A stretch of 64,000 nucleotides of DNA from Patescibacteria group bacterium. GTDB taxonomy: Bacteria > Patescibacteriota > Microgenomatia > UBA8517. The notes beneath the pieces were generated by a model. That model did not search any database and was not told the origin of the DNA. It saw nothing but the letters and a program-made list of their open reading frames with translations. Positions 1 through 64,000 of this stretch are shown here, piece by piece (positions within the stretch are counted from its first letter, which is position 1; every line of letters begins with the position of its first letter). The position numbers and the translations under genes were made by a program. The DNA lies in contig DATDRP010000006.1 of the NCBI GenBank assembly GCA_035291665.1, positions 74,961 through 138,960 on the forward strand, read 5' to 3'.

Positions 1-879
1 TTGCCGGTTGGACTTTTCGGTACATCTATTGCTAAAGCCGCCCTTCCAACCCTATCTTCAGAATCAGACGATCATGAGAAGTTTAGTAAAACCCTCCTTT
101 CGGCTTTGAATCAGTTGATTTTTTTATCACTACCGATTTCAATTTTTTTAATAGTACTTCGGATTCCGATTATAAGACTTGTTTATGGGACAGATATTTT
201 TTCCTGGAGTGCAACAGTCCAAACGGGATATGTCTTGAGCGCTTTTGCGGTGGGTGTTGTTTTTCAAGCCTCAAATTCATTATTAGCCCGGGCATTTTAC
301 GCTATACATGATACGAGAACTCCGGTTACAATTTCTATCTTTTCGATTGTATTCATTATTGTTAGCGATTTTGTTTTAATTCGAATTTTAAATTATGACG
401 TCTGGGGTTTGGCATTAGCTTTCACTTTGGGCAGCGGAATCCAGTCGTCGATGCTTTTGTATATGATAAATAAAAGAATAATAAAAAGGAGTTTCTCAGG
501 AATTATGAATCCTTTCATAAAAGCATTAATTGCCTCGCTTGCGTCGGGAATAGTAATGTTTATATTTTTGAAAGTTTTTGACCGGAGTGTTTGGATAAAA
601 CGGCTTTCGCTTATCGGTCAAATTGAAGCAACCAAAACCCTTCCGTTTGAAAAATTTGTACTTGATACCCGTTATACGGGAAACCTGATGATTCTGACGA
701 GCATTGTTACGATTGTCGGAATTGCTGTTTATGTTTTGGTTTCTATAATGCTTCGCTCTGATGAATTGGGAGTATTTCTGAATATGGTCAAAAGGACTTT
801 CATCAAACGCGATATCGAGCCGATTCCGCAAAAGGAAAGCGAGCCCGTTTCTCCTACTCCATCAGAAACAACCAACTAG
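1..879 (+). CDS. murJ: Lipid II flippase MurJ/MviN, C-terminal part (5' end lies outside the window)
   Basis: Polytopic membrane protein ending in a charged tail. Conserved MurJ segments are visible (LLARAFYAIHDTRTPV, multiple TM helices). The ORF is open at the window edge. Confidence 0.7.
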   Translation: MPVGLFGTSIAKAALPTLSSESDDHEKFSKTLLSALNQLIFLSLPISIFLIVLRIPIIRLVYGTDIFSWSATVQTGYVLSAFAVGVVFQASNSLLARAFYAIHDTRTPVTISIFSIVFIIVSDFVLIRILNYDVWGLALAFTLGSGIQSSMLLYMINKRIIKRSFSGIMNPFIKALIASLASGIVMFIFLKVFDRSVWIKRLSLIGQIEATKTLPFEKFVLDTRYTGNLMILTSIVTIVGIAVYVLVSIMLRSDELGVFLNMVKRTFIKRDIEPIPQKESEPVSPTPSETTN

Positions 880-1027
880 TTGGATGCGTGATCGGCATGC
901 TAATGATAATTTTTAAGGTATTGACCTCGCACAACCTTACTTTTCGTTTTTTTAATACTATTCGTATACAACTCAAAGAGCGGTTTGCCGGGGTCATCAC
1001 CCCTCAAAAAACTGAGAAAGTCGGGGC

Positions 1028-1065
1028 TTGACATTCCTTTAGCACTCGTGGTACATTACTGCTAA
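1028..1065 (+). promoter_or_regulatory. Sigma70-like promoter with CIRCE-like HrcA operator
   Basis: -35 TTGACA at 1028-1033 and -10-like TACATT at 1052-1057. CIRCE is at 1039-1065: TTAGCACTC-N9-TACTGCTAA. The left half is 9/9 and the right half 6/9 against consensus TTAGCACTC-N9-GAGTGCTAA. Sits 90 nt upstream of hrcA. Confidence 0.55.
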
Positions 1066-1155
1066 TATCAGAGTAAAAGAGTGGAAAAGTAGAAGAATAT
1101 AAGATAAGTTTTTGCTTCTACTCTTATACTCTTACGCTCTTCAACTCTTAATCAT

Positions 1156-1890
1156 ATGTCCGACGCATTAACAGCAAGACAAATTCAGATTCTGAAGCAT
1201 ATTATTGATGAATACATCGAAACGGCGGAACCGGTTGGCTCTGAAGCTTTGGAGAAAAAATATAATCTTGGGATTTCCCCGGCTACTGTCAGAAACGAAA
1301 TGGCAGGCCTCATTCAAAAAGGTTTTCTGAAACAACCTCATACTTCATCAGGCCGTGTTCCTACACCAAAAGCTATGAAGTTGTATGTTGACCAATTGAT
1401 GGAAGAAAAATCAATGAGTATTGCGGAAGAGGTAAAAGCGAAAGAAGAAGTTTGGGATTCACGGGGGAATGTTGATCAGCTGTTGGAGGAGGCCACCCAT
1501 GCGTTAGCCGAACACACAAAAAGCTTGGCCGTTGCGACGCTTGATGCCTCAAACAAAGTTTGGCATGCAGGTTATAAGAATATATTTCACAGTCCAGAAT
1601 TTACAGACTCTTTGGTATGCGAATCTTTGTTTTCTTTGATTGAAGAAGTTGAAAGAATGAACGATCTTTTTTTTCATCGGGGGAATCCTTTATCACCGTT
1701 TGATTTGTTTTTTGGAGAAGAGTTGGGTTGGCAAAACCTTTCGCCGATGGGTGTAATTGCCACAAGGTTTAACCTTGGCACAAGAAGGGGTGCGCTCGGA
1801 GTGATCGGGTCAACCAGGCTTTCATATCCCCGGATTGTTCCGATACTGCGTTATTATGGAAATTTACTGGAGGAGGTAGCATCGGCATGA
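1156..1890 (+). CDS. hrcA: Heat-inducible transcription repressor HrcA
   Basis: N-terminal wHTH (LTARQIQILKHIIDEYIETAEPVGSEAL) and HrcA C-domain. First gene of an hrcA-grpE-dnaK arrangement. Its 4-nt overlap with grpE suggests coupling. Confidence 0.85.
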   Translation: MSDALTARQIQILKHIIDEYIETAEPVGSEALEKKYNLGISPATVRNEMAGLIQKGFLKQPHTSSGRVPTPKAMKLYVDQLMEEKSMSIAEEVKAKEEVWDSRGNVDQLLEEATHALAEHTKSLAVATLDASNKVWHAGYKNIFHSPEFTDSLVCESLFSLIEEVERMNDLFFHRGNPLSPFDLFFGEELGWQNLSPMGVIATRFNLGTRRGALGVIGSTRLSYPRIVPILRYYGNLLEEVASA

Positions 1891-2351
1891 AGAAAAAACC
1901 GAGTAAAGTGAATAAAGGAGAAAGAGTAAATGAAGAATTGGAACACCTGAAAAATCAATTAACTAGAGCGTTAGCCGATTATGACAATCTGAGAAAGAGG
2001 ATTGAGATAGAGAAAGAAATCTGGGTAAAATATTCAGGAGAGCGCATTATAAGCCAACTTTTACCGGTATTGGACATGTTTGAAGCAGCCCTTGCCCATA
2101 CCCAGGACCAAGGACTTGGAATAGCGGTTTCGGAATTCAAGAAAGTATTTTATGAAGAAGGGTTGAAAGAGATAAAGCCTGATAAAGGAACTGATTTTGA
2201 CGAAGCCATTCATGAAGCGGTAGAATCTGTTGAAGGCGGAGAGGACGGAAAAATTGCAGAATTGGTTTTGACGGGTTGGATGTATGAAGACGGAAGGGTT
2301 GTCAGATACGCAAAAGTAAAGGTGTTTGGAAAAGTACAAAGTGGAAAGTAA
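1887..2351 (+). CDS. grpE: Nucleotide exchange factor GrpE
   Basis: GrpE coiled-coil signature (LKNQLTRALADYDNLRKRIEIEKE) and C-terminal beta domain. Lies between hrcA and dnaK. Confidence 0.85.
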   Translation: MKKKPSKVNKGERVNEELEHLKNQLTRALADYDNLRKRIEIEKEIWVKYSGERIISQLLPVLDMFEAALAHTQDQGLGIAVSEFKKVFYEEGLKEIKPDKGTDFDEAIHEAVESVEGGEDGKIAELVLTGWMYEDGRVVRYAKVKVFGKVQSGK

Positions 2352-2378
2352 AAAGAGAAAAGTATAATTTAATGAAAT

Positions 2379-4346
2379 ATGGGAAAAATAGTTGGAATTG
2401 ATCTAGGAACAACTAATTCGGTGGTTGCTGTAATGGAAGGGGGTCACCCCAAAGTGATTCCTGCAGCTGATACCGGGCGAAACATCACGCCGTCGGTAGT
2501 GGAACCTGTTAAAAATCTTGTCGGAGATGTCGCCAAGCGCCAGGTTGTTCTTAATCCGAAAAACACAATTTATTCTATAAAGCGTCTTATGGGACGCCGG
2601 GTTGATGACGCTGAAGTTGAAAGAACCAAAAAGATGGTTCCGTATGAGATTGTTTCTTCAAAAGATAAAAACGCGGCGGTTGAAGTTGATGGTAAGACTT
2701 ATACTCCTCAGGAAGTTTCGGCAAGGATTTTGATGAAGCTCAAGAAGGATGCGGAAAGTTATCTTGGGGAGAGTGTTGACGCTGCGGTAATCACAGTACC
2801 TGCATATTTTGACGACTCTCAAAGACAAGCGACGAAGCAAGCGGGTGAAATTGCCGGATTTAAGGTTGAGCGAATTATCAATGAACCGACAGCTGCAGCC
2901 TTAGCATACGGGTTGGATAAAAAGAAAGCAGAAAAAATTGCCGTTTACGATCTTGGAGGAGGGACTTTTGATATTTCAATTCTTGAACTTGGTGATGGAG
3001 TGTTTGAGGTTAAAGCCACAAATGGAGATACCCATCTTGGAGGAGATGATTTTGATGAAAAAATCGTTGAATGGATCGTTTCTGAATTTAAAAAAGACAA
3101 TGCGGTTGACCTGACGGCTGACAAGCAGGCACTTCAGCGTGTTCGCGATGCTGCTGAAAAAGCGAAAATAGAACTTTCTGCAGCCGCCGAAACGGAGATC
3201 AACCAGCCGTATATAACACAAAAAGACGGAAACCCAATGCATTTGACTTTGAAAATGACCCGGGCGAAATTGGAGGATCTTGTTGGGGATCTCATTGAAA
3301 AAACAATGAAACCGGTTGAGGCATGTCTGAAAGATGCGAAACTGGATCCGCACGATATTGATGAGGTGATCATGGTTGGGGGAATGACGAGAATGCCCAA
3401 AGTTGTTGAGGAAGTAAAGTCATATTTTGGTAAAACTCCGAACCAGTCGGTTAATCCGGATGAAGTTGTTGCAGTTGGAGCCGCTATCCAAGCCGGAGTC
3501 TTGGGGGGCGAGGTTAAAGACATACTTCTTTTGGATGTAACTCCTTTGACATTGGGAATAGAGACACTTGGAGGTGTTGCGACCCCGATGATAACCAGAA
3601 ATACAACTATTCCTGCATCAAAGACAGAAACATTCTCAACGGCTGCTGACAACCAGACTCAGGTAGAAATTCATGTATCCCAAGGTGAGCGTCCGATGAG
3701 CGCTGATAATAAGGATTTGGGCAGGTTCATTCTCGATGGAATTCCGCCGGCACCAAGGGGCGTTCCTCAGATCGAAGTAACTTTCGATATTGACGCATCG
3801 GGAATTTTGAAAGTTACCGCCCATGACAAAGCAACCGGCAAGAGCCAAAACATTACTATCTCGGGCGCTGTGGGACTTTCTGATGATGAGGTCAAAAGGA
3901 TGCAGGATGAAGCGGAGCATCACAAAGCTGAAGACCAAAAGAAAGCTGAGAAAATTACTGCCAGAAATTCAGCTGATGCAATGGTATCTGCAGCTGAAAA
4001 AGCTCTCAAAGACGCCGGTGACAAAGCACCAAAAGATATCAAAGAAAAAGTTGAGGAAAAGATTAAAGGCGTCAAAGATGTTTTGGCAAAGGAAGATTCT
4101 TCAAAAGACGATTTGGAGAAAGCAACGAAAGATCTGTCGGACACCCTAAGTCAGGTCGGGCAGGCGATGTATGGGCAGCAACAAGCTGCAGGGCAAAGTG
4201 AAAAGAGCGAAGAGAAAAGCACGGAAGAAAAAAAGAGTGAAGGAGATGGTGAAAACAAAAAATCTTCAAAAGACAAAGATGAGAAAGCCAAAAGCCCTGA
4301 GCCTGCCGAACGGGTTGAAGAAGGAGAAGTTGTAGAAGAAGACTAA
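2379..4346 (+). CDS. dnaK: Chaperone DnaK (Hsp70)
   Basis: Canonical Hsp70 motifs: [26 protein letters not shown]. 655 aa with a K/E-rich C-terminal tail. Confidence 0.97.
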
Positions 4347-4349
4347 AAA

Positions 4350-4637
4350 ATGACAGATGACCTCGAAAACCAGGATTACTCCAGAATTTATATCCAACTG
4401 GGTTTATCAGAACAAGCTATAGAGAAATTAAAGCCTGAAGAAAAAGCCGCAATCAGTAAATTTGATAAAGCTGTGGATAAAAAAGAACGAAGTTTGGGAA
4501 GGGAGTTAACCCCCGAAGAGGAGAATGAGTTGGCAGGAACGATTGAAGGGGCATCTGAGGCAAGAATAAACTATGAAAAGTTTTATTCGGAATTAGCCGA
4601 CCAAGTCGATAAAACGGAGGGGTACGATACAAAATAG
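4350..4637 (+). CDS. Hypothetical small acidic protein (95 aa) inside the dnaK operon
   Basis: Intact ORF that starts 4 nt after the dnaK stop. No recognisable domain. Confidence 0.4.
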   Translation: MTDDLENQDYSRIYIQLGLSEQAIEKLKPEEKAAISKFDKAVDKKERSLGRELTPEEENELAGTIEGASEARINYEKFYSELADQVDKTEGYDTK

Positions 4638-4641
4638 CTTT

Positions 4642-4887
4642 ATGTCTCCGGAAAATTTAACCCCACTTGAATCGTTCAATAGGAAAAGAGACTTGCTCCT
4701 TGAAGAATGGGAACAGGTTCATGGAGACAAATCTAACTGGAGTTATAATTTAACCGACCGTTTTGTTGATGCTGTATTAAGTTCGGTAACTTATGAGGAG
4801 GGTCTTGCCCACAAACGTGACACTGATCAGTGGTTGAGAACGAAAGCGCTCGCTGTAAATAAATATAATCAATACCATAGAAATTAA
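4642..4887 (+). CDS. Hypothetical small protein (81 aa) inside the dnaK operon
   Basis: Intact ORF 5 nt after the previous one. No recognisable domain. Confidence 0.4.
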   Translation: MSPENLTPLESFNRKRDLLLEEWEQVHGDKSNWSYNLTDRFVDAVLSSVTYEEGLAHKRDTDQWLRTKALAVNKYNQYHRN

Positions 4888-4890
4888 CTC

Positions 4891-4945
4891 TTAACAAACT
4901 CCCCATAGATTTATATAATTAGCACTTGAGATATTTGAATGCTAA
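4891..4945 (+). promoter_or_regulatory. Second promoter plus CIRCE operator upstream of dnaJ
   Basis: -35-like TTAACA at 4891-4896, then a 17-nt spacer, then -10 TATAAT at 4914-4919. This overlaps CIRCE at 4919-4945: TTAGCACTT-N9-GAATGCTAA, 16/18 to the CIRCE consensus. Confidence 0.6.
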
Positions 4946-5105
4946 TTGCCGTCCTCTTAAAATCCTAGTATCCTAATATCTTAATATCATTCTGAAATAT
5001 GGTTGGAAAATCCGATTACTACGACCCCGTACTGTTCTTACTTGCTCCCAAGTACTACGTGCTTGCGTCGCAAGAGCGAAAATACGGGGCAGGCATTTCT
5101 TGACT

Positions 5106-5996
5106 ATGACAACAAAAAGTGATTATTACGATATACTCGGAATTAATAAATCCGCTTCAGCGGATGAGATAAAAAAAGCTTACAGAAAGCAAGCTCTTGA
5201 ATGGCATCCGGACAGACATAAAGATGATAAAGAAGCCGCTGAGAAACGCTTCAAAGAAGTTAATGAGGCATATCAGGTACTTTCCGATCCGAAAAAGAGA
5301 TCGGCATATGATCAATTTGGCCATCAGGCATTTGCTCCCGGTGGAGGTTTTGGCGGACAGCCTGGTACCGGACCATTCGGACAGCAATCCGGTCAGTATG
5401 GTCCTTTTACATACACTTATACAACAAACGCAGGAGGTGGAGGAAATCCCTTCTCCGGATTTGACTTCGGAGACCCTTTTGATATTTTCGAAAGCTTTTT
5501 TGGTGGGGGAAGCGGGGGATTCAGGCGTGCCCAGCAGCTTCCCCGATACAGTATAAAAATAGATTTCATGGATTCGATAAACGGAGTCGAAAAGAATGTT
5601 GAAATCGGCGGCAAAAGAAGGAAAATTAAAATCCCTCCGGGAATTGATGAAGGTTCAAGGATAAAATTTGATGACTTTATTTTATCGGTCAATATTGCTC
5701 CGCATGAAGTTTTTGAGCGTGACGGAGCGGATATTTATATGCGCTACGAGATTCCGTTTTCACTGGCAACACTCGGCGGGGAAATAGAAATTCCAACTGT
5801 AGAGACGCTTGTGAAAGTCCGTATCCGCCCCGGAACCCAATCGGGTACGATGCTTCGCCTCAGGGGGAAAGGTGCACCCAATTTACATGGACATGGCAGA
5901 GGTGATCAATATGTGAGAGTGAATATTCTGATCCCCGACAAACTATCCCGAGAACAAAGATCTGCGGTTAATGACCTGAAGAGGGAGGGATTATGA
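5106..5996 (+). CDS. dnaJ: DnaJ-like J-protein lacking the zinc-finger domain (class B/CbpA-like)
   Basis: J-domain with HPD ([33 protein letters not shown]), a G/F-rich region and the C-terminal substrate-binding domains. No cysteine anywhere, so there is no CxxCxGxG repeat. The listed ORF starts at a TTG at 5100. The ATG at 5106 gives MTTKSDYY. Confidence 0.8.
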
Positions 5997-6027
5997 CATC
6001 CTCCCCGTCTTGAAAGGCGGGAGGATT
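5993..6027. repeat. REP-like miniature palindromic element, copy A (ATGACATCCTCC plus GC hairpin)
   Basis: ATGACATCCTCC at 5993-6004 overlaps the dnaJ stop. The stem atcctccc / gggaggat encloses cgtcttgaaaggc. The same 12-mer begins copies at 15809 and 49496. Confidence 0.5.
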
Positions 6028-6177
6028 ACTTGAAATATCGAACAACTCTGGCCTCACAAGAATGTAATTCAAGAAGTAAATAATTCCATCTGACGGAAAT
6101 TAAAACAATTCGTTGTGTACGGCTCCCGTTTTTATATTCATGTCGTTTTTAATATTTTCAGTATTTTATATTCACTG

Positions 6178-6198
6178 CATCACTACATAGTGATGTAG
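6178..6198. promoter_or_regulatory. Palindromic 21-mer CATCACTACATAGTGATGTAG, copy 1 (downstream of the TrpR-like gene)
   Basis: Core CACTACAT-AGTG-ATGTAGTG is an 8-bp inverted repeat. An identical 21-mer is at 6752-6772. Confidence 0.6.
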
Positions 6199-6200
6199 TG

Positions 6201-6737
6201 TTAACGTTTTTGGTAGCTTTTAAACTCTTCCGATAAGTCTTCCCTTATCTTTCTATTTACTGCCTCTTTTTCTTCGACACCTTTAAAAAATTTCTCCAAT
6301 TTCATATTTTGATTTTTAACAATGGAATGTTCCACCAGAGTCAGAAGTACTTGTGGGAGTTGAAATTCGATAGGGATGCGTGGAAGTTCCTTAGGAAAAT
6401 CGTATTTAGCAGGTAACTTTGCGATTATTTTTCTGAAACCGTTTCCACCTTTTAAAAGCCAATTACTAACCTTCGCAACCGTACCAAAGCTGGTATGAAG
6501 TGTTTTAACAATATCTATTTGTGTTTCCCCTTTTAATAAAAGCTTTGCAATACGGAGTCTTATAGCCAAGTTTTGTATTTCCTTTGCTGTCAGAAGATCT
6601 TGAAGAAAATCGGCGGTATCCATGGCATTTCTGACTGTTTTAAAAGAATTGATTAGATCAAACATTAATTCCAGTCTCTCTTCTTTTGAAAACTTTTCCT
6701 CTCTTTTTATTTTTGGGTAATATGTTCTTCTTCTCAT
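6201..6737 (-). CDS. TrpR-like DNA-binding protein (YerC/YecD family) with a ~70-aa C-terminal extension
   Basis: The segment FLQDLLTAKEIQNLAIRLRIAKLLLKGETQIDIVKTLHTSFGTVAKVSNWLLKGGNG matches the YerC/TrpR helix-turn-helix core. Confidence 0.6.
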   Translation of the reverse strand: MRRRTYYPKIKREEKFSKEERLELMFDLINSFKTVRNAMDTADFLQDLLTAKEIQNLAIRLRIAKLLLKGETQIDIVKTLHTSFGTVAKVSNWLLKGGNGFRKIIAKLPAKYDFPKELPRIPIEFQLPQVLLTLVEHSIVKNQNMKLEKFFKGVEEKEAVNRKIREDLSEEFKSYQKR

Positions 6738-6751
6738 TTATATTCTTACTA

Positions 6752-6772
6752 CATCACTACATAGTGATGTAG
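6752..6772. promoter_or_regulatory. Palindromic 21-mer CATCACTACATAGTGATGTAG, copy 2 (15 nt upstream of the TrpR-like start codon)
   Basis: Identical to 6178-6198. Its position fits an autoregulatory operator. Confidence 0.6.
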
Positions 6773-6908
6773 ATATTAATACTATTTATTAAGCAAGGCA
6801 GATACAATGTGTACTAATAAACCTCTCATAGGATTTCCTCAATTATATACGGATCTATACGGCTCTGAAAATTAAAAGTGATATAATCTCTGTACCTGTC
6901 CAATACCC

Positions 6909-7886
6909 ATGGACGATTTGTTTTTAGCAATATTTCTTCTTACTCCTATTGCATGGATAGTTGCCATGATTCGACCGGGTTTATTTTCCAAAATCCCCAT
7001 TAAAAATTTAAACCGGAAGAAATTAACAGGAATTTTATTGGCGCTTTTTATTGTCTCGTTTGTGGGTTTTGGAGTTACTTCCAAACCGGTTGAGGAAAAT
7101 GTAAAAGAAGAAGTGCAAAGTTCATCAACCGAAGAACAGGACACAAACGTCTCTTCGGTTGAAGTTGAGGGCGGTGTTGCGGTTGTCAAAAGGGTTGTTG
7201 ACGGGGACACGATTGAGTTGGATAGCGGTGCCAAAGTCAGATATATCGGGATTGATACTCCTGAGTCGGTTGATCCGAAAAAACCGGTTGAGTGCTACGC
7301 TGAAGCAGCTTCAAAGAAAAATAGAGAATTAGTTGAGGGTAAAGAGGTCCGTCTTGAAAAAGATGTTTCGGAAACCGATCGCTACGGAAGGCTTTTACGG
7401 TATATTTGGATCAACGACAGTTTAATAAATGAAATTCTTGTTCGGGAAGGGTATGCCCGCTCAAGCACATATCCGCCGGACGTGAAATATCAGGAGAGGT
7501 TTCAGATTGCCGAAAAAGTTGCCAGGGAAGAAAAATTGGGTTTATGGGGAGAGGAGTGCGTGATAAAGCCAACTCCGACTTTGGTTCCGTCAGCCAAACC
7601 GACAGTTTATATTGCTCCCACAAAAGCTCCAACTACTTATTATGTTGCTCCGACATCTGTTCCTTACGTTGCACCCACCAACCTTCCGGCAGCAGTAAAT
7701 CAGCAAACCGGTGGCCAACCGGGAGGAGGAGGGACATCGGGGTCTTGGTCTTGCGACTGTTCAAAGACTTGCCCGAATATGTCATCCTGCGCAGAAGCGT
7801 ATTTTCAGTTGAATAACTGCGGATGTTCAATCCGCGATGGAGACGATGATGGAGTCCCTTGCGAATCTATCTGTTCGGGAGGATAA
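6909..7886 (+). CDS. Secreted or membrane-anchored thermonuclease (SNase-like) with a C-terminal Excalibur calcium-binding domain
   Basis: N-terminal hydrophobic segment(s). SNase core (VVDGDTIELDSGAKVRYIGIDTPE ... RYGRLLRYIW ... EKLGLWG). A P/T/A-rich linker with YVAPT repeats. A Cys-rich tail with DGDDDGVPCE (Excalibur DxDxDGxxCE). The start codon is uncertain. Confidence 0.75.
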   Translation: MDDLFLAIFLLTPIAWIVAMIRPGLFSKIPIKNLNRKKLTGILLALFIVSFVGFGVTSKPVEENVKEEVQSSSTEEQDTNVSSVEVEGGVAVVKRVVDGDTIELDSGAKVRYIGIDTPESVDPKKPVECYAEAASKKNRELVEGKEVRLEKDVSETDRYGRLLRYIWINDSLINEILVREGYARSSTYPPDVKYQERFQIAEKVAREEKLGLWGEECVIKPTPTLVPSAKPTVYIAPTKAPTTYYVAPTSVPYVAPTNLPAAVNQQTGGQPGGGGTSGSWSCDCSKTCPNMSSCAEAYFQLNNCGCSIRDGDDDGVPCESICSGG

Positions 7887-8029
7887 ATATTAAATTCAAC
7901 CCCAATAACCACTCAGAAAAATTCGTTACCGATTTTTTGAAAATCCTTGCAAGATAATTATTTCTCGTTTGTTGTCGACGGCCTCTTAATGTTGAATAAA
8001 ATTATTATTTTGGAGTTTTTGTGCACGAC

Positions 8030-8278
8030 TTAATCTTCGTGTTTTATTTCTGGCTCATTACCGAGCAATCTTTTCAACACCTGATCCATTCGGTAGAGAC
8101 GTAATTTCATAGTTTGGGCTAACGTCCCGAATACGCTTTTTACAATTTCTTCCTCTTCGGGAGAAGTGGGTTTCTCACAGTCGATCCATTTTTGAAACTC
8201 ATTCATAAGCTGATATGACTTTAACTGATCGGCAGACATTACCGAAAAGTCGGGATCACTACTTTTATTTTTTTCCAT
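8030..8278 (-). CDS. Hypothetical protein (82 aa)
   Basis: Intact ORF on the minus strand with no recognisable domain. Confidence 0.3.
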   Translation of the reverse strand: MEKNKSSDPDFSVMSADQLKSYQLMNEFQKWIDCEKPTSPEEEEIVKSVFGTLAQTMKLRLYRMDQVLKRLLGNEPEIKHED

Positions 8279-8413
8279 AATGTAATTATACCTTATAGTT
8301 AAAAATTAATAAATCAATTTGTTTGGTAAAGCTTAATTTAATGTAACTCATCTTACGATTTATTGACTCGGAAACGCATTACTTGTACACTATCAGTGGT
8401 TAGAAATGGATGA

Positions 8414-8441
8414 GGTGGGAATTTTGCCCGCCTTTTTTGTT
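8414..8441 (+). terminator. Intrinsic-terminator-like hairpin in the nusA leader (candidate attenuator)
   Basis: Stem GGTGGG / CCCGCC (6 bp with one G-U pair), loop AATTTTG, then TTTTTTGTT. It lies after a TTGACT (8363-8368) ... TACACT (8386-8391) promoter and 90 nt upstream of nusA. Confidence 0.4.
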
Positions 8442-8529
8442 AGTTGGCGCAAAGAGAAAAGCGAAGAGTGAAAAGCAATAAACTTTGTACTTTGAACTTT
8501 TTTCTATGTACTAACGCAAAGCGTTTTAT

Positions 8530-9828
8530 ATGCAGACACCAAGAACAGAATTTGCACAAGCCCTTCGGGCAATCGCAGCTGAGCGGGATCTTGATCCCGA
8601 GGTTATTATTGACACCATTAAGCAGGCAATTGTTGCTGCTTATAAAAGGGATGCCAAAGATCAAGGTGTCGAAACTGAAGAGTTTGAGTATGAAGTTGAG
8701 TTGAACCCCTCAAACGGTGAAGCAAAAGTTTTTTCGTGGCCACTGGAGAAACCCGAAGAGAAAAAAGATGTAACACCCCCCGGTTTCGGAAGGATAGCAG
8801 CCCAAACAGCAAAACAGGTAATTCATCAAAAGATCCGTGAGGCTGAAAAAGGGGCCATTATCAGTGAGTACAGCGAAAAAGTCGGCAGTCTTGTGACGGG
8901 AATGATACTTCGTTTCGAAGGCTCGGACGTTCGTGTTGATCTTGGAAAAACAGAAGGGATAATGCCGGCGTCGGAAAGAGTCCCGAACGAAAGATTAAAC
9001 GCCAATCAAAGGCTGACGTTTTTGCTGAAAGAAATCACAGAAACTCCGAAGGGAAAACTATTAACCCTCTCAAGGTCTGATCCCCAATTCGTTCAAAAAC
9101 TTTTTGCGAGAGAGGTTCCTGAGATCGGTTCGGGAAGTGTTGAAGTGAAAGGGATTGTCAGAGAACCGGGAGTAAGGTCAAAAATTGCCGTGTTTTCGAA
9201 TCAATCAGGAGTTGATCCGGTTGGCTCATGTGTCGGTCAAAAAGGTGTCCGGGTACAATCCGTCACAAATGAACTTGGCGGAGAGAGGGTTGATATTGTT
9301 CCTTTTAATATCGATTTGGTTGAATTTGTCAAAGCAGCACTTTCTCCTGCGGAAGGATTAAGCGTTTCGATCAGCAAAGACAAGACAGGTGCAATTGTTA
9401 AAGCTCCGGAGGACCAGCTTTCCCTGGCTATCGGACGTGAAGGACAGAATGCGCGTTTGGCATCAAAATTGACCGGAGTAAAAATTGATATTGAAGGTAT
9501 TCCCGGAGAGAAAACCCCAAAGTCTGTAGAAAAAGAGGAAGTAAAAGTGAAAACTGAAGAGAAGGCGGATTTGGTACCCTCGGATGAAAAACCGGCTGAA
9601 GAGGCTCCTCTTGCTGGAGAGGCTGATTTACCAACCCAAACACAGCCTATACAAGCTAACGATTCCGCTTCGAACAATTCCGGAAGCGCTCCGTCGGATG
9701 ATCAGGCAGGTAGCGTTACAAGTAATGACAATACGGCAGTCCCACAGGCTGAAGAAACCGCAGACACTAAAGAAGTATCCGTTGACGATTTGAAAAAGCA
9801 GGGAGACGATAAAAAAGACGAAGCTTAA
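8530..9828 (+). CDS. nusA: Transcription termination/antitermination factor NusA
   Basis: N-terminal domain, S1 and two KH domains. Acidic, low-complexity C-terminal tail. No AR1/AR2. Confidence 0.9.
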   Translation: MQTPRTEFAQALRAIAAERDLDPEVIIDTIKQAIVAAYKRDAKDQGVETEEFEYEVELNPSNGEAKVFSWPLEKPEEKKDVTPPGFGRIAAQTAKQVIHQKIREAEKGAIISEYSEKVGSLVTGMILRFEGSDVRVDLGKTEGIMPASERVPNERLNANQRLTFLLKEITETPKGKLLTLSRSDPQFVQKLFAREVPEIGSGSVEVKGIVREPGVRSKIAVFSNQSGVDPVGSCVGQKGVRVQSVTNELGGERVDIVPFNIDLVEFVKAALSPAEGLSVSISKDKTGAIVKAPEDQLSLAIGREGQNARLASKLTGVKIDIEGIPGEKTPKSVEKEEVKVKTEEKADLVPSDEKPAEEAPLAGEADLPTQTQPIQANDSASNNSGSAPSDDQAGSVTSNDNTAVPQAEETADTKEVSVDDLKKQGDDKKDEA

Positions 9829-9864
9829 TGAAAAATTTATTCTTTTTTAGAAAGGAACAATTTT

Positions 9865-11274
9865 ATGATGGAAACAAGACCTCCGGTTGTAACAGTCTTA
9901 GGCCATGTTGATCACGGCAAGACGACGCTTCTTGATGCTCTAAGAAAAACTTCTGTTGCCGAAAAAGAAGCCGGCGGAATAACGCAAAGCATTGGTTCAT
10001 CTGTTGTTACAACGGCAGACGGTAAGAAAATAACTTTTATTGATACACCCGGGCACGCTGCTTTCACGAAAATGCGGAGCCGTGGAGCGAAAGCTGCCGA
10101 CATCGCAATACTGATAGTTGCTGCAGATGATGGCGTTAAACCACAAACAAAAGAAGCCCTAAAAATAATTTTGGGAGAGCATATCCCATATATAGTAGTT
10201 CTCACAAAGAAAGATTTACCTAATGCTGACACAGAGAAATGTCTTGGTGAACTTGAGAAAGAGGGCATTGCTTTCGAAGGAAGGGGTGGCGATGTACCGT
10301 ATCTGGCAGTTTCTGCAAAAAAAGGTGAGGGGTTGAAAGAACTTCTGGAATTGATAGTCTTGGTGGCCGATGTCACCGGAATTAATGCTGATAAACAGGG
10401 AGCACTTCAGGGATTTGTTGTTGAAACAAGAAAAGACAAACGCGGACCTTTGGCATCTTTGGTAATTACAAACGGAACAATGCGAATTGGAGACGATATA
10501 TTGTGCGACCAAAAAGTGAGTAGGGTGAGGGGGATATTTAATTTTCTTGAAAAGTCGGTAAAAGAAGTTTTTCCCGGAGAACCCGCACTCGTTATTGGTT
10601 TTACTGAACCTCCGGCAGTCGGGTCACAAATTCATTCCATATCGGATAGTTCGGTTGAGGTAAAAAAAGATATTCCGATCGATGTGAGAGGTGAAGAAAC
10701 AAAATTAGGTAGTATTCCCAAACTCAGGCTTGTAGTTAAAACCTTGACCACCGGGAGTTTGGAAGCAATTACCCAGGGTTTGCCGGACGGGGTTGAAGTG
10801 GTTTCAAAAGGTGTAGGAGACGTTATTGATGCTGATGTTTTTTCCTGCAAAGCCTCCAGAAACTGTCGGATATTTGTATTCGAAGCTAAAGTTCCGAATG
10901 ATGTTTCAAAACTAGCTGAAATGGAAGGAGTAGAAATTGAAAGCTTTAATATAATCTACAAACTGTTCGAAAGAGTCGATGAAATTATAAAATCCGGAGA
11001 AGACGAGGTGATGGGAAGTGCTGAAATTATTGCAATATTCCCCTACGAGAAGAAAAGAGTTGCAGGCTGTAAAGTAACCAAGGGTGTAATTGAGAAGAAA
11101 TATCCCTTAAAAATTATGAAAAAAGGAAAAAGTATTGGTAGAACGAAAATCGTTTCAATGAAAAAAGAGAAAAAAGATATTATCTCCTCTGTTGCCGGTG
11201 AAGAATTCGGGGCAATCTTTGAGCCTTATCTTGATTTTGAGAAAGGCGATGTGTTAATATCCATACGCAAATAG
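9865..11274 (+). CDS. infB: Translation initiation factor IF-2 (short form, 469 aa)
   Basis: G domain ([31 protein letters not shown]) followed by domain II and the C domains. It lacks the long N-terminal region. Confidence 0.9.
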   Translation: MMETRPPVVTVLGHVDHGKTTLLDALRKTSVAEKEAGGITQSIGSSVVTTADGKKITFIDTPGHAAFTKMRSRGAKAADIAILIVAADDGVKPQTKEALKIILGEHIPYIVVLTKKDLPNADTEKCLGELEKEGIAFEGRGGDVPYLAVSAKKGEGLKELLELIVLVADVTGINADKQGALQGFVVETRKDKRGPLASLVITNGTMRIGDDILCDQKVSRVRGIFNFLEKSVKEVFPGEPALVIGFTEPPAVGSQIHSISDSSVEVKKDIPIDVRGEETKLGSIPKLRLVVKTLTTGSLEAITQGLPDGVEVVSKGVGDVIDADVFSCKASRNCRIFVFEAKVPNDVSKLAEMEGVEIESFNIIYKLFERVDEIIKSGEDEVMGSAEIIAIFPYEKKRVAGCKVTKGVIEKKYPLKIMKKGKSIGRTKIVSMKKEKKDIISSVAGEEFGAIFEPYLDFEKGDVLISIRK

Positions 11275-11368
11275 TATTATTACTATAAGTTACGATATCT
11301 TTTGCTTTTGCGATAGTATTGTAAAATTATTAGGACAGATAGACAACTTGTCTAATAAATAAAAAGCT

Positions 11369-12439
11369 ATGGACAATTCTTTCAAATCCGTAATTGATTC
11401 AGCAAATTCAATATTGATCCTTCTGCCGACAAAACCTTACTTTGATCAGGTCGCAGCAGGGCTTTCTCTTTATTTATCGCTTCTGCATTCGGGAAAAAGT
11501 GTATCCGTATATTCCCCCGCTCCCGCAACAGTGGAATTTAACCGCCTGATCGGGGTTGATAAAATCACAAATGAGCTCGGAAACAAGAATCTCGTCATTT
11601 CATTTCCGAACTATAATTCCTCCGATATCGAAAGAGTCAGCTATGATGTCGAGGAAGGAATATCTGTTTTGACAATCATTCCAAAATCTGATGCCGTTGC
11701 ACCTAAAAAAGATGATGTTGAGTTTTCCTACACCGGGGTATCCTCCGACACGGTTATCTTGATCGGTGGGGCAAACGAGACGCATTTTCCGAAAATTGCG
11801 GATAAGGATTTGGCAAATGCTAAAATTTACCACATTGGCACCCGCCCCTTGAGTGCCGACCCTGCAAAAAATATAATTTCTTTTTCTCAAGCTACCCCGT
11901 CGGTTTCCGAGATTGTATTTATTTTGATTAATGAATCGGCTTTAACTCTTGAACCGGATATTGCGACCAATCTTTTGATGGGGATCGAAGATGCAACCGA
12001 TAATTATCAAAGTCCCAATGTCCTTCCCGAAACATTTGAAATTACGGCAGCTTTGATTCGAAGCGGTGGCAGAAGATATGCAGGAAAAGGCCTTGATACC
12101 GGAGGTTTCCCGGATGGTGCAATTCCCCGAACCAGCGTGACACCACCTCCAACCATGCCAAGCGGCTTTGATTTCAACGATAACCCCGTTGTTGATCAAA
12201 CAATGGATGAGACGGATTTCGGTCCAACTCCTCCCATATTTGATAAACCGGGTCCTTTGTCACAGGCAACTCCTTCTGCTCAGAAAAATATTCAAAAACA
12301 AGTTTCGGATAAAAACCCCGATGAAAAAGAGGAAGATTCTTTTATGGCTGAAGAAAAACCGGATGAAACCGAAGAAATAGAAAATCCCCCATCAGACTGG
12401 CTCCAGCCGAAAATCTACCGCGGAACTTCAATGAGTTGA
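11369..12439 (+). CDS. DHH/DHHA1-like (NrnA-like) protein with degenerate catalytic motifs and a P/E-rich tail
   Basis: The scaffold PYFDQVAAGLSLYLSL aligns with the DHH motif-I region HxxPDGDAIGSALAL, but only one Asp is retained. No DHH triad is recognisable. GGANETH stands where the DHHA1 GGGH motif would be. Confidence 0.35.
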   Translation: MDNSFKSVIDSANSILILLPTKPYFDQVAAGLSLYLSLLHSGKSVSVYSPAPATVEFNRLIGVDKITNELGNKNLVISFPNYNSSDIERVSYDVEEGISVLTIIPKSDAVAPKKDDVEFSYTGVSSDTVILIGGANETHFPKIADKDLANAKIYHIGTRPLSADPAKNIISFSQATPSVSEIVFILINESALTLEPDIATNLLMGIEDATDNYQSPNVLPETFEITAALIRSGGRRYAGKGLDTGGFPDGAIPRTSVTPPPTMPSGFDFNDNPVVDQTMDETDFGPTPPIFDKPGPLSQATPSAQKNIQKQVSDKNPDEKEEDSFMAEEKPDETEEIENPPSDWLQPKIYRGTSMS

Positions 12440-12440
12440 T

Positions 12441-12770
12441 CTACTCGCTTTCATTATCTTCGATAAATACATCACGCGATGCATAAACCACTTCATGTAC
12501 CTCACCATTATTAAGTTTTAATTGTCCATATCCGTGTCCCGACCCGGGAATATATTGGTGATCGACAATTTTACCTTTTTCTTTTTCACCAGTAATACGA
12601 TGGTGTTCTCTTATATCTTTTAACCATTTCGGGATCGGGATTTTTTGCACACCATGAAATGTTATTGGACACGTATTGGGAGATGGTGTTCCATCTACAT
12701 TCTCAGGCCAGTCGATATTTTCGATTCTGAACTCACAACCATAGACTGTGCATTTAATCTCACCTTTCAT
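12441..12770 (-). CDS. Hypothetical protein (109 aa) with Cys/His clusters
   Basis: Intact ORF. CTVYGC...TCP and HHRITGE...GSGHGYG suggest metal binding. No confident family assignment. Confidence 0.4.
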   Translation of the reverse strand: MKGEIKCTVYGCEFRIENIDWPENVDGTPSPNTCPITFHGVQKIPIPKWLKDIREHHRITGEKEKGKIVDHQYIPGSGHGYGQLKLNNGEVHEVVYASRDVFIEDNESE

Positions 12771-12932
12771 GGAAAGTATTGTAGGTTATAAATTATTAAA
12801 TTCAAACTAGAGTAGCGAGATAGATTGTATTTCTTTATAAAAGCTGTTATCATACAATCCGTTAAGTTAAATTAGTACAGCATGGTTATCCGACAGTCCG
12901 ACGCTAACTGTAGCTGATACAATAATAAACAC

Positions 12933-13202
12933 ATGGCATTATCAAAGGACAAGAAACAGGAAATTATAAAAAAGTTCGCCATTGAAAAAGGCGATACGGG
13001 TTCCCCGGAAGTACAAATTGCACTTCTTTCAGTACAAATTGATAAACTTGCGGAACATTTGAAGGAACATAAAAAAGACAACCATTCAAGAAGAGGTCTT
13101 CTATCGATGGTTGCGAAAAGAAGGAGACTTTTGAATTATTTGAAGAAAAGAAGTGAGGAAAGATACCTCAAGTTAACGAAAGAGTTAAAACTGGAGAAAT
13201 AA
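12933..13202 (+). CDS. rpsO: 30S ribosomal protein S15
   Basis: 89 aa. S15 signature: [38 protein letters not shown]. Confidence 0.9.
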
Positions 13203-13355
13203 ATATAAACATATTAATCTCATATATTATATACGGCAAATAAAACGGATATCTGCAAATGCAAGTAATTACCATTAATCAAACACCAAATTACAAATAA
13301 ATTCACATTTTAAATTATCAAAATTAACTTTTAGAATAAATCATTTAATAAATTT

Positions 13356-15638
13356 ATGAAAAAAATTGAAAAAACATTTGAGTTAGCGGGTAAGAAATTA
13401 ACCCTTACCACCGGTCATGTTGCCGCGCAGGCAACCGGAGCGGTTATGGCCCAATACGGCGAGACTGTTGTCTTGGCAACAGTTGTCTCGGCACCCTTAA
13501 AGCAACAGTTGGATTATTTTCCTCTCAGCGTTGAATATCAGGAAAAACTTTACGCCGGCGGAAGAATCAAAGGCAGCCGTTGGGTGAAAAGGGAGGGACG
13601 TCCTACCGATGAGGAAATATTATCCGGAAGACTTATTGACCGTTCGATAAGACCGCTTTTCCCCAAGGAGTATAAGAAGGATGTTCAGGTTATTTTGACA
13701 GTTTTATCCGTTGATATGGAAAATTCTCCGGCAATAACAGCCGCGATTGCAGTTTCGGCAGCTTTATCCCTGTCGTCAATTCCCTGGATGGGACCTGTCA
13801 GTATTTTACGGGTTGGTCTTGATGGAGATAAATACGTAATTAACCCAACAAACGGACAAATGGAAGCGTCTCCCTTGGATTTGATTGTTTCTTCAACAAA
13901 AGATGCTGTAGTAATGATCGAGGCGGGTGGAAACGAAGTCCCCGAGGAAAAAATCATTGCCGGTATAACAGAAGCTAAAAAGGAAGGCGATAAATTAATT
14001 AAGTTTATTTCCGACTTTGCCGATTCGGTCGGTACGAAAAAAGAAGTCCTTCCCAAAGAAGAAAAAAACGAGTCAGTTATTAAAAAAGTAAAAAAACTTG
14101 CTGACGATACCCTGAAAGATTTGGTTTCCAAAATGGCAACCAAAGAGGCTGATTATGCCACATTCGACGAAGCCAAAAAGGCTGTTATGGCTGAGTTTGA
14201 GGGTGATGAGGTTTTACTTGCAGGTGAGGTTTTTGAGAAGTTATATAAAGATGAAGTTCGGAAACTCATTCTTTCGGGTAAACGCGCTGACGGAAGGAAA
14301 CACGATGAACTAAGAGAACTCTCGGCTATGGTATCTGTTCTTCCCAGAACTCACGGTTCAGCTATTTTCAGCCGGGGACAAACACAAGCTTTATCGATTG
14401 CAACAATTGGTGCACCTTCACTGGGGCAAACGATTGAATCTGCAGAAGGTGAGGAAACAAAACGCTATATGCACCATTACTCAATGCCGCCGTTTTCAAC
14501 CGGAGAAACCGGAAGAATCGGATCTCCATCCAGAAGAGAGATCGGGCATGGCGCTCTTGCTGAAAGAGCTCTTCTTCCTGTTATTCCATCAGAGGATGAG
14601 TTTCCGTACGCCATAAGAGTTGCGACTGAAGTTCTATCATCGAACGGATCAACTTCAATGGCATCAGCTTGTGGATCGTCTCTTTCACTGATGGATGCAG
14701 GTGTTCCGATAAAGTCTCCGGTTGGTGGAATAGCAATGGGAGTTGTTATCGAAGACGAGAAAAATTATGCAATTTTGACAGACATTGTTGGTATAGAGGA
14801 CGGAAATGGTGATATGGATTTTAAGGTAGCCGGGACTAAGGATGGAATTACAGCACTTCAGCTTGATGTAAAAACATTAAAATTGTCAGTTGATATTTTG
14901 GAAAAAGCAATCGCTCAAGCTAAAACAGCAAGAGAGAAAATTTTAGCAGTCATGACAAAGGCGATTTCTGCTCCTCGGGAAAAAGTTTCAAAATATGCTC
15001 CAAAGATTAAGATTATAAAGATTGACGTAAGTAAAATTGGGGAATTAATCGGTCCGGGTGGAAAGATTATCAAAGGTTTGATCGCATCAACAGGCTCACA
15101 AATAGACGTTGATGACGATGGAAAGGTTTTCATTTCAGCAGTTGATGAGGCAAGCGTTGATAAGGCAGTTGAAGCTGTAAACAATCTTTTCAGAGAGCCG
15201 GTTGCAGGCGAGGTTTATGAGGGTGTTGTTCGGAGAATCCAGCCATTCGGTGCTTTTATTGAAATTTTTCCCGGAAAAGAAGGAATGGTCCACGTTTCCG
15301 ATATGAGTGAGGATTATGTTTCGAATCCTTCGGATATTGTTAAAATCGACGACGTTGTCAAAGTCCGCGTCAAAGAGATTGATGAACTGGGTAGGGTAAA
15401 CCTTTCGATGCTTTTGGATGGTGACAAACCAAAAGCACCAAGGCGTGAAAGTGGAGGTTTCGAAAGACGTTATGATGACCGTGGTTCCAGGGGTGGCGGA
15501 ATGTCAAGAGACCGGCGTCCCAGAAGAGATAATTACTCAAGAAATGACAGACGCGATAGATCCGGTGGCAGATCCGGTGGTCCCCACTTCCCTACCAGCA
15601 GGTTTATTGAAGAAAGCAGAAAGAAGTACGACAGATAA
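13356..15638 (+). CDS. pnp: Polynucleotide phosphorylase
   Basis: Two RNase PH domains, then KH and S1 domains, then an R/G/D-rich C-terminal tail. Follows rpsO as in the canonical operon. Confidence 0.95.
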   Translation: MKKIEKTFELAGKKLTLTTGHVAAQATGAVMAQYGETVVLATVVSAPLKQQLDYFPLSVEYQEKLYAGGRIKGSRWVKREGRPTDEEILSGRLIDRSIRPLFPKEYKKDVQVILTVLSVDMENSPAITAAIAVSAALSLSSIPWMGPVSILRVGLDGDKYVINPTNGQMEASPLDLIVSSTKDAVVMIEAGGNEVPEEKIIAGITEAKKEGDKLIKFISDFADSVGTKKEVLPKEEKNESVIKKVKKLADDTLKDLVSKMATKEADYATFDEAKKAVMAEFEGDEVLLAGEVFEKLYKDEVRKLILSGKRADGRKHDELRELSAMVSVLPRTHGSAIFSRGQTQALSIATIGAPSLGQTIESAEGEETKRYMHHYSMPPFSTGETGRIGSPSRREIGHGALAERALLPVIPSEDEFPYAIRVATEVLSSNGSTSMASACGSSLSLMDAGVPIKSPVGGIAMGVVIEDEKNYAILTDIVGIEDGNGDMDFKVAGTKDGITALQLDVKTLKLSVDILEKAIAQAKTAREKILAVMTKAISAPREKVSKYAPKIKIIKIDVSKIGELIGPGGKIIKGLIASTGSQIDVDDDGKVFISAVDEASVDKAVEAVNNLFREPVAGEVYEGVVRRIQPFGAFIEIFPGKEGMVHVSDMSEDYVSNPSDIVKIDDVVKVRVKEIDELGRVNLSMLLDGDKPKAPRRESGGFERRYDDRGSRGGGMSRDRRPRRDNYSRNDRRDRSGGRSGGPHFPTSRFIEESRKKYDR

Positions 15639-15808
15639 AGTCCCCCGACCTTACTTTCGCACCCATTCGCGATGGAGGATAAAATTCAGTTAAGTTTTTT
15701 TATCCTATTGGAAACCTTTTACTAATTCAACTAACCAAGATGGAGGATGTTACAACAGATTTCAAGAAAACCACCGAGTCTGACTCGGTGGATGAATTGA
15801 ATTCTGAT

Positions 15809-15861
15809 ATGTCATCCTCCTTTAGAGGAAACCCCGCTCGTAAGAGCGGGGAAGATGTCAT
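15809..15861. repeat. REP-like miniature palindromic element, copy B
   Basis: ATGTCATCCTCC at 15809-15820. A small hairpin tcctc/gagga. A perfect 8-bp hairpin CCCCGCTC-GTAA-GAGCGGGG at 15832-15851 with a GNRA-type loop. It ends with AAGATGTCAT, and a T8 run follows at 15871-15878. Confidence 0.5.
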
Positions 15862-15898
15862 AGTTGATGATTTTTTTTAATGGTAAAATAATATTTAT

Positions 15899-16951
15899 AT
15901 GGTAAGTGATGCTTCACAGGAACAACTTAAGATTATTGAGGACAAGGTCAGAAATTCAAAAATTCCGGACGATTTGAGAGCGCGGATAGATCTTCGTTTG
16001 CAGCAATTGGAGCGGCTCATATTATCACCTTCTTTTTTACCGGAACTGGACAGAATCTCCCGGTACGTTGATTGGATTACAACAATCCCCTGGTATGCAA
16101 GGACTGAAGACAATTTGGACTTGACTCACGCTCAAAAAATACTGGATAAAAATCATCATGGTCTGGGAGAAATTAAGGATAGAATCCTCGAATATATTTC
16201 AATAATGAAACTTAAGCAGGAAAAGGGTGAGGGTGAAGATATTATGCGGGCGCCGGCTCTTTGTTTTGTGGGATTAGTAGGAACCGGAAAAACTACAATT
16301 GCTCTTTCGATTGCTGAAGCGCTTGGGAGAAAGTTTGTCAGAATTCCATTTGGCGGTATGGAAAACCCCTTTGATTTGAGAGGTCAGTCAAAAGTTCAAC
16401 CTGAAGCAGAACCGGGAAAAATCGTCAAAGCACTACGTTTGTCTCGAGCAAAAAATCCTGTAATTCTACTCGATGAAATCGACCGTGTTACCGATATGGG
16501 ACGCGCATCGATCATGGGAGTTTTGGTTGAGCTTTTGGATCCGGGTCAAAATCACGCTTATACCGACTATTATATTGACTATCCGGTTGACCTGTCGGAA
16601 GTATTATTTGTGGCAACCGCCAATAATACACACCATATAGCAACCGCTGTTTTGGACAGACTTGAGCCAATTTCAATGCCTTCTTATTCAGATGCGGAAA
16701 AAATTACAATAGGTAAGGATTATATGTTACCCGTAATTTTGAAGGAATCAGGTCTTCGTGAGGGGGATCTGGTGATTAACGACGATGTCTGGCCGCAAAT
16801 TGTCAGACCGCTAGGTTTTGACGCCGGGACGCGTACACTTGAACGGACAATTAAAGGAGTTGCCAGAAAAGTTGCCCGTTTAATTGTTGAAGGAAAGGGA
16901 GATAAATTTATTTTAACCCCCCAGAACATAAAAGAATTCCTACCCAGGTAA
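15899..16951 (+). CDS. Lon-derived AAA+ ATPase lacking both the LON N-domain and the S16 peptidase domain
   Basis: Aligns with Lon residues ~240-585. It has Walker A GLVGTGKTT, Walker B ILLDEIDR, sensor-1 ATANN, and arginines in DRLEP and GTRTLERTI. The ORF stops where the Lon protease domain would begin, and no protease domain is found downstream in any frame. Confidence 0.7.
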   Translation: MVSDASQEQLKIIEDKVRNSKIPDDLRARIDLRLQQLERLILSPSFLPELDRISRYVDWITTIPWYARTEDNLDLTHAQKILDKNHHGLGEIKDRILEYISIMKLKQEKGEGEDIMRAPALCFVGLVGTGKTTIALSIAEALGRKFVRIPFGGMENPFDLRGQSKVQPEAEPGKIVKALRLSRAKNPVILLDEIDRVTDMGRASIMGVLVELLDPGQNHAYTDYYIDYPVDLSEVLFVATANNTHHIATAVLDRLEPISMPSYSDAEKITIGKDYMLPVILKESGLREGDLVINDDVWPQIVRPLGFDAGTRTLERTIKGVARKVARLIVEGKGDKFILTPQNIKEFLPR

Positions 16952-17087
16952 ACAAAAGGTGTTATCATACGAATTTTTACTAATGAAGCGAATATTTACT
17001 TATTACGATTGATTCGATGAAATTTCGGTTATTATAATCTTAATTCGTAATCGTTAGTATATTAGGGAAAATTATTAACAAGCTGAA

Positions 17088-17101
17088 ACCGCATATGCGT
17101 T
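17088..17101. promoter_or_regulatory. PaaX-box-like palindrome ACCGCATATGCGTT upstream of the UDG gene
   Basis: 13/14 match to AACGCATATGCGTT found at the PaaX-like gene promoter. Lies 72 nt upstream of the start at 17173. Confidence 0.4.
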
Positions 17102-17172
17102 GAAGTTGTGTAAAAAAGGGCATAAGAAGATTGCTATCATTTATGTCATTGGTGTTTGCAGCCTGAATTATT

Positions 17173-17811
17173 ATGGGAAAACAAGAACTTCTCAATCAAT
17201 TAAAGAAAAAAATGTCAGATGATGTTACGCTACCGCTTCGGAAAGGTTCAACCCAACTTGTATTCGGAGATGGAAATCCGGACGCAAAGATCTTGTTCAT
17301 CGGCGAGGGGCCGGGTTATTGGGAAGATGTTAAAGGAATTCCCTTTGTCGGGAATGCAGGCGCCCTTTTGAACCAGATGCTCATGATGGTAAAAGTACCA
17401 AGAAAGGATGTTTTCATCACAAACGTTATTCATCATCGGGCACCGCAAAACCGCGATCCGCTTCCGGAGGAAATAAAGGCATATCAACCGTATCTTGACG
17501 AAATAATAAAAGTTATAGACCCGAAAGTTATTGTCACCTTGGGAAGATTCTCGATGGCTAAGTTTTTACCGGGTGTATTCATATCCAGTGTTCATGGTAG
17601 GGAGAAAAAAGTTCAAATTGATGGTAAAAATCGAATTATACTCCCGATGTACCATCCGGCTGCGGCGCTTCGCAATGGTGATGTAAAGCTAAAATTCAAG
17701 ATGGATTTTGAAAAATTGCCTGATATATTAAAGGAAGCGGACAAAATTGAAGAGCAGGGGGTTGTTAAGGAAAAGGACGAGGCAAAAGCTGAACAAATGA
17801 ACTTAATATAA
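17173..17811 (+). CDS. Uracil-DNA glycosylase, family 4-like, lacking all Fe-S cysteine ligands
   Basis: GEGPGYWEDVKGIPFVGNAG matches family-4 motif A. MYHPAAALRN matches motif B. There is no cysteine in the protein. Confidence 0.75.
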   Translation: MGKQELLNQLKKKMSDDVTLPLRKGSTQLVFGDGNPDAKILFIGEGPGYWEDVKGIPFVGNAGALLNQMLMMVKVPRKDVFITNVIHHRAPQNRDPLPEEIKAYQPYLDEIIKVIDPKVIVTLGRFSMAKFLPGVFISSVHGREKKVQIDGKNRIILPMYHPAAALRNGDVKLKFKMDFEKLPDILKEADKIEEQGVVKEKDEAKAEQMNLI

Positions 17812-17839
17812 AATTTAATTTTTGATATTATAAGTAAGT

Positions 17840-19483
17840 ATGTCTTTACGATTTATTGCACTTTCAGGAACAATCAGTGTTACTGAAAATTTATACATTT
17901 ATGAAGCCGAAGGCAAAATGATGATTGTCGATTGCGGCGTGGGATTTCCCGATCTTGAGATGCACGGAGTTGATTTGGTCATACCGGATTTTTCGTATAT
18001 TTTGAAAAATAAAGATAAACTTTCGGGAATTTTGGTTTCCCAGGGCCACGAAGACCACATTGGGGCGCTTCCATTCCTGCTTCGCGAACTGTCAGCTCCG
18101 ATTTATGCAGCGCCATTAGTAACGGAGTTTTTAAAAGATAAGTTTGATGAATATGGAGTAAGAGGAGCCATCATTAACACTTTTAATCCGGATAACGACA
18201 AGTTCGCTATAGGTCCTTTTACAATATATCCTTTTAGGGTTACACATTCGGTACCGGATTCCTGTGGATTTGCAATTGACACACCCGAAGGGAGAATTTT
18301 TCATGTCCCTGAACATAAAATCGATCAAAACCCTGTCGGAGGGATGGGATTTGCTATAGAAAGGGCTAAGGAACTCTCGAATGGCAACAACCTTTTCCTG
18401 GCTTCCGACTGTCTCGGTTCAAATAAACCCGGGTTCACTCCGAACGAACGCCCTATCGAAGATAATATGTTTAAAGTGGCATCAAATGCCCCGCACGCTA
18501 TATTTGCCACTGCAATATCGTCAAACATCGGCCGTTTTCAGCAGATGGTGAATGTTGCACAAAAACTTGGCAGAAAAGTGGTTTTTATCGGAAGGTCGGT
18601 TCAGAAAAAGACTGAGATCGCATTCAATCTTGGACATCTGAAATATCCCAAAGGTTTGGTAGTTGAACTACGTGATGCGTACAATCTTCCCCGAAATAAG
18701 GTTTTCTATATCGTTTCCGGATGTTACGGACAAGTTGGCAGTTCTTTATATAGGATTGCGACTGGTGCTTATGAAAAGCTTGAAATTCAGGAAGGAGATA
18801 TGATGATCTTTTCAGCTGACCCGGCTCCGCCTTATTCCAAAGAAAGTGAGGATTTTGTTATTGACCAACTTATCGATTTAGGAGTGGATGTTCATTATTA
18901 CGATCTGAATGAAGGACTTTATGTATCCGGTCACGGGAGTCAGGAAGATATTACGGAGCTTTTTAGGATTGTAAATCCGAAGTATTTTATACCGATTGGA
19001 GGTTCAGTTCGCTTTATGCATGCGTATAAAAAACTGGTAGGAAAGTTCGGCAGGGACGAGCGCTTGGTTTTTACCCTCAAGCCCGGGGAAAATGTTTACT
19101 TTGAAAACGGTAATGCAAGGCGCGGGGAAAAGGTTGCCTCGAAAGAAATTCTGGTTCACGGTTTAGGTATCGGAGACATCGGAAAAGTAGTTCTTGGCGA
19201 TCGGGCAATATTAGGTAACGAGGGTTTCGTTGTTGTAATTCTAAAGTTTTCAAAGAACGGAAGACTTGTTGACTTACCTGAAATAATCTCAAGAGGTTTT
19301 GTATATGAAAAAATAGAAAAAGCACTTTTGAAAAAAGCTGTAATGGGCATCAAAAGACAAATTGATAAAAAGGCTGGCGATAAAAAACAGCTTCAGCAAA
19401 TTTCGAGGGAATATCTGGAGAGATTCTTCTACCAAAAAACCGGCCGGCGTCCCATGGTTCTTCCTGTCGCAGTTGAAATGTAA
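17840..19483 (+). CDS. rnj: Ribonuclease J (metallo-beta-lactamase / beta-CASP)
   Basis: MBL fold with the GHEDHIGALPFLL motif, a beta-CASP region and a C-terminal domain. 547 aa. The first His of HxHxDH reads Gln (SQGHEDH). Confidence 0.85.
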   Translation: MSLRFIALSGTISVTENLYIYEAEGKMMIVDCGVGFPDLEMHGVDLVIPDFSYILKNKDKLSGILVSQGHEDHIGALPFLLRELSAPIYAAPLVTEFLKDKFDEYGVRGAIINTFNPDNDKFAIGPFTIYPFRVTHSVPDSCGFAIDTPEGRIFHVPEHKIDQNPVGGMGFAIERAKELSNGNNLFLASDCLGSNKPGFTPNERPIEDNMFKVASNAPHAIFATAISSNIGRFQQMVNVAQKLGRKVVFIGRSVQKKTEIAFNLGHLKYPKGLVVELRDAYNLPRNKVFYIVSGCYGQVGSSLYRIATGAYEKLEIQEGDMMIFSADPAPPYSKESEDFVIDQLIDLGVDVHYYDLNEGLYVSGHGSQEDITELFRIVNPKYFIPIGGSVRFMHAYKKLVGKFGRDERLVFTLKPGENVYFENGNARRGEKVASKEILVHGLGIGDIGKVVLGDRAILGNEGFVVVILKFSKNGRLVDLPEIISRGFVYEKIEKALLKKAVMGIKRQIDKKAGDKKQLQQISREYLERFFYQKTGRRPMVLPVAVEM

Positions 19484-19601
19484 AAAACTGGTGAAGTCGG
19501 AACTGATCAATACTTTTTAGGCGGTTTAAGTGAGAACTTCTTTTAATATTTAACCTCCTTTGGGTATAATGAATGTATGAACTAGTTTTGAAATAAGTTC
19601 T

Positions 19602-21743
19602 ATGTCCAAAAAACACCGCCGTTCCAAAAAAACAAAATCCAAAAAAGCATTTCAGCTAAAACTAAAACCGGCAACACTTTATTCAATTGCACAGGTATTT
19701 TTTTATGTTTTAGCAGGACTTACTGTTTTATCATTTTGGCGAAGGGGGTTGGTCCTTATTTATATCAATGATTGGATTGTTAATCTTTTCTCCTGGACAG
19801 CAATATTTTTACCTTTTATTTTTATAACATTCGGCCTTTTGATTTCAAAACTTCGATTACCAATTACCCAACCCAACGTGATGGTTGGCGCACTTCTATT
19901 TTTTGTTTCTTTAATGTCATTTTCGAAAGCAGGAATAATAGGCCAGAGTTTTTTTGACGGGCTTTCCGAGCTAATTACCAATCCCGGAGCATATATTGTT
20001 TTTTTTGGAATGATGATCGTTGGCGGGGTGATTATGTTTAATACATCTCTCGATCAGTTATTTTTATTTCTGGCTGATGTTTATAAAAAATATGTTATAC
20101 GCGGGAGCACCAGGGTAGGCAAGGCTGGGAGTTTCAAAAGTCCTTTAAAAAAGGAACTTAAGGTTGTCGGTGATTCCCCGCTTTCAAATAAACCGCTTTC
20201 AATAAACGAAGCAAAACCGACAAGCTCAAAAGATAATAAGGAATTTTTCGAGAAATCTCCGGATGAGCAGCAATTGGTCAGCAACATCCCGGGTGAGGAA
20301 GCAGTCTGGAAATATCCTCCGATTTCGATTTTTCAGGATACTTCTGGCGGAAAAGCGGACCGCGGGGATATTAAAGGCAACGCGGCCACCATCGAGCAGA
20401 CTCTTGAGTCGTTTGGGATTGCCGCACGGGTAGTTGAAGTAAATCTGGGACCGGCAGTTACGCAGTATGCATTAGAGGTTGCTCTGGGAACAAAACTATC
20501 AAAAATAACAGCACTGGAGCGCGATTTGGCGCTGGCGCTGGCTGCTCCTACCGGAACCATTAGGATAGAAGCACCAATCCCCGGAAGGTCGCTTGTCGGA
20601 ATAGAGCTCCCCAATAAAGCACCTGAGTTTGTTCCGATCAGAAAGATGCTTGAGTCCGATGTGATGAAGGAACAGAAAAGTAAACTTGCAGTATCTTTGG
20701 GATTGGATGTTTCAGGTAAACCGGTTGTCGCAACACTCGCAAAGATGCCGCACGCTCTGGTTGCAGGACAAACGGGTTCAGGTAAAAGTATTTGTTTGAA
20801 TACTTTTTTGGCAACACTTTTATTTCGGGCTTCGCCATCGGAACTTAAGCTTATTTTGGTTGATCCGAAAAGAGTCGAAATGGTTAACTATAACGGCATT
20901 CCGCATCTTTTGTCTCCGGTAATTATTGAACCGGACAAGGTTTTATCGGCGCTTAAATGGTTAATGGGTGAAATGGACCGGAGATATAAGCTTTTTTCTC
21001 AGGCGGGAGTCAGGAATATTGATTCGTATAACGAAATGTCCGGATTTCAGGCTCTTCCGTATATTGTCTTGGTTATCGATGAGCTTGCCGATATTATGCT
21101 TTTTTCACCGGTTGAAGTCGAAGATGCAATAACAAGAATTGCGCAGATGAGCCGTGCGACGGGAATCCATATGATTTTGGCTACTCAGCGTCCGAGTGTT
21201 GATATCATTACGGGTCTTATCAAGGCTAATATCCCGTGTAGAATTGCATTTGCGGTTTCCTCACAGGTGGATTCAAGGGTAGTTCTTGATACTCAAGGGG
21301 CGGAGAAGCTTCTCGGAAAAGGCGATATGTTATATCTTCCTCCTGAACAGGCAAAACCGATTCGTATTCAAGGGGCCTACACAACCGATAAGGATTTGAA
21401 TTCACTTATTTCCTATATCAAAAATCAGGGAGTTCAACCTCAATACACCGAAGAGGTAACATCGATGACAAAAAGAGGAAGCTCAGTCGTCCCGGGATAC
21501 GATGGAGATTTAGATGAGCTTTTCAAGGAAGCGGTAGAAGCTGTATGTCAATACGATAGGGCTTCAGCGTCACTTCTTCAAAGAAGGCTTTCCGTAGGTT
21601 ATGCAAGAGCTGCGCGAATTGTTGATCAACTGGAAGCAGCAGGAGTGATCGGACCCGCTGACGGATCAAAACCACGTGAGGTATTAATTCGAAGCGCGGA
21701 GGAGTTTTTCGCCCAATCCGCCTCAGAACAATCTCAAGAGTAG
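19602..21743 (+). CDS. ftsK: DNA translocase FtsK/SpoIIIE
   Basis: N-terminal TM segments, then a linker, then the motor domain (AGQTGSGKS Walker A, VLVIDELADIM Walker B) and a C-terminal gamma wHTH. Confidence 0.85.
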   Translation: MSKKHRRSKKTKSKKAFQLKLKPATLYSIAQVFFYVLAGLTVLSFWRRGLVLIYINDWIVNLFSWTAIFLPFIFITFGLLISKLRLPITQPNVMVGALLFFVSLMSFSKAGIIGQSFFDGLSELITNPGAYIVFFGMMIVGGVIMFNTSLDQLFLFLADVYKKYVIRGSTRVGKAGSFKSPLKKELKVVGDSPLSNKPLSINEAKPTSSKDNKEFFEKSPDEQQLVSNIPGEEAVWKYPPISIFQDTSGGKADRGDIKGNAATIEQTLESFGIAARVVEVNLGPAVTQYALEVALGTKLSKITALERDLALALAAPTGTIRIEAPIPGRSLVGIELPNKAPEFVPIRKMLESDVMKEQKSKLAVSLGLDVSGKPVVATLAKMPHALVAGQTGSGKSICLNTFLATLLFRASPSELKLILVDPKRVEMVNYNGIPHLLSPVIIEPDKVLSALKWLMGEMDRRYKLFSQAGVRNIDSYNEMSGFQALPYIVLVIDELADIMLFSPVEVEDAITRIAQMSRATGIHMILATQRPSVDIITGLIKANIPCRIAFAVSSQVDSRVVLDTQGAEKLLGKGDMLYLPPEQAKPIRIQGAYTTDKDLNSLISYIKNQGVQPQYTEEVTSMTKRGSSVVPGYDGDLDELFKEAVEAVCQYDRASASLLQRRLSVGYARAARIVDQLEAAGVIGPADGSKPREVLIRSAEEFFAQSASEQSQE

Positions 21744-21758
21744 ACTAACCTACCAAAT

Positions 21759-22382
21759 ATGAAGACAATCGGATTATTTTTGAAAGATGCCCGTTTGAAG
21801 AAAGGTTTAACCCTTAAAAAATTTGAAGAAAAAACAAAGATAAAAAAAAGCTTTCTTCAATATATTGAAACAGAAAAGTGGAATGACCTGCCCGAGTATG
21901 GCGTAGTCAAAGGTTTCGTTAAAAGCATGTCTGATATTTTGGATATCAAAAACGATGTTGCATTTGCACTTTTGAGGAGGGATTATTCATCGAATAAGAA
22001 GGTGGCTGTTAATCCCAAACCGGATCTTAAAATGAAGTTTTCGTGGAGTCCGAAAATAACCGTTTTGGTAGTTGTGGTTTTAGCGATTGTTTCAGTATTG
22101 TCGTATATTGTTTATCAATATATAAATTTCAACCAACCGCCGAAACTCGAATTAGTCCTACCGGTTGAGGACCAGGTTGTTGAAAATTTGGAAGTTGTCG
22201 TAAGCGGCATAACTGATCCTGATGCGGTAGTCATTGCCAACAATCAGCCGATACTTGTTAACAGTGATGGGAATTTTTCGGATACGGTGGAGGTGAAAAA
22301 AGGGGACGAAGAACTTAAGGTTTCCGCCACGTCCCGATCGGGAAAATTTACGGAAATAAGAAGAAGAATAAAAACAAAATAG
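21759..22382 (+). CDS. RodZ-like protein (XRE-type HTH, single TM segment, extracytoplasmic domain)
   Basis: N-terminal HTH (LKDARLKKGLTLKKFEEKTKIKKSFLQYIE), TM segment VLVVVVLAIVSVLSYIVY, and a C-terminal beta-rich domain. Confidence 0.5.
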   Translation: MKTIGLFLKDARLKKGLTLKKFEEKTKIKKSFLQYIETEKWNDLPEYGVVKGFVKSMSDILDIKNDVAFALLRRDYSSNKKVAVNPKPDLKMKFSWSPKITVLVVVVLAIVSVLSYIVYQYINFNQPPKLELVLPVEDQVVENLEVVVSGITDPDAVVIANNQPILVNSDGNFSDTVEVKKGDEELKVSATSRSGKFTEIRRRIKTK

Positions 22383-22434
22383 TCTAAGAAAAAAGTCTAT
22401 GTTTAAGATTTTGTTGTGCAATTTTTTCTTAGAC
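22382..22434. repeat. 13-bp perfect inverted repeat GTCTAAGAAAAAA ... TTTTTTCTTAGAC with a 27-nt spacer
   Basis: Left arm 22382-22394 overlaps the rodZ-like stop codon. Right arm is 22422-22434. Confidence 0.5.
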
Positions 22435-22461
22435 TAACACTTAGGCTTAAACTGATAACTT

Positions 22462-22698
22462 ATGGATGGGGTACAAGTTTTATTAACAGTAGTGGTAGTA
22501 GTTTTGACAGGACTTTTAGTCATTGTCGGAATTCAGGTGGTTTTGGTGATCATCGATCTTCGTAGGGGGTTGAAGAAGCTTAACAGCCTCCTTGACGATT
22601 CTCTTCTTGGGGGAGGATTGATCCGTCCTGATAAAATTACCGGGATTTTGGAAATGTTCCGGAAGAAGAAAAATGTTGAGAAGAGGGGGGAGTATTAG
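22462..22698 (+). CDS. Hypothetical small membrane protein (78 aa)
   Basis: Single strongly hydrophobic N-terminal helix (VLLTVVVVVLTGLLVIVGIQVVLVII). Confidence 0.3.
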   Translation: MDGVQVLLTVVVVVLTGLLVIVGIQVVLVIIDLRRGLKKLNSLLDDSLLGGGLIRPDKITGILEMFRKKKNVEKRGEY

Positions 22699-22727
22699 AA
22701 ACTATTCCCGAAGATTTACATAACTTC

Positions 22728-22741
22728 AACGCATATGCTTT
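22728..22741. promoter_or_regulatory. PaaX-box-like palindrome AACGCATATGCTTT, 10 nt downstream of the PaaX-like stop
   Basis: 13/14 match to the perfect copy at 23568-23581. Confidence 0.4.
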
Positions 22742-22750
22742 GTAATCTTG

Positions 22751-23551
22751 TTAATTATTTTTCAAGATATTTTTGAACAAACGATAAGCTCTATCTCCTT
22801 TCCAATCATATGGAAGTATCTCAAATGGTAACTGTGGATCGTTTCGAAGTATTGCGAGGTATGAAAAAGCGATTTGGTCTTTGGATTTTATTTCCCTACT
22901 TTTAATTAAATTGATAAATCGTTCGTAACTATTATTAAGTTCTTCAAGTCCGTAGACTTTCTCCAGAAGCTCTGACAAATTCAATCCCCCGACGGTTTCA
23001 CCTTTTTCTAATGAAGAAATGAGTATCAGCTCGTTATCAATATTATTTCCTTTAACAAACGACTCAATTAACCCGGTTGGGTTATAAGGAGTAATCCAAA
23101 CGCTTTTTTGTAAGATTCCGCATCCAAGTTTTTTAATGTAATCCCGGAGATTGTCTCTTTCAACATTTTTATCAATAGGAAAATCATATGTAATTAAATA
23201 TATTTTCCCGTCCCAAGTTCTTTTTTTATGATACCTTGGCAGAATTATATTAAGCCTATCTTTTCCTTCCTTTGTAATTGAAGGTAGTGTTAATCCTTCA
23301 TTAATCTTTTGTTTTACGGTCTTGATTAAACCTTTTCGTTTCAAATAATAAACACTTCTTTTGATAGTTTTGTAATTTATTTGCGATATTTTGTCCAAAG
23401 CTTTCTCGCTGGCTCCAAAACCTCTTCCGCTATAGCCGGAAGAGGCAAATTCGATACCATAGAAGATTGAAACTAAAGCCAGATCAACACTTGTTGAAAT
23501 AACACCTTCTGTAATACTTTTCACCTTTTCAGAGATATCTTTCTGACCCAT
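22751..23551 (-). CDS. PaaX-family-like transcriptional regulator
   Basis: N-terminal wHTH region. The hallmark PaaX segment RTWDGKIYLITYDFPIDKNVERDNLRDYIKKLGCGILQKSVWITP compares with E. coli PaaX WDGRWHLVVYSIPE...LGFGQLQQSVWVSP. Confidence 0.55.
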   Translation of the reverse strand: MGQKDISEKVKSITEGVISTSVDLALVSIFYGIEFASSGYSGRGFGASEKALDKISQINYKTIKRSVYYLKRKGLIKTVKQKINEGLTLPSITKEGKDRLNIILPRYHKKRTWDGKIYLITYDFPIDKNVERDNLRDYIKKLGCGILQKSVWITPYNPTGLIESFVKGNNIDNELILISSLEKGETVGGLNLSELLEKVYGLEELNNSYERFINLIKSREIKSKDQIAFSYLAILRNDPQLPFEILPYDWKGDRAYRLFKNILKNN

Positions 23552-23567
23552 ACTATTACAAGTTATT

Positions 23568-23581
23568 AACGCATATGCGTT
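23568..23581. promoter_or_regulatory. Perfect 14-bp palindrome AACGCATATGCGTT, 17 nt upstream of the PaaX-like start codon
   Basis: Perfect dyad. Related copies at 22728 and 17088. Candidate PaaX-like operator. Confidence 0.5.
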
Positions 23582-23587
23582 GATGGG

Positions 23588-23767
23588 TTGTCAATTTTGT
23601 TATTAAGTAATGAATTGTCGATGATAATAAATTGACAAAAAATAGAAAATAATCGGAGAAAGATTTTAATATAAAAACTATATAGACATCACATCTCAAG
23701 ATTGGACTAGAAGTATGATGTCTATAGCATATGTCACATTTTTTTAAGTCCAATATTAAAATGTGAC
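23588..23767. promoter_or_regulatory. Cluster of nested inverted repeats in the alaS upstream region
   Basis: TTGTCAATTT (23588-23597) pairs with AAATTGACAA (23629-23638). TATAGACATCA (23681-23691) pairs with TGATGTCTATA (23716-23726), 11 bp perfect. TTGGACT (23703-09) pairs with AGTCCAA (23747-53). GTCACATTTT (23733-42) pairs with AAAATGTGAC (23758-67). Confidence 0.45.
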
Positions 23768-23808
23768 CTCTGTGGATATAGATAACTATTGAGGATATAA
23801 TTAGGCTC

Positions 23809-25629
23809 ATGAAAGCATCAGATGTCAGGAAAAAATATATTGAGTTTTTCAAAAATCGCGGACATATAGAAATTGAACCGGCTCCACTGGTTTTGGAGAA
23901 TGACCCGACAACGCTTTTTACATCCGCCGGCATGCAGCCTCTTGTACCGTATCTCACCGGTGATCCGTATCCGGGTGGCGCCAGAAGACTTGTAAATTCC
24001 CAACCCTCAATCCGCTTGGGAGATATTGAAGAGGTTGGCGACAACCGCCATACAACCTTTTTTGAAATGCTTGGGAACTGGAGTTTGGGGGATTATTTTA
24101 AAAAAGAACAGCTGCCCTGGATTTTTGAATTTTTTACGGCTGAATTGGGACTTCCCAAGGAAAAGCTTTGGGTTTCGGTTTTTGAAGGAGATGATAAAGT
24201 TCCAAAAGACACCGAGTCTTTTGAAATTTGGGAAAAACTTGGGATTCCTCAGGAAAAAATTATTTATTATCCGGCCAAGAAAAATTGGTGGTCGATGACG
24301 GGAACACCATCTGATATGCAGGTGGGTCATATCGGGGGACCCGATTCAGAGGTCTTTTATGATTTCGGGGAAGATCGTAAATTTCATGAGAATTCACAAT
24401 TTAAAAACGACACCTGCCACCCCAACTGCGACTGCGGAAGGTTTTTGGAAATCGGAAACTCAGTCTTTATTCAGTATAAAAAAGTATCTGATACGGATCT
24501 TGAAGAGCTGCCTCAAAAAAATGTTGATTTTGGAGGCGGGCTTGAAAGAATTACTGCTGCGGTAAATAACACGCCGGACATATTTAATATTGATGTGTTT
24601 AGACCAGCAATAGATAGATTGGAAAAATATTTTGGGAAGGAGTATGGAAAGGAAAAAGAAATTGATGAGATGTACAGAGTAGTTGTTGAACACATCAGAG
24701 CTTCAATTTTTATATTAAATGCAGGTGTTACACCTAGTAACAAACAACAGGGGTATGTTTTAAGAAGATTACTTCGACGCGCTGCTGCAAAGGTATTTAT
24801 TAAAGACAAAACCTTCGATAGTAAAGAATTCAAGTCATTAGCTGAAATAATAATTAGCCAAAATTCAGGAATTATTAAAATTACAAACAAGAAAACCATA
24901 GAAGATCAAATTGTTTATGAGATCGGAAAATTCAGATCAACTATAGAAAGGGGAATGAATGAGGTTAAAAAAGTTGAGAAAATTACGGGACAAACAATGT
25001 TTGATTTGTTCCAATCCTATGGTTTTCCGCCAGAAATTACATTGGAAATTGCTGTTAAAGATAACATAGCAATTGAAGATAATGTGGGAGTAAATTTTGA
25101 AAAGCAAATGGAAGAGCATAAAGAAAAATCCAGAACTTCTTCTGCAGGGGTTTTTAAGGGTGGACTTGCGGATCACTCTGATGAAGTAATAAGATACCAT
25201 ACAGCAACGCATCTTCTTTTGGCATCTCTTCGGAAGGTTCTTGGTGACACTGTTGTCCAAAAAGGCCAAAACATAACGAAAGTTCGCAGCCGTTTTGATT
25301 TTCCGGGGAATGAAAAGTTAGAAGGTGCTCAACTGAAAAATGTGGAAGATATGATTAATGACGTGGTTACAAAAGACCTTCCGGTAAAATCCGTTGTTAT
25401 GTCCAAAGATGAAGCTTTGAAAACCGGTGCAATTCATGCCTTCAATGAAAAGTACGCAGATACGGTCAAGATATACTATGTTGGAGATTCTTTGGACCAA
25501 GCATTCAGTAAGGAATTCTGCGGCGGACCGCATGTTTCCCACACAGGTGAGATCGGGCATGTTAAGATTAGTAAACAGGAAAAGATCGGTGCGGGACTCG
25601 TGAGAGTGTATTTAGTATTAAATAACTAA
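23809..25629 (+). CDS. alaS: Alanine--tRNA ligase, truncated (catalytic, tRNA-recognition and editing domains; no C-Ala domain)
   Basis: Class II core (FTSAGMQPLVPYL), editing-domain motifs HTATHLL and CGGPHV. The ORF ends at 606 aa. Confidence 0.9.
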   Translation: MKASDVRKKYIEFFKNRGHIEIEPAPLVLENDPTTLFTSAGMQPLVPYLTGDPYPGGARRLVNSQPSIRLGDIEEVGDNRHTTFFEMLGNWSLGDYFKKEQLPWIFEFFTAELGLPKEKLWVSVFEGDDKVPKDTESFEIWEKLGIPQEKIIYYPAKKNWWSMTGTPSDMQVGHIGGPDSEVFYDFGEDRKFHENSQFKNDTCHPNCDCGRFLEIGNSVFIQYKKVSDTDLEELPQKNVDFGGGLERITAAVNNTPDIFNIDVFRPAIDRLEKYFGKEYGKEKEIDEMYRVVVEHIRASIFILNAGVTPSNKQQGYVLRRLLRRAAAKVFIKDKTFDSKEFKSLAEIIISQNSGIIKITNKKTIEDQIVYEIGKFRSTIERGMNEVKKVEKITGQTMFDLFQSYGFPPEITLEIAVKDNIAIEDNVGVNFEKQMEEHKEKSRTSSAGVFKGGLADHSDEVIRYHTATHLLLASLRKVLGDTVVQKGQNITKVRSRFDFPGNEKLEGAQLKNVEDMINDVVTKDLPVKSVVMSKDEALKTGAIHAFNEKYADTVKIYYVGDSLDQAFSKEFCGGPHVSHTGEIGHVKISKQEKIGAGLVRVYLVLNN

Positions 25630-25630
25630 T

Positions 25631-25711
25631 GATTCACGCAGATAATTAGCAGATTCACGCAGATAAATTCATCCGTTTTAATCCGCTTTCTATCCGTGTA
25701 AATCGTATCCA
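25631..25711 (+). promoter_or_regulatory. Direct-repeat region: 2 x GATTCACGCAGATAA (21-bp period) followed by 4 x ATCCG/ATCCA (~10-11-bp period)
   Basis: Perfect 15-mers at 25631-25645 and 25652-25666. ATCCG at 25671, 25681 and 25692. ATCCA at 25707. This is directly upstream of the ORF at 25713. Confidence 0.45.
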
Positions 25712-25712
25712 T

Positions 25713-27956
25713 ATGGATTTGAAAAGTATCTTGCCCAAAAAGAAGGAGGACAACGAGTACTTCTGGTCTGTTGTGATAGAACCCGATTGGGTGCAGGCAG
25801 GAGTCTGGAAAATAGAAGAAAAGAAAGTTGTCGTAGTTGCTAAGAGTAATCCTATTGCCTGGAAACTTGATGATGAACTCATTTCCGCAAGCGATGCCGC
25901 TCTATCTTCCGTCATTCAGGAACTGCCTGAAGATTTCACTGAACCTCAAAAAACAGTTTTCGGAGTCAGTTCTTCATGGGTCGATGACAGTCAAATAAAA
26001 GAAGAATATTTGGTGAAAATCAAGAAGATTTGTCAGGAATTATCTCTCACGCCGGTTGGTTTTGTTGTTGTATCTGAAGCAGTCGCTCATTATTTTAAAA
26101 ACGAAGAAGGCGGACCTTTAAATACACTTATCATAGGTGTTTCGTCGGGTAATCTTGAACTTGCCCTATATCAGAACGGAAAATTAATCGGAACCGCCCA
26201 GGTTGCCAGAAGCGTAAGCATATCGGACGATGTTGCTGAAGGGTTGTCGCGGTTCTCTTCAAAAGATGCACTTCCATCCAGATTTATTTTATTCAACGGG
26301 AGGGAGGGTGATCTTGAAGATGCAAAACAGGAGCTGATTAAAGCCAATTGGGAGGATTATGAGAAAATCAAGTTTTTGCACACTCCAAAAATAGAATTTG
26401 TATCTTCCGATGAGAAAGTCATGGCGGTTTCGCTGGCTGGTGGCGCTGAGATGTCTGAGGTGGAAGGAGTAGTAGAAATTGAAGCACCGGAAAAAGCTAA
26501 AGTTGTCCAAACAATAGAGGAGCCTGTTGCATCTCTTCCGCCTGATGAAGAGATTGCAAATATTACGGAAGCCGACGACGACCTTCATCCGGAAGATTTT
26601 GGTTTTGAAGTAAATGAAATGGCGCAAAATAAGCCGAAACCCGATTTTTCCCAGAAGACTGAAGCGGCAGGTGAGCAAATAGAAGAAAAAATTCATGCAC
26701 AGCCGGAACCTCCAAAGCAAATGCCCATTCCGGTTAAGAAAAAATTTAACTTTTCAGGGTTAACAAAAATCTTCTCAATTTTTAATTTGAGAAATCTTAA
26801 ATTCCCGGGTATAAAGACTGAAGGTACAAAACCTCTTTTAATTGGTTTTATTGCGATTATTTTATTGATTATCGGGGGGGGTCTTTTTTGGTGGTTTTTT
26901 CCTAAAGCGGAAGTGACAATATATATTTCACCGAAAAGTACTGAAGAAAAGTTTGATATCACGATAGATCCGGCAGTAAATAGCGCTGATTTTGAAAAGG
27001 GTATCATCCCGGGAAAAGTTGTTGAAAGGACTCTGACTCTAAATAAATCAAAAGGAGCAACGGGGAGTAAAACCGTTGGCGATAAAGCAACAGGTGAGAT
27101 TACTATTTACCGTGTCGGTACCGAGTTAACCCTGAGTGCTTCGACGTTAGTGAAAGGACCACAGGGATTGAATTTTACTTTGAACGATGAAGTTAGTATT
27201 GCCAGTGGTAGCGCCATAAACCAAGGGACCACGAAAGCCAATGTTGCCGCCGAAAAAATCGGAGCTGACTATAATCTGGCATCCGGACAAACTTTCAGTA
27301 TTGGCAATTATTCAACCTCCGACATGGAAGCGACGAATGAAAATGCATTTTCCGGAGGATCCAGCCGTGAGGTAAGTGCCGTATCTGAAGCCGACAAAAC
27401 CAGCCTCCTGAAAGATTTGCAAAACGAATTGGAAGAGAGCCTTAAAGAAGAAGTTGGAAAATCGATTTCAGATGATGAGATTGTTATAGACGATTCTTAT
27501 GAATTTACAATTGAAGAGGAAGATTACAATCATAAGGTGGGTGACGAGGCGGACACATTGACGCTCGATTTGACGATTACCGCTAAAGCTGTGGCTGTTA
27601 AAAACGAGCAAATAATTTCAGCTGCAAGAAAAGCATTGGAAGGAAGCGTTTCCGAAGGATTTACCTTAAAGGATGACCAGATAGAACCGAGTTTTTCTTT
27701 CAAAGAAGGTGAGGGGGGTGTTTACAATGTTGAGGTTTTTGCAAAAGCCGGACTTCTGCCCAAGATTGACACGGATCTTATTTTGGAAAATATTACCGGA
27801 AGGTTTCCGGATGTAGCCAGGGAATATTTAACAAAAAATGTTCCGGGTTTTGTAAGGGCTGAAATAGTTTTTAAGAACTTCAAATTCCCCGGTAAGCTTG
27901 GCTCTCTGCCAAGGGTCTCAAAAAATATTACAATCGAGGTCAGCGCGGAAAAGTAG
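25713..27956 (+). CDS. Membrane protein: N-terminal actin-fold (PilM/FtsA-like) cytoplasmic domain, one TM helix, large extracytoplasmic domain
   Basis: The N-terminal ~240 aa show PilM/FtsA-like strand patterns (VVIEPDWVQAGVWKIEEKKVVVVAKS ... LTPVGFVVVSEAVAHYF ... TLIIGVSSGNLELALYQNGKLIG). TM helix LLIGFIAIILLIIGGGLFWWFF. The ~350-aa acidic, beta-rich C-terminal domain is unassigned. Confidence 0.4.
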   Translation: MDLKSILPKKKEDNEYFWSVVIEPDWVQAGVWKIEEKKVVVVAKSNPIAWKLDDELISASDAALSSVIQELPEDFTEPQKTVFGVSSSWVDDSQIKEEYLVKIKKICQELSLTPVGFVVVSEAVAHYFKNEEGGPLNTLIIGVSSGNLELALYQNGKLIGTAQVARSVSISDDVAEGLSRFSSKDALPSRFILFNGREGDLEDAKQELIKANWEDYEKIKFLHTPKIEFVSSDEKVMAVSLAGGAEMSEVEGVVEIEAPEKAKVVQTIEEPVASLPPDEEIANITEADDDLHPEDFGFEVNEMAQNKPKPDFSQKTEAAGEQIEEKIHAQPEPPKQMPIPVKKKFNFSGLTKIFSIFNLRNLKFPGIKTEGTKPLLIGFIAIILLIIGGGLFWWFFPKAEVTIYISPKSTEEKFDITIDPAVNSADFEKGIIPGKVVERTLTLNKSKGATGSKTVGDKATGEITIYRVGTELTLSASTLVKGPQGLNFTLNDEVSIASGSAINQGTTKANVAAEKIGADYNLASGQTFSIGNYSTSDMEATNENAFSGGSSREVSAVSEADKTSLLKDLQNELEESLKEEVGKSISDDEIVIDDSYEFTIEEEDYNHKVGDEADTLTLDLTITAKAVAVKNEQIISAARKALEGSVSEGFTLKDDQIEPSFSFKEGEGGVYNVEVFAKAGLLPKIDTDLILENITGRFPDVAREYLTKNVPGFVRAEIVFKNFKFPGKLGSLPRVSKNITIEVSAEK

Positions 27957-27972
27957 TACCGTAAAATATTAT

Positions 27973-28617
27973 ATGAGCTACCGGTTTAAAAAAATCCTGT
28001 CAATGATTTTGGCGGCCATGGGAACGATAGTAATAATCCTTAGTATTCTTCCGATAGTCAGCTATGAATTTACTTATCGCCGGAAATTTCAAAGAATGTT
28101 AAGTCCAGTTCCTGAAGGGGCAACACTAACAGGAGTAGCAAATGATTATAAAAATCCGGAGGAGTGGTTTGAAGGCGATACTGTACAAAACAAAGATACT
28201 GGATTTGAATACCGGTTGTTTGTTCCCAAACTCCGGATTGAAGATGCAATTGTGACGGTTGGAGGTGAAGACCTCTCCAAAAACTTGATCCAATATCCGG
28301 GAACAGCTGATCCTGGTGCCGGCGGAAATACTGTAATTTTCGGCCATTCAGTTTTGCCTTACTTTTTTAACCCCAAAGACTATATGACGATTTTTTCCAC
28401 ACTTCCGAAACTGGATAAAGGAGACATCATAAGAATTGTTGCAAATAATATTTCATACACGTATGAAGTTAATAGATTTTTTGAAGTGTCCCCTGATAAT
28501 TTGGAGGTTCTGAATCAGGATGTTGACGGATCATATGTATCTTTGGTGACATGCGTTCCTCCGGGGCACCCCCTAAAACCAAGAAGGTTAGTTGTTCAAG
28601 CGAAGTTGTTGTTGTAG
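27973..28617 (+). CDS. Sortase (transpeptidase)
   Basis: N-terminal TM anchor, His in VIFGHS, catalytic Cys in SLVTCVPPG (TLxTC motif), and Arg in PRRLVVQA. The listed ORF starts at 27898. The ATG at 27973 gives MSYRFKK. Confidence 0.75.
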   Translation: MSYRFKKILSMILAAMGTIVIILSILPIVSYEFTYRRKFQRMLSPVPEGATLTGVANDYKNPEEWFEGDTVQNKDTGFEYRLFVPKLRIEDAIVTVGGEDLSKNLIQYPGTADPGAGGNTVIFGHSVLPYFFNPKDYMTIFSTLPKLDKGDIIRIVANNISYTYEVNRFFEVSPDNLEVLNQDVDGSYVSLVTCVPPGHPLKPRRLVVQAKLLL

Positions 28618-28684
28618 TCAGCAAATTTGAGTCTCGCCAAGGGTGGACGGGAGGTATTGAGTATATAATTGCTACCAGGGAAAT

Positions 28685-29074
28685 ATGAATATTTTAGGAA
28701 TTGATTTTGGAAAAAAGAAAGTGGGCGTTGCCATCGGGGATACTGATTCAAAATTAGCAGAACCTTTCAGGGTATTACGATATGAGGATATCAGGATATT
28801 AAGTGACAAACTTAAAAGAATTACCAATGAGTTGGTAATAGAAAAAATAGTTATCGGAATATCGGAGGGAGAATCTGCCAGAAAAACAAAAGAATTTGCT
28901 GAAAGACTCGAAAGGGTTTTAAAAATACCATTTGTCTATCAGGATGAAACTCTCTCGACCTTTGAAGCGCAGGAAAAATCAAGAGAAGCAGGCATTGGGA
29001 GGAAAAAGAGAAAAGCTATGGAAGATGCTTATTCCGCCGCAATTATTCTCCAGGACTTCCTCGACACCCTTTAA
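28685..29074 (+). CDS. ruvX: Putative pre-16S rRNA nuclease / Holliday-junction resolvase-like YqgF (RuvX)
   Basis: MNILGIDFGKKKVGVAIGD N-terminal RNase H-like motif. 129 aa. Confidence 0.8.
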   Translation: MNILGIDFGKKKVGVAIGDTDSKLAEPFRVLRYEDIRILSDKLKRITNELVIEKIVIGISEGESARKTKEFAERLERVLKIPFVYQDETLSTFEAQEKSREAGIGRKKRKAMEDAYSAAIILQDFLDTL

Positions 29075-29191
29075 AGAAAGTATTAATCATGTGTTCAGTC
29101 TGTGACTAACAAGATGATTTTGGCTTTTTTTGTAATTTCTAGTGTCTTGACAGATTAACCTGATGGATATGGTATACTTGACTCTGTTGAT

Positions 29192-29392
29192 ATGTTAAAA
29201 AATGTCATTGCTCCGATACAAGCTTGGTTGATGTCGCAAGGCAGGTGTGTTGGCTGCGGAAAACCCCTATCACAGTGGAAAAAGGAGAAAAGAAAAGACG
29301 GAGCGGAGAAGGTAACCTGCGATTGCGGCCGCATCTTTATCCACGATCCAAAAACAAAAAAGTTCAGACGCGCTCTTCTTGAAGAAGTATAA
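29192..29392 (+). CDS. Hypothetical small zinc-ribbon protein (66 aa)
   Basis: CVGCGK ... CDCGRIF gives a C4 arrangement. A TTGACA ... TGGTATACT promoter-like sequence lies upstream. Confidence 0.35.
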   Translation: MLKNVIAPIQAWLMSQGRCVGCGKPLSQWKKEKRKDGAEKVTCDCGRIFIHDPKTKKFRRALLEEV

Positions 29393-29473
29393 TCGGAAAT
29401 TTCTAATTACCCTAATTAACCTAATTTCTAAGCAACTCCTATGTTTTTTGTTAAACTTATTTTTTAGGAAGAT

Positions 29474-30472
29474 ATGAAAAAGTTCTCAATATTAACAATA
29501 TCAACCGTCTTGCTTCTTTTGGGAGTTGTTTTGGGGGTGTTTTATTGGTGGAGGAATGTGAGTTCTCCGGTAGGTGACAATTCTGAATCTCAAAGATTTG
29601 TTATAGCAAAAGGCAGTTCTGCCTCAACTGTTAGCGTAAATCTTGAGAAAGAAGGACTTATTAAAAGCGCACTCGCTTTCAAGATATACGTGCAGGTTTT
29701 TGACAAAAGCAAAAATATAAATGCCGGAGAATTTAATTTATCCTCATCGATGACGCTTCAGGAAATTGCGGATGCTCTTGGGAAAGGTCCGTTAGAACTT
29801 TGGGTGACAATTCCTGAAGGACTGCGGAGGGAAGAAGTTGTTCAAAAGTTTGTAAAGGGTCTCGAAAAAAATGGTGATACGAGAGAAGTTTTTATACAAG
29901 AATTTTTGGACTTTTCAAAAGGACAGGAAGGGTATTTGTTTCCGGATACGTACCTTTTTCCCAGGGACGTATCAGGAAAGAAGGTGGTCGAGAAAATGCT
30001 TTCAAATTTTGAGATCAAATACGCAGAAGTTGGTAATAATCCAAAGTTTGATAAAAAAGATATTGTCATTATGGCGTCGTTAATTGAAAAGGAAACAAAA
30101 ACTGATGAGGAACGCCCCTTAGTTTCAGGGATTTTGTGGAAAAGAATCGATGCGGGTTGGTTTTTGCAGGTTGATGCCTGCAGTCAATATTTTCTTGGCG
30201 GAGAAAAATGTATTGTGGAAAATGAGAGTTGTGACTGGTGGCCTGAACTTACTCTTTCGGATTTAGAGAACAGTAACAAATATAATACTTATAAAAATTA
30301 TGGACTGCCTCCCACTCCGATTGCAAACCCCGGTCTTACTTCCCTTTCTGCGGCAGCAAATCCAACCGAGAGCACTTATTGGTATTATATTCATTCACCG
30401 GATGGTGTTATACACTTCGCAGTTGATCTTTCTGAGCACAATATGAACATCAGAAAATATTTGGGAAAATAA
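29474..30472 (+). CDS. mltG: Endolytic murein transglycosylase MltG (YceG-like)
   Basis: N-terminal TM anchor and YceG signature segments (YLFPDTYLFP, ASLIEKET, GLPPTPIANPG). Confidence 0.8.
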   Translation: MKKFSILTISTVLLLLGVVLGVFYWWRNVSSPVGDNSESQRFVIAKGSSASTVSVNLEKEGLIKSALAFKIYVQVFDKSKNINAGEFNLSSSMTLQEIADALGKGPLELWVTIPEGLRREEVVQKFVKGLEKNGDTREVFIQEFLDFSKGQEGYLFPDTYLFPRDVSGKKVVEKMLSNFEIKYAEVGNNPKFDKKDIVIMASLIEKETKTDEERPLVSGILWKRIDAGWFLQVDACSQYFLGGEKCIVENESCDWWPELTLSDLENSNKYNTYKNYGLPPTPIANPGLTSLSAAANPTESTYWYYIHSPDGVIHFAVDLSEHNMNIRKYLGK

Positions 30473-30631
30473 TGCGTAACGTACCTTAAATCCACAAAGA
30501 CCAAAAAAGCCTTGCCGGTATCAAATTATGAGCTTGAGAAAATGGTTGATTTTCTATTCCCTTATTGACAACTATAGTCAATTATGATAAAAACCGATGC
30601 TAGGCGTAGTGAATTACGCTTACTGTGTTTA

Positions 30632-30657
30632 TCCCGATAAATTCTGTCGGGGTTTTT
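30632..30657 (+). terminator. Intrinsic-terminator-like hairpin between mltG and rpoB
   Basis: TCCCGA-TAAATTCTG-TCGGGG followed by TTTTT. Confidence 0.4.
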
Positions 30658-30706
30658 GGGTTAAAAAGTTGAAAAATATAACCCTATATAAAATAAACTA
30701 ACACCA

Positions 30707-33700
30707 ATGGCTTACAAAACCAACCGCCTAAATTTCGGAAAAGAGGAAAAAGTACTTCCGGAACTAGACTTGATTTCTATCCAAAGAGATTCGTGGATTA
30801 ATTTTGTTAATGAGGGTATTGCACAGGAACTGGAAGATATTTCTCCTATCGACGACTTCACTGGTAAAAATTGGAGGGTTGTATTGGGAAGTCCTGTCAT
30901 GGGAGTTCCAAAAATTAGCCCTATAACATGTCAGGATAAAGGCCTTACTTATTCGGCTCCTTTGAAGATTACTGCAACCTTAATTAACAAAAGATCCGGA
31001 AAAGAAATTACCCAAGAGGTATTTTTAGGAGATCTCCCCCAAATGACAGCAAGGGGGACTTTTATTATTAATGGGATAGAACGCGCGGTTATTAATCAAA
31101 TTGTAAGAAGCCCTGGCGTATATTTCTCCGGGGAACTTGATGTTTCAACCGGAAGAATGCTTTATAAATGTGAAGTCAGGCCACTTCGCGGTTCATGGCT
31201 TGAATTTGAAGTCTCAAAAAATGATGTAGTTGCAGCAAGAATTGACCGCAGAAGAAAAGTTGTCGGAACAGCCTTTATTCGTGCTATGGGAATTCAAACT
31301 GATGACGAGCTTGTTGACACCTTCAAAGATGTTGATACTGATAAAAACCACCGATATATTGCCTCAACTTTGGCCAAGGACCCTTCAAATTCAAGAGATG
31401 AAGCAATGATTGAAATTTATAGAAAAATGAGACCGGGTGAGCCGGCACTTCTGGAGAACGCTGAAGGACTTTTCACCTCCCTATTTTTAGATCCAAAAAG
31501 ATATGATTTGGGTAGTGTTGGCCGCTACAAAATAAATAAACGTTTGGGCTTAAAGGTTCCCAATGACAAACAAAACTGGATCATAAACAGACAGGATATT
31601 ATTGGCGCAATAAAATATTTAGTAGCGCTCCAAAACGGGAAAGGAAAAGTAGACGATATTGACCATCTTTCAAATAGACGTTTGAGACGTGTCGGCGAAC
31701 TTGTGGCAACTAATGCTTTCAGAATAGGTCTTTTGAGACTTGAACGTTCAGTCAAGGAGAAAATGAGCCTGATTTCACCAGATGATAAACCGGTTCCTTC
31801 TAATTTGATCAATGCAAGACCACTCATCGCCTCATTAAATGAATTTTTCCGCTCCAATCAGCTTTCAACAATTTTGGATGACACCAATCCGCTATCTGAG
31901 CTTGATAACCTGCGAAGGGTATCTGTTTTGGGTCCGGGCGGAATAAATCGCGACCGTGCATCCTTTTCTATCCGGGATGTTAATTCTTCACAATACGGGC
32001 GTATTGATCCTGTCAGAACTCCGGAAGGACCAAACATCGGACTCGTTACATACCTCGCACTATACGCAAAAATAAACGAATACGGTTTTATTGAAACTCC
32101 GTATCGTAAAGTTGAGAAAATAAAAAAAGGCCGTGAAACGAAGGCTAAAGTGATGGACGAAGTGGTTTATTTAACCGCTGACGATGAAGAGCTTTATTAT
32201 ATTACTCATTCAGGGGTAAATATTGACGGATATGGTTATATCACCGACAGCCGGGTTGCACTTCGCCATAACGGTACAGTAACAGAAGGTCCGGTAAGCT
32301 TAGTCGATTTAATTGATTTAACTCCCAGACAAGTTGTTGGAGCATCATCGTGCCTTATACCATTCCTTGCACACGATGAAGGTAACCGTGCACTGATGGG
32401 AAGCAACATGCAATGCCAGGCAGTACCTTTGGTTAATCCCGAATCTCCGATCATCGGAACCGGAATGGAGCATGATATTGCCAAGGGAATGGAAAGAATG
32501 ACTTTAGCCAGAAACGCGGGAACTGTTGAATATGTTGATGCTGAAAAAGTTATTGTCAAACTAAATAAGAAAGTAGATGTCACGGAGTTAGGAGAAGATG
32601 TTGAGATTATAAACGGCGGTAAAAGTGAGGTTTATTATCTTTCCAAATTCAGAAGAACCAGCCATTCAACCTGCTATAACCAGGCTGCCGTAGTCAAAAA
32701 CGGTGATAAAGTCGTCAAGGGCAGCCTTATTGCTGACGGACCATCAATAAGCGGTGGTGAGTTGGCGCTCGGGAGAAACCTTGTAATCGGTTATATGTCA
32801 TATGAAGGCTTTGGTTTTGAAGATGCAATTTTGGTATCCGACAGACTGGTTAAAGAAGACCTCTTAACCTCTATCCATATTGAAGAATACGATTGTGATG
32901 TTGTCGATACAAAGTTGGGTCCGGAGGAGCTTACCCGCGATATACCCAATGTATCCGAAGGGGATTTGGCTAACCTTGCAGAAGACGGAATAATTGTTGT
33001 CGGAGCTGAAGTCGGACCGAACGATATTCTTGTCGGGAAAATTGCTCCAAAAGGTGAAACGGAATTGACCTCGGAAGAAAGGCTTTTACGGGCAATTTTT
33101 GGGGAGAAGGCAAGGGAAGTCAGAGACACCTCCTTAAGAGTTCCCCATGGAGAGAAGGGTATTGTCATCGGAGTCAATATATTAGATCGGGAAAAAGGGG
33201 ACGAACTCGGTCCTGGTGTCTTGAAACGGGTTTTAGTAAAGGTAGCCCAAATGAGAAAAATTACAGTTGGAGATAAGGTTGCCGGACGTCACGGAAATAA
33301 AGGTGTTATTTCAAGAATTATGCCATCGTCCGATATGCCCTATATGGAAGACGGGACGCCTATCGATATAATTATTTCACCTCTTTCTGTACTGGCGAGA
33401 ATGAATTTGGGACAACTTTTGGAAGCGCATCTTGGATGGGCTATGAGTGTTGAGGGTGAAAAAGCAGCACTTCCGGTTTTTGACAAAATTACCGAGGATA
33501 TGGTTGTCAACGAATTGAAAAAAGCAGGGCTGCCACTAAGTGGAAAAACCAGATTGCATGACGGGAAAACAGGCGAGCCGTTTAAGGAAGAGACAGTAGT
33601 GGGAATAGCTTATATTTTGAAGCTTACTCACATGGTTGAAGACAAGACCCATGCCCGCTCGACCGGTCCGTACTCTTTGGTTACACAGCAGCCGCTTGGA

Positions 33701-34078
33701 GGGAAAGCTCAAATGGGAGGCCAGAGGCTCGGGGAAATGGAAGTTTGGGGACTTGAATCCCATCGTGCAGCCCATGTACTTCAGGAAATGCTAACAATCA
33801 AATCGGACGATATTGTGGGAAGGGCAAGAGCATTCGAAGCGATAGTAAAGGGTACGGAGATACCGGATGCGACAGTACCTGAGTCTTTTAAGGTATTGGT
33901 AAGAGAGCTTAATTCATTGGGACTCGCAATTGACGCAGTTGGAGGAACTTTCATTAATGAAGACGAAGAGGTTGAAGGTGAAGGACTTGAGTTGGCGAAA
34001 GCATCAGGCGCTGAGGTGGTTGCAACAGCAGAGCTTACTGATCCCAAAGGGCCGATGGAAATTGAAGAAGTACTTTAA
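30707..34078 (+). CDS. rpoB: DNA-directed RNA polymerase subunit beta
   Basis: 1123 aa with conserved RpoB blocks. Followed by rpoC. Confidence 0.97.
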   Translation: MAYKTNRLNFGKEEKVLPELDLISIQRDSWINFVNEGIAQELEDISPIDDFTGKNWRVVLGSPVMGVPKISPITCQDKGLTYSAPLKITATLINKRSGKEITQEVFLGDLPQMTARGTFIINGIERAVINQIVRSPGVYFSGELDVSTGRMLYKCEVRPLRGSWLEFEVSKNDVVAARIDRRRKVVGTAFIRAMGIQTDDELVDTFKDVDTDKNHRYIASTLAKDPSNSRDEAMIEIYRKMRPGEPALLENAEGLFTSLFLDPKRYDLGSVGRYKINKRLGLKVPNDKQNWIINRQDIIGAIKYLVALQNGKGKVDDIDHLSNRRLRRVGELVATNAFRIGLLRLERSVKEKMSLISPDDKPVPSNLINARPLIASLNEFFRSNQLSTILDDTNPLSELDNLRRVSVLGPGGINRDRASFSIRDVNSSQYGRIDPVRTPEGPNIGLVTYLALYAKINEYGFIETPYRKVEKIKKGRETKAKVMDEVVYLTADDEELYYITHSGVNIDGYGYITDSRVALRHNGTVTEGPVSLVDLIDLTPRQVVGASSCLIPFLAHDEGNRALMGSNMQCQAVPLVNPESPIIGTGMEHDIAKGMERMTLARNAGTVEYVDAEKVIVKLNKKVDVTELGEDVEIINGGKSEVYYLSKFRRTSHSTCYNQAAVVKNGDKVVKGSLIADGPSISGGELALGRNLVIGYMSYEGFGFEDAILVSDRLVKEDLLTSIHIEEYDCDVVDTKLGPEELTRDIPNVSEGDLANLAEDGIIVVGAEVGPNDILVGKIAPKGETELTSEERLLRAIFGEKAREVRDTSLRVPHGEKGIVIGVNILDREKGDELGPGVLKRVLVKVAQMRKITVGDKVAGRHGNKGVISRIMPSSDMPYMEDGTPIDIIISPLSVLARMNLGQLLEAHLGWAMSVEGEKAALPVFDKITEDMVVNELKKAGLPLSGKTRLHDGKTGEPFKEETVVGIAYILKLTHMVEDKTHARSTGPYSLVTQQPLGGKAQMGGQRLGEMEVWGLESHRAAHVLQEMLTIKSDDIVGRARAFEAIVKGTEIPDATVPESFKVLVRELNSLGLAIDAVGGTFINEDEEVEGEGLELAKASGAEVVATAELTDPKGPMEIEEVL

Positions 34079-34149
34079 GTCTAAGTAGAAGTCTAAGTCT
34101 AAGAAAATTACAGCAACAAAATCTTAAACTTAGTCATAGAAGAAATAAT

Positions 34150-37100
34150 ATGGAACCATTAACAGGTTTAAAAAATTTAATCGATTTTAAGAAGTTGATA
34201 ATAAGTCTTGCATCACCGGAGGATATCCGGAAGTGGTCTCGTGGTGAAGTTACGAAGCCTGAAACGATTAATTACCGGACTTTGAAACCTGAAAAGGACG
34301 GACTTTTCGATGAACGGATCTTTGGTCCGACGAAAGATTGGGAATGTTACTGCGGAAAGTATAAAAGGATCAGATACAAAGGAGTTATTTGTGATAAATG
34401 CGGTGTCGAAGTTACGCAGTCGCGTGTCAGACGGGAAAGAATGGGTCATATCGGTCTTGCCTCTCCCGTTGTTCATGTTTGGTATTTCAAAGGCGCTCCT
34501 TCGAAATTGTCGCTCCTTTTGGATGTTCCTCCAAGAGCTATCGAACAAGTAATCTATTTTGCAAGATATTTGGTATTAAGCGTTGAGGATAAAAAGAAGA
34601 AAGAAGCGATTGTCAGGATTGAAAAAGCTTGGGCGGAAAAGGATAAAGAGCTCAAAGAAGGATATGAACAAAGACGGACTGTTTTGAAAGATAAAGCAAA
34701 AGAGGAGAAGCAAAAAGTCGAGAAGAAGATCAAAAATAAAGAACAAGTTTCCCTTGCACTATCGGAAGTTGAGCTTGATTTCAGAAAGAAAGAGGCGACG
34801 CTTACAAAAGAGGAAAAGCAAACACTCCAAAGAACTCAGGAACTATTTGAAAATTTAGGATTAACTGTTAAAGATCTTAAGGAGCTTTCCATTCTATCCG
34901 AAGAGGAATACGAACAGTTGTCTATTTATGATGCAGCGGACTTTTTTGAAGCAAAAATGGGTGCCGACGGAGTGTTAGCGGCAATCGGCAAAGTAAATCT
35001 TGAAGAATTGAACGTCCAATTAAGAAAAGACCTTTTGGAAACCAAAAACATATCATCGAAATATGTAAAATTGGCAAAGCGTTTGAAGCTGATTGACGGT
35101 ATGAGAAGGGCAAAAGTTAATCCTTCCTCTATGGTTTTGAGGGTTCTACCAGTGCTTCCACCCGATCTTCGGCCGATGGTCCAATTATCAGGCGGAAGGT
35201 TTGCCACCTCAGATTTAAACGATTTATACCGGAGAGTAATAAATCGAAACAACAGATTAAAGCATCTTATCAATTTGGGAGCACCGGAAATTATTTTGCG
35301 AAATGAAAAAAGAATGCTTCAGGAATCGGTTGATTCATTAATTGATGCATCTCAAAGAAAAGCAACCCGCAGGGGCAGGGGGAAGCAACCATTAAGATCT
35401 CTTTCGGATATGCTTAAAGGTAAACAAGGAAGATTCAGGCAAAACCTTCTTGGAAAAAGAGTCGATTACTCGGGAAGATCTGTTATTATAGTCGGACCCG
35501 ACCTTTCCCTTAATGAATGCGGCATTCCTAAAGAAATGGCACTTGAAATGTTCAAGCCGTTTGTCCTTAAGGAAATGATACTTCGCGGAATAGCCCCAAA
35601 TGTAAAAAGTGCCAAAAACATGCTGGATAAAAGACCTCCTGAAGTTTTTGATATTTTGGAAGAGATTACGAAAAATCATCCTGTAATTCTAAATCGTGCC
35701 CCGACACTTCATAAACTTTCAATTCAGGCATTTTACCCGGTTCTGATTGAGGGCGACGCAATCAGGTTGCATCCTGCTATTTGTTCAGGTTTTAATGCAG
35801 ACTTTGACGGGGATCAGATGGCAGTTCATGTACCACTTTCTGTCAAAGCCGTGGATGAAGCAAGAGAGTTGATGCTTCCGGAAAAAAATCTTCTCCGACC
35901 GTCAGACGGCTCGCCCGTATCGACGCCGGCAAGCAAGGAAATGGCGTTGGGAGTTTATTACATGACAAAAATTAATGTAAAAATCGAGCCTTATTGGTCA
36001 GTCTTTGCATCAAAGGAAGAAGCAATAAAAGCCTATCAATCCCAAGTCATAGATCTTAAGCAGCAAATCCCTTTGTACCTGAATGGCGAGATAATTGATA
36101 CGACTGCCGGAAGGATATTATTTAATGAAGCGCTTCCCGAGAATTTTGATTTTGTAAACGAAGCCGTAACTTCGACTCTGATAAAACAGCTGTTTGCTAA
36201 AGTGTATGCCGATAGCGAATCCTCGGTTGTTGCCAAGATGATCGATAAGGTTAAGGATCTTGGGTTTTTGGGAGGAACCTTATCAGGTTTTTCTTTCGGA
36301 ATATTTGATGCCAAAGTGTATCCGGGTAAGGCTCAAATACTAAAAAATGCCGATAAAAAGGTTGCTGAGCACGAAAAGAACTACGAAACAGGTCTTATTA
36401 CCGCTGAAGAAAAGAAAAGATTGGTTCAGGAAGTCTGGATTGAAACAACTGAAGAATTGACGGATAAAACTTGGGAGCTTCTTGACAGTGATAATCCGAT
36501 TAAAACAGTCATTGATGCGAAAGTCGGACGTACTTCAAGAGATCAGGTGAAGCAGCTTGCAGCTATTCGCGGACTTGTTGTTGACCCGCTCGGAAAAATC
36601 GTCGAAATGCCTATCAAATCTAATTTCAGAGAAGGATTGTCGGTTTTTGAATACCTTACTTCGTCCCGAGGTTCAAGAAAAGGTCTTACAGACACCGCGC
36701 TGAAAACCGCAGATGCAGGTTATCTAACCCGTCGGCTCGTTGATGTTGCCCACGATGTTTTGATACGTAAGGACGATTGCGGAACAACCAAGGGTATTGA
36801 GATCAGAAAAGGCGACAGACCGAAGTTTATTGAAAGGCTTGTCGGCCGGGTTTTGGCAGAACCGGTTAAAGATGCAAAAGGAAAGGTTCTTATTGCCAAC
36901 TCCACGCTTTTGAGTACGGCGGATCTTAAATTGATTGATGAAAGCAAAGTTGAGAAAGTGATCATCCGTTCGCCTTTGACTTGTGAAGAAAGATACGGAG
37001 TTTGCTCAATGTGTTACGGCAGAGATCTTTCCAAAAAGGGTTTTGTTGAAATTGGAACACCAGTTGGAGTAATCGCTGCACAGTCAATTGGTGAGCCGGG

Positions 37101-37878
37101 AACTCAGCTTACGCTTCGTACCAAGCATAGCGGTGGAGTTGTTGGAGTTGATGTTACACAGGGTCTTCCGAGAGTGGAAGAACTTTTTGAGGCAAGGACG
37201 CCGAAGGTGTTTTCGCCCCTGACGGAAATTTCAGGCAAGGTTACACTCGGTGAAGTTGAGGAAGGTTGGAAAGTAACAGTTACCTCTGTTACCGCAAAAC
37301 CGAAAGAAGAAAGAGAGTATATCGTTCCCAAGACCCTAAAGATTGGTGTTGAGGATAAACAATTAGTTGATTCCGGCGTACCTCTTGCAGAAGGGTATCT
37401 TGATATCAAAGAAATTCTTGCCATCCGCGGACTTCGATCAGCCCAGGAATATCTTGTGAATGAAATTCAATCGGTTTATGAAAATCAGGGAATTCCCATA
37501 AACGATAAGCATTTCGAGGTAATGGTTCGCAAAATGAGTGACGAAGTTAAAGTTATAACCGCCGGCGACACACCGCTCTTGCCCGGAGAGCTGGTTGATA
37601 AAGCATCATTTGAAGAAGAAAATGAGAAAGTTCTTGCTGCAGGCGGAGAACCAGCAACTGCGCAACAGGTTATTTTGGGAATCACCAGAAGGGCACTCTT
37701 TACGGAAAGCTGGCTGTCAGCTGCTTCGTTCGAACAGACGACCGATGTTCTTACCAACGCATCTCTTCTTGCAAAAGAAGATAAACTTTTGGGATTGAAG
37801 GAAAATGTTATAATCGGCAGGCTGATTCCGGTCTCTGTAGAGAAAGCATCGGAAATGAGTGTATCAAGAACGAGATAA
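34150..37878 (+). CDS. rpoC: DNA-directed RNA polymerase subunit beta'
   Basis: 1242 aa. Zn-binding [27 protein letters not shown] catalytic motif, and a C-terminal Cys cluster. Confidence 0.97.
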
Positions 37879-37882
37879 ATAT

Positions 37883-38347
37883 ATGCCTACATCACAACAA
37901 TTAATAAGAAAAGGCAGGAAAAAAGTTATCAAGAAGTCCAAAAAAGGGGCTTTGAGGCGTTGGTTTAACGCAAAAGACAGACGGTTTGGCGAGAACCCAT
38001 CACCTTTCAAAAGAGGTGTTGTGCTTCTGGTCAGGACAATGACACCCAAAAAACCAAATTCAGCCTTGAGAAAAATCTGCCGGGTAAGATTATCCAATAA
38101 ACAGGAAGTTACAGCCTATATTCCCGGAGAAGGTCATGAGTTGGCGGAACACTCAATGGTTTTGGTCAGATACGGTCGTGTTAAGGATTTACCCGGAGTG
38201 AAATACCAAGTTGTGAGGGGGAAACTTGATACAACCGGAGTTTCGGGAAGAAAGAGTTCACGAAGCAAATACGGTGCGAAAAAATCCGGAATGGTAACAG
38301 GACCCGTTGGAGCTGCAGCTCCGGCTGAACCTGCCGCACAAGGTTAA
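37883..38347 (+). CDS. rpsL: 30S ribosomal protein S12
   Basis: [13 protein letters not shown] ... [10 protein letters not shown]. Short Ala/Pro C-terminal extension. The ATG at 37883 lies inside a longer listed ORF. Confidence 0.9.
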
Positions 38348-38369
38348 TTAAATAAATTTATAGAAAAAT

Positions 38370-38846
38370 ATGGCAAGAAGGGGTAGTTCAAAACCAAAGA
38401 AAATTAATCCCGATCCCGTTTATAAAAATAGGCTGGTTGCTAAATTTATAAACCGGGTAATGCATGATGGCAAAAAAAGCGTAACCCAGAAACAGGTTTA
38501 TGACGCTTTTGAACTGTTGAAAAAAGACGGTGATGATCCGATTAAGGTTTTTACTCAGGCAGTCGAAAACATCAAACCGAATATGGAAGTTCGGGCACGA
38601 AGAATCGGAGGGGCAGCATATCAAATTCCAATACCCGTTCGCGGATCAAGAAAAGAATCTCTTGCCATCAGATGGCTGGTTGGTTCGACAAGGGCAAGAT
38701 CAAATTCCGAATTTAAGACTTTTGCCGAAAAACTGGCTGTAGAACTCAAGGATGCTATCAAAGGGGAAGGTCTTGCGATGAAAAAGAAAAACGATATGGA
38801 AAGAATGGCCGAAGCCAACAAAGCTTTCTCTCACTTCAAGTGGTAA
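38370..38846 (+). CDS. rpsG: 30S ribosomal protein S7
   Basis: 158 aa with S7 signature segments. Confidence 0.9.
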   Translation: MARRGSSKPKKINPDPVYKNRLVAKFINRVMHDGKKSVTQKQVYDAFELLKKDGDDPIKVFTQAVENIKPNMEVRARRIGGAAYQIPIPVRGSRKESLAIRWLVGSTRARSNSEFKTFAEKLAVELKDAIKGEGLAMKKKNDMERMAEANKAFSHFKW

Positions 38847-38884
38847 ATTAAAACATTTTCATAAACTTCTAAGGAGTTTTTTAT

Positions 38885-39223
38885 ATGGATAAGGAAAATA
38901 AAAACCAAGAACTTCTTCCGGAAGTTACACGAGCACTTCAAAAAATTTATTCTATTTACGGTAAAGAATCCGATTGGGGATGGCTGGTAAAAGCTGTCTT
39001 AAGATGTAGGTTAGCCAAATTATCGTCGTTTAAAGCGATGGAGTTGAGATCTGATATTTTATTAGGCAAAAAGAAATGCCCAATGAGTGGTATTACAACA
39101 GATCAATTTCTGGCTCCTCATCCTGCCGACAACATTGCGGGTGCAATCGCGGCAAGAAATTTTCCCGAGAAGTGTCCGCTTTGTGGACAAGAGCCCGGAG
39201 TATTTGATTTTGATATCGAATAG
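38885..39223 (+). CDS. Hypothetical Cys-containing protein (112 aa) inserted between rpsG and fusA
   Basis: Intact ORF with KKKCPMSG ... KCPLCGQ (possible C4). No family recognised. Confidence 0.4.
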   Translation: MDKENKNQELLPEVTRALQKIYSIYGKESDWGWLVKAVLRCRLAKLSSFKAMELRSDILLGKKKCPMSGITTDQFLAPHPADNIAGAIAARNFPEKCPLCGQEPGVFDFDIE

Positions 39224-39263
39224 GGAATTTGATACTGATGGGAATTGTTGTTACAATATCTTA

Positions 39264-39291
39264 CTGCTTCGGAATCGAAGCAGATTTTTTT
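39264..39291 (+). terminator. Rho-independent terminator
   Basis: Perfect 8-bp stem CTGCTTCG-GAAT-CGAAGCAG followed by A and TTTTTTT. Confidence 0.7.
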
Positions 39292-39305
39292 GTAAAAATT
39301 ATTTC

Positions 39306-39337
39306 TTAATATCTTAGTATCATAATATCGTAATATC
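39306..39337 (+). repeat. 4 x octamer tandem repeat (TTAATATC, TTAGTATC, ATAATATC, GTAATATC) immediately upstream of fusA
   Basis: Exact 8-nt period. It ends 10 nt before the fusA ORF. A related 3-unit array is at 4965-4988. Confidence 0.55.
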
Positions 39338-39347
39338 TTTTTAAAGT

Positions 39348-41510
39348 ATGCCTGTACAAGCAACAAAGAAAAAAGCAAGTCTTGTTATGACGGTTACCAA
39401 AGACCGGGAAGTTTCAATGGAAAAAATCAGAAACATTGGGATTATTGCCCATATTGACGCCGGAAAAACAACAACAACAGAAAGACTTCTTTTTGAAACG
39501 GGAAAAACATACAAGCAAGGATCGGTCGATGAAGGAACAACCGTAACCGATTGGATGGACCAGGAACGGGAGCGTGGAATTACAATTGTTTCTGCAGCAA
39601 TCACAACTTTTTGGGATCTTAAAGAACAAGGGTCAGTTGAAAACGGGCATTACAGAATCAATATTATTGACACGCCGGGGCATATTGACTTCACTGCGGA
39701 AGTTGAAAGATCACTGCGTGTTCTGGATGGTGCGATCATGGTTTTTGACGGCCGGACTGGTGTTGAATCTCAATCAGAAACGGTCTGGCGTCAGGCTGAC
39801 AAATATAATGTTCCGAGAATTTGTTCACTTAACAAATTGAATCTGATTGGTGCGGACTTTGAAGGTTCAATAAAATCTATTAAAGATAAACTTGGAGCAA
39901 ATGCATCCCCAATCCAGATTCCGATTGGCCTTGAACATGAACATAGGGGAATAGTTGATCTAATCAAGATGAAAGCTCTCACCTATAAGGGTATTGAAGA
40001 CAACGAATTGACGGTTGAGGAAATTCCAAGCGATCTTAAGGAAATGGCCGATAAATATCGGCAACAGCTGATTGAAGCTGTGTCCGAATTTGATGATGAA
40101 GCCTTGGCAAAATATCTTGAAGGAAGCGAACCCAATGAAACTGAGCTTAAAAGAGCGATTCGAAAAGGTGTTGTATCAGGGAAGTTTTTTCCAGTTCTTG
40201 GGGGCGACAACAGAATGGCAACAGCAAAGCTTTTATTGAATGCGGTTGTTGAATACTTGCCTTCTCCTTTGGATGTCCCGCCGGTTCATGGAATTAACCC
40301 AAGAACAGGAGAAAAAGCAGAAAGAAAACCTGAAAATACGGAACCCTTCAGTGCCCTTGCATTCAAAGTTGTAACAGATCCGCATGTCGGACGATTGGTA
40401 TACATAAGAATTTATTCAGGGAAAGTGAAACCGGGGGATTCGATTTATAACGTAGCAAAACAAAAAGGTGAACGTGTGGGAAAATTGGTACTTTTGCATG
40501 CAGATCAAAGAGAGTTGATTGAAGAAGCGTTTACGGGAGAAATCGTTGCCGTTGTAGGAATCAAAGATACTTCAACAGGAGATTCCCTGTGTGACCCGAA
40601 TAACCTGATTTCATTGGAGTCAATTTCTTTTCCCGAACCGGTTATTTCGCTTGCGATTGAACCGACAACAAAAGCTGATCAGGAAAAAATGGGACTTGCG
40701 CTACAGAAGCTTTCGGATGAAGATCCCACATTCAGGATAAAATCCAATCCGGAGACAGGCCAAACAATTATTTCCGGAATGGGAGAGCTTCAGCTTGAGA
40801 TCTTAGTTGACCGGATGAAGAGGGAATTCAACGTCAACGCCACAACCGGATCACCCCAGGTTGCTTATAAAGAAACAGTTAAGAAGAGTGCTGAAGGTGA
40901 AGGAAAGTATATTCGCCAAACAGGAGGCCGTGGTCAATATGGCCACTGTTTCATCAGGGTTGAACCGCTAGGCCGTGGCGAAGGAGTTGCATTTGAATCA
41001 GCAATTAAAGGCGGAGCGATTCCGGCTGAATTTGTTACATCTATTGAAAAAGGAGTCAAAGAGAAGTTTGAAAAAGGAATCATGGCAGGTTTTCCGGTAA
41101 CAGATATTAAAGCTGTAGTATATGACGGAACTTATCACGATGTTGATTCATCCGACATTGCCTTTAAGATTGCCGGTTCAATGGCAGTTGAAGCTGCGGT
41201 AAGAAGAGCTGATATGATTCTTCTGGAACCGATCATGAAGGTTGAGGTTTCCACCCCCGAAGAATTTATGGGAGACATTATTGGAGACCTTTCAAGTAAG
41301 CGCGCACAAATTCAGGGAACAGAAACCAGAGGGTTGGAAACCGTTGTAAATGCAGTTGCACCATTAGCCGAGCTTTCGGGTTATGCCACCAAACTACGGT
41401 CAATTTCTCAGGGACGAGCGCGTGCGTATGTTGAGCCTTCTCACTATGAAGAAGTTCCCAAAAATATTGCTGATGCGATTGTTGCCAAGAGTGGGAAGTC
41501 CGCAGAATAA
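39348..41510 (+). CDS. fusA: Elongation factor G
   Basis: G domain (IGIIAHIDAGKTTTTE, DTPGHIDF) and domains II-V. The true start may be an internal Met at 39387 (MTVTKDREVSMEKIRNIG). Confidence 0.95.
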   Translation: MPVQATKKKASLVMTVTKDREVSMEKIRNIGIIAHIDAGKTTTTERLLFETGKTYKQGSVDEGTTVTDWMDQERERGITIVSAAITTFWDLKEQGSVENGHYRINIIDTPGHIDFTAEVERSLRVLDGAIMVFDGRTGVESQSETVWRQADKYNVPRICSLNKLNLIGADFEGSIKSIKDKLGANASPIQIPIGLEHEHRGIVDLIKMKALTYKGIEDNELTVEEIPSDLKEMADKYRQQLIEAVSEFDDEALAKYLEGSEPNETELKRAIRKGVVSGKFFPVLGGDNRMATAKLLLNAVVEYLPSPLDVPPVHGINPRTGEKAERKPENTEPFSALAFKVVTDPHVGRLVYIRIYSGKVKPGDSIYNVAKQKGERVGKLVLLHADQRELIEEAFTGEIVAVVGIKDTSTGDSLCDPNNLISLESISFPEPVISLAIEPTTKADQEKMGLALQKLSDEDPTFRIKSNPETGQTIISGMGELQLEILVDRMKREFNVNATTGSPQVAYKETVKKSAEGEGKYIRQTGGRGQYGHCFIRVEPLGRGEGVAFESAIKGGAIPAEFVTSIEKGVKEKFEKGIMAGFPVTDIKAVVYDGTYHDVDSSDIAFKIAGSMAVEAAVRRADMILLEPIMKVEVSTPEEFMGDIIGDLSSKRAQIQGTETRGLETVVNAVAPLAELSGYATKLRSISQGRARAYVEPSHYEEVPKNIADAIVAKSGKSAE

Positions 41511-41514
41511 ATCT

Positions 41515-41853
41515 ATGATAAAGGAAATTCAAATTGAATTAGGTACTGTTTTTACGATTTCCGAACGGTATTTAAATGAATTCCGAACTAATGTTGTAAC
41601 CGATCCGGGGGAGGAAAAATGGTTCCAATCGGGGATCCTGTTTCAGGACGAAAAAGGATTGAATATGATTGCTCCCGGAGGTACAGGTGGAATTGAAGAC
41701 GTTAAAGAGATAGTTGGAAAAATGAAAAAAGAGGAAGTAATTGAGGCAATGAAGAGATTTTGGGTGTTCAAACATCATCGCGATTTTCCGAAGGAACTAT
41801 TAGATGATATTGAAAAGTGTGCAGAGAAAGGTTCCAGAATTCTGGGCAGTTGA
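41515..41853 (+). CDS. Hypothetical protein (112 aa) inserted between fusA and tuf
   Basis: An ATG 5 nt after the fusA stop opens an intact ORF (MIKEIQIELGTVFTISERY...). The listed longer ORF, 41383-41853, overlaps fusA in another frame and is trimmed here. Confidence 0.4.
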   Translation: MIKEIQIELGTVFTISERYLNEFRTNVVTDPGEEKWFQSGILFQDEKGLNMIAPGGTGGIEDVKEIVGKMKKEEVIEAMKRFWVFKHHRDFPKELLDDIEKCAEKGSRILGS

Positions 41854-41973
41854 TTGAGCTGATATCAACTTGTTTTACTTGGATATTGTTTAGGCAGCAA
41901 AGTCAGCGATTGCGGGTAAGACGAAAGTTGAGTATTGACAAGCCTAATTAGCCTTGATTATAATACCAACACT

Positions 41974-41999
41974 AGGACATCAAATGTCCTTGTTTTTTT
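41974..41999 (+). terminator. Rho-independent terminator
   Basis: AGGACAT-CAA-ATGTCCT (7-bp stem) followed by TG and TTTTTTT. It sits just downstream of a strong TTGACA (41935-40) ... TATAAT (41959-64) promoter-like pair. Confidence 0.7.
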
Positions 42000-42060
42000 G
42001 AAGAGAAGAATTTATACTTAAATTTGGTTAATCGTATTAACTAAATTAAAATTAATTAAA

Positions 42061-43260
42061 ATGGCCGGAGAAGCAAAACAAAAATTTGAAAGAAATAAAC
42101 CACATGTCAATGTCGGGACTATTGGCCATGTTGACCATGGAAAAACAACTTTAACTGCAGCCATTACAACTGTTCTTTCCAAGCAAGCCGGAAATAAAAC
42201 AAAAGCCTTCAAGTTTGACGAAATTGATAACGCCCCTGAAGAAAAAGAAAGAGGAGTCACAATTAATATTTCCCACATCGAATACGAAACAGAGAAACGT
42301 CATTACGCCCATATCGACGCTCCTGGACACGCAGACTACATTAAGAATATGATCACGGGCGCTGCTCAGATGGATGGCGCAATTTTGGTTATTTCTGCTC
42401 CTGACGGACCTATGCCCCAAACCCGAGAACACATTATCTTGGCCCGCCAGGTTAACGTTCCGGCACTTGTGGTTGCGCTTAACAAAATTGATGCCATGGA
42501 CGATCCGGAACTTATTGAACTAGTTGAAAGCGATATCCGTGAGCTTCTGAAAAAATATCAGTATCCGGGCGATGAGATTCCCATAGTCAGAGTCTCTGCA
42601 CTTAAAGCTCTCGAAGGCGATGCCGAAGCTGAGAAACAAATTTTGGAATTAATGAAGAAAGTAGATGAATATATTCCGGATCCCGTAAGAGATACCGACA
42701 AGCCGTTTTTAATGCCGGTCGAGGATGTTTTCTCAATCAAAGGCCGGGGAACAGTGGCCACCGGTAGGGTTGAAAGAGGAAAGCTTAACCTTAATGAAGA
42801 AGTTGAAGTTATCGGACTGAAAGCAACAACAAAATCGGTTGCAACCGGTCTTGAGATGTTCAGAAAAAGTCTTGATTTCACCCAGGCTGGGGATAACGTC
42901 GGAGTTTTGCTTCGGGGAATAGAAAAAGATGATATTGAAAGAGGTCAGGTCCTTGCAAAACCAGGATCAATTACTCCCCACACAGAATTTGAAGCTGAGG
43001 TTTATATACTATCCAAAGAGGAAGGCGGACGTCATACGCCGTTCTTCACAGGCTACAAACCTCAGTTCTTCATTAGAACAGCAGATGTTACGGGAGATGT
43101 AACTCTTCCTGAAGGAATTGAAATGGTTATGCCCGGCGACAGCGCCAAAATGAAAGTGAAACTTATTCAACCGGTAGCATGTGAAGAAGGGTTCCGTTTT
43201 GCAATTCGTGAAGGCGGATCCACAGTTGGTGCCGGTGTTATCACCAAGATATTGGTTTAG
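42061..43260 (+). CDS. tuf: Elongation factor Tu
   Basis: [27 protein letters not shown] and domains II/III. 399 aa. Confidence 0.97.
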
Positions 43261-43295
43261 TTTTAATTTTTATTAATTTTGCTCTTTGACGACTT

Positions 43296-43607
43296 ATGGC
43301 AACTGGCAGGCTCAGAGTTAAGCTGAAAGGATATGATCACCGCTTAGTAGATGAAGCGGCAGCTAAGATATTGGATGTAGCCATTGCAACAGGTGCCAAA
43401 ATAGTCGGTCCTATTCCTTTGCCCACAAGAAGAACTCTTTATCCCGTTGTTCCCGCAACCTCGCGCGGAATCAAAAATGCCCAGGAACACTTTGAAATGC
43501 TCGTCCATAAAAGATTAATTGATATACAAGACCCCTCCAATAGAACGATAGACTCACTCTCCAATCTCGATCTCCCGGCAGGCGTCAGCATAGAAGTGAA
43601 AATGTAA
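43296..43607 (+). CDS. rpsJ: 30S ribosomal protein S10
   Basis: 103 aa. RLRVKLKGYDHRLVDEAAAKI matches the S10 signature. Confidence 0.9.
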   Translation: MATGRLRVKLKGYDHRLVDEAAAKILDVAIATGAKIVGPIPLPTRRTLYPVVPATSRGIKNAQEHFEMLVHKRLIDIQDPSNRTIDSLSNLDLPAGVSIEVKM

Positions 43608-43681
43608 TTGTAATTTCTTCTGTATTTCTTATTTACATTTAATTTACCCGACTATTAAATTGTTATATTCTTAAACTATTA

Positions 43682-44042
43682 ATGAAGTACTTGAAACTGA
43701 AAGATATAGGTGCTTACCGCAGATCATATGCACTTTCAAATTACATTTGGGAATTAGTAATAAAGTGGAACACCTTCACCAAAAACACCATTGGATCACA
43801 GTTTGTCCGAGCAGTAGATTAATGTAGCGGAAGGATTTGGAAAATATTATGTTAAAGATATGATAAGACACTATCGGATTTCTAGGGGTTCAACATTAGA
43901 GTCATTGGATTGGAATGAAAAAGCCAAGAAGCGTAATTTGTTAAATAAGACGGAATACAGTTATATTCTTCAAGAATTACTAAGTCTCCCTCTGGAAATT
44001 AACCAGCTAATTAAATTTACAAAGAAAAACCTAAATCAGTAA
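43682..44042 (+). pseudogene. Disrupted four-helix-bundle protein gene (PF05635-like '23S rRNA intervening-sequence protein' family)
   Basis: The N-terminal part (MKYLKLKDIGAYRRSYALSNYIWELV ... GSQFVRAVD) runs into an in-frame TAA at 43820-43822. The family-typical continuation INVAEGFGKYYVKDMIRHYRISRGSTLESL resumes in the +1 frame, which is the listed ORF 43860-44042. Confidence 0.5.
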
Positions 44043-44071
44043 TAATAGTTTAGTAATTAAATAATATAATA

Positions 44072-44623
44072 ATGAAATCATTTGTTTCCCGTGCTGGAGA
44101 AAAATTACAATTTGCCTTGGATCAATTTAAAATTTCCGTGATGGATCTTACGGTTGCCGATTTTGGATCTTCAACCGGTGGTTTTGTGGATTGTTTACTC
44201 CAAAACGGAGCCAAAAAAGTTTATTCTGTTGATACTGCATATGGCGAGCTAGCCTGGACGCTTCGAAAAGACCCAAGGGTGGTTGTCATGGAACGCACGA
44301 ATGCTATGCATGTGAGGCTCCCTGAAAAGGTTGATCTGGTTACAATTGACACTTCCTGGACAAAACAGAGTAAGGTGCTTCCTAATGCGTTTGAGAGTCT
44401 TGTAGCGGGTGGATTTGTTATATCTTTGATAAAACCTCATTATGAGGCCGGGAAGGGAAAACTGAAGGCGGAAGAGGTGGATAAAGTGTTGAAAGTAGTA
44501 AAGGTAGATATTGAGTCAGCTGGAGGAAAAGTAAAAAATTTGGTTGAATCTCCGATTTTGGGTGAAAAAGGCAAAAACCGTGAATTCCTGGCTTTTATAA
44601 AACCGGCTCTCCCAATAGTGTGA
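44072..44623 (+). CDS. tlyA: TlyA-family rRNA 2'-O-methyltransferase (FtsJ-like domain only, no S4 domain)
   Basis: SRAGEKLQFALDQFKISVMDLTVADFGSSTGGFVDCLLQNGAKKVYSVDTAYGELAWTLRKDPRVVVMERTN matches the TlyA/FtsJ SAM-binding core. Confidence 0.7.
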   Translation: MKSFVSRAGEKLQFALDQFKISVMDLTVADFGSSTGGFVDCLLQNGAKKVYSVDTAYGELAWTLRKDPRVVVMERTNAMHVRLPEKVDLVTIDTSWTKQSKVLPNAFESLVAGGFVISLIKPHYEAGKGKLKAEEVDKVLKVVKVDIESAGGKVKNLVESPILGEKGKNREFLAFIKPALPIV

Positions 44624-44833
44624 AGTTATTTTAGCTCTAAGATATATGTATCAAAACTAACCCGATTGGCTTATCGATATTTGAATTTATGATTCGATTA
44701 TTATGTTTGTAATTTAACCTTGCTTTGATCTTGCCTAATCAGAACTTGTTTGATATACTTACCCTCGTCGTGGAGAAAGTTCGTCGTTTGACCACGTAGA
44801 TAAAAGTTAGCTGGCTGGAATGCTTGAAGTTAA

Positions 44834-44857
44834 GGCGCCTCCCGGCGCTTTTTTATT
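44834..44857 (+). terminator. Rho-independent terminator
   Basis: GGCGCC-TCCC-GGCGC followed by TTTTTTATT. Lies 210 nt after tlyA and 135 nt before rplC. Confidence 0.6.
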
Positions 44858-44991
44858 GACTTCTTTTTGAATTTTCAAATTGTAGTTAATAAACCCTGCT
44901 GCAAACACCCCTTGAGGCGTATATGAATAATATTGGAAAGCCGAAAGGTAAGTTGCGTAGGGTTTGATGAGGTCTTAAGAAAATTATTTAT

Positions 44992-45816
44992 ATGTTGAAT
45001 AGTTTACTTGGAATCAAACAAAAGATGGGGGCAACGTATGTTACCGATACCCGCGTTCCTGTGACATGGGTAAAAGTTGGTCCCTGTATCGTAACCCAGG
45101 TCAAGAATGAAGATAAAGACGGCTACTTTGCCATTCAACTCGGATTTGAAAGTAAAAAACTCAAAAACACTTCAAAGTCTCTGCAAGGACACCTCAAAAA
45201 AGCTCTTAAAAACGATAACTTCCCCCTCCATCAAGATTCAGAAGGACAAGCTAAACACAAAGCTCAAAAATTCCCCAGATACATAAAAGAAATAAGGTTG
45301 GATTCGGAATCCGATCTTAAAGTTGGAGACGTTGTAAAACTTTCCGATGTTTTCAAAAAAGGAGATGAAGTCGTGGTTACGGGAGTATCGAAAGGAAAGG
45401 GTTTTGCCGGAGTGGTGAAACGACATCATTTTGCAGGAGGTCCGAAAACCCATGGACAATCGGACAGAGAGAGAGCACCCGGATCGATCGGGCAAAGAAC
45501 TACTCCGGGTCGGGTTTGGAAGGGTAAAAGAATGGCGGGACGTATGGGGCAAGATACTGTATCGATAAAAAATTTAATTGTTGCCGAAGTTGACGATAAA
45601 GAAGGCTTAATTGCAATTTCAGGGGGACTTCCGGGATCAACCGGGGGTTTACTCATAGTCAGAAAAACCGGTTCCGGGAAGTTGGAAGAGCTGGTTGAAG
45701 AAACGCCCGTTGCACAGGTAGTTCAGGGAGAAGAAGAGGCATCAGGCGAAGAGAAGAAAAGCGCTGATGTGCCTGAAGGTACCCAAGCGGAAGCTAAGGT
45801 CGAGGATAAAAAATAA
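44992..45816 (+). CDS. rplC: 50S ribosomal protein L3 (with acidic C-terminal extension)
   Basis: L3 core (GKGFAGVVKRHHFAGGPKTHGQSDRERAPGSIG) and a ~50-aa E/K-rich tail. Confidence 0.9.
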   Translation: MLNSLLGIKQKMGATYVTDTRVPVTWVKVGPCIVTQVKNEDKDGYFAIQLGFESKKLKNTSKSLQGHLKKALKNDNFPLHQDSEGQAKHKAQKFPRYIKEIRLDSESDLKVGDVVKLSDVFKKGDEVVVTGVSKGKGFAGVVKRHHFAGGPKTHGQSDRERAPGSIGQRTTPGRVWKGKRMAGRMGQDTVSIKNLIVAEVDDKEGLIAISGGLPGSTGGLLIVRKTGSGKLEELVEETPVAQVVQGEEEASGEEKKSADVPEGTQAEAKVEDKK

Positions 45817-45824
45817 TATAAACC

Positions 45825-46517
45825 ATGTTAAAAATTGATACATATTCTCAAGTAGGTAAAAAAACAGGTTCAATCACCGCCCCGAAGGAGCTCTCGGGCA
45901 GGATTAACATGCCGCTTTTAGCCCAAGCTGTACGTGTATACAAAGATAGACAGCACAAGGGTCTTGCAAAAGTTCAAACCAGAGGTGAGATTACCTCCAT
46001 ATCAACAAGGAAAATTTATAGGCAAAAAGGAACCGGAGGCGCCAGACATGGTGCAAAATCAGCTCCTATTTTCGTTGGGGGAGGTATTGCCCATGGACCG
46101 ACAGGTGTAAAAAGAGAGCTTCAACTACCCCGCCGGATTAGAAGAAATGCGTTGGAAGCCGCACTTTCCTTGAAATTAAAACAAACACGAGCAGTATTGG
46201 TTGCCGGAATAGATAAGCTTGATAAGACAAAAGGAGCATCAACTCTGCTTGCCGGTATCAAAAAAGACCTTGGATTGAAAAAAGATGCGTCAGCAAGTCT
46301 GGTTATGGGGGATGTGTCAGAAAAAGTAAGCAAAGCATTCAGGAATATAAAAAATCTGAATGTTTACAGATTCCCGGACCTGAACGCATACAAGGTGTAT
46401 CTTGGAGGCCTGCTTTTACTCGATGAAAATATTTTTTCGAAGAAAACCGTCAAGAAATCAAATGCCGTTGTTAAAAAAACAGTCAAAAAAACAGTTAAAA
46501 AAATAAAAAATAAATAA
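45825..46517 (+). CDS. rplD: 50S ribosomal protein L4
   Basis: L4 signature (GTGGARHGAKSAPIFVGGGIAHGP) and a K-rich tail. Confidence 0.9.
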   Translation: MLKIDTYSQVGKKTGSITAPKELSGRINMPLLAQAVRVYKDRQHKGLAKVQTRGEITSISTRKIYRQKGTGGARHGAKSAPIFVGGGIAHGPTGVKRELQLPRRIRRNALEAALSLKLKQTRAVLVAGIDKLDKTKGASTLLAGIKKDLGLKKDASASLVMGDVSEKVSKAFRNIKNLNVYRFPDLNAYKVYLGGLLLLDENIFSKKTVKKSNAVVKKTVKKTVKKIKNK

Positions 46518-46525
46518 ATAAGATT

Positions 46526-46801
46526 ATGAAAATTAAACCGGTCTTAACCGAAAAAAGTCTGAATGAGGCAAAAAGGGGTAAATATACTTTTTACGTTTCG
46601 AAAAACTTGAATAAATACCAAATAAAAAATTTGATCAGTGGTGCTTTCGGAGTGACTGTAACGAGTGTAAAAACAATGATCAAAAGAGGTTTAATCAGGA
46701 AAAACTATTTGGGGAGAAAGATTTCAAAAACAGCTATTAAGAAAGCGGTCGTAACTTTAAAAGATAAAGAGAAAATTGATTTATTCGAAAGCAAAAAGTA
46801 A
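46526..46801 (+). CDS. rplW: 50S ribosomal protein L23
   Basis: 91 aa. L23-like (KPVLTEKSLNEAKRGKYTFYVSKNLNKYQIKNLI). Confidence 0.9.
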   Translation: MKIKPVLTEKSLNEAKRGKYTFYVSKNLNKYQIKNLISGAFGVTVTSVKTMIKRGLIRKNYLGRKISKTAIKKAVVTLKDKEKIDLFESKK

Positions 46802-46803
46802 TT

Positions 46804-47553
46804 ATGAAAAAACTTAAGAGAATATTAGCAAAACAATCGGGCAGGGATTTCAGCGGAAGAGTTCGGGTGCGGCACCAAGGAGGACGGCAAAAGAGATTCT
46901 ATAGGGTCGTTGATTGGAAACGCGACAAAAAAGACGTTTGGGCGCAAGTTGTAGCTATAGAATTCGATCCGAATCGAAATGCCTATTTGGCAGCCGTTAA
47001 GTACGAAGACGGAGAATTAAGATACGTTTTGGCGCCCTTGGGAATAGAAGTTGGGTCAAAACTAATTTCTTCCGAAGTAGCGCCTATTGAATCGGGAAAC
47101 CACCTACCCTTATCCAAAATTCCGGTTGGCACGCAGGTTCACAATATTGAAATCCGACCGGGAAAGGGTGGTCAGATAGTCAAAGGTGCAGGTTCAGTTG
47201 CAGTTATTCAAGGCAAGGAGACTGACTATGTACTTTTAAAATTACCATCAGGCGAGGTCAGGCGGTTTGTTAACAATTGTTGGGCAACGGTTGGACAAGT
47301 TGGAAACATAGAGGCAAGAAGTGTTAGAATCCCTAATGCCGGAACCAAAAGAAGAATGGGTATCAGGCCTACAGTAAGAGGTACAGCCCAACATCCGAAT
47401 TCACACCCTCATGGAGGAGGAGAAGGAAGAAGCGGCATAGGACTTAAGCATCCAAAAACACCTTGGGGAAAAAGTGCCGTCGGAAAAACCAGAAACAAAA
47501 GAAAGTATTCGAATAATTTGATTATTGAGCACAGAAAACCTGCAAGAGGATAA
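46804..47553 (+). CDS. rplB: 50S ribosomal protein L2
   Basis: L2 signature ([45 protein letters not shown]). Confidence 0.95.
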
Positions 47554-47557
47554 AAAT

Positions 47558-47839
47558 ATGTCCAGAAGTTCAAAAAAAGGTCCGTATGTAGACGCAAATC
47601 TTATAAAAAAGGTTGAGTCTGGTATGGGCGATAAATCAAAACCCGTAAAAACTTGGGCGCGGGCGAGTATGATTCCGCCGCAGTTTGTGGGGAAATACTT
47701 CAAGGTTCATAACGGTAAGAATTTTCTAGATGTTTTCGTCACCGAAGATATGGTTGGTCACAGACTTGGCGAATTCTCACCGACCAGGACTTTCCGGGGA
47801 CACGGACAGGTTGTTAAACGTATTTTGGATAAAACTTAA
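47558..47839 (+). CDS. rpsS: 30S ribosomal protein S19
   Basis: [20 protein letters not shown] ... [32 protein letters not shown]. The ATG at 47558 lies inside a longer listed ORF. Confidence 0.9.
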
Positions 47840-47840
47840 T

Positions 47841-48317
47841 ATGGATTTTTTTGCAATACAAAAATTTGTTAAGGTATCACCGAAAAAATTGAGGCTTGTT
47901 GCCAACGTCGCAAAAAAAATGACGCCTCTTGAAGCGGTTGACAGACTCCCGTTTCTAAGAAAAAGCGGAACAGAACCAATGATAAAAGCAATTAAGACGG
48001 CAATTGCCAACGCCAAAGATAAAGAAATTAGCGATAATCTTTTACGATTCAAAGAAATCCAAATCAATGAAGGACCGAGATTGAAAAGAGGCAGACCTGT
48101 TTCCAGGGGCCGTTGGCACCCGTTTGTCAAAAGAATGAGCCATATCAGGGTGGTTATAACAAGTGTAAGTCAAGAACCTGTAAAAAAGCAGCAATCAGAG
48201 AACAAAGATGAAAAACCCAAAGCAGACAGTTCAAAAGTTAAAAATGAAAAATCAAAAATACAGTTAAAAAGCAAAAAAGACGTAAAAGAAAAAAATCTGA
48301 AAAAGAAAAAGAAGTAG
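47841..48317 (+). CDS. rplV: 50S ribosomal protein L22 (K-rich C-terminal extension)
   Basis: MDFFAIQKFVKVSPKKLRLVANVAKKMTPLEAVDRLPF. The ATG at 47841 lies inside a longer listed ORF. Confidence 0.9.
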   Translation: MDFFAIQKFVKVSPKKLRLVANVAKKMTPLEAVDRLPFLRKSGTEPMIKAIKTAIANAKDKEISDNLLRFKEIQINEGPRLKRGRPVSRGRWHPFVKRMSHIRVVITSVSQEPVKKQQSENKDEKPKADSSKVKNEKSKIQLKSKKDVKEKNLKKKKK

Positions 48318-48337
48318 ACATTTTATTTTTTTAAAAC

Positions 48338-48994
48338 ATGGGACAAAAAGTTAATCCGACAGGTTTCAGAATAGGAAGCTATTATCAGTGGCGGTCAAGG
48401 TGGTTTACTGACCCGAAAACATATAGGCAATACCTTATAGAGGATATTGAGATTCGAAGTGCCTTGATGAAAAAGTTGAAGCTGGCGGGTGTAACGATGA
48501 TTGAAATCGAGAGGCTTCCCAAGTCAATGAGCATTACTCTTACGGTATCGCGCCCCGGAGTTGTCATCGGAAGAGGCGGATCGGGAATTGAAGAGGTTAA
48601 AAAAGAAATAGTTGCGGTAATGGAGCGCTTGAGAAATAAAAAACTTAAGGATATAAAAATCGATCTTCGGGTAAATGAAGTCAGAAATCCCGAAATATCT
48701 GCAGCGTTGGTGGCGCAAAGATTGGTGTCCGATCTTGAACGTAGAATGCCCTATAGAAGAGTTATAGCAAGGACATTGGATCGGATAATGCAGTCGGGAG
48801 CTTTGGGAGCAAAGATTGTTCTTTCAGGCCGGATTGCAGGTGCTGAAATTTCAAGAAGGGAAAAATTCCATAAAGGATCAGTACCAACTCAGACTCTCAG
48901 AGAGAATATCGATTATTGCGAAATCCCCGCACTTTTGAAAAGAGGGTATGTCGGGGTAAAAGTCTATATACATAAAAAGGAAGAGGGAGAATAG
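48338..48994 (+). CDS. rpsC: 30S ribosomal protein S3
   Basis: MGQKVNPTGFRIG, KH and S3-C domains. Confidence 0.95.
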   Translation: MGQKVNPTGFRIGSYYQWRSRWFTDPKTYRQYLIEDIEIRSALMKKLKLAGVTMIEIERLPKSMSITLTVSRPGVVIGRGGSGIEEVKKEIVAVMERLRNKKLKDIKIDLRVNEVRNPEISAALVAQRLVSDLERRMPYRRVIARTLDRIMQSGALGAKIVLSGRIAGAEISRREKFHKGSVPTQTLRENIDYCEIPALLKRGYVGVKVYIHKKEEGE

Positions 48995-48996
48995 TT

Positions 48997-49067
48997 AAAA
49001 ATTAACCTAATTGACCTAATCTGGGAATTAAGTTTTTAGAAATTAGGAATTAGAAATTAGAAATTGG
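48997..49067. repeat. CTAATT / AATTAG repeat array in the rpsC-rplP spacer
   Basis: AATTAACCTAATTGACCTAATCT (+ orientation) followed by TAGAAATTAGGAATTAGAAATTAGAAATTGG (the same motif inverted, ~7-nt period). It shares the 13-mer AATTAACCTAATT with 29414-29426. Confidence 0.5.
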
Positions 49068-49080
49068 AGAGAAACGACTT

Positions 49081-49491
49081 ATGTTGGAACCAAAAAGAAG
49101 AAAATACAGAAAAGATTTCCGAGGTAGACGCAGGGGAAAAGCCCAAAGGGGAAGTGATCTTTCATTTGGAGATTTTGGTTTAAAATCGCTTGAAGTAGCC
49201 TGGGTAACAAGTAAGCAGATTGAAGCAGGCAGAAGGACAATTACTCATTCTCTGAAAAGAGGCGGGCGTGTTTGGATTAGAGTTTTTCCCGATAAACCGG
49301 TTACAGCCAGACCGGCAGGACAAAGAATGGGTAGCGGGAAAGGCGACATAGACAGATATGTGGCAGTTGTTAAACCGGGTAGGATTCTTTACGAAGTTAC
49401 GGGAGCATCGGAAGAAATAGTTGTTGCAGCGCTCAAAAAAGCTGCCGATAAGATGCCTGTTAAGACAAGAATTGTTAAAAAGGAAGGATAA
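49081..49491 (+). CDS. rplP: 50S ribosomal protein L16
   Basis: [19 protein letters not shown] ... L16 signature. Confidence 0.95.
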
Positions 49492-49495
49492 AATT

Positions 49496-49548
49496 ATGAC
49501 ATCCTCCACGGACTAAAGTCCGTGGTTTCCTATGAGGGAGGATGACAT
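49496..49548. repeat. REP-like miniature palindromic element, copy C, inside the rplP-rpmC spacer
   Basis: ATGACATCCTCC (49496-49507) + hairpin ACGGAC-TAAA-GTCCGT + GGAGGATGACAT (49537-49548). The outer arms form an 8-bp stem CATCCTCC / GGAGGATG. Confidence 0.55.
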
Positions 49549-49569
49549 ATCAATTTCTTTAAAATTGCT

Positions 49570-49779
49570 ATGAAACAAAAAAAATACGAAGAGATGAAAG
49601 GTAAGAAAGTGCTGGATCTGGAAAAAATGGTTGAAGAGAAAAAGCTTGAACTTTTCAAAACACAAGCTATCATAAGATCCGGGCAGGAAAAGAACTTGAA
49701 AAAAATGAAGAATCTTAGAGTTGATATCGCCCAACTCTTAACTTTGATAAATATTTTAAAATTAACCAAAGAAAGCTAA
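49570..49779 (+). CDS. rpmC: 50S ribosomal protein L29
   Basis: 69 aa, helical, L29-like (KVLDLEKMVEEKKLELFKTQAIIRSGQ). Confidence 0.85.
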   Translation: MKQKKYEEMKGKKVLDLEKMVEEKKLELFKTQAIIRSGQEKNLKKMKNLRVDIAQLLTLINILKLTKES

Positions 49780-49795
49780 AGTACAAATTAATAAT

Positions 49796-50101
49796 ATGAA
49801 AGTTTTTACAGGAAAAGTAATTTCAAAGAAGATGCTGAAAACCGCAACCGTTTCGGTTGAAAGAACGGTTAAGCATCCAATGTACCAGAAAACGTTTACC
49901 AGACAGAAAAAATATCATGTTCATGATGATTTTGATGTGGCAATCGGTGAAAGCGTAAGGTTTATTGCATCAAAACCATATTCGAAATTAGTGAGATGGA
50001 AGATAGTTAAAGATTTGAAGTTAAAGAAAGTTGAGTCGAATGCAAAAAAACCAAGAGATGTTGCAGTAAAAGCAGTTAAAAAAGGAAGGAAGTCGTCATG
50101 A
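49796..50101 (+). CDS. rpsQ: 30S ribosomal protein S17
   Basis: GKVISKKMLKTATVSVERTVKHPMYQK matches the S17 OB fold. Confidence 0.9.
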   Translation: MKVFTGKVISKKMLKTATVSVERTVKHPMYQKTFTRQKKYHVHDDFDVAIGESVRFIASKPYSKLVRWKIVKDLKLKKVESNAKKPRDVAVKAVKKGRKSS

Positions 50102-50463
50102 TACAACTAAGAACAATGCTTGTTCCGGCTGATAATTCCGGAGCCAAAAGATTTATGGTCTTCGGAATTTCAGTAAAAATTGGGAAATATGCGACTATTG
50201 GCGATGTTGTTAACTGCGTCGTTAAAGGAGCAGACCCTAACGGGGCAGTTGCAAATAAGGAGAAAGTTAAAGTACTGATAGTCAGAACAAAAAAAGAAAT
50301 TAAGCGTAAGGATGGAACTTATTTGAGATTCGACGATAATGCTGGAGTTGCAATTGATAAGCAGGGTCTTCCAAGAGGAACCCGGATTCTTGGACCCATT
50401 GCCAGGGAAATAAAAGAGATTGGTTATACAAAAATTGCATCTTTAGCAAGAGAGGTAGTATAA
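50098..50463 (+). CDS. rplN: 50S ribosomal protein L14
   Basis: MIQLRTMLVPADNSGAKRFMV matches the L14 signature. Confidence 0.95.
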   Translation: MIQLRTMLVPADNSGAKRFMVFGISVKIGKYATIGDVVNCVVKGADPNGAVANKEKVKVLIVRTKKEIKRKDGTYLRFDDNAGVAIDKQGLPRGTRILGPIAREIKEIGYTKIASLAREVV

Positions 50464-50498
50464 AAATTAAAAATTTAAAATTAAAAATTTAAAATTAA
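50462..50498. repeat. AT-only tandem repeat (AAAATTAAAAATTT x ~2.5) in the rplN-rplX spacer
   Basis: TAAAAATTAAAAATTTAAAATTAAAAATTTAAAATTAATA. Confidence 0.5.
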
Positions 50499-50504
50499 TA
50501 CAAT

Positions 50505-50816
50505 ATGTTGAAATATAAAATAACCGATAAAGTAAAAGTTACAGCCGGAAAAGATAAAGGTCGCGACGGGGTAGTTGAAAAAATAGTAAAAGGTTCGTCA
50601 GTTTTAATACCGGGAATAAATGAATATAAAAAACATGTCAAAGCGCAAGGAAATCAAAAAGGCGGAATATTTTCTATTCCGAAACCATTACCTTTTTCAA
50701 AAATTGCATTGATTTGTCCGAAATGCGGCAAACCCACCCGGGTTGGCTTTCGTATTGCAGGGAAAGAAAAAGTAAGATTTTGTAAAAAATGCGACAGGCA
50801 AATTGATAAAAATTAA
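50505..50816 (+). CDS. rplX: 50S ribosomal protein L24 with a C-terminal CxxC...CxxC motif
   Basis: KOW motif (VKVTAGKDKGRDGVV). The C-terminus reads ICPKCGKPTRVGFRIAGKEKVRFCKKCDRQID, where E. coli has [31 protein letters not shown]. Confidence 0.85.
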   Translation: MLKYKITDKVKVTAGKDKGRDGVVEKIVKGSSVLIPGINEYKKHVKAQGNQKGGIFSIPKPLPFSKIALICPKCGKPTRVGFRIAGKEKVRFCKKCDRQIDKN

Positions 50817-50822
50817 AAAGCT

Positions 50823-51374
50823 ATGGCAAATTCACGTTTAAAAGAAAAATATCAAAAAGAAGTAGTTCCGGTATTGATGAAGGAGCTGGAGTTAAAAAAT
50901 AATTTTGAAGTTCCCAGGGTTTCAAAAGTTGTGGTAAATATGGGAGTGGGAGAAGCGATAAAAAATAAGGAAATTATGGAAAAAGCAAAAAAAGATTTGG
51001 CCGCAATTACAGGTCAGGCACCGAGCGTAAGAAGAGCTCGGGTATCTGTTGCAACTTTTTCTTTACGAAAAGGAATGGCCGTTGGGCTTAAGGTGACCCT
51101 TCGGGGTGAAAAAATGTACAGTTTTTTGGATAAGTTGTTTTCTATAGTTCTACCCCGGTTTAGGGATTTTCGGGGAGTTTCCCGTAAATGTTTTGATAAG
51201 GCGGGAAACTACACTTTGGGATTAGCAGAACAAACAGTGTTTACGGAAGTTGATATTCAAAAATCGGGTTCACGCGGAATGGAAATTACAATTGTTACAA
51301 AATCAGACGGCAGGAAGCAATCTGAAAGATTATTGGAGCTAATGGGTATGCCGTTTGAGAAGATAAAAGATTAA
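50823..51374 (+). CDS. rplE: 50S ribosomal protein L5
   Basis: L5 signature segments. Confidence 0.95.
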   Translation: MANSRLKEKYQKEVVPVLMKELELKNNFEVPRVSKVVVNMGVGEAIKNKEIMEKAKKDLAAITGQAPSVRRARVSVATFSLRKGMAVGLKVTLRGEKMYSFLDKLFSIVLPRFRDFRGVSRKCFDKAGNYTLGLAEQTVFTEVDIQKSGSRGMEITIVTKSDGRKQSERLLELMGMPFEKIKD

Positions 51375-51417
51375 CACGGATTTGAGACGGATTTTCACTG
51401 ATGATCAGTGTTAATCT
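51368..51417 (+). promoter_or_regulatory. Inverted repeat AGATTAACAC ... GTGTTAATCT (10 bp perfect) enclosing palindrome CACTGAT-G-ATCAGTG, between rplE and rpsN
   Basis: The left arm overlaps the rplE stop. The right arm ends 33 nt before the rpsN start. Confidence 0.45.
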
Positions 51418-51449
51418 GTAAGTTAAATCAGCGGAAATCTTATAAAGAT

Positions 51450-51635
51450 ATGTCAACAACAGCAAAAGAAGTAAGAGAATTAAAAAAACTGAAGTATAAA
51501 ACAAGGTATACAAACCGTTGCAGTTTGTGTGGAAGATCGCGCGGTTATATGAGAAAATTCGCTCTCTGCAGGTTGTGTTTCAGAAAATACGCACATAAGG
51601 GAGAAATTCCAGGTGTAAGAAAGGCAAGTTGGTAA
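51450..51635 (+). CDS. rpsN: 30S ribosomal protein S14, zinc-binding type Z (61 aa)
   Basis: [61 protein letters not shown] contains the C4 motif. The ATG at 51450 lies inside a longer listed ORF. Confidence 0.9.
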
Positions 51636-52039
51636 TAAACATTATGAAAATGAAAAATTATTCCATAAATTATCCGGAAGGCGACTTTTTGATAAGAGTC
51701 AAAAATACAGCTATGGCTGGAGGAAGTAAGGTTGAGGTTAAAAAGAATAAATTTATCTTAAATATCGCAAAACTATTAGTAAAAGAGAAGATTTTGTCGG
51801 AAGTAAAAGAAGAAGAAGGTACGTTGACGGTAAGTCTTTTATATCACAAAAAACAACCTATGCTTGCCGATATCAAACTCGTGTCCCGTCCGGGGTTGAG
51901 AGTTTATTGGGGAAGTGCTGAAATTGCGATAAAAAAAGGACCTTTTTTTTATATTGTTTCCACCCCCCAGGGAGTCATAAGCTCACGGGAGGCGATGAAG
52001 AAAAACATTGGCGGTGAAATAATTGCCCAAGTATATTAA
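51629..52039 (+). CDS. rpsH: 30S ribosomal protein S8
   Basis: [11 protein letters not shown] ... [10 protein letters not shown]-terminal S8 signature. Confidence 0.9.
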
Positions 52040-52043
52040 GACT

Positions 52044-52592
52044 ATGAGTAAAATTGGAAAAAAACCGATAATCTTGCCCGAAGGTGTGAAAGTTACCCTT
52101 TCAGACGGTGAGGTAACCGTAACCGGACCGAATGGTGAACTAAAAAGAAAATACCCGGAGAGACTTTTAGATATTCAAGTAGCTGACGGGCAAGTTTTGG
52201 TTACTTCGAAAAAATCGTCCGAAATAACATTTGCCAGGTGGGGTACAACAAGATCCCATATCAACAATATGGTAGTGGGTGTGACTCAGGGCTGGAGCAA
52301 ATCACTTGAACTTGTAGGTGTTGGGTACAGAGCGGAAACAACGGGGACAGATCTTTCTTTTACGGTTGGTTTTTCACATCCGGTAAAGGTTAAAGCACCG
52401 ACTGGAATAAAGTTTTCAGTCGAAAAAAGTATTATAAAGATTGAAGGCATTGATAAAGAATTGGTGGGTTCAACAGCTGATAAGATCCGATCCATAAGAC
52501 CTCCCGAACCGTATAAAGGTAAAGGTATAAAATATGTTGATGAAGTGATCAGAAGAAAAGCAGGTAAAGCAGCAAAGACACAAGCAGCTTAA
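52044..52592 (+). CDS. rplF: 50S ribosomal protein L6
   Basis: [33 protein letters not shown]. The ATG at 52044 is in frame inside the listed ORF. Confidence 0.9.
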
Positions 52593-52602
52593 TTTTAAAA
52601 AT

Positions 52603-52953
52603 ATGAATAATAAAAAAAGATTTTTAAGACGGCAAACAAAAGTAAGGGGTAAAATCTTAGATTCCAAAAATCGAAACAGACTATCTGTCTACAGATCAAA
52701 TTTGCATATTTATGCTCAAGTTATCGATGATACGATCGGTAAAACACTGGTTCATTCTTCTGACAAGGAAGTAGTGAAAGAAACGGATAAATTAACGAAG
52801 AAAGAGGCAGCTTTTAAGGTTGGAGTAGACATCGCAAAAAAAGCTCTCAAAAAGAAGATTAAAACCGTTGTTTTTGACCGAAGCGGGTATAGGTATCATG
52901 GCAGAGTACAAATGGTTGCTGATGGAGCCCGTGAAGGGGGATTAATATTCTAA
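52603..52953 (+). CDS. rplR: 50S ribosomal protein L18
   Basis: 116 aa, L18 family. Confidence 0.9.
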
Positions 52954-52955
52954 TT

Positions 52956-53438
52956 ATGGATAATAGATATTCAAGAGAAAAAGAATTTAGTGAAACTGTA
53001 ATAGAAATCAAACGGATTTCTAAAAAAACAAAAGGCGGAAATACAATCAGGTTTTCGGCTTTGGTTGTTGTCGGAGATTTGAAAGGAAAAGTCGGTCTTG
53101 GGCTTGCGAAAGCACAGGATGTGTCGTCAGCTATTCAGAAGGCAATAGCTTCTGCAAAACGAAAGATGATTAGAGTTCCATTGAAGGGTCATACAGTTCC
53201 TTTCTCCGTAAGGCAGAAATTTTCAGCGGCAAAGATTCTATTGAAACCGGCTCCTCCCGGATCTGGTATTATAGCTGGAGGGGCAATCAGAGTTGTTCTT
53301 GAAGCTTCAGGCATAACTGACGCAGTTGGCAAAATCATGGGAACAAAAAACAAAGCTTCAAATGTTTACGCAACGTTTGATGCTTTGAAAACCATCTCAG
53401 AAACTGAGGAAAGGCTGAAGATTAGAAATGCAAAATAA
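52956..53438 (+). CDS. rpsE: 30S ribosomal protein S5
   Basis: dsRBD and S5-C domains (KRISKKTKGGNTIRFSALVVVGDLKGKVGLGLAKA). Confidence 0.9.
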   Translation: MDNRYSREKEFSETVIEIKRISKKTKGGNTIRFSALVVVGDLKGKVGLGLAKAQDVSSAIQKAIASAKRKMIRVPLKGHTVPFSVRQKFSAAKILLKPAPPGSGIIAGGAIRVVLEASGITDAVGKIMGTKNKASNVYATFDALKTISETEERLKIRNAK

Positions 53439-53931
53439 TATGGATTTACCTAAAGTAGTTTCAAAATCTAAGAAAAGAAGAGGCCAGGGTTATGGCAGCG
53501 GAAAAGGCGGACACACTTCCGGAAGGGGTCAAAAAGGTCAGAAGTCAAGGACGAAAATCGGAATTCTTTTTGAGGGAATGAAGGTCAAGAAGTCGATGAT
53601 TAAAAGACTTCCGTTAAGACGCGGAAAAGGTAAGCTTAAGTCACATCAAAAACCGATTATTGTACCTATCGAACTATTGAATTTTTTCCCTGCCGGGGCA
53701 ATGGTTGATCTTAAAGCATTGATCGATAAAAAACTCGTAAATGCGCAAGATGCATTGAAGTTTGGCGTCAAAGTTTTGGGGAATGGCAAACTGACAGTCG
53801 AAAAATTAAGAGTAGTTCTTCCAATGTCAAATAACGTTCGTGAAACATTAACGAAGTTGGGTGGTAAGGTCGGCACCGAAGCTCCCGAAGAAAAAAATAA
53901 AAAAAGCTCCAAACAAAATAAGAAAAAGTAA
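53428..53931 (+). CDS. rplO: 50S ribosomal protein L15
   Basis: RRGQGYGSGKGGHTSGRGQKGQKSR matches the L15 signature. It overlaps the rpsE stop, so no L30 gene can fit between them. Confidence 0.9.
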   Translation: MQNNMDLPKVVSKSKKRRGQGYGSGKGGHTSGRGQKGQKSRTKIGILFEGMKVKKSMIKRLPLRRGKGKLKSHQKPIIVPIELLNFFPAGAMVDLKALIDKKLVNAQDALKFGVKVLGNGKLTVEKLRVVLPMSNNVRETLTKLGGKVGTEAPEEKNKKSSKQNKKK

Positions 53932-53982
53932 ATCTGAATTTATTCAGATTATAATGAGTTTGGATGTTAGCGGTTTGATATT

Positions 53983-55269
53983 TTGAATATGTTGGCTTCA
54001 ATAATTGATTTTTTTGTAAAGTTAATTAAATCCAAAGATATCCGCAAAAAAGTTGTGATAACAGCTTTGGTTTTGGTTGTTTATAGAATGGTTGCCCATA
54101 TTCCGGCGAGTGGAATCAACCGGGAATCTTTATCACTTTTGTTTTCATCATCTCCCCTTCTGTCACTCTTAGATGTATTTTCCGGAGGGACTTTAGCAAA
54201 TTTTTCCATCCTGGCATTAGGTCTTACTCCGTACATCAACGCTTCGATCATCATGCAGCTTTTGACTTACGTTATACCTAAATTTGAAGAGCTTTCAAAA
54301 GAAGGCGAGTACGGCCAGGAAAAAATTAACCAATATACGAGATTTTTAACAGTACCTCTTTCTCTTATGCAGGCATTCGGAATGTATTCAATTCTAAAAA
54401 GCCAAGGGGTAATTCCCGGGCTGGAACCGATCGGGCTTGTTTCTCTGATATTAACCATGTCGGCAGGATCTATGCTTTCCATATGGCTAGGTGAATTGAT
54501 AACAGAGTATGGTGTAGGAAACGGTGTTTCTTTCCTTATCTTTGCAGGCATAGTATCACGACTTCCGGTTACATTTGGCCAATCCGTAGCTTTAGTTCAA
54601 GCAACAGACATACTGAAAATAGGGGTCTTTTTGGTTTTGGCGGTTGTTATAGTCGGACTGATAGTCTTTATGAATGAAGCAACACGCCAGATACCGATTA
54701 ATTATGCCAGACGTGCAGGCAGAATGGGTTTGGCTTCATCTTATCTGCCGCTTCGTCTGAATCAGGCCGGTGTAATCCCGATCATCTTTGCGGTTTCTTT
54801 AGTTCTTTTACCGTCTCTGATAGGACAATTTTTGTCGGCATCGGGTAATCCCAGGATAGTCCAGTTTGCGTCTGAAATAACGAATGCTTTTAATCCCCGA
54901 TCAGTAACGTATAACCTTGTATACTTTTTTTTGGTTTTCGGATTTACTTACTTCTATACGTCGGTAGTTTTTAACCCGGAAAAGATTGCTGAAAATTTAC
55001 AAAAGAATGGTGGTTTTATTCCCGGAATTCGGCCGGGTAAGCAAACGGTGGATTATCTTAACAGTGTCCTTAACAGAATTACACTGATCGGCGCCGCCTT
55101 CCTGGGTTTGGTTGCAATTTTACCGTCATTTTTTCAAAACTTTATCGGTATAGCTAATCTGGCAGTTGGTGGAACGGGAATATTAATCGTAGTATCGGTA
55201 GTTTTGGAAATAACACGTGATCTTGAATCCCAGCTTGTTATGAAGCGTTATGACGCATTCCTAAGGTAA
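53983..55269 (+). CDS. secY: Protein translocase subunit SecY
   Basis: 428 aa, 10 TM helices, SecY signatures. Confidence 0.95.
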   Translation: MNMLASIIDFFVKLIKSKDIRKKVVITALVLVVYRMVAHIPASGINRESLSLLFSSSPLLSLLDVFSGGTLANFSILALGLTPYINASIIMQLLTYVIPKFEELSKEGEYGQEKINQYTRFLTVPLSLMQAFGMYSILKSQGVIPGLEPIGLVSLILTMSAGSMLSIWLGELITEYGVGNGVSFLIFAGIVSRLPVTFGQSVALVQATDILKIGVFLVLAVVIVGLIVFMNEATRQIPINYARRAGRMGLASSYLPLRLNQAGVIPIIFAVSLVLLPSLIGQFLSASGNPRIVQFASEITNAFNPRSVTYNLVYFFLVFGFTYFYTSVVFNPEKIAENLQKNGGFIPGIRPGKQTVDYLNSVLNRITLIGAAFLGLVAILPSFFQNFIGIANLAVGGTGILIVVSVVLEITRDLESQLVMKRYDAFLR

Positions 55270-55286
55270 ATAGTCCGAATCGTAAA

Positions 55287-55949
55287 ATGAATATTGTAAT
55301 TCTGGGAGCTCCGGCATCAGGTAAAGGCACTCAAGCTGAGCTCGTAGCAAAAGCGTTTAATTTGTATCATCTGCAAACAGGGGCTATAGCCCGAAAATTA
55401 GCAGAACACGATGCAAGAATTTCCGAAATAATTAATTCCGGGAAGCTGATGCCCGAGGAAGAAATGTCATTGTATGTAATTGATAACTTGAAAGATGCGA
55501 AACCTGAGCTGACGAATATACTTTTTGAAGGGTTTCCGCGCTTCATATCACAATATGAAGCTTTAGAAAAATACCTGACAAATAAAGGTGACGATATCGA
55601 TGCCGTATTTTCTCTCGATATCGGAAAAAGTCTTGCGATAAAGCGAATATCGGCTCGAAGAATCTGCGAAAAATGTGAGGAAGTGTTTAATCTTTACACT
55701 AATCCCCCGAAGCAAACGGGAATTTGCGATAAATGCGGCGGTAAATTGGTTCAAAGGGAGGATGATAAGCCTGCGGCTATTGAAACAAGGTTTGACCAGT
55801 ATGAAGAAAATACTAAGGAATTAATTGACTACTTGGATAAAAAGGGTAAATTGATACGGATTGACGGATCAAAACCAATCGATCAGGTTTTTTCCGATAT
55901 TCAGGATAAATTGAAAGAATTGAAAAATGAAAATACCTCTAAAAAATAA
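55287..55949 (+). CDS. adk: Adenylate kinase (zinc-finger LID type)
   Basis: P-loop GAPASGKGTQA and a LID with CEKCEE ... CDKCGG. Confidence 0.9.
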   Translation: MNIVILGAPASGKGTQAELVAKAFNLYHLQTGAIARKLAEHDARISEIINSGKLMPEEEMSLYVIDNLKDAKPELTNILFEGFPRFISQYEALEKYLTNKGDDIDAVFSLDIGKSLAIKRISARRICEKCEEVFNLYTNPPKQTGICDKCGGKLVQREDDKPAAIETRFDQYEENTKELIDYLDKKGKLIRIDGSKPIDQVFSDIQDKLKELKNENTSKK

Positions 55950-56682
55950 AGACGAGCAAAAAGCCATAATCGAAGGCGGAAAACATTTAAGTTATATTAA
56001 AAAATCCCTTGAAAGAGCGGTATCGGTGGGAGTTAGTTCCTGGGATCTTGAAGTACTCGCAAACAGGCTGATAGATGAAAGCGGCGGTAGGGCATCATTC
56101 AAGCTGGTACCCGGCTACAGTTGGGCAACATGCGTGAACGTCAATGAGGGAATAGTCCACGGAATTCCGAAAGAAGATGTGATTTTTGCCAAAGGTGACG
56201 TAGTGAGCGTCGATGTCGGACTTTTTTACAAAGGATTTAATACCGACACTTCAACGACTGTTGGTTTGGATGTTAACGTCCAAACAAAGAAATTTTTGGA
56301 ATCAGGCAAGGTGGCGCTTTCTAAAGCAATTTCTGAGGCGAAGAGCGGAAATAGAATTTACGACATCTCGAAAGCGATAGAAAAAACAATAATGGGAGAT
56401 GGATATAAACCGGTAATAAAATTAGTCGGGCATGGGGTTGGACGCGACCTTCATGAAGATCCCCAAATCCCCGGTGTAGTTATAGGCAGGTATGAAGATA
56501 GCCCTCTGATTGTGCCTGGAATGGTATTGGCAATTGAGGTTATTTACGCCTTGGGAGATTCTGAAATCAAATACAATAAGGATCGGTGGACAATTGAGAC
56601 TGCTGATGGTAAAATATCAGCGCTTTACGAAGAGACTGTTGTAGTAACTAATAACGGTACAATTGTAGTTACAGATCAGTAA
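55927..56682 (+). CDS. map: Methionine aminopeptidase type I
   Basis: Pita-bread fold with metal ligands (D, D, H, E, E) in the expected blocks. Confidence 0.9.
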   Translation: MKIPLKNKDEQKAIIEGGKHLSYIKKSLERAVSVGVSSWDLEVLANRLIDESGGRASFKLVPGYSWATCVNVNEGIVHGIPKEDVIFAKGDVVSVDVGLFYKGFNTDTSTTVGLDVNVQTKKFLESGKVALSKAISEAKSGNRIYDISKAIEKTIMGDGYKPVIKLVGHGVGRDLHEDPQIPGVVIGRYEDSPLIVPGMVLAIEVIYALGDSEIKYNKDRWTIETADGKISALYEETVVVTNNGTIVVTDQ

Positions 56683-56741
56683 AAAAGCTTGGGTTTGGTA
56701 AAAAAACCAGATGATTTGAAGCTGGTTTTTGTTTTGTAATA

Positions 56742-56960
56742 ATGGCTAAAGATAATAATTTGGATAAGTTTGTTGGAGTTGTGACAGAGGCACTTCCGAA
56801 CACCATGTTTCGTGTTGAACTTGAAGACGGAAGAGTAATTTTGGCAACTCTGACCGGGAAAATGCGAAAAAATTACGTACGGATTTTTCCGGGTGATAGG
56901 GTTCGTGTAGAAATGACTAAGTACGATACTGTACGGGGAAGAATCTTTTACAAAATATAA
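56742..56960 (+). CDS. infA: Translation initiation factor IF-1
   Basis: 72 aa S1-like OB fold (GVVTEALPNTMFRVELEDGRVILATLTGKMRKNYVRIFPGDRVRVEMTKYD). Confidence 0.9.
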   Translation: MAKDNNLDKFVGVVTEALPNTMFRVELEDGRVILATLTGKMRKNYVRIFPGDRVRVEMTKYDTVRGRIFYKI

Positions 56961-57037
56961 CGCTTTTTTGATGTCGGCCTACCCAATAAACAACCGATAT
57001 TGCGATTTGAATACCAGGCAAGTTGATAGAAACTTAT

Positions 57038-57151
57038 ATGAAAGTGAATTCATCAATCAGAAAAAGATGTAAAGACTGCAAGATTGTGAGACGCAAAGGC
57101 GTATTGTATGTGATTTGCAAGAATCCCAGGCACAAACAAAGGCAGGGATAA
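57038..57151 (+). CDS. rpmJ: 50S ribosomal protein L36 (37 aa; below the 60-aa ORF-track cutoff)
   Basis: Hand translation gives [37 protein letters not shown]. This is the C-x2-C-x12-C-x4-H zinc-ribbon pattern of L36. Confidence 0.85.
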
Positions 57152-57154
57152 AAT

Positions 57155-57220
57155 AGAGTCGAAGAGCAGGAGAGTGAAAGAGTAATAAATACTCACGCTC
57201 TTATACTCTTCTACTCTTTT
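57155..57220 (+). promoter_or_regulatory. rpsM leader: purine-rich motif GGAGAGTGAAAGAGTAATAAAT followed by pyrimidine octamer repeats ACGCTCTT-ATACTCTT-CTACTCTT (imperfect long hairpin)
   Basis: The arms are complementary over ~20 nt. The element ends 12 nt before the rpsM ATG. Related elements are at 1070-1149 and 8449-8510. Confidence 0.45.
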
Positions 57221-57232
57221 ACTTTAATTTTT

Positions 57233-57637
57233 ATGGCAAGATTAGCAGGAATTGAATTACAGGATAAAGATCGAGTTTTATATGCATTAACTCAAATAAA
57301 GGGTATCGGCATGCCGTTGGCAAATAAAATAATGAAATCAGTGAAAATGAATCAAGCAAAAAGAGTCAAGGACTTGTCGGGGGACGAACTCAATCAAATA
57401 GCAGGGGAGCTTGAAAATTATAAGATCGAAGGCGATTTGATACGCTCGGTTAGATCCGATATCACTAGACTTCAGCAAACGGGGACTTTTCGGGGAATGA
57501 GACATTCAAGGAATTTACCGGCAAGAGGCCAAAGAACAAGACACAATGCAAGAAGCAAGAGGGGAAAACGAAAGACTGTGGGAGCTTTCAAGAAAGAAAT
57601 GCTGGCCAAAACACAAAAAGATACTAGTTCAGAATAA
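57233..57637 (+). CDS. rpsM: 30S ribosomal protein S13
   Basis: [26 protein letters not shown]. Confidence 0.9.
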
Positions 57638-57639
57638 AT

Positions 57640-58023
57640 ATGAAAAAACCAGTTAAAAAAACGAAAAAAGCTGAGGTGGAAAAAGGGAGAGTATATGTTT
57701 CAGCCTCGTTTAATAATACTATAGTTACGATTACGGATCTTGGCGGCAACGTTATTTGCTGGGGTTCTTCAGGAAACTCAGGTTTCAAGGGTACAAGAAG
57801 ATCTACCCCCTTTGCGGCAACCAGCGCTGTTGAGAAAGTTATCGGAATCGCAAAAGCTGAAAATGGTCTTCGCGAGGTTGAAATTTATGTAAAAGGTCCG
57901 GGTGCTGGAAGAGATGCTGCTTTACGGGCAATCCGAGCAGCGGGTATAAAAATTTCGCAAATAGCAGATGTTACGCCAATTCCGCACAACGGTCCGAGAC
58001 CGAAAAAGAAAAGAAGGAACTAA
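57640..58023 (+). CDS. rpsK: 30S ribosomal protein S11
   Basis: S11 signature segments. Confidence 0.9.
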
Positions 58024-58029
58024 ATTAAT

Positions 58030-58629
58030 ATGGCAAAATATAACGGACCTAAAGACAGATTATCAAGAAGAGAGGGCTATGATATTTTCGGTAAAGGTGC
58101 AAAACTGACGCGTCTTAATGTTCTTCCGGGGATGCATGGCGCCCAAGGATCAAGAACAAAATCAGAATACTCAAAACAGCTTCGGGAAAAACAAAAAGTT
58201 AAACGGATATATGGTGTGTTGGAGAGGCAGTTTAAAAATTATGCTGATTCTGCAATGAGCTATAAAGGAAATACAGGTGAAAGACTTTTATCTATCTTGG
58301 AAAGACGACTTGATAATGTGATCTACAGGCTTGGTTTTGCACCCAGCCGACCGGCAGCCAGACAATTGGTGTCCCACAGACATGTGCTTATAGATGGAAA
58401 GAAAGTTAATATCCCGTCCTATATAGTTAAAAAAGGAGAGACAATTACACTTTCAGCAATAGCAGTTGAGATACCGGTTATCAAAAAACTTCTTGGAGTG
58501 AAAGATTTTAAGACCCCTTCCTGGCTTCAAAGGAAAGCAGCAGCCGGGAAAATTTTGAAAGATCCTGTAAGAGATGATATCATCGAACCTGTTTCTGAAC
58601 AGGATGTTGTGGAATATTATTCCCGTTAA
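58030..58629 (+). CDS. rpsD: 30S ribosomal protein S4
   Basis: 199 aa with an S4 domain (RLDNVIYRLGFAPSRPAARQLVSHRHVLIDGKKVNIPSY). Confidence 0.9.
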   Translation: MAKYNGPKDRLSRREGYDIFGKGAKLTRLNVLPGMHGAQGSRTKSEYSKQLREKQKVKRIYGVLERQFKNYADSAMSYKGNTGERLLSILERRLDNVIYRLGFAPSRPAARQLVSHRHVLIDGKKVNIPSYIVKKGETITLSAIAVEIPVIKKLLGVKDFKTPSWLQRKAAAGKILKDPVRDDIIEPVSEQDVVEYYSR

Positions 58630-58654
58630 TTAAATTTTTAAAGGAGGTGAGATA

Positions 58655-59566
58655 GTGAACGATACATTATTTGAAACTAAAGAAGAAAGCCATAAAGATA
58701 ATTATTCAAAGTTTATAATCAGCCCTTTGACCCAGGGATATGGAATTACGCTTGGAAATTCATTACGAAGAGTTCTTTTAACCAGTTTGTCGGGAGCCGC
58801 TTTTACGCAGGTTAAAATCTCTTCCGTAAAACATCAGTTTTCGACCCTAAAAGGAATGAAAGAGGATGTCGTTGAGTTTGTACTCAATCTTAAGAAAGTC
58901 CGAATGTATTATGATGGCGATAAAACCATCAAAGCATCTCTCGAGGTTAAAGGACCGGGCGATATTAAAGCAAAGAGTATAAAAGTTGATTCTTCGGTAA
59001 AGATTGCAAATCCGGAATTGGTCATTGCCCATTTAAGTAAATCCGGAACCTTAAGTGCTAAACTCGAAATTCAATCGGGTGTCGGATATTCTCCGGCGGA
59101 AGATCGAAAAACCGATGAAATCGGGGTTATTCCTTTAGATGCATCATTCTCTCCCGTTGTCAGAGTCAACTATAAAGTTGAGGAAACACGCGTCGGAAGA
59201 TTAACCAACTATGACAAGCTTATCCTTGAGATTTGGACAGACGGAACAATTACACCCAAAGATGCGGTCATGAAAGCTTCTAATATTTTGGTGTCATACC
59301 TGATGCAAATTGTTTCACCCAAAAAGGTAGCCAAGAAAGAAGAGGAAAATGTAAGTGATGATTTGGGACCGGTGGGGAAGCTTTCGGTTGAGGAAATCAA
59401 TCTTCCTACAAGAGTTGCAAATGCATTAATAAAGGCCGGTTATGATACGGTTGAAGACTTGGTCCAGGCAAAAAGAGACGACCTGGTGAAGGTTAGAAAT
59501 CTGGGAGAAAAGTCTGTCAAAATTATTGATGCCGCTCTTGGAGAAAAAGGCTTGAGCTTTAGTTGA
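58655..59566 (+). CDS. rpoA: DNA-directed RNA polymerase subunit alpha (GTG start, SD AAGGAGG at 58641-58647)
   Basis: N-terminal dimerisation/assembly domain and C-terminal alpha-CTD (INLPTRVANALIKAGYDTVEDL). Confidence 0.9.
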   Translation: MNDTLFETKEESHKDNYSKFIISPLTQGYGITLGNSLRRVLLTSLSGAAFTQVKISSVKHQFSTLKGMKEDVVEFVLNLKKVRMYYDGDKTIKASLEVKGPGDIKAKSIKVDSSVKIANPELVIAHLSKSGTLSAKLEIQSGVGYSPAEDRKTDEIGVIPLDASFSPVVRVNYKVEETRVGRLTNYDKLILEIWTDGTITPKDAVMKASNILVSYLMQIVSPKKVAKKEEENVSDDLGPVGKLSVEEINLPTRVANALIKAGYDTVEDLVQAKRDDLVKVRNLGEKSVKIIDAALGEKGLSFS

Positions 59567-59675
59567 ATTAATTTTTTATAAATTAATATCGTTTACTGTT
59601 TCCAATGAGAAGCTTTCAAAGCCGTGGAGGTTTTGAGTCAGTAATTGACTGAGTTGAGCATTTTATACGCATTTC

Positions 59676-59835
59676 AAGAATACCCCATCTGGAGGCGATA
59701 GCCGGATGATGGGGATGAATTGAATTAAGAATGTAACCTCGTTTAGACGGATCCGAAAGGATACCCCGCCTGAAAGTGATAGCGAGAGGGCGGGGAGGTT
59801 TCATTCAACCCGGGATTTTGATAGAGCTTTTTTGT
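59676..59835 (+). promoter_or_regulatory. Tandem ~80-nt units, each with a GC-clamped hairpin carrying a conserved 18-nt loop (candidate structured RNA or cis-regulatory element)
   Basis: Hairpin 1 (59684-59714): CCCCATC-[TGGAGGCGATAGCCGGAT]-GATGGGG. Hairpin 2 (59764-59795): CCCCGCC-[TGAAAGTGATAGCGAGAG]-GGCGGGG. The loops are identical at 12/18 positions, including GATAGC. Each hairpin is preceded by (A/G)GATACC. A T-run lies at 59832-59837, just before rplQ. Confidence 0.3.
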
Positions 59836-59843
59836 AGCAAATT

Positions 59844-60326
59844 ATGAAAAAGAAAGTATTCGGCAGACATTTTTCAAGATCGTCATCGTCAAGAAGGGGT
59901 CTTTTCAGATCTCTGGTTAGGGCTGTTGTTATAAACGGTGCGATAAAAACCACACCGGCAAAGGCAAAAGCAGTAATGCCTTTTTTTGATAAATTGATGA
60001 CGGAAGCCAAAAAGGCAACGGTCGCATCAAGAAGAAATGTGCTTGCAAAATTGGGAAATGACAAACTTATTACAGGGAAAATATTTGATTTAGCCTTAAT
60101 TTTTAAAGAGCAAAGAGGCGGATATTTGAAAATAACCCCCCTACCGGCAAGAGTTGGCGACAACGCTTTGATGATGAGGTTGGAGTTAACCAAGAAGATT
60201 GAACCGGTTGTTGTCAAAAAGCCGGAAAAAAAAGCCGGGAATAAGGCAGCAGAGTCAAAAGCGGAGAGTAAAAAATCATTAGGTGAGAAAGTAAAAAGTG
60301 TTATTTCACGAAGGAAAAATAATTAA
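59844..60326 (+). CDS. rplQ: 50S ribosomal protein L17 (K/A-rich C-terminal extension)
   Basis: L17 core (GRHFSRSSSSRRGLFRSLVRAVVINGAIKTTPAKAKAV). Confidence 0.9.
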   Translation: MKKKVFGRHFSRSSSSRRGLFRSLVRAVVINGAIKTTPAKAKAVMPFFDKLMTEAKKATVASRRNVLAKLGNDKLITGKIFDLALIFKEQRGGYLKITPLPARVGDNALMMRLELTKKIEPVVVKKPEKKAGNKAAESKAESKKSLGEKVKSVISRRKNN

Positions 60327-60329
60327 ATT

Positions 60330-60752
60330 ATGATAAAAACTTATCAACCAAAAAGGTCAGAGGTTTTGCGGAAATGGGTATTGATTGATGCGAAAGGCCA
60401 GATCTTGGGTAGATGCGCAAGCAGAATCGCAACAATCCTTATTGGCAAACACAAGGTAGGTTACTCACAGCATATGGATAGCGGTGATTATGTAGTTGTT
60501 GTTAATTCTGAAAAAATTAAGGTAACAGGCAAAAAAGAAAAGCAGAAGATTTACAGAAGCCATTCCGGTTACCCCGGGGGACTGAAAGAAGTAAGTTTTG
60601 CAAGAATGGTTGAAAAAGATCCCCGCAAGATATTAAAAATAGCCGTTTCGGGTATGCTTCCCGGAAATAGGTTAAAAGATAAAAGAATGAATAGGTTGAA
60701 ATTATTTGTCGGTGACAAACACCCTTATGCATCAAAAACAATAACTTTGTAA
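60330..60752 (+). CDS. rplM: 50S ribosomal protein L13
   Basis: MIKTYQPKRSEVLRKWVLIDAKGQILGRCASRIATIL. Confidence 0.9.
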   Translation: MIKTYQPKRSEVLRKWVLIDAKGQILGRCASRIATILIGKHKVGYSQHMDSGDYVVVVNSEKIKVTGKKEKQKIYRSHSGYPGGLKEVSFARMVEKDPRKILKIAVSGMLPGNRLKDKRMNRLKLFVGDKHPYASKTITL

Positions 60753-60755
60753 AAT

Positions 60756-61166
60756 ATGGCAAAACTAAAAAAGAAAAATTTTATTTATGCAGTCGGACGG
60801 AGAAAGACCGCCTCGGCTCGAATCAGATTGTTCAAAGGCAAAGGCGAAACAACAGTTAACGGAATGCCGATCGAAAAGTATTTTGTCGGACGTGAATTAA
60901 AACACATTTGGGAAAGACCGTTTTTGGTTACTGAAACTTCTGAAAAATATTATGCAACAATAAAAGTTTATGGTGGGGGAAAGATTGGTCAAGCCGAAGC
61001 GTCAGCTCATGGAGTTTCAAGAGCTTTAAGCGAGGCAAATAAAGACATCTTCAAACCTCTTTTGAGAAAAGCGGGACTTTTAACTAGAGATGATCGTATC
61101 AGGGAAAGAAGAAAAGTCGGAATGGGCGGTAAAGCAAGACGCAAAAAACAAAGCCCGAAGCGATGA
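60756..61166 (+). CDS. rpsI: 30S ribosomal protein S9
   Basis: Ends in the R/K-rich S9 tail (GGKARRKKQSPKR). Confidence 0.9.
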   Translation: MAKLKKKNFIYAVGRRKTASARIRLFKGKGETTVNGMPIEKYFVGRELKHIWERPFLVTETSEKYYATIKVYGGGKIGQAEASAHGVSRALSEANKDIFKPLLRKAGLLTRDDRIRERRKVGMGGKARRKKQSPKR

Positions 61167-61202
61167 TATTTACAACTTATCCCCAATATCACTACCAGTT
61201 TT

Positions 61203-62276
61203 TTACCTGTCCCTTTCGAGTATAAAATTCATTAATGTTTCAAGATTGTTTCTGTAGGGTTGAACATTAAGAAAATCCAAATCTTTTTTCAAAATTTGTT
61301 CGGCCTTGATTTTATAGACAATTGCCTTTTTCCTGGCGTAATCAATACTTTTATACTCGTTCATTTTTTGCAGGACGAACTTGACTTCCCGGGAAGTTTT
61401 TTCACTTCTTGGTTTATTGATAATTTTTTCTATCTTTTTTCTGTCAGAAGTACTGGCGTTTCGCATGAGATGTCCGAGAATTAATGTTCGTTTGCTTTCA
61501 TAAATATCATTTCCGATTTGCTTCTTTAGTCCTGCAAAATCGCTGGTAACATCCAAAATATCATCAACCAGTTGGAAGCACCTTCCCAGATTCTTTCCGA
61601 ATTTAGTGAGAAGTTTAAGTTGACTATTTTTTCCCCCCGCAAGGATTGCACCGAGCCGTATCGGACCGGCTACCGTATAATAAGATGTTTTTCCGTCGGC
61701 AATAAAATACCAATCTTCATCGCTTAAACGAGTTTTGTTTTCTTCGATAAATGACAGTTCAACCGATTGCCCCAGTGTTGTTCTTGCCAAAATATCATCA
61801 AATTCCTGCATTATTTTAATGGCTTTATCTTTCGACAATAATTCAAAATTATCTAAAAGTGCTGCCCACATGGAGTTAATAACCGAATCTCCTGCATTGA
61901 CTGCAAGCGGAGGCGAGTATTTTATGTGCAGCGCCTTATCTCCCCTTCTTTCGGGGGAATTATCCTCAAAATCATCGTGTACCAATATCCAATCTTCAGA
62001 TAGCTGCATTGCAGCGGCGGTTGATATACCCAAGTTTATTTTTCCGCCCATAGCCTGGTATGTTAATAAAAGAACTGTTGCGCGTAAATATTTTCCCATT
62101 CGTTTTGAATAATCATTTGTGATTTCCAAATGATGATCTAAATATTTTTTATATTTTGGCGGCACTGAAAATTCTTTTGGTAATTTGGGGAAAGTAAGAT
62201 ATGTCAGCACTTTTGGGTATACCAGATTTTTGTAATAGTTCAGAATCTGGAAGGCTTTTTCATATTTATCATCCAT
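61203..62276 (-). CDS. trans-Isoprenyl diphosphate synthase (short-chain, FPP/GGPP synthase-like)
   Basis: First Asp-rich motif LVHDDFED with a bulky Trp five residues upstream. Second motif FQLVDDILD. Confidence 0.8.
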   Translation of the reverse strand: MDDKYEKAFQILNYYKNLVYPKVLTYLTFPKLPKEFSVPPKYKKYLDHHLEITNDYSKRMGKYLRATVLLLTYQAMGGKINLGISTAAAMQLSEDWILVHDDFEDNSPERRGDKALHIKYSPPLAVNAGDSVINSMWAALLDNFELLSKDKAIKIMQEFDDILARTTLGQSVELSFIEENKTRLSDEDWYFIADGKTSYYTVAGPIRLGAILAGGKNSQLKLLTKFGKNLGRCFQLVDDILDVTSDFAGLKKQIGNDIYESKRTLILGHLMRNASTSDRKKIEKIINKPRSEKTSREVKFVLQKMNEYKSIDYARKKAIVYKIKAEQILKKDLDFLNVQPYRNNLETLMNFILERDR

Positions 62277-62466
62277 AAAGCATATTATAACAGTAAAGCT
62301 GAGGATAAGAGTTACTATAAGTCTAAAAAATCTATTTCTAGCGACTTTTTTAAAACCACTTTGTTAAAACTAGATGGGGGGTGTTATCTAGAATATAAAC
62401 TCTAATAATTTTGAGTGTGTTTGAAATTAGGTTTGGAGGTTTCTATGGTATAATTTCATCACGTCT

Positions 62467-63747
62467 ATGGTTAAAAACACACCCCTTCCCAAAGGTACGA
62501 TTATTCCCGACCACATTGCTGTTGTTCTTGATGGAAACGGCCGTTGGGCAAGATCCAGAAATCTTCCGGTTACGAAAGGACATGAATATGGAGCAAAAGC
62601 TTTGAAAAGTGTCATGGATGCAGCCCGGAATTGGGGAGTTCACACATTGACAATCTGGGGTTGGTCGACGGAAAACTGGAAAAGACCACCCGCTGAAAAG
62701 CGAAAGATTTTTTCCCTTATCAAACACACTCTTTTGAATGAACTAAAAACTGCCAAGCGGGAAGGCATCAGATTTCACCATATAGGAAGACGCGACCGAC
62801 TTCCTAATGATCTTTTGGAATGCATTAAAAAAGTTGAGAACGAGACTTCGAAGAATACGAAATATATTCTTAATGTTGCACTCGACTACGGAGGAAGGGA
62901 TGAAATCTTACGGGCAGTCAAAAAAATTGTAACAGATGAAATTCCTGTTGAAAAAATTGACGAGGAACTTTTTTCAACATATCTGGATACTGCAGATCAG
63001 CCATATCCTTATCCTGATTTATTTATCAGAACTTCAGGTGAACAAAGAACCAGCGGATTTCTGCCGTGGCAATCTGTATATGCTGAGTTTTACTTTGAAC
63101 CCGACCATCTTCCGGATATGACTCCGGAAAAACTCAAGACGGCAATACTGGATTACTCAAGAAGAAGACGCCGTTTCGGTGCGAAAGACAAAGTAAAGCA
63201 TTTCAAATTTAAGCCAGCCGTAACTGCAAATCTGGAAGTAAATTGGTGGAGGCTCAGGAAAATTCCTTACGGAACAAGATTTCGTGATTACGTTATAGCC
63301 CATCTTCAGGAACAGTATGGTTTGTCAAAGAAACTGGCAGTGAAAGCAGCAAGTATGATGATCGAAGCAGTTTTGAACGGGGACAAGTCAAAGTGGCAAA
63401 AATCTCTTCAAAATCTGAAAAAGTTTTACAGATTGATCAAAGACGAGCTTAAAATGGCATTTGAACCTTCACTGGCCGCATCACTGGAGTTGAAGCTTTG
63501 GCAGGGAGGAGACAAAGCTGATGATATTCAAAGTGCCGGTGAAATTGAAGATTTAGCCAAAAACTACTACTCTGAGGTTTACCGAATTTCGAAATTTCAG
63601 GCAACAAAAATTGCCCACCTGCGGATGCTCGCAACAATCGAACGGAATAGAGCAGAAGCAGAAGCGGGAGGAGGAGACCTCCATTGGGTGAAGGCTTATG
63701 AATATCTCAACAAATACTACTCAGCTTTAAAAGACAGGATCGCCTAA
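62467..63747 (+). CDS. uppS: Undecaprenyl-diphosphate synthase (cis-prenyltransferase) fused to an unassigned ~180-aa alpha-helical C-terminal domain
   Basis: The N-terminal ~245 aa carry the UppS motifs (HIAVVLDGNGRWA, IRFHHIGRRDRLP, FIRTSGEQRTSGFLPWQS). Typical UppS proteins end there, but this one continues to 426 aa. Confidence 0.75.
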   Translation: MVKNTPLPKGTIIPDHIAVVLDGNGRWARSRNLPVTKGHEYGAKALKSVMDAARNWGVHTLTIWGWSTENWKRPPAEKRKIFSLIKHTLLNELKTAKREGIRFHHIGRRDRLPNDLLECIKKVENETSKNTKYILNVALDYGGRDEILRAVKKIVTDEIPVEKIDEELFSTYLDTADQPYPYPDLFIRTSGEQRTSGFLPWQSVYAEFYFEPDHLPDMTPEKLKTAILDYSRRRRRFGAKDKVKHFKFKPAVTANLEVNWWRLRKIPYGTRFRDYVIAHLQEQYGLSKKLAVKAASMMIEAVLNGDKSKWQKSLQNLKKFYRLIKDELKMAFEPSLAASLELKLWQGGDKADDIQSAGEIEDLAKNYYSEVYRISKFQATKIAHLRMLATIERNRAEAEAGGGDLHWVKAYEYLNKYYSALKDRIA

Positions 63748-63954
63748 TTGGATAAAAGTGCAGAAAATCCGATTAGGAAGATTAGTAAGGCAATATTAAC
63801 GATTGAAATTTTCTTATATGAGTCTTTTTTTGTTTTGAAGAAAAACCATAACGTTAAATTCAGAGATATGAAAGGCATAAGAAGAAGGATCAAAAGATAT
63901 ATTTGGGGAGGGAGTTTTGAAAACCAGATGGCTGAGACAGTTTGCCAAAAATAG
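63748..63954 (+). CDS. Questionable small ORF (68 aa)
   Basis: Starts immediately after the uppS stop. No features; may be non-coding. Confidence 0.15.
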   Translation: MDKSAENPIRKISKAILTIEIFLYESFFVLKKNHNVKFRDMKGIRRRIKRYIWGGSFENQMAETVCQK

Positions 63955-64000
63955 GTAACTACCGATAATACCCAAATAAGTAAAGCCGGTAAAGTAAGAA

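Follow-up and report, generated by a model that had tools for sequence, protein, structure and literature searches.

What is the repeated sequence that stands before three unrelated genes, hrcA, nusA and rpsM, in a Patescibacteria genome, and what might read it? We analysed a stretch of 64,000 nucleotides with 40% GC from a genome of Candidatus Woesebacteria (Microgenomates), here called the window (contig DATDRP010000006.1, positions 74,961 to 138,960). Genes identified in it through Pfam include hrcA (1156), grpE, dnaJ, nusA (8530), infB, infA, rpmJ (57038), rpsM (57233), fusA (39348) and rplP (49081). An earlier note, made from the sequence alone, had described a purine-rich motif followed by pyrimidine repeats in the leaders of hrcA, nusA and rpsM, and had proposed that each leader folds into a long hairpin burying the translation-initiation region. 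The motif strings quoted in it are present where it placed them, and the 17 of 20 identities that it counted between the nusA and rpsM purine motifs hold, with one gap. It was also correct that the three genes have no classical Shine-Dalgarno (SD) sequence, but this does not set them apart: an SD-like core was found in only 9 of the 54 genes of the window, so that its absence is the norm in this genome.

Box architecture of the three leaders

The leaders of hrcA, nusA and rpsM contain one imperfect palindrome of 70–85 nt apiece, which we refer to as type A. About four GAG(T/C) boxes make up the 5′ arm and about four inverted (A/G)CTC boxes the 3′ arm, and the spacing of the boxes is exactly 8 nt in both arms. 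Since the purine arm, with its GAGT/GAGC boxes, also has an 8-nt period, one and the same array is present in both arms, inverted in one relative to the other. A layout of four plus four boxes was seen in 7 of 11 type A elements. The central gap is variable and out of phase between the two arrays, and the copies have their boxes in common while their loops are unrelated. In full copies the last box lies 3–16 nt 5′ of an ATG without SD sequence, most commonly 3–5 nt, and the pyrimidine (CUCU) array stands at the SD position. Because the palindrome is unchanged on inversion, its orientation relative to the gene is uninformative.

The hrcA copy follows a predicted sigma-70-type promoter on the forward strand at 1028–1057 (TTGACA, 18-nt spacer, TG-TACATT; 10 of 12 matches, with a TG extension). 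Transcription is predicted to start near 1064, about 5 nt before the element. A CIRCE operator, the HrcA site, overlaps this promoter at 1038–1064 and reads TTAGCACTC-N9-TACTGCTAA. The CIRCE consensus is an inverted repeat, TTAGCACTC-N9-GAGTGCTAA, found at the promoters of hrcA or dnaK/dnaJ operons, and a second copy is present in the window before dnaJ, at about 4919–4946. CIRCE is kept in nearly all orthologous hrcA leaders, and the TTGACA/CIRCE layout occurs in more than 50 relatives; it is the context of the hrcA element and lies outside the repeat. The interval first described as the repeat, 1028–1149, accordingly has to be divided: positions 1028–1064 are the promoter and the operator, which had gone unnamed, and the element starts later. 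Its 5′ arm (1070–1095, forward strand) is the first half of the inverted repeat and carries GAGT at 1071 and 1079 and a degenerate AAGT at 1087, with purine spacers. The 3′ arm (1115–1149, forward strand) carries ACTC at 1120, ACTC at 1128, GCTC at 1136 and ACTC at 1144, each exactly 8 nt from the next. Between the end of the last box and the ATG at 1156 there are 8 nt, and the two arms form the second-longest inverted repeat of the window.

The nusA copy (8443–8515, forward strand) consists of degenerate AAGAG and CTTTG units with a period of 7–8 nt, which form one hairpin. On its 5′ side, as context, lie a promoter and a terminator-like stem-loop (8363–8440, forward strand; TTGACT-17-TACACT, then GGTGGGA-loop-CCCGCC and a T run), which are also found in most of the 41 nusA leaders listed from relatives. 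The element is placed between this terminator-like attenuator and the ATG at 8530. At the orthologous place the related loci L006, L008 and L029 have clear copies with four plus four boxes, and the nusA copy of the window is therefore a degenerate version. The rpsM copy (57153–57226, forward strand) fills the spacer between rpmJ and rpsM. It carries GAGY at 57156, 57164, 57172 and 57180 and RCTC at 57191, 57197, 57205 and 57213, and its last box ends 16 nt before the ATG at 57233; no promoter was predicted near it. A likeness to boxA (NusB/S10) within this copy, CGCTCTTA at 57196–57203, was set aside, as most of the boxes read ACTCT and the arm pairs with the purine array.

The pattern CTCTT-N3-CTCTT-N3-CTCTT, allowing at most one mismatch, gave 4 matches in the window against 0.03 expected from shuffled sequences, and all four fall in the hrcA and rpsM leaders. 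By this measure the pyrimidine octamers of the earlier note are far from random. The purine consensus that it offered for a genome search performed less well: 3 matches were obtained at up to 3 mismatches, against 0.92 expected, which is not significant by itself. Patterns describing the box arrays gave no false positives across about 1 Mb of related DNA. An origin by chance or by purine bias is excluded by the shuffles together with this clean background.

Distribution and selection

The comparison set consisted of the 53 closest genome loci, which are from MAGs of Woesebacteria or Patescibacteria. Counts for hrcA cover 55 leaders, namely those of the window, the 53 genome loci and one further locus, L233. 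Type A, with at least its 3′ arm, was found in 7 of the 55. It is clear between CIRCE and the hrcA ATG in the window, L006, L029, L037 and L053, and also in L233, while the leader of L051 has the 3′ arm only. The element is present in 4 of about 42 nusA leaders. Among complete Woesebacteria genomes, CP066686.1 carries type A before both hrcA and nusA, and the hrcA leader of CP011214.1 (L043) is without it. In L006 it also stands before dnaJ, directly after CIRCE, and in the metagenome contig L142 it lies between infA and rpmJ, one spacer away from the rpmJ-rpsM site of the window. The three leaders thus have a common cis element, as had been claimed, and it recurs before the same and other core genes in relatives. 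It is not, as had also been supposed, a conserved device of these operon heads: the counts for hrcA and nusA are low, and the nearest relative has another element in its place. Contigs encoding an identical HrcA come from groundwater-type metagenomes.

In all, Woesebacteria DNA amounting to about 1.1 Mb yielded about 13 type A copies. Within these 1.1 Mb none was found away from start codons, and none lies 5′ of a promoter or in a convergent spacer. The sites occupied follow CIRCE (hrcA, dnaJ) or the nusA attenuator, or lie in the spacer between two cistrons (rpmJ-rpsM, infA-rpmJ). Wherever a promoter could be placed, type A lies downstream of the promoter or operator, or else inside the operon.

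On a tree of HrcA the genomes with type A fall in separate clades and have sisters without it (L006 versus L007, L029 versus L031). The nearest known relative of the window, L232, with about 88–89% HrcA identity, carries a different hairpin family, type B, at exactly the position of the hrcA element of the window. In most of the relatives (53 loci) the hrcA mRNA is leaderless or nearly so, with the layout TTGACA-CIRCE-ATG. An internal promoter that would restore a leaderless transcript was sought for the window, and no consistent −10 was seen at the right distance. The type A module therefore appears to be dispensable and replaceable, given that sister genomes have no leader or another hairpin family there.

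Selection was assessed on a single orthologous pair, L029 and L037, in which the hrcA copy is common by descent. Of 80 element positions 74 are identical (92%), and 35 of 40 are identical in the promoter/CIRCE region. Four-fold degenerate sites are identical at 53 of 97 positions in hrcA and 68 of 143 in dnaK, and the DNA 5′ of the promoter cannot be aligned. The binomial probability of the element identity, judged against the four-fold sites, is about 1e-13. The six differences within the element comprise four spacer changes, one loop change and one box change. L031 is equally diverged and is without the element. An identity of 92%, compared with about 50% at four-fold sites, indicates that the hrcA copy is under purifying selection in the L029/L037 lineage. 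Among more distant copies (window, L006, L053, L233) only the boxes and their phase persist. We conclude that the element is real and its copies form a family, with a function in at least one lineage.

Folding and base pairing

Each of the three leaders was predicted to fold into one long interrupted hairpin. The free energy was −22.7 kcal/mol (z −3.1) for hrcA (1070–1140), −22.9 kcal/mol (z −3.95) for nusA (8443–8515) and −29.8 kcal/mol (z −5.2) for rpsM (57154–57226), and for each leader none of 200 shuffled sequences folded as well. The stems stop 6–15 nt before the AUG. In the start region, from −12 to +12, the mean probability of being unpaired was 0.47–0.57, placing the AUG outside the stem. 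Of the proposal that a long imperfect hairpin buries the initiation region, the hairpin therefore stands and the burial does not.

Conservation of the paired arms had been named as a check on the proposal, and the pairing did not behave as that of a maintained RNA helix. In the anchored alignment the covariation score was 0.103, compared with 0.162 for shuffled alignments, and 499 of 500 shuffles scored at least as high; 81.3% of cells were paired, against 84.3% after shuffling. In nine well-registered copies the AGAG/CTCT cores are invariant, 136 of their 144 cells being Watson-Crick paired. For the two spacer positions that vary most, Watson-Crick pairs are seen in 15 of 54 cells, against a shuffle mean of 20, which is the chance level, and their other oppositions include 11 G-U and 13 A-C. 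At these two positions the 5′ arm has 25 A, 22 G, 5 T and 2 C, and the 3′ arm has 23 C, 21 T and 10 A. Among 13 repeat-armed hairpins the wobble pairs showed no bias towards the sense strand (39 sense, 39 antisense). Folding is no better on the sense strand than on the antisense strand, whose minimum free energy is equal or lower in most copies.

The type B hairpins, which occupy the same slot of the hrcA leader in other genomes, served as a positive control. They are sense-biased and show compensatory changes at 4 of 13 pairs in 6 sequences. As this control passes, the tests are able to detect a true RNA helix in this setting. At the gathering threshold Rfam gave no matches in the window; at an E-value threshold, only sub-threshold matches to microRNA precursors were obtained for 20 related metagenome loci. 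A tRNA search found none. The constraint on type A rests on the phased box sequence and not on base pairing. Equal wobbles on the two strands, antisense folding, low covariation and spacer pairing at the chance level mean that a double-stranded DNA motif fits these data equally well.

Possible readers of the boxes and related repeats

Our best reading, put forward tentatively, is a periodic-box element whose reader would be a multimeric or multidomain protein, acting probably on the mRNA when translation starts. Type A copies would be one family of modular leader or intercistronic element, to whose boxes a multimeric or multidomain nucleic-acid-binding protein would bind in a sequence-specific and phase-dependent manner. 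The action would most likely be on the mRNA, through its stability or the initiation of its translation. Candidate readers of the CUCU array are S1-type or cold-shock-type proteins with an OB fold; without the protein, the CUCU array would be kept in the interrupted hairpin by the purine array complementary to it. Recognition by a protein, rather than helix stability, is suggested because the boxes are invariant at an exact phase, the spacers are free and covariation is missing. Boxes of this kind agree with the earlier idea that a global factor binding RNA or DNA may have its target here.

Position and architecture point in different directions as to the nucleic acid that is read. Position favours RNA, since promoters always lie upstream where they can be placed, full copies abut SD-less starts, intercistronic copies included, and the slot of type A is taken in other genomes by a true RNA hairpin (type B). 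Architecture speaks for DNA, since the box, period and number of boxes are like those of ParG sites, the arms are equally constrained and there is no strand bias. We rank the mRNA-level model first, as the tentative favourite, a ParG-like DNA array second, as a possible reading of lower probability, and a passive REP-like repeat third, as an unlikely one.

The DNA reading is possible, if doubtful. Eight (A/G)CTC boxes phased at 8 bp, four in each orientation, would form an operator or iteron array coated by ribbon-helix-helix (RHH) dimers. With one dimer at each box, such an array might act as a roadblock or repressor just 3′ of promoters, or as a nucleoid or centromere-like site; we regard this version as equally doubtful. 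[quoted passage not shown] Type A resembles the ParG sites, both the operator O_F and the centromere parH of TP228, in box sequence, period and number: ACTC/GCTC boxes recur at exactly 8 bp, in the four-plus-four layout of the 7 copies noted above. The equal constraint on the arms, the missing RNA signature and the start of the hrcA copy about 5 nt past the predicted transcription start are also in keeping with a DNA array.

Other features fit this reading poorly. Unlike the ParG sites, type A is chromosomal, lies in transcribed leaders at start codons and is scattered over several operons. Purines and pyrimidines are kept apart in its spacers, which are not AT-rich: G stands at 22 of 54 positions in the 5′ arm and C at 23 of 54 in the 3′ arm. 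The neighbourhood, with hrcA, nusA and rpsM, showed no gene resembling parF or parG. Ten ORFs of the window, including nine small uncharacterised ones, were searched with Pfam for RHH or ParG domains at E-values up to 1, and none was found, and no gene family recurs beside the related metagenome palindromes among the matches listed. RHH operators and centromere arrays adjoin a cognate RHH gene, with a ParA-type gene, and overlap its promoter, whereas type A arrays lie 3′ of promoters. Promoters are never overlapped and a start codon is always abutted, even at intercistronic sites that have no promoter, which an operator leaves unexplained. The gap between the arrays, being out of phase, also speaks against this reading.

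A further parallel to a DNA array comes from Geobacter metallireducens, in which 24 opposite-strand pairs of four tandem octanucleotide repeats have been proposed as protein sites (PMC2700814). The class 1 sites of this organism have GTTGCTYN four times on opposite strands, and a global DNA-binding protein has been proposed for them (PMC2700814). They share with type A the four tandem octamers, an opposite-strand partner set at a variable distance and many copies per genome. They differ in box and phylum and in having an IS insert at a fixed distance, and proximity to start codons is not reported for them.

A passive dispersed palindrome of the REP, MITE or STRR kind, which would spread, or arise by slippage and inverted duplication, in intergenic DNA, is an unlikely explanation. 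We consider it equally unlikely in the form in which the palindrome would be tolerated through its self-folding and have at most generic effects, such as protection of mRNA ends or service as an RNase III substrate. REPs are about 35 nt long, with a sequence conserved throughout the family, and are present in hundreds of copies, most of them at 3′ ends or where genes converge; RAYT transposases are associated with them. Like REP/BIME sequences, type A elements are intergenic imperfect palindromes, multi-copy (3 per 64 kb), co-transcribed, hairpin-capable and variable between strains. Their distribution is patchy across the phylogeny, with sisters that differ (L006/L007, L029/L031, window/L232), and the site is displaced by a single gene in one operon, being infA-rpmJ in L142 and rpmJ-rpsM in the window. 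The palindrome is symmetric at the DNA level, and several further repeat-armed hairpin families occur in the same genomes. Widespread palindromes of a CACAGAGR type (see below) are found in all orientation contexts with no associated gene, among the matches listed.

A passive repeat would not account for the 92% identity of L029 and L037 against about 50% at neutral sites, which extends to the copy-specific spacers and loop. Nor would neutral decay of a slippage product spare the boxes, which are invariant, and strike the spacers, which drift. Unlike REP/BIME, type A elements have phased boxes alone in common, they lie at the 5′ ends of cistrons in every copy, and they are conserved at the level of the host. 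Copies are strictly near start codons, in transcribed positions. Loop and termini are not common to the copies and there is no clear target-site duplication, unlike in MITEs. A MITE was rejected on two counts: comparison of filled and empty sites (L029/L031, L006/L007) revealed no clean duplication, and no isolated gene-flanking arms were found in 1 Mb.

Strict gating, in which a long hairpin would bury the initiation region until melting or RNase III cleavage turned translation on, is very improbable: in its favour are the stability of the hairpins, the likeness of their interrupted helices to RNA thermometers and the heat-shock nature of two target operons, which adjoin CIRCE, but the stem does not reach the AUG or its flanks, which have about an even chance of being unpaired across the ensemble, compensatory changes and a sense-strand bias are both missing, nusA and the ribosomal protein genes are not heat-shock genes, and −23 to −30 kcal/mol at 37 °C would probably be too stable for cold groundwater.

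For the mRNA-level reading, two known systems offer comparison. TRAP recognises (G/U)AG repeats in Bacillus trp leaders, where 9–11 repeats are spaced by 2–3 nt. TRAP sites resemble type A in having regularly spaced GAG in a 5′ leader, an oligomeric reader and competing RNA pairing; type A differs in its 5-nt spacers and four repeats. The second is the TAACTGA heptamer of Beggiatoaceae, cyanobacteria and Bacteroidetes (MacGregor 2015), which occurs in 2–6 copies one to a few nucleotides 5′ of starts without a ribosome-binding site (RBS) (PMC4679880). These heptamers precede fusA, ribosomal protein genes and pnp, in a patchy and strain-specific manner, and S1, Csp or CsrA have been proposed as binders (PMC4679880); heptamers of Nostoc also lie near start codons. 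TAACTGA and the cyanobacterial STRR share with type A the short tandem repeats before RBS-less start codons and the patchy distribution. Unlike them, type A has a period of 8 nt and not 7, a conserved box of 4–5 nt with a free spacer and not a fully conserved unit, and always two inverted arrays able to form a hairpin.

Type A belongs with these known, unexplained kinds of sequence, short tandem repeats close to start codons and paired octamer arrays. This bears on translation control in the CPR (Patescibacteria), where mRNAs are mostly SD-less or leaderless and few regulators are recognisable: a compact, precisely phased element stands at the SD position before chaperone, NusA/IF2 and ribosomal-protein cistrons. 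With its box-and-phase grammar and the evidence of selection, a binding-site model that can be tested takes the place of the vaguer record of start-codon repeats from Beggiatoa, cyanobacteria and Geobacter. Probes can be designed, with four CUCU/ACTC boxes at an 8-nt phase, in single- or double-stranded form. Natural pairs of genomes with and without the element exist for phylogenetic profiling and make the search for a reader tractable.

A metagenome scan for AGAG-N4 ×3 followed by CTCT-N4 ×3 returned at least 120 loci. Among the matches listed the dominant family, from GC-rich genomes, is tTCACCAC(AGAGRCAC)2AGAG-loop-CTCT(GTGYCTCT)2GTGGTGAa. The spacers in which this CACAGAGR-octamer family lies were co-directional in 24 cases, convergent in 10 and divergent in 4, again among the matches listed. 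When ORFs within 3 kb of the 109 palindromes listed were clustered, no family was present at more than three loci. A literature search for CACAGAG-type sequences returned nothing relevant. It is conceivable, although we would not expect it, that a widespread class, as yet undescribed, is represented in Woesebacteria by type A, its mark being two inverted arrays of 3–4 boxes at an 8-nt phase with a box specific to the lineage. The accompanying idea, that AGAG/CTCT in CPR and phages, CACAGAGR in soil bacteria and GTTGCTYN in Geobacter would be read by one family of oligomeric proteins, is similarly speculative. If it were true, such a class would provide global control of core stress and translation operons, at or before initiation, in the SD-poor CPR; a cognate protein, should it exist, could explain the whole class of widespread octamer-armed palindromes.

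Arrays of AAGAGTNN, some with a complementary arm, were seen in 53 stretches of viral contigs, and were sense to ORFs in 27 cases and antisense in 19, according to crude ORF calls. Short tandem arrays in the genomes studied here favour periods of 7 (14 cases) and 8 (9 cases), while periods of 10, 11 and 13 gave 1, 1 and 0 cases. Of those with a period of 7–8 nt, 44% have a start codon no more than 30 nt away, compared with 17% of random intergenic windows. In the window, TAATATCN is repeated four times at 11 nt before fusA, and TAATATCN occurs three times in the dnaJ leader. AGAAATT is repeated four times before rplP.

The hrcA and nusA leaders

Two CIRCE operators, the binding sites of HrcA, are present in the window. 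One (TTAGCACTC-N9-TACTGCTAA, 1038-1064) overlaps the hrcA promoter, and the other (TTAGCACTT-N9-GAATGCTAA, at about 4919-4946) lies upstream of dnaJ. In most relatives the hrcA ATG follows immediately after CIRCE, and the hrcA mRNA of these genomes would therefore be leaderless.

Besides type A, the element with phased GAG(T/C) and inverted (A/G)CTC boxes, there is a second family of dispersed hairpins, called type B, of the form CCTTCGACTTCGCTCAG ... CTGAGCGAAGTCGAAGG. Type B was found in the hrcA leaders of the related loci L008, L011, L022, L023, L024 and L027, and of L232, the nearest known relative of the window; it occupies the same slot in these leaders as type A. Related copies are present in three further loci (L009, 7829-7891; L031, 9905; L037, 9737). 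In the hrcA leaders type B folds more stably on the sense strand than on the antisense strand, and 4 of the 13 pairs show compensatory changes. By these two measures, type B behaves as a true RNA helix in this position.

The nusA leader contains a conserved promoter (TTGACT...TAAAAT-like) followed by a terminator-like stem-loop, GGTGGGA-loop-CCCGCC with a T run (together 8363-8440). This stem-loop was present downstream of the promoter in most of the 41 orthologous Woesebacteria nusA leaders listed (L006-L058). It resembles a transcription attenuator, and its role is possibly in NusA autoregulation.

Other arrays and hairpins in the window

Octamer arrays of TA(A/G)TATCN were observed in the dnaJ leader (three units, 4966-4987) and before fusA, 11 nt from its ATG (four units, 39307-39336), both reading in the same direction with respect to their gene. 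Neither site has an inverted partner of the array, and no copies were found in the related loci. The dnaJ leader also carries a GC-rich hairpin, GACCCCGTAC ... GTACGGGGC (5020-5095). Similar sequences are present in intergenic DNA of the related loci L007, L023, L029 and L031, those of L007 and L023 in upstream regions, which suggests that this hairpin is a member of a further repeat family. About 16 nt upstream of rplP, an array of four heptamers of the form AGAAATT or AGGAATT is partially complementary to two upstream copies of CCTAATT, yielding a small repeat-armed hairpin (49005-49065).

The longest inverted repeat of the window (15742-15820) lies between pnp and a gene for a Lon-like AAA+ protein. 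Its 39-nt arms are 77% complementary and separated by 1 nt, and on either strand of the window no 90-nt fold is more stable. The repeat has no Rfam match; a second GC hairpin comes after it.

Repeats in coding, metagenome and phage DNA

Heptamer-based tandem repeats also occur within long coding ORFs of related loci, at about 11614 in L042, 16987 in L049 and 9707 in L052. L042 and L049 have an ORF in common, which at one position bears different repeat units in the two loci. The ORF in L052 has IF2-type G-domain motifs (infB), and its repeat precedes the ITFIDTPGH motif.

Among metagenome contigs (L112-L231), the octamer-armed palindrome tTCACCAC(AGAGRCAC)2AGAG-loop-CTCT(GTGYCTCT)2GTGGTGAa, of which GCAGAGAC is a variant, is very widespread, mainly in GC-rich environmental genomes. 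It accounted for 83 of the 120 matches listed, and thus for at least 83 loci. Among these matches it was found in every intergenic orientation, with no associated gene and no Rfam family; a literature search gave no match.

Arrays of AAGAGTTN in several phage contigs (L073/L076/L081/L092, L082 and L095) adjoin small genes whose predicted products, judged by inspection of their sequences, may be four-helix-bundle proteins of the Avd or 23S-rRNA-IVS type. In the window, a 60-aa ORF at 43860-44042 gave a weak match to PF05635 (E 0.001).

Follow-up and report, generated by a model that had tools for sequence, protein, structure and literature searches.

The window analyzed here, a stretch of 64,000 nucleotides (64 kb) from a Patescibacteria group bacterium, carries hrcA-grpE-dnaK-ORF95-ORF81-dnaJ in this order on its forward strand (Table 1). 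The locus is an ordinary HrcA/CIRCE heat-shock operon in its Woesebacteria (Patescibacteria/CPR) version. The encoded HrcA is short, and its length in relatives is likewise about 242-250 aa. Compared with L085, one of the two closest relatives, the window DnaK shows 85% identity and the window DnaJ 76% identity. ORF95 and ORF81 follow dnaK on the same strand with small gaps as stated in the preliminary description, although the gaps measure 3 and 4 nt and not 4 and 5 nt.

Table 1. Features annotated at the heat-shock locus (window coordinates).
Feature	Position	Strand	Description
Possible degenerate third hairpin copy	923..1004	+	After the murJ stop codon, ahead of the hrcA promoter; weak lead
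hrcA promoter	1028..1057	+	TTGACA, 18 nt, TACATT with TG extension; 10/12 matches plus TG (promoter scan)
CIRCE-1	1039..1065	+	TTAGCACTC-N9-TACTGCTAA; 2 mismatches to consensus (16/18)
hrcA	1156..1890	+	Pfam HrcA 5e-17; TIGR00331 2.5e-53; short form, 244 aa
grpE	1887..2351	+	Pfam GrpE 5.6e-30
dnaK	2379..4346	+	Pfam HSP70 1.7e-247
ORF95	4350..4637	+	Acidic helical small protein, 95 aa, pI 4.5; motif LSxEE...LGRxLTxEE
ORF81	4642..4887	+	Strain-specific orphan, 81 aa, predicted three-helix bundle
dnaJ promoter	4891..4919	+	TTAACA, 17 nt, TATAAT; 11/12 matches, best sigma70-like match within 900-6300
CIRCE-2	4919..4945	+	TTAGCACTT-N9-GAATGCTAA; 2 mismatches; covers the expected transcription start
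TARTATC array	4958..4988	+	Four tandem 8-nt units, ending 10 nt before ATG 4999
Putative relic (ancestral) dnaJ start / uORF	4999..5103	+	MVGKSDYYD; 34 codons, TGA 2 nt before ATG 5106
Hairpin element 'B'	5023..5100	+	Stem 5025-5089; core of the putative 107-nt insertion; -26.6 kcal/mol, z -3.8
dnaJ	5106..5996	+	Class B / type II: J domain, G/F region, CTD, no zinc finger; Pfam DnaJ and DnaJ_C

Promoters and CIRCE operators

The CIRCE consensus is TTAGCACTC-N9-GAGTGCTAA. Exactly two sites with three or fewer mismatches were found in the 64 kb (1039-1065 and 4919-4945), where 0.01 would be expected by chance. The second site had been described as the better of the two, but each has 16/18 matches to the consensus. 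In CIRCE-1 the right half, TACTGCTAA, had been taken as degenerate; it is not a decayed arm but the form conserved in Woesebacteria, kept in at least 11 genomes.

The two promoters rank highest among the sigma70 matches, and each of them overlaps or abuts a CIRCE. In the hrcA promoter the extended -10 box (TGgTACATT) sits inside the CIRCE-1 spacer, whereas the TATAAT of the dnaJ promoter (4914-4919) abuts CIRCE-2 as had been noted. HrcA, the product of the first gene, would repress both of these sigma70-type promoters through the CIRCE operators, with operator 1 overlapping the -10 box of the hrcA promoter and operator 2 covering the putative transcription start of an internal dnaJ promoter.

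The identical TATAAT/TTAGCACTT-N9-GAATGCTAA layout was found directly before the dnaJ start in the two closest relatives (L085 and L089), where the junction between -10 box and CIRCE and both variant bases of CIRCE-2 are conserved. Their leader repeats and dnaJ ATG also match the window, and collinearity extends across positions 4885-5025. Among 61 loci from relatives, dnaJ is preceded by a CIRCE only if additional DNA lies between it and dnaK: in none of the 29 loci with a dnaK-dnaJ gap of 136 nt or less, as compared with nine of the 32 with a larger gap (Fisher p=0.002).

In the preliminary description dnaJ was considered a separately HrcA-controlled unit. Its near-consensus promoter with a putative CIRCE operator, shared with L085 and L089, supports this in part; no terminator was found after ORF81, and the dnaJ promoter is therefore probably an added internal promoter rather than the start of a wholly separate unit. 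In a sub-lineage that includes the window, L085, L089 and others, dnaJ may have acquired this HrcA-controlled promoter in response to the build-up of foreign genes at the dnaK-dnaJ junction, a hot spot at which such genes can cut dnaJ loose from the operon.

DnaJ and the small genes upstream

The dnaJ start is ATG 5106, with TTG 5100 given in the open-reading-frame list. The protein contains no cysteine, carries the HPD motif and a G/F-rich region and matches Pfam DnaJ and DnaJ_C, so that its earlier characterization as a cysteine-free class B protein holds. The label 'CbpA-like' was imprecise, as the protein reaches 103 bits with the NCBIfam CbpA model, whose cut-off is 403, and the best PDB matches are to T. 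thermophilus DnaJ2 (6psi and 4j80, E 2e-49). All 66 of the 66 Woesebacteria orthologues are 281-308 aa in length with zero or one Cys and lack the zinc finger; this Thermus-like DnaJ is lineage-wide. T. thermophilus DnaJ2 is a type II DnaJ that works with the small factor DafA (PMC3727329, PMC3125180).

Both small proteins had been proposed as candidate Hsp70-associated factors, a suggestion that fits ORF95 only. ORF95 is a real gene and belongs to an undescribed dnaJ-adjacent family of acidic helical proteins of about 90-115 aa. Its codon usage is host-like (0.27 per codon), and L121 and L122 are homologues (BLASTP E 1e-05 to L121, a single pairwise comparison). A three-sequence profile retrieved seven further small proteins (E 2e-20 to 1e-3) from 1.84 billion representatives; the profile matches, labelled P0005-P0013, all lie immediately upstream of dnaJ. 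By profile search the family thus comprises at least ten divergent acidic proteins of 88-114 aa. When a ten-member HMM was run against 5,076 ORFs, the three best non-seed matches were all ORFs from dnaK-dnaJ gaps (p about 9e-6). ORF95 has no Pfam, NCBIfam or PDB relative, and its AF2 model is all-helical with low confidence (pLDDT 65).

In contrast, ORF81 is an orphan specific to this strain, and no evidence links it to chaperones. No homologue was found in 5.8 billion proteins, and its AF2 model (pLDDT 74.8) has no fold match. The codon signal is weak (0.075), yet the best of the six frames, and the only link to another sequence is a marginal hhalign one (P 8e-4) to a 75-aa ORF in the L007 gap.

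A zinc-finger-less dnaJ starts 1-25 nt downstream in all ten of the other ORF95-family members examined. There is no ORF at the junction in 29 of the 61 Woesebacteria loci. With about half of the loci lacking such an ORF, the ORF95 protein is accessory. The window ORF95 is separated from dnaJ by ORF81 and the promoter, unlike every other family member. Elsewhere the family genes are encoded immediately upstream of a class B dnaJ, with which they are probably translationally coupled.

The cargo of the junction varies by genome and includes clpB, toxin-antitoxin pairs, NUDIX, rRNA-IVS-like four-helix proteins and at least three other small-ORF families. This unrelated content, the many loci without an ORF and the orphan status of ORF81 all agree with the small ORFs being the cargo of an insertion hot spot, or selfish or mobile small genes, with no role in the Hsp70 system. 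We regard this as rather unlikely for three reasons: ORF95-family members share less than 30% identity yet at each of the ten other loci keep their place 1-25 nt ahead of dnaJ, they keep it also in L173 and L171, where the gene next upstream is not dnaK, and the codon usage of ORF95 is host-like. It is dnaJ, therefore, that these genes accompany, and they have done so through long divergence, a sign of selection. From gene adjacency, ORF95 is a credible DnaJ/DnaK-linked factor, most likely a binding modulator or assembly factor, an analogue rather than a detectable homologue of Thermus DafA or E. coli CbpM; the link of the family to chaperones is one of synteny, and the adjacency could also reflect the insertion hot spot.

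The dnaJ leader

The CCCCGTA/TACGGGG pair, the CTTGCG-T-CGCAAG palindrome and the TARTATC repeats reported earlier are all present in front of dnaJ. The region had been described as a structured 5' UTR; it is not a plain one and appears to hold a relic dnaJ start codon followed by a 107-nt insertion. TARTATC units match seven times in the window against 0.07 expected, and the array also precedes the dnaJ start of L085. The same array was observed 10 nt before the fusA ATG at 39348. The putative relic start and the true dnaJ starts of L085 and L089 are collinear as far as base 5025, and the relic shares 19-20 nt of identity with the dnaJ starts of L019 and L005. Deletion of 107 nt restores the dnaJ reading frame, as read directly from the sequence. 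The insertion would lie between ATG 4999 and ATG 5106, cutting the old start codon off from dnaJ.

The restored frame also fits a bypass in which ribosomes from ATG 4999 take off at TAC-GAC and land at TAC-GAT beyond the 107-nt gap, as in T4 gene 60, and these matching codons do lie on either side of a stable hairpin, which starts immediately beyond the take-off site. However, the take-off codon is not followed by a stop codon, the in-frame ATG 5106 already gives a complete J domain, gene callers in four assemblies start dnaJ at 5106, and nothing requires a bypass, which makes it barely credible.

A homologue of the hairpin was found in L107 (4974-5052; blastn E 5e-10). Between these two sequences, the only two secure copies, the 22 pairs show four compensatory changes, one wobble change and no broken pair. 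The L107 copy is located downstream of dnaJ and not in the 5' leader. No Rfam match was obtained even at E<=10, nor any tRNA match. The possible third copy upstream of the hrcA promoter scored 12.3 bits with the covariance model R1, the best non-self match within the window (E 0.52 when calculated for 64 kb, 5.9 for 0.72 Mb), and when folded alone it forms the same outer helices (-16.6 kcal/mol, z -3.26).

The compensatory changes in a second genome, together with a stability unusual for the composition of the hairpin, might be taken as signs of a functional cis-regulatory RNA in which hairpin and uORF control dnaJ translation or mRNA fate as an RNA thermometer, an RNase III-type processing site or a uORF-dependent attenuator. 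Some folds of the full leader pair the two start regions across the hairpin base, ATG 5106 is predicted to become more accessible on warming (0.08 at 10 C, 0.52 at 42 C), and the uORF ends just before the dnaJ ATG. We nevertheless consider such a role quite improbable. The accessibility of ATG 5106 is not below that obtained with shuffled upstream sequence (0.25 to 0.58 of the shuffles are at or below the observed value), the hairpin barely melts between 30 C (-30.6 kcal/mol) and 42 C (-23.6 kcal/mol), and the genome has no Shine-Dalgarno enrichment that could be masked. With these observations and the lack of an Rfam match, the RNA thermometer suggested earlier is not supported. The downstream position of the L107 copy and the absence of the hairpin from close relatives also speak against a cis-regulatory role.

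The reading we prefer is that the leader is a recombination scar, in which a 107-nt segment would have been joined after codon 9 of the ancestral dnaJ. The segment would consist of the conserved hairpin of about 70 nt and a substitute 5' end for dnaJ that came from another Woesebacteria lineage. Roughly the first 40-50 codons of dnaJ are indeed more similar to a different Woesebacteria lineage than the remainder is, in a mosaic test whose donors were picked post hoc for 5' similarity and whose p-values are optimistic. The old start codon would survive with its upstream signals as a 34-codon uORF crossing the hairpin. Since its reading frame spans the hairpin and ends only 2 nt ahead of the present ATG, dnaJ is probably translated by termination-reinitiation, direct SD-independent initiation, or both. 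No donor was found that carries the hairpin ahead of dnaJ.

The duplicated start could also have arisen without a foreign allele, if the genome's own dnaJ 5' end was copied, by local duplication or by a transposition with a long target-site duplication, when a mobile MITE/REP-like hairpin inserted. The inverted-repeat ends of the hairpin (CCCCGTA/TACGGGG), its homologue in a different context in another genome, perhaps a second copy in the window, and the duplicated segment of about 26 nt that flanks it would all suit such an origin. Yet the two copies differ at nine of 26 bases, including TCC versus AGT for the same serine, and it is the upstream, non-functional copy that still matches the relatives. 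The right-hand repeat does not directly follow the hairpin, 16 nt (5090-5105) lying between the stem and ATG 5106, and the first 45 or so codons of dnaJ resemble a different lineage. Such an origin is judged improbable. Taken as a whole, HrcA control at two promoters, a Thermus-type DnaJ, the ORF95 family and a leader formed by recombination make up the explanation we favor, with moderate confidence.

Comparison with known systems

The locus resembles the B. subtilis-type hrcA-grpE-dnaK-dnaJ operon in gene order, in having the HrcA repressor as its first gene and in a CIRCE overlapping a sigma70-type promoter. It differs in the extra, putatively CIRCE-controlled promoter directly before dnaJ, the variable dnaK-dnaJ junction, an HrcA shorter by about 100 aa, the conserved variant right arm TACTGCTAA of the hrcA operator and a dnaJ of class B rather than class A.

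A structured leader before a heat-shock gene is also found in the RNA thermometers ROSE and fourU, but the window hairpin is far too stable, has no Rfam match and does not specifically mask the start codon, in a genome without SD enrichment. As an imperfect palindrome of about 70 nt with conserved structure and different intergenic contexts in two genomes, it resembles REP/MITE-like intergenic hairpin repeats, from which it differs in having only two to three known copies, no clear target-site duplication and no associated transposase seen.

The E. coli CbpA-CbpM pair is similar in combining a class B J-protein with an adjacent gene for a modulator of about 100 aa (PMC3125180). The window DnaJ is not a CbpA equivalog, and the ORF95-family members have no Pfam match at E<=1, MerR-like families included; the AF2 model of ORF95 is all-helical. 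In the Thermus DnaK-DnaJ-DafA system a small protein is likewise encoded beside dnaJ in a chaperone gene cluster (PMC3727329, PMC3125180). DafA is encoded downstream of dnaJ whereas the ORF95-family genes lie upstream, and the likeness between the two is one of gene adjacency. The main DnaJ of Thermus thermophilus, the best solved relative of the window protein, is likewise a type II protein of about 280-300 aa without a zinc finger (PMC3727329, PMC3125180).

The hrcA operon and a predicted internal CIRCE promoter for dnaJ

The window comes from a Woesebacteria (Patescibacteria/CPR) genome, and the close relatives of its DnaJ are all from Woesebacteria MAGs. For the most part the locus represents the usual HrcA/CIRCE chaperone operon, here in a CPR lineage, and none of our findings overturns current models. 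The gene order hrcA-grpE-dnaK-...-dnaJ was found to be kept wherever the fetched DNA extends far enough in our comparison set of about 75 Woesebacteria loci. We consider three refinements to be real, namely an inherited, predicted internal CIRCE promoter for dnaJ, a new family of dnaJ-adjacent proteins that includes ORF95 (the first of two small ORFs between dnaK and dnaJ), and a probable relic dnaJ start followed by an inserted, conserved hairpin. The observations of the preliminary description stand with small corrections, while its interpretation is supported in part only.

Features of the chaperone locus and related elements (window coordinates)
Feature	Position	Description
CIRCE-1	1039-1065	operator before hrcA
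hrcA	1156-1890	Pfam HrcA 5e-17; TIGR00331 2.5e-53
grpE	1887-2351	Pfam
dnaK	2379-4346	Pfam
ORF95	4350-4637	same strand as dnaK, 3 nt past dnaK stop
ORF81	4642-4887	same strand as dnaK, 4 nt past ORF95 stop
dnaJ promoter	4891-4919	TTAACA-17-TATAAT; best sigma70-like match of the region, 11/12; CIRCE-2 abuts TATAAT
CIRCE-2	4919-4945	operator before dnaJ
TARTATC array	4958-4988	ends 10 nt before relic dnaJ ATG
Relic start	4999-5025	ATGGTTGGAAAATCCGATTACTACGA = MVGKSDYYD
Hairpin element	5023-5100	core of insertion; long imperfect hairpin, -26.6 kcal/mol, z -3.8
dnaJ	5106-5996	Pfam J domain (DnaJ 2.8e-28) and DnaJ_C 1.6e-33; zinc-finger domain absent
TARTATC array	28787-28801	weaker; minus strand
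TARTATC array	39307-39337	four tandem 8-nt units, ending exactly 10 nt before fusA (EF-G) ATG 39348

The HrcA repressor gene is present, although its TIGR00331 score (181.8 bits) falls below the equivalog cut-off of 197.2 because the protein is about 95 aa short. The HrcA proteins of Woesebacteria (window, L005-L026 and L168) are only about 242-250 aa long against 338 positions in TIGR00331, which is matched in two stretches with about 95 residues of the usual protein being absent.

Using the CIRCE consensus TTAGCACTC-N9-GAGTGCTAA and a threshold of at most three mismatches, we found just two CIRCE-like sites in the 64 kb, where chance would give 0.01, and each of them overlaps or abuts a top-scoring sigma70-like promoter in the promoter scan. 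Both sites match at 16/18 positions; the score and the abutting TATAAT reported for CIRCE-2 are correct but its description as the better site is not, as CIRCE-1 also has two mismatches. The right half of CIRCE-1 had been called degenerate, whereas the same arm TACTGCTAA occurs in at least 11 Woesebacteria hrcA operators and the hrcA promoter (TTGACA-18-TACATT, with TG) has its extended -10 box within the CIRCE-1 spacer. This arm is therefore a lineage-specific form of the operator and not the result of decay. CIRCE-2 abuts the -10 box of the dnaJ promoter and thus covers the expected transcription start, which is the classical repressor geometry for this predicted operator. No terminator-like site was found between ORF81, the second small ORF, and the dnaJ promoter, and read-through into dnaJ from the hrcA promoter is therefore likely too, so that dnaJ appears to have a promoter of its own but not to be a fully separate unit.

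The gap between dnaK and dnaJ spans 4 nt to 5 kb among the Woesebacteria loci. A CIRCE before dnaJ was observed in none of the 29 loci with a gap of at most 136 nt, as opposed to nine of the 32 with a larger gap (Fisher p=0.002), and in four more loci whose dnaK lies outside the fetched DNA. The closest relative, L085 (DnaK 85% and DnaJ about 76% identical), and L089 share the arrangement of the window down to its two variant bases, TATAAT abutting TTAGCACTT-N9-GAATGCTAA, and in both of them a short leader connects it to the dnaJ ATG. The internal promoter of dnaJ, which is putatively HrcA-controlled as first proposed, is thus inherited, and its presence correlates with cargo interrupting the operon. 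This pattern points to an operon that keeps its regulation despite insertions, with a CIRCE gained before dnaJ precisely in interrupted operons. Three relatives have a dnaJ CIRCE that overlaps the start codon (L091 ~575-601, L104 ~925-951 and L115 ~1160-1186), and in L091 and L104 its right arm ATGGCTGCTAA doubles as dnaJ codons 1-4 (MAAK).

A probable relic dnaJ start and an inserted hairpin

The segment at 4999-5025 matches the true dnaJ starts of relatives over 19-20 nt, lies 53 nt past CIRCE-2 (the spacing from CIRCE to dnaJ start being 33-51 nt in most relatives) and is preceded by TAATATC repeats as is the dnaJ ATG of L085; on these grounds we identify it as the probable former dnaJ start. 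Divergence sets in after base 5025 with CCCCGTA..., and a second start, ATGACAACAAAAAGTGATTATTACGA (MTTKSDYYD), occurs 107 nt further on; the frame would be restored by removal of these 107 nt. The old ATG opens a 34-codon uORF whose TGA at 5101-5103 is positioned 2 nt before the present start, ATG 5106.

Nine of 26 bases differ between the relic and the present start, including TCC versus AGT for serine, and it is the upstream, non-functional copy that matches the near relatives. Over its first 35 residues the present DnaJ shares 91-94% identity with the L016/L014 type, which is only about 70% identical overall, while the C-terminal part is closest to L085. A maximum-chi-square analysis placed a breakpoint near codons 41-53, with a permutation p of at most 0.005 in 6 of 15 donor comparisons; the donors were picked post hoc, so these p-values are optimistic. 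We infer a recombination patch in which a foreign 5' end of dnaJ arrived along with its preceding DNA. Tandem duplication of the leader was rejected, as the 80-nt stretches leading up to the two ATGs are not related. Integration of an element into the 5' end of dnaJ, leaving pseudo-starts after dnaK in relatives, was likewise rejected, as no second start-like (DYY) copy was found beside dnaJ in the other loci; a lone pattern match (L090, 2962) lies ~1 kb upstream of that gene. Programmed bypass of the T4 gene 60 type involves a take-off codon that matches the landing codon and is followed by a stop, together with a take-off hairpin. Matched codons and a hairpin are present here, but no stop follows the take-off position and the ordinary ATG makes bypass unnecessary. 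The relic start and the inserted hairpin would clearly illustrate how recombination replaces a 5' end and leaves a uORF behind. Ribosomes starting at the relic ATG may plausibly unwind the hairpin and then reinitiate at ATG 5106.

A homologue of the hairpin was found in the dnaJ-nusA intergenic region of L107 (4974-5052; blastn E 5e-10), and the 22 predicted pairs show four compensatory double changes, one wobble change and no broken pair between the two copies. The covariance model R1, which was built from these copies, gave a weak extra match at 923-1004, just upstream of the hrcA promoter (E 0.52 in the window and 5.9 in 0.72 Mb), and this segment on its own folds with the same outer helices. 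MITE- and REP-like repeats are recognized by multiple copies per genome, inverted-repeat ends and target-site duplications. We observed one strong and one weak copy of the hairpin in 64 kb and one in the 75 other loci (0.66 Mb), with no clean target-site duplication. There was no Rfam match at the gathering threshold in the whole window, or at E<=10 for 4860-5160 and the L107 intergenic region, and ARAGORN found no tRNA-like gene; in the viral contigs scanned, three pattern matches were all rejected by the covariance model and a longer pattern had none. Judged from these comparisons, the element behaves like a conserved intergenic hairpin repeat, and this new RNA/DNA hairpin is one to seek in other CPR genomes.

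Directly 3' of the hairpin copy, L107 has a GC-rich stretch at 5040-5130 (57-62% GC in a 15-35% GC spacer) that carries three GGCAGGCA repeats without an Rfam match and may be a larger unannotated RNA or repeat. A terminator-like hairpin, TTGGTGGGATTGATGCCCACC with a T-run, was also observed at L107 5379-5417 and, downstream of dnaJ and upstream of nusA, in about 30 relatives, being kept at 80-93% identity in many Woesebacteria. The window has no match to it, and trpR-like, SNase and orf82 genes lie between its dnaJ and nusA.

RNA thermometers hide the SD and/or the start codon in a metastable fold, which opens once heat-shock temperature is reached, and such a role had been suggested for the dnaJ leader. 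The hairpin still has -23.6 kcal/mol at 42 C. Some folds of the whole leader pair the two start regions across the hairpin base, but the region around ATG 5106 is no less accessible than in controls with shuffled upstream sequence (the fraction of shuffles at or under the observed value was 0.25 at 15 C and 0.58 at 37 C). SD-like tetramers precede four of 32 long ORFs, below the 17.6% background with start codons assigned crudely, so no SD is available for masking, and translation initiation in this genome seems largely SD-independent. The thermometer idea, which found no Rfam match either, is therefore not supported.

The TARTATC array reaches seven matches in the window against 0.07 expected. 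The same array occurs before the dnaJ start of L085, and it is a candidate for a lineage-specific promoter (-10 array) or regulator site.

Small proteins between dnaK and dnaJ

ORF95 and ORF81 are entered in NCBI as hypothetical proteins, and they follow dnaK back to back as described, although the gaps, which had been given as 4 and 5 nt, are 3 and 4 nt. The codon usage of ORF95 resembles that of the host (0.27 per codon; 0.31+/-0.10 in real genes) while the signal of ORF81 is weak (0.075), its frame still being the best of six. Word-indexed homology searches with either protein or with a three-sequence ORF95 alignment recovered the query sequences only, and no match at E<=1e-3 came from tblastn searches of 24 Woesebacteria loci and subsequently of 75. 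When the ORFs of the dnaK-dnaJ gaps were compared all against all, ORF95 was linked to L121:195-500 (pairwise BLASTP E 1e-05) and to L122:3649-3975. The resulting three-sequence profile was run with full HMMER against 1.84 billion representatives, the only search to reach past the word-indexed results, and retrieved seven further small proteins of 88-114 aa: P0005 (E 2e-20) and P0006, P0007, P0009, P0010, P0011 and P0013 (E 3e-7 to 1e-3). The members are acidic (pI 4.3-5.6) and have the motif LSxEE(R/K)...E..LGRxLTxEE in common.

A class B dnaJ starts 1-9 nt 3' of all seven new proteins, 8 nt from the L121 member and 25 nt from that of L122, so that a family member lies 1-25 nt upstream of dnaJ in 10/10 other loci. 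The order in L168 is hrcA-grpE-dnaK-71aa-P0009-dnaJ-nusA; in L173 and L171 the upstream neighbour is not dnaK, so the association of the family is with dnaJ. Searching 5,076 ORFs with a 10-member HMM gave three next-best matches that are again dnaK-dnaJ gap ORFs (p about 9e-6), which hints at a larger, fast-evolving superfamily. A marginal hhalign link of the ORF95 family to the small-ORF family of L016/L087/L093/L133 (P 9e-4) is not claimed as homology.

No significant relatives of the small proteins were found in Pfam, NCBIfam or PDB sequences. Structure prediction yielded helical AF2 models for both, an all-helical one of low confidence for ORF95 (pLDDT 65) and a three-helix bundle for ORF81 (pLDDT 74.8), and no informative fold match: Foldseek against PDB returned generic helical matches only (E>0.7), the ORF95 query model being low-confidence. 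ORF81 had no homologue in the homology searches or the gap-ORF comparison, its sole link being a marginal hhalign match (P 8e-4) to the 75-aa ORF that occupies this position in L007, for which homology is not claimed. The proposal that both are Hsp70-associated candidates is supported in part, for ORF95 by its genomic context, and finds no support for ORF81.

The cargo at the dnaK-dnaJ junction is diverse. L085 carries a membrane protein, a NUDIX protein and a toxin-antitoxin pair, and L006 a VapBC-like pair. In L009 and L018, clpB (720 aa) lies between dnaK and dnaJ with its own CIRCE just 5' (5755-5781 and 5783-5809), which recalls the Thermus dnaK cluster, likewise linked to clpB. At least four other small-ORF families were observed at this junction (L016/L087/L093/L133; L087/L101; L109/L111/L168; L107/L117/L120/L135), the last of which may resemble the four-helix-bundle '23S rRNA intervening-sequence protein' family, and L087 has two different small ORFs in tandem as in the window.

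Class of DnaJ and parallels with known modulators

The window DnaJ has the HPD motif (WHPDRH), a G/F stretch and C-terminal domains, no CXXCXGXG zinc finger and no cysteine, which place it among the class B (type II) J-domain proteins as first described. Its designation as CbpA-like is imprecise, since it scores 103 bits against the cut-off of 403 of the CbpA equivalog (NCBIfam NF007618) and DnaJ models score far higher. All 66 Woesebacteria DnaJ orthologues have 281-308 aa and 0-1 cysteine (none in 64/66), and the zinc-finger-less state is therefore lineage-wide and not peculiar to this locus. Among solved structures, those of T. thermophilus DnaJ2 gave the best matches (6psi, E 2e-49; 4j80, E 7e-47), aligned over the J and C-terminal domains, and a Thermus-type class B DnaJ is the only J-protein found at the hrcA-grpE-dnaK locus in Woesebacteria.

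Tiny genomes and poorly understood proteostasis make CPR/Patescibacteria of interest here, and a conserved small protein genetically tied to DnaJ offers a specific candidate, open to testing, for an Hsp70 cofactor of this lineage. A more tentative reading, to which we give somewhat less than even weight, is that the ORF95 family is a new CPR-specific co-chaperone, small, acidic and helical, which binds the zinc-finger-less DnaJ and/or DnaK and regulates or assembles Hsp70, and that the hairpin at 5023-5100 may in addition belong to a new class of structured RNA or mobile element shaping the boundaries of the heat-shock operon in these genomes.

The T. thermophilus DnaJ is of type II, lacks the zinc finger, acts as a full co-chaperone, and a DnaK3-DnaJ3-DafA3 complex is formed with the small factor DafA (PMC3727329), which has been described as an analogue of E. 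coli CbpM, an 11-kDa modulator of CbpA (PMC3125180). Thermus DnaJ-DafA and E. coli CbpA-CbpM are the closest known parallel to this pairing of small ORF and class B dnaJ, and the ORF95 family resembles such modulators in being a small protein adjoining that gene, although cbpM and dafA have the opposite orientation relative to dnaJ. Tests for homology to the MerR-like CbpM and families of its kind gave no relationship, as the members have no Pfam family in common at E<=1 and no PDB sequence match better than E 0.017; the parallel is therefore confined to function, as an analogy. If the co-chaperone reading is true, the ORF95 family would parallel Thermus DafA and E. coli CbpM in function while being unrelated to them in sequence.

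Follow-up and report, generated by a model that had tools for sequence, protein, structure and literature searches.

Palindrome-associated transposable elements (PATEs), described in Haloquadratum and other haloarchaea, consist of the fused left and right ends of IS200/IS605 transposons from which the transposase and tnpB genes have been lost. The mechanistic model of the IS200/IS605 family is IS608, the target of which is TTAC, and strand-biased insertion has been reported for IS608 and ISDra2. Short palindromic repeats of the REP/REPIN type, with their RAYT systems, are found in Pseudomonas and E. coli, while the HgcC RNA (RF00062) is known from Methanocaldococcus and other AT-rich hyperthermophilic archaea. 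The HgcC hairpin has been tied to both IS1341 right ends and PATEs (PMC4615843).

The stretch of DNA analysed here (the window; 64,000 nt) contains a repeat whose loci are very probably non-autonomous, PATE-like derivatives of the IS200/IS605 family, in which the left and right ends are fused and tnpA and tnpB have been lost. Like PATEs, the element is ~100 nt in length, lacks an ORF, is multicopy and joins a left-end to a right-end hairpin, the latter displaying an 8-bp stem and a UUUA/UUCA-type tetraloop (PMC4615843). After haloarchaeal-type tnpB the right-end module takes the same form, GGAAAC-hairpin-AGGATGTCAT. Unlike PATEs, the element resides in a CPR bacterium (Woesebacteria/Microgenomates), contains an internal 12-mer that is perfectly complementary to its right terminus, and is frequently inserted in-frame in conserved genes.

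Copies of the element in the window

The 12-mer ATGWCATCCTCC occurs exactly at four sites, 5993(+), 15809(+), 49496(+) and 49537(-), and with one mismatch at 15850(-) and 7779(+), against an expectation in shuffled sequence of 0.48 +/- 0.70 matches (0/100 shuffles reach six). The first-pass annotation was thus correct in reporting a 12-mer shared by three loci, and its further observations, that a GC-rich hairpin lies 3' of the 12-mer in each copy and that an inverted partial copy closes copies B and C, also hold; the hairpins have tetraloops, and the inverted 12-mer is at 15850 (one mismatch) in copy B and at 49537 (exact) in copy C. The 7779(+) site is within an SNase ORF and has no match to the covariance model R1, and is likely to be a chance occurrence. 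The proposal that the 12-mer marks the start of the element is not supported, as copy B reaches 55 nt further 5'; in the full element only the 3' 12-mer is terminal, forming the right end, and its 5' counterpart lies inside. Similarly, the unit of 35-53 nt that was described is a genuine repeat, but 53 nt corresponds to only the 3' half of a ~108-nt element, and the three listed copies are real but were accompanied by a fourth, copy D, that was missing from the list (Table 1). Of two additional GGAGGATG sites reported downstream of pnp, one exists, at 15742-15749 rather than 15743, whereas the sequence near 15673 is GGAGGATA (15674-15681).

Table 1. Features of the element and its flanks in the window.
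Feature	Position	Strand	Basis or remark
Copy A, right-end remnant	5993..6027	-	Hairpin and AGGATGTCAT; R1 only 12 bits, E 1.4
Putative degenerate right end from an earlier copy	15711..15753	+	GGAAAC ... GGAGGATGTTAC, immediately 5' of copy B
Target tetranucleotide of copy B, TTAC	15750..15753	+	Flank table; host DNA, outside the element
Copy B, complete 108-nt element	15754..15861	+	Covariance model R1
Copy B, left-end half	15754-15808	+	Hairpin P2 at 15771-15791
Copy B, right-end half	15809-15861	+	
Copy B, right-end module	15832..15861	+	Aligns with right ends directly 3' of tnpB (alignment A6)
Copy C, 74 nt, hairpin P2 deleted	49496..49569	-	R1 68 bits, E 3e-13, over 49496-49573
Target of copy C, TCAT	49570..49573	-	Plus strand ATGA, includes the rpmC start codon
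Copy D, divergent, 138 nt, rpoA-rplQ spacer	59667..59804	+	R1 26.6 bits, E 7e-4

Copy B, which comes after pnp (13356-15638) as originally described, matches R1 with 121 bits (E 3e-25, over 15750-15861) and displays 84-93% identity to copies in five other genomes. As single-stranded DNA it folds with an energy of -29.6 kcal/mol (z -8.1). In its outer helix CAGATTTCAA pairs with TTGAATTCTG, while the right-end module comprises an 8-bp GC hairpin with a tetraloop (15832-15851), followed by the 10-nt tail AAGATGTCAT, which closes the element. The segment directly upstream of copy B contains GGAGGATGTTAC, which, read from the sequence, matches GGAGGATGTCAT at 10 of 12 positions and may be the decayed right end of an older copy. 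As the covariance model detects no copy in this segment we infer its origin from these matches, and it is possible that copy B was inserted just after the older end.

Copies B and C are the same element on opposite strands, as copy C aligns over its full length to reverse-complemented copy B and is without the first hairpin. The right-end hairpin of copy C occupies 49506-49525 and its 12-mer arms 49496-49507 and 49537-49548; the copy folds as single-stranded DNA with a z of -7.0 and is found in all contigs of this population. Copy D is preceded by TTAT (59663-59666), ends in TCAT and contains larger P2 and P5 hairpins as well as the arms ATGTAACCTC/GAGGTTTCAT; its helix layout is unchanged (z -4.6 as single-stranded DNA). 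Copy A has no recognisable left end, folds only weakly as single-stranded DNA (z -2.3) and, judged by the model score, would belong only marginally to the family. Its reported overlap with the dnaJ stop is evident, as the TGA of the dnaJ ORF (5100-5996) is located within ATGACAT, derived from the terminal TCAT of copy A on the minus strand.

The rplP-rpmC junction

Copy C fills the rplP-rpmC spacer, which at 78 nt (49492-49569) is as long as first reported. Removal of 49496-49569 leaves TAA-AATT-ATG, a spacer of 4 nt, and the spacers of the seven closest relatives are 20, -1, 10, 3, 4, -17 and 3 nt. In all 26 of the 26 related junctions the site is empty and the spacer ranges from -20 to +20 nt, which upholds the earlier view that this copy is an insertion and not an ancestral regulatory hairpin.

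These data bear on the possibility that the loci are host cis-regulatory RNA hairpins (terminators, RNase processing or stabilising structures, or hairpins that sequester ribosome-binding sites) conserved for function at three positions. Consistent with such a role, the copy B region and copy C fold strongly as RNA (z -7.6 and -3.4, respectively), CCTCC/GGAGG lies within the motif, and a T8 run is located 15 nt beyond the end of copy B. The empty junctions, however, together with copies on both strands relative to transcription, inside ORFs and beside unrelated genes in 22 genomes, and the occurrence of GGAGGATGTCA in transposon ends from organisms of both domains, make a conserved regulatory function very unlikely. 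An intrinsic terminator is not supported, as the T8 run is found only at copy B and at a distance, no T-run follows copies A, C or D, and orientation is random. The suggestion that the element mimics a ribosome-binding site through its anti-Shine-Dalgarno-like core is not supported either: GGAGGATGTCA(A/T) recurs as a conserved motif of transposon ends from Proteobacteria, from a Bacillus phage and on a haloarchaeal virus contig, the copies adopt both orientations to genes, and the GGAGG of copy C, 29-33 nt upstream of the rpmC ATG, is paired inside the hairpin.

Structure and insertion mode of the family

A pattern scan identified 57 loci, 56 of which are in 22 Woesebacteria/Microgenomates/Patescibacteria genomes, with GW2011_GWA1_39_21 alone containing 14; the repeat family that had been proposed from the window is thus present in 22 other genomes. 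Comparison of flanks revealed a conserved unit of ~112 nt with sharp ends, TTATAACAG...GGATGTCAT, and across the family the element is 100-141 nt long with no transposase gene inside. A full copy comprises, 5' to 3', the TTAT target, the insertion point, AACAGCATTCAAGAAAAC, the GC hairpin P2, GGATGAATTGAACGCTGA and TATGTCATCCTCC, followed by a small hairpin, GAAAC, the 8-bp GC tetraloop hairpin P5, which is the right-end hairpin, and the terminal 10-nt tail AGGATGTCAT. Compensatory changes were observed in 16 of 32 predicted pairs, located in P1, P2 and P5 (41 copies). The ends, TTAT/AACAG... and ...GTCAT/ (slashes mark the element boundaries), are not mutual inverted repeats, and the P2 and P5 hairpins are subterminal. 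On the 5' side, TTAT flanks 45 of 48 copies in relatives, compared with TTAC at copy B, and it precedes divergent subfamilies too; the base after GTCAT can be A, T, C or G. Orientation to genes is about random (20 same, 18 opposite); no strand bias of the kind seen with IS608 and ISDra2 is visible in orientation relative to neighbouring genes.

The murC gene of one relative (L021) encodes a 36-aa insert that is absent from 14 orthologs, one of which is 87% identical. The empty (AAATTTTGT/AAAATT) and filled (AAATTTTAT/AACAG...GTCAT/AAAATC) sites differ by exactly 108 nt, inserted 3' of TTAT without duplication of the target; the TTAT-type flank is already present in the empty site, and the position of the insertion can be fixed only to within 2 nt (AT). 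Dtd contains exactly 36 extra residues (181 vs 145), and in-frame, stop-free insertions are found in relatives in MurC, Dtd, a P-type ATPase and a glycosyltransferase. Of 41 copies, 31 retain one open forward frame, which in every case passes through DELNADMSSS, and in most copies the net length is divisible by three. The distribution over 22 genomes, the precise murC pair and the empty rplP-rpmC sites support the reading of the repeat as a family of miniature mobile elements.

The insertion data also address whether the element could be a classical MITE with 12-nt terminal inverted repeats (TATGWCATCCTCC...GGAGGATGWCATA), mobilized by a DDE transposase with duplication of a TA target. The core of copy C, which has T-A on both sides and arms that are complementary at 11 of 12 positions, has this appearance. 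In full copies, however, the 5' arm lies 55 nt inside the true 5' end, the variable base after GTCAT does not fit a TA target, and the 108-nt murC insertion includes the left half and shows no TA duplication; a TA-duplicating event of 110 nt would break the frames of both murC and dtd. A MITE of this type is therefore extremely improbable, and the terminal-inverted-repeat element of a DDE transposon is contradicted by the lack of inverted repeats at the true ends and of a target-site duplication. The classical MITE is the closest formal version of the picture drawn in the first-pass annotation.

Homology to IS200/IS605 right ends and resemblance to HgcC

Matches to the 3' 44 nt of the element were found in 1644 plasmid and 12 phage records. 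Over this length the right end shares 84-89% identity with ends that follow annotated tnpB genes. In the three records that were examined, the match lies on the strand of the gene and runs across its last bases to just past its end; the gene is annotated as tnpB in two of them and as a tnpB-type 'transposase' in the third. The consensus in alignment A6 is GGGAAWCCCCG..CTTTAG..CGGGGAGGATGTCA(A/T). In the two records in which left ends were examined, TTAC/TTAT is followed by 15-20 nt, a hairpin and ATGGATAGCG, which is the layout of the element. Right-end homologs are present in Proteobacteria, a Bacillus phage and a haloarchaeal virus contig, the last of which contains a 426-aa IS1341-type TnpB-like ORF (from translation) and then GGAAAC-hairpin-AGGATGTCAT. 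Given this homology between its 3' half and right ends that adjoin tnpB, the element is very probably an IS200/IS605 derivative and is not a generic REP, so that the REP-like label initially assigned to it is not supported. In common with IS200/IS605 transposons that contain tnpB (the IS605 and IS1341 groups), it is inserted 3' of a tetranucleotide (TTAT) without duplication, its hairpins are subterminal with 10 nt after the right one, and the left cleavage site is ~18 nt before the left hairpin. In contrast to these transposons it has neither tnpA nor tnpB, and its right end is TCAT where proteobacterial and phage copies have TCAA. The perfect 12-bp complementarity of the internal TATGTCATCCTCC with the right terminus is absent from the tnpB-linked right ends (A6), and is left unexplained by the transposition model.

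A REP/REPIN-type element, a short palindrome or inverted doublet moved by a single-copy domesticated RAYT, shares several of these properties. The element is short, GC-rich, palindromic, multicopy and mostly intergenic, its 12-mer arms form a hairpin, and no autonomous partner was found in the 57 loci and the window; REPs are also thought to be moved in trans, and the chemistry would be the same because RAYTs are IS200-like Y1 enzymes. The ~108-nt element, however, has polarity and two distinct ends and halves, rather than being an inverted doublet of one REP, its right end is homologous to those abutting tnpB, and it has no known flanked RAYT gene. In addition, in-frame copies inside ORFs are unusual for REPs, and a conserved GTAG-type head was not noticed (no dedicated search). 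A REP/REPIN origin is consequently improbable.

Genes that could mobilize the element were not detected in the sequence searched. No Y1 gene was found near copies in the 57 loci (low power), and phmmer with an approximate IS200 TnpA query, which is of low sensitivity, identified no Y1 TnpA in ~750 kb (57 loci and the window). The same ~750 kb yielded no TnpB with three tnpB products as queries, and no transposase Pfam family was assigned to any gene within 10 kb of either end of the window. A parent element carrying tnpA/tnpB from Woesebacteria itself was likewise not found in the sequence searched.

The best Rfam match of copy B is HgcC, at 32.9 bits and full-length over the model (gathering score 50), and HgcC is also the best family for four tnpB 3' ends (24-37 bits). 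At the gathering score no match was obtained in the window or in 18 other loci with near-consensus copies. The element and HgcC share the order of parts (hairpin, GAUGA..UGAA, small hairpin, CCCCGC-UUUA-GCGGGG, AGGAGGUCA) and the character of a GC-rich island within an AT-rich genome, but here the host is bacterial and the element is seen as inserted, mobile DNA. In the alignment to the HgcC model, P2 corresponds to a hairpin within the coding sequence of tnpB, although P2 would appear to be a left-end hairpin rather than a retained tnpB-internal one.

The loci might instead encode a structured non-coding RNA, either HgcC-like or an orphan omega-RNA/reRNA that guides a TnpB encoded elsewhere, a role compatible with mobility. 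This would be consistent with the match to an expressed archaeal RNA, with the correspondence of the 3' half to the 3' scaffold region of tnpB-linked RNAs, with the end of conservation at precisely the point at which a guide would start, and with the transcription of PATE-derived RNAs in Halobacterium (PMC4615843). Such a function is unlikely, however, given the lack of tnpB in the ~750 kb searched, the retention of only ~57 nt upstream of the right end and HgcC scores below the gathering threshold in all copies.

Proposed transposition model and consequences for the host

As a PATE-like derivative, the element would be mobilized by a Y1 (HUH) TnpA, probably supplied in trans, that recognizes both subterminal hairpins on a single DNA strand and cleaves on the 3' side of the left-flanking TTAT and of the TCAT that closes the element. 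The resulting single-stranded circle would then be pasted 3' of another TTAT, leaving the target without duplication. The participation of TnpA, a mechanism based on single strands and current activity of the element in this genome are what we infer. In the window, copy A has replaced the end of dnaJ, copy B is located after pnp and copy D before rplQ, and copy C has extended the rplP-rpmC spacer from ~4 to 78 nt, adding a strong hairpin to the operon transcript. The copies in the window look like tolerated insertions, not designed regulators.

Compared by description, the family also resembles the Rickettsia palindromic elements (RPEs), palindromic repeats of ~100-150 nt that insert in-frame into protein genes and are read through, for which we know of no established insertion chemistry. 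It differs from RPEs in displaying recognisable IS200/IS605 ends, and in the window no copy is inside an ORF, copy A overlapping only the dnaJ stop codon. The open frame in 31 of 41 copies and the lengths divisible by three point to a possible source of in-frame insertions. Tentatively, and with a rather low probability, the family may be a recurrent source of ~36-residue in-frame insertions in essential CPR proteins, and/or of orphan TnpB guide RNAs. If true, this would represent RPE-like 'selfish DNA inside genes' in ultra-small CPR bacteria, with a known insertion chemistry.

Distribution and structure of the repeat unit

The 12-mer ATGWCATCCTCC occurs exactly in the window at 5993(+), 15809(+), 49496(+) and 49537(-), and with one mismatch at 15850(-) and 7779(+). 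The chance expectation is 0.48 matches, and six were reached in none of 100 dinucleotide-preserving shuffles, demonstrating that the repeat recognized in the first-pass annotation is real. Of the two additional GGAGGATG sites reported downstream of pnp, one is present at 15742-15749, while the sequence near 15673 reads GGAGGATA. At every intergenic copy a GC-rich tetraloop hairpin follows the 12-mer. Copy B, located after pnp, aligns over its full length with copy C when reverse-complemented, and the hairpin stems display compensatory changes (CCGCTC/GAGCGG versus ACGGAC/GTCCGT); the two are therefore a single unit on opposite strands.

With the pattern TATGWCATCYTCC-N(10-40)-GGAGGATGWCAT, 57 loci (these and the other loci compared are designated L below) were recovered from 185,579 species-representative genomes, one cyanobacterial and 56 from 22 assemblies titled Woesebacteria, Blackburnbacteria, Microgenomates, Patescibacteria or TPA 'uncultured Gammaproteobacteria'; at least one of the last group contains a protein named Microgenomates by its sources. 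GW2011_GWA1_39_21 alone contributes 14 loci. Alignment of the flanks revealed a sharp-ended unit of ∼112 nt, comprising TTATAACAGCATTCAAGAAAAC, a variable hairpin, GGATGAATTGAACGCTGA, TATGTCATCCTCC, a small hairpin, GAAAC, a GC hairpin and AGGATGTCAT. The proposal of a repeat family is thus upheld by copies in 22 assemblies, while the 54-nt palindrome is just the 3' half of the unit. RNAalifold analysis of 41 full copies predicted an outer helix (P1) and two hairpins, P2 (probably the left-end hairpin) and P5 (the right-end hairpin), with double compensatory changes in 16 of 32 pairs; the invariance of the 12-mer arms is an artefact of the search pattern, which required them.

A covariance model built from the 41 full copies was run on the window and the 57 loci. 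It identified ∼70 copies in the loci, including some missed by the pattern and divergent subfamilies, which also start after TTAT. Many copies within GW2011_GWA1_39_21 are near-identical, and this similarity argues for recent amplification in that genome. In the window the model added copy D to the three copies noticed initially. Copy D is preceded by TTAT, ends in TCAT and has the helix layout of the other copies; no D-type copy was found elsewhere in any of the loci examined. Copy A is a right-end remnant from which dnaJ draws the third base of its last Leu codon and its TGA stop, the latter lying inside ATGACAT. Judging from its sequence, GGAAAC...GGAGGATGTTAC directly upstream of copy B may be a decayed right end belonging to an older copy, with copy B perhaps inserted immediately 3' of it; the covariance model did not detect this sequence. 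The ±10 kb flanks of the window contain no further copies.

Coordinates of element copies, neighbouring genes, tnpB-linked matches and other repeats and genes
Feature	Position	Strand	Context	Basis or score
DnaJ	5100-5996			Pfam
Copy A	5993-6027	-	end of dnaJ	covariance model, only 12 bits
PNPase	13356-15638			Pfam
Possible decayed right end	15711-15753		before copy B
Copy B	15750-15861	+	after pnp	covariance model, 121 bits
L16	49081-49491			Pfam
Copy C	49496-49573	-	rplP-rpmC spacer; full copy without P2	covariance model, 68 bits
L29	49570-49779			Pfam
Copy D	59667-59804	+	rpoA-rplQ spacer	covariance model, 26.6 bits, E 7e-4
Pseudomonas luteola plasmid	match 2501-2544		RNA-guided endonuclease TnpB family protein, gene 1473-2528	blastn
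Neptuniibacter halophilus plasmid	match 2501-2544		'transposase' (tnpB-type), gene 1467-2528	blastn
Bacillus phage Dartukuta	match 1401-1434		IS200/IS605 accessory protein TnpB, gene 321-1418	blastn
CTCTT/AAGAG hairpins	880-1155, 56961-57232, 8440-8529		spacers upstream of hrcA, rpsM and nusA
Palindromes	6164-6198, 6738-6772		flanking Trp-repressor-family gene
Trp-repressor-family gene	6201-6737	-
FtsJ-like methyltransferase gene	44072-44623		between rpsJ and rplC (region 43608-44991)
Sister family	L019 653-754 and 7339-7437; L005 4050-4148; L036 3987-4095		same genomes

Several variants accompany the unit. Composite copies in L020, L027, L034, L036, L046 and L052, all from GW2011_GWA1_39_21, contain, between the left and right halves, an extra hairpin as well as one to several tandem GCTTTGCTTTTGATAAAATCTTAAGC modules. 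A sister family has the layout TTAT/TGAATT...GCGAAAAC-hairpin-GATGA...-hairpin-GTAGT, followed again by TTAT, and its hairpin CCACGGACTTTAGTCCGTGG is identical to the right-end hairpin of window copy C. One copy (L050, 5436-5550) lies ∼180 nt upstream of a 16S rRNA gene and another (L012, 7293-7404) adjoins a glmS ribozyme. The sole match outside the Candidate Phyla Radiation (CPR), L025 6171-6220 from Argonema antarcticum, is a 50-nt hairpin ending GGGAGGATGTCAT, and may be a cyanobacterial IS200/IS605 right end rather than a chance match.

Insertion into spacers and genes

In 26 of the closest metagenome rplP loci (L16 55-79% identical) the rplP-rpmC spacer ranges from -20 to +20 nt, the seven closest displaying 20, -1, 10, 3, 4, -17 and 3 nt, compared with 78 nt in the window. 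Removal of 49496-49569 leaves TAA-AATT-ATG, a 4-nt spacer. The comparison with relatives suggested in the first-pass annotation therefore shows, with the 78-nt spacer lacking in 26 of 26 junctions, that copy C is inserted DNA. The rpmC ATG falls within the copy C target TCAT, and the insertion puts a hairpin with a predicted folding energy of ∼-25 kcal/mol into the operon transcript, between rplP and rpmC. A search with L29 for an empty site returned only the identical protein, on contigs of the same population that all contain copy C; the copy is present in every contig of this population. In the 718-nt metagenome scaffold L063 (region 150-270) the sequence from the end of copy C onward is identical to the window, and upstream of that point there is unrelated sequence in place of rplP. 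This break, exactly at the element terminus, suggests either a chimeric assembly at the repeat or another copy.

Genomes other than this one have the unit inside read-through ORFs, namely those for a MurC-type ligase, a P-type ATPase, Dtd and a glycosyltransferase. Set against 14 orthologs, one of which is 87% identical, the MurC of L021 contains an insert of exactly 36 residues. The empty site (L145) reads AAATTTTGT/AAAATTCC and the filled site (L021) AAATTTTAT/AACAGC...GGATGTCAT/AAAATCCC, where slashes mark the junctions, revealing a 108-nt insertion with no target duplication and an ambiguity of 2 nt. Similarly, Dtd with the element comprises 181 aa, against 145 aa in all closest homologs but one, the 36-residue insert lying between F and I/V. 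Of 48 copies, 45 are immediately preceded by TTAT, two by TCAT and one, window copy B, by TTAC; the base 3' of GTCAT is variable. Orientation with respect to neighbouring genes is near random (20 same, 18 opposite).

One forward frame is fully open in 31 of the 41 full copies. Open frames number 0.76 per element (shuffled sequences give 0.34, the reverse strand 0.37), an excess that, as the 41 copies are not independent, is a lead only. The net length is divisible by three in 27 of 41, and both properties fit the in-frame insertions, whose predicted translation in MurC and Dtd would include DELNADMSSSFRG. In its open frame and in-frame insertions the Woesebacteria unit resembles the Rickettsia palindromic elements (RPEs). 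A short ORF initiated at the 12-mer ATG (MTSSPS-stop, MTSSTD-stop) was discounted, since covarying stems and internal length differences that are not multiples of three place the conservation at the level of nucleic acid. A hammerhead-like ribozyme, considered from CUGAU...GAAA, was rejected, with no Rfam support and a misfitting core.

Kinship with IS200/IS605 ends

The sole notable Rfam match of copy B is HgcC, a functionally uncharacterized archaeal RNA (RF00062; 32.9 bits, where gathering requires 50; E 3.4e-6 for 261 nt searched), and the match covers the full length of the model. No Rfam family reached the gathering threshold in the whole window, nor did any besides tRNA, rRNA and glmS in 18 loci. 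A 2015 study connected the HgcC hairpin both with palindrome-associated transposable elements (PATEs), in which a left and a right end are fused, and with the right end of IS200/IS605 elements of IS1341 type (tnpB) (PMC4615843).

When a consensus copy was compared with annotated plasmids and phages by blastn, its 3' 44 nt matched 1644 plasmid and 12 phage records. Three records were examined, and in each the match runs from the last bases of a tnpB-type gene into the adjoining sequence, in the orientation of the gene. The right ends of these three elements align as GGGAATCCCCGT.CTTTAG.GCGGGGAGGATGTCAA, and that of the Woesebacteria unit as GGGAAACCCCGCTCTTTAGAGCGGGGAGGATGTCAT. Left ends upstream of the Neptuniibacter and phage tnpB consist of TTAC or TTAT, 15-20 nt, a similar GC hairpin and ATGGATAGCG, paralleling the TTAT, 18 nt, P2 and ATGAATTGAACG of the Woesebacteria unit. 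A scan of viral contigs provided one haloarchaeal-type contig with a 426-aa ORF, assigned from its translation as IS1341-type TnpB-like, followed 3' by GGAAAC-CTCGGCG-TTTA-CGCCGGGG-AGGATGTCAT, the same module and TCAT terminus as in the Woesebacteria unit. The best Rfam match of all four tnpB 3' ends is also HgcC, at sub-threshold scores of 24-37 bits. The unit has ∼18 nt between the left cleavage site and left hairpin and 10 nt between the right hairpin and the end, matching the corresponding 19 and 10 nt of IS608.

The best-supported reading of these loci, whose end architecture, target, lack of duplication, homology to tnpB-linked ends and spread are directly observed, is a non-autonomous IS200/IS605 derivative. 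Y1 TnpA, supplied in trans, would move the element by single-strand 'peel and paste'; we infer both the enzyme and the strand specificity of movement. Searches of ∼750 kb (57 loci plus the window) detected neither TnpA nor TnpB, a weak negative as this covers parts of genomes, and no transposase was found within 10 kb of either end of the window. The earlier suggestion that the repeat mimics Shine-Dalgarno sequences is superfluous, GGAGGATGTCA being a conserved transposon-end motif. The transposition reading does not account for the perfect complementarity between the internal TATGTCATCCTCC and the right terminus, in which a T-T mismatch is conserved, even in copy D with its different arms; the tnpB-linked ends lack this complementarity. 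Co-variation of P2 and P5, considered as a sign of one protein binding both, is restricted to a subclade with CCTCGCA in each; outside it the hairpins have just GRAAA-C and CCNCG in common.

Other features of the window

The window contains a second, unrelated repeat, in which CTCTT/AAGAG units form long, imperfect hairpins rich in A/T and whose 13-mer CTCTTATACTCTT is exact at 1121 and 57198 versus 0.08 expected; remaining direct repeats are mostly chance matches. The near-identical palindromes (ACATCACTACATAGTGATGT) flanking the Trp-repressor-family gene look like operator sites. The spacers around the FtsJ-like gene are unusually long (464 and 368 nt), and the second folds at -91.6 kcal/mol. 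ARAGORN detected no tRNA in the 64-kb window; the lack of tRNAs, and of Rfam families at gathering score, in a region that includes the S10/spc/alpha operons and rpoBC is in keeping with a divergent CPR genome.

Discussion

PATEs, IS200/IS605 ends, HgcC, REPINs and RPEs are already known; a non-exhaustive full-text search found no published description of this family in CPR bacteria. The family adds a bacterial branch to the group of HgcC, IS1341 right ends and PATEs, and supports the view that archaeal HgcC RNAs, long unexplained, are transposon-end derivatives. Insertions account for both the unusual rplP-rpmC spacer of 78 nt and the stop codon of dnaJ. With a covariance model and defined ends the family can be annotated in CPR genomes, where at present, unannotated, it adds to 'intergenic structure', lengthens ORFs and probably disrupts assemblies; one contig (L063) diverges exactly at the element end. 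CPR genomes of ∼1 Mb still host an actively spread miniature transposon, which has landed in a core ribosomal-protein operon and, in frame, inside the essential enzymes MurC and Dtd.

Follow-up and report, generated by a model that had tools for sequence, protein, structure and literature searches.

A TrpR/YerC-family regulator of Microgenomates whose gene lies between two candidate operators

A small regulator gene of an ultra-small groundwater bacterium stands between two copies of one palindrome, and the locus raises the question of what such a bracket is for. A reading made from the sequence alone (hereafter, the sequence-only reading) had offered two answers: the upstream copy could be an autoregulatory operator, or the two copies could be the terminal repeats of a tiny mobile cassette. 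A large part of bacterial diversity belongs to the Patescibacteria (CPR), a group whose gene regulation is almost wholly uncharted. The question reaches beyond a single locus. Throughout, the window means the whole stretch of DNA that was analysed, 64 kb in length, and coordinates given without a locus name refer to it.

The gene occupies positions 6201..6737 on the minus strand and encodes a 178-aa protein of the TrpR/YerC family. Pfam PF01371 (Trp_repressor) matched residues 28-107 with 53.8 bits against a cut-off of 27 (E 2e-14). The NCBIfam YerC/YecD model (TIGR02531) gave a borderline 41.7 bits, just under its cut-off of 42.2. When the family profile was compared with the PDB, E ~1e-12 was obtained for the YerC-like structures 3frw, 3kor and 3g1c, and ~1e-4 for E. 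coli TrpR; hhalign related the family to E. coli TrpR with a probability of 93%. The AF2 model, calculated for a monomer (pLDDT 85.7), consists of TrpR-like helices at residues 18-106, a Pro-rich linker at 107-126, and a long helix at 127-177. YerC-like and TrpR structures were the only Foldseek matches (3g1c, 3frw, 3kor, and 1tro; target TM 0.74-0.85). In the hhalign alignment, the TrpR pocket residues T44, R54, T81, and R84 correspond to T50, R60, T86, and K89 of the present protein, all of them conserved, and an invariant tryptophan (W93) takes the position of TrpR S88. The C-terminal extension of about 70 residues (aa 105-178; coding region 6204..6425, minus strand) is conserved throughout the family. 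When this extension was searched against 1.84 billion representatives, only the regulator family was matched, at the equivalent position, and no other protein architecture that carries it was returned. Pfam, the PDB profile, AF2, and Foldseek therefore agree with the original description of a TrpR/YerC-like regulator with a C-terminal extension of roughly 70 residues.

The palindromes themselves were also found much as first described. The 21-mer CATCACTACATAGTGATGTAG occurs as two identical copies that flank the gene, at 6178-6198 and 6752-6772. A third copy was not found in the 64-kb window with up to three mismatches allowed, which brings the number of further copies there to zero; neither a relaxed 18-mer search with three mismatches nor a single-arm search of the same 64 kb gave another site. 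A general palindrome scan of the 64 kb found 12 strong palindromes, as compared with 0-2 in shuffled sequence, and only the bracket pair among them is of the bracket type. Some details of the sequence-only reading had to be corrected. The flanking position holds, but the exact spacings (15 nt and 3 nt) do not, the distances being 14 nt from the 21-mer to the ATG and 2 nt to the stop codon. The 8-bp core dyad proposed, CACTACAT/ATGTAGTG, was mis-specified: it is present in the downstream copy only and, because of an internal 8-bp repeat, represents a secondary register, the true dyads being longer. The upstream candidate operator (6749..6772, no strand assigned) reads CTACATCACTA-ca-TAGTGATGTAG and is perfect in its 11-2-11 symmetry; its distance to the ATG at 6737 is 11 nt, and relatives have homologous sites at the equivalent position. 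The downstream candidate (6173..6200, likewise without strand) is a 13-2-13 palindrome, CACTGCATCACTA-ca-TAGTGATGTAGTG, with 13-nt arms and one mismatch, and directly adjoins the stop codon at 6201-6203. The palindromes at the gene start and stop thus measure 24-28 bp. Both belong to a 35-nt direct repeat (6164..6198 on the plus strand, partner 6738-6772; 86% identity), whose copies have the palindrome and the flank TTATATTC in common.

Could the pair have arisen by chance, or belong to a generic repeat spread over the genome and unlinked to the gene? What speaks for it is that an unrelated dispersed repeat in other metagenomes includes the identical 18-mer core. However, dinucleotide-preserving shuffles give an expectation of 0.00 copies of the 21-mer and none was seen elsewhere in the 64 kb, the contigs with the unrelated repeat differ in composition and are without a TrpR-like gene, and the bracket recurs throughout the family with different sequences. 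We regard this explanation as effectively refuted. The unrelated repeat was met in a metagenome scan for CATCACTAYRTAGTGATG, in which it dominated the matches listed, and a single useful relative (L077) was recovered; the source contig was not among the matches listed. About 110 of the 120 loci among the matches listed (L047-L166) carry it as a highly conserved element of at least 78 nt, ACGTCGTTTCTGATGACGTCACGATTACGTCATCACTACGTAGTGATGTGATAATATTAGGAATAAATTTTCTATTTT, which contains the same 18-mer core as the bracket palindrome (e.g., L104 1292-1369). The ACGTCGTTTCTGATGACGTCACGATTACGTCATCACTACGTAGTGATGTGATAATATTAGGAATAAATTTTCTATTTT contigs among the matches listed come nearly all from the JGI sets Ga0056123, Ga0056131, Ga0056132, Ga0209681, and Ga0209788, and have a GC content of about 0.37-0.47; none of them has a TrpR-like gene.

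The recurrence of the bracket is the central observation of this study. The protein has 421 homologues with full-length conservation, and every reliable taxon label among them is Patescibacteria/Microgenomates. For comparison, 46 genomic loci were fetched. In most of these 46 loci, a palindrome directly precedes the start codon, and its match directly follows, or overlaps, the stop codon. With a 20-mer core and at most four mismatches, 27 of the 30 analysable Microgenomates loci gave a single upstream and a single downstream site, and almost no other site was found within 3 kb on either side of the 30. The bracket is also present in L077, L178, and L184. Furthermore, the two palindromes of a locus belong together. 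The shared upstream/downstream match score averaged 18.1 within loci and 8.9 between loci, the within-locus match exceeded the 95th percentile in 30 of 44 loci and the 99th in 24 of 44, and identity over a 28-nt frame was 0.86 within a locus versus 0.49 between loci. Protein and operator divergence were correlated (Mantel r = 0.35), a value reached by none of 2000 permutations. Even paralogues of one genome have differing palindromes (L001, L005, and L020; also L007 and L009). The regulator family and its layout were found in no paper of the library searched. The recurrence of the bracket in most relatives across Microgenomates, with a palindrome particular to each lineage, points to a self-contained module of autoregulation whose layout has not been described before.

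What kind of protein would such sites fit? The 56 aligned sites follow the pattern nnnTACAnnnnTAY|RTAnnnnTGTAnnn, with a mean dyad symmetry of 0.82. The TAC/GTA triplets are conserved across these sites, and the tetranucleotides between them are lineage-specific. Self-identity of the arms peaks at a shift of 8 nt (0.62, as against 0.07-0.34 at other shifts), and therefore each candidate operator is built from 8-bp-phased units. Such units are the arrangement known for tandem TrpR dimers, and PDB 1TRR ('tandem binding') was among the Foldseek fold matches. Judged by their sequence pattern, the candidate sites are compatible with TrpR-type binding by tandem dimers offset by 8 bp.

Promoter elements coincide with the upstream copy or lie just 5′ of it. 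A putative proximal promoter (6779..6807, minus strand) consists of a -35 element TTGTAT at 6807-6802, a 17-nt spacer, and a -10 element TAGTAT at 6784-6779, and its predicted transcription start coincides with the operator edge. Because it scores a weak 7/12 to consensus, we infer this promoter rather than assign it. It can be aligned with the promoters of two orthologous loci, L077 and L178, which have the form TTGACA-17/18-TAnnnT, and in the upstream regions of the window, L077, L178, L001, and L003, a -35/-10 pair is aligned just 5′ of the operator. A consensus scan also detected a distal, consensus-like promoter at 6842..6871 on the minus strand (TTCAGA-16-TATAAT or TTTTCA-18-TATAAT). It is the better consensus and lies 69 nt upstream of the operator, which tells against the autorepressor reading; distal-type consensus sites are no more frequent in the window than in shuffles. 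If the distal promoter were used, the operator would lie at about +63 to +86 in the leader. Whichever promoter is used, the operator covers the transcript start or the leader. Where a locus has a perfect TTGACA -35, its -10 element falls within the upstream palindrome or precedes it by no more than 8 nt.

This position bears on another explanation, according to which the palindromes act as RNA hairpins, the 5′ stem-loop serving translation or stability and the 3′ stem-loop acting as a terminator or stabilizer. The folding energies agree with it: the sense-strand folds have -15.4 kcal/mol (5′ copy) and -13 (3′ copy), the antisense fold of the downstream copy has -17.3, and z is about -3.4 to -4. 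The 28-bp site of L178, moreover, nearly fills the 46-nt gap between two convergent genes. On the other hand, in many loci the -10 element is inside the upstream palindrome, and therefore the 5′ arm would not be transcribed. The two copies are alike in sequence and not just in pairing potential, the mismatches between sense arms are without wobble bias (G.T 5, A.C 7, other 9, all of them small numbers), and neither direction shows a U-tract behind the downstream copies (28 loci, with 3.4-4.4 T of 12). No Rfam family matches the sites; the Rfam search of 5500-7500 returned nothing near threshold. We think it improbable that the palindromes work chiefly at the RNA level. An intrinsic terminator was likewise rejected as a general explanation of the downstream copy, for which the terminator scan gave no call and the 28 loci gave no U enrichment.

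The surroundings of the gene were as first described: dnaJ (5100-5996) is convergent to the regulator gene on one side, and a gene for an SNase-domain protein (6909-7886) is divergent on the other. When the window, L001, and L077 were aligned, the palindrome was the sole element conserved from the stop codon to dnaJ, and on this ground we rejected the idea that the gap beyond the downstream site holds a conserved small RNA or ORF. A GC-rich hairpin at 5983-6030, GGAGGGATTATGACATCCTCCCCGTCTTGAAAGGCGGGAGGA, overlaps the end of dnaJ; it is distinct from the downstream palindrome and probably is the dnaJ terminator. The SNase protein is hydrophobic in an N-terminal segment and has a C-terminal tail rich in Cys and Asp, and an extended -10 element (TGaTATAAT) at 6879-6887 lies 21 nt ahead of its ATG.

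With such neighbours, the protein could be chiefly a local regulator of adjacent genes, and the two sites the operators of those flanking genes, which in the window would include the divergent SNase gene. Levybacteria-type loci fit this idea in that the downstream gene mostly runs in the same direction, with a -10-like TATACT and an SD-like sequence after the site. A third site is present in L021 beyond the next gene, and the upstream site of L178 lies in the region common to the divergent nusA. In about half of the loci, however, the downstream neighbour is convergent, and the functions of the neighbours are heterogeneous. In the window, the site lies about 110 nt from the extended -10 of the SNase gene, and the downstream neighbour is the convergent dnaJ with a hairpin of its own. 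We consider control of the neighbours as the main role unlikely. The more specific proposal that the downstream site is the operator of one conserved downstream gene was ruled out by the mixed orientation and the heterogeneous functions of the neighbours.

The genomic context also bears on the second answer of the sequence-only reading, the tiny mobile cassette. In a fuller form of this explanation, palindrome-gene-palindrome would be, or formerly have been, a mobile or selfish cassette, the ends of which are marked by the HTH protein while a recombinase acting in trans moves it into intergenic junctions of conserved operons. The ancestral gene order in Woesebacteria is hrcA-grpE-dnaK-dnaJ-nusA-infB. 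In L173, L176, and L177 (Woesebacteria), dnaJ is followed directly by nusA with no cassette, whereas the dnaJ|nusA junction is otherwise filled in L174 (an rve integrase) and L175 (two GNAT acetyltransferases), and in L178 the cassette sits exactly at this junction on the opposite strand. The cassette also adjoins dnaJ in the window, L001, and L003. The cassette-bearing genomes are not grouped together by DnaJ similarity, and therefore its presence is patchy. Other family members lie at further junctions of core operons, at S10|L3 (L184), nusG|L11 (L021), L15|secY, and L7/L12|ATP-grasp, as well as beside S7 and NusB. Two more features favour mobility: the site-gene-site-gene-site array of L021, and a gene GC content below that of the flanks in 30 of 34 loci (mean difference -3.9 GC points; in the window, 34.1% for the gene versus 40.3% overall). 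Low GC is, though, a trait of the family, and does not decide the question of mobility.

Several details of these junctions are recorded here for their own sake. The variable dnaJ|nusA spot of the window (5997-8529) holds the cassette, the SNase gene, and an 82-aa ORF. In L184, the normally uninterrupted junction of rpsJ (S10) and rplC (L3) is split at 3401-5377 by a family member together with a gene for a 23S_rRNA_IVP-domain protein and a 127-aa ORF. In L021 (2272-5952), a family member is inserted together with a Methyltransf_11 gene between nusG and rplK, and the palindrome occurs three times, namely before the regulator, between both genes, and after the methyltransferase (4404-4433). The cassette-free dnaJ-nusA spacers of L173 (3945-3975) and L177 (3975-4005) contain the conserved terminator-like sequence GGTGGGATTT(G/T)(A/T)GCCCGCCATTTTTTTT.

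Against mobility, Pfam shows the Trp_repressor domain alone and no recombinase, and the neighbours are dnaJ and the SNase gene. There is no second copy or paralogue within 64 kb, identical proteins occur in one context only, and no relatives were found in the viral, phage, and plasmid collections IMG/VR, INPHARED, and PLSDB. As stated at first, with terminal repeats of a tiny mobile element, the idea is unsupported by these searches for a recombinase, for extra copies in the 64 kb, and for phage or plasmid relatives. In L173, L176, and L177, where nusA directly follows dnaJ, the empty junction contains no matching palindrome. The palindromes are therefore not a target duplication. L009, L010, and L027 share their context, yet their operators have strongly diverged, which argues for long residence in place. 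Finally, the -35 element of the promoter lies outside the bracket. On balance, a mobile or formerly mobile cassette appears an unlikely account of the bracket.

We regard a TrpR/YerC-family repressor that has one cognate composite operator before its own gene and another behind it as the best reading of these sequence comparisons, and as a reasonably probable one. The family-wide bracket at start and stop codons, the lineage-specific palindromes, and the promoter elements at the upstream copy give strong support to the autoregulatory operator that had been proposed at the outset. According to this model, each 24-28-bp composite palindrome, with its 8-bp-phased TAC/GTA units, should accommodate two tandem dimers, as the E. 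coli trp operators do. The upstream operator would span the transcription start and the leader, and protein bound there would shut off its own synthesis. A small-molecule ligand in the conserved TrpR-type pocket probably modulates this autorepression. The downstream operator, which adjoins the stop codon, would be bound by the same protein and may stabilize occupancy of the promoter-operator through a DNA loop of about 570 bp, with the long C-terminal helix as a possible higher-order oligomerization element that holds the loop. The centre-to-centre distances between operators range from 521 to 713 bp across loci; no helical phasing of these spacings was seen, and none is expected at such length, the test being uninformative above 500 bp. 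As an alternative or additional role, the downstream operator might act as a protein roadblock and shield the gene from convergent or read-through transcription.

One consideration speaks against an autorepressor of this kind: operators that regulate only their own gene would leave the cellular function of the module unexplained. There is also a bolder proposal. The modules could be ligand-gated roadblock or insulator units at core-operon junctions, where they would couple or uncouple the transcription of adjacent operons on a nutrient signal. In this proposal, which we rate as improbable, the repressor would be clamped on both sides of its gene at the junctions dnaKJ|nusA-infB, S10|L3, L15|secY, nusG|L11, and L7/L12. 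Were it correct, it would amount to a simple growth-control device for genome-reduced Patescibacteria with several orthogonal paralogues per genome, and the importance of the modules would be much greater if they also gated the neighbouring core operons.

The present study defines a widespread, Microgenomates-specific subfamily of TrpR-like regulators, and predicts the cognate operator, its grammar, and specificity positions for dozens of lineages. The duplication of the operator at the 3′ end of the regulator gene is an unusual, conserved layout. It provides a test case for the function of a 3′ operator (looping versus roadblock) in minimal genomes. Moreover, the loci yield ready-made protein/operator pairs for biochemistry and a natural set of orthogonal repressors and operators.

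How does this arrangement compare with known systems? The modules resemble dif/pdif modules in having a single gene between palindromic sites of about 28 bp at variable junctions. They differ in that no linked recombinase and no multi-copy spread were seen here, and in that the sites differ between paralogues of one genome (L001, L005, and L020); one host recombinase could therefore not serve all of them.

The closest relatives in sequence and among solved structures are the YerC/HisR proteins (3frw, 3kor, and 3g1c). YerC is the Firmicutes histidine repressor HisR; its sites are 20-bp palindromes, and autoregulation occurs in about half of the HisR proteins (PMC9413887). The HisR motif cacTTTAnnnnnnTAAAgtg is found upstream of genes for histidine biosynthesis and transport, and binding to a 20-bp palindrome and frequent autoregulation are common to HisR and TrpR, for which the motif is TGTAcTnGTnnACnAgTACA (PMC9413887). 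In contrast to HisR, which has fewer than 100 residues and no extension, the present regulator has 178 residues with a conserved 70-aa extension. Its operator grammar is TACAnnnnTAY|RTAnnnnTGTA and not cacTTTAnnnnnnTAAAgtg. No histidine-pathway gene was found among the immediate neighbours of the family loci, and no 3′ operator has been described for HisR.

E. coli TrpR shares the fold and the family with our regulator, which has conserved equivalents of the pocket residues T44, R54, T81, and R84. The trpR gene is autoregulated. Palindromic operators with short half-sites every 8 bp are a further likeness. TrpR lacks the Pro-rich linker and the 50-aa C-terminal helix of the 178-aa regulator, and its operator units are CTAG/GNACT, whereas those described here are TAC/GTA. 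No tryptophan-pathway genes were noted near the regulator gene, and, unlike TrpR, the regulator has a second candidate operator at the 3′ end of its gene.

The looping repressors offer a further comparison. Lambda CI acts through OL-OR, which encloses cI, LacI through O1-O2, and GalR through OE-OI. In each of them, one protein has at least two operators, placed on both sides of a transcription unit. Looping takes at least two cognate operators in cis, and two matched candidate sites were found in 27 of the 30 loci. With lambda cI the likeness extends to the regulator gene itself, which is inside the operator bracket, and the modelled C-terminal helix may represent an extra oligomerization element comparable with the C-terminal helix of LacI. 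The regulator described here belongs, however, to another protein family, and its bracket encloses one small gene and is bounded exactly at the start and stop codons.
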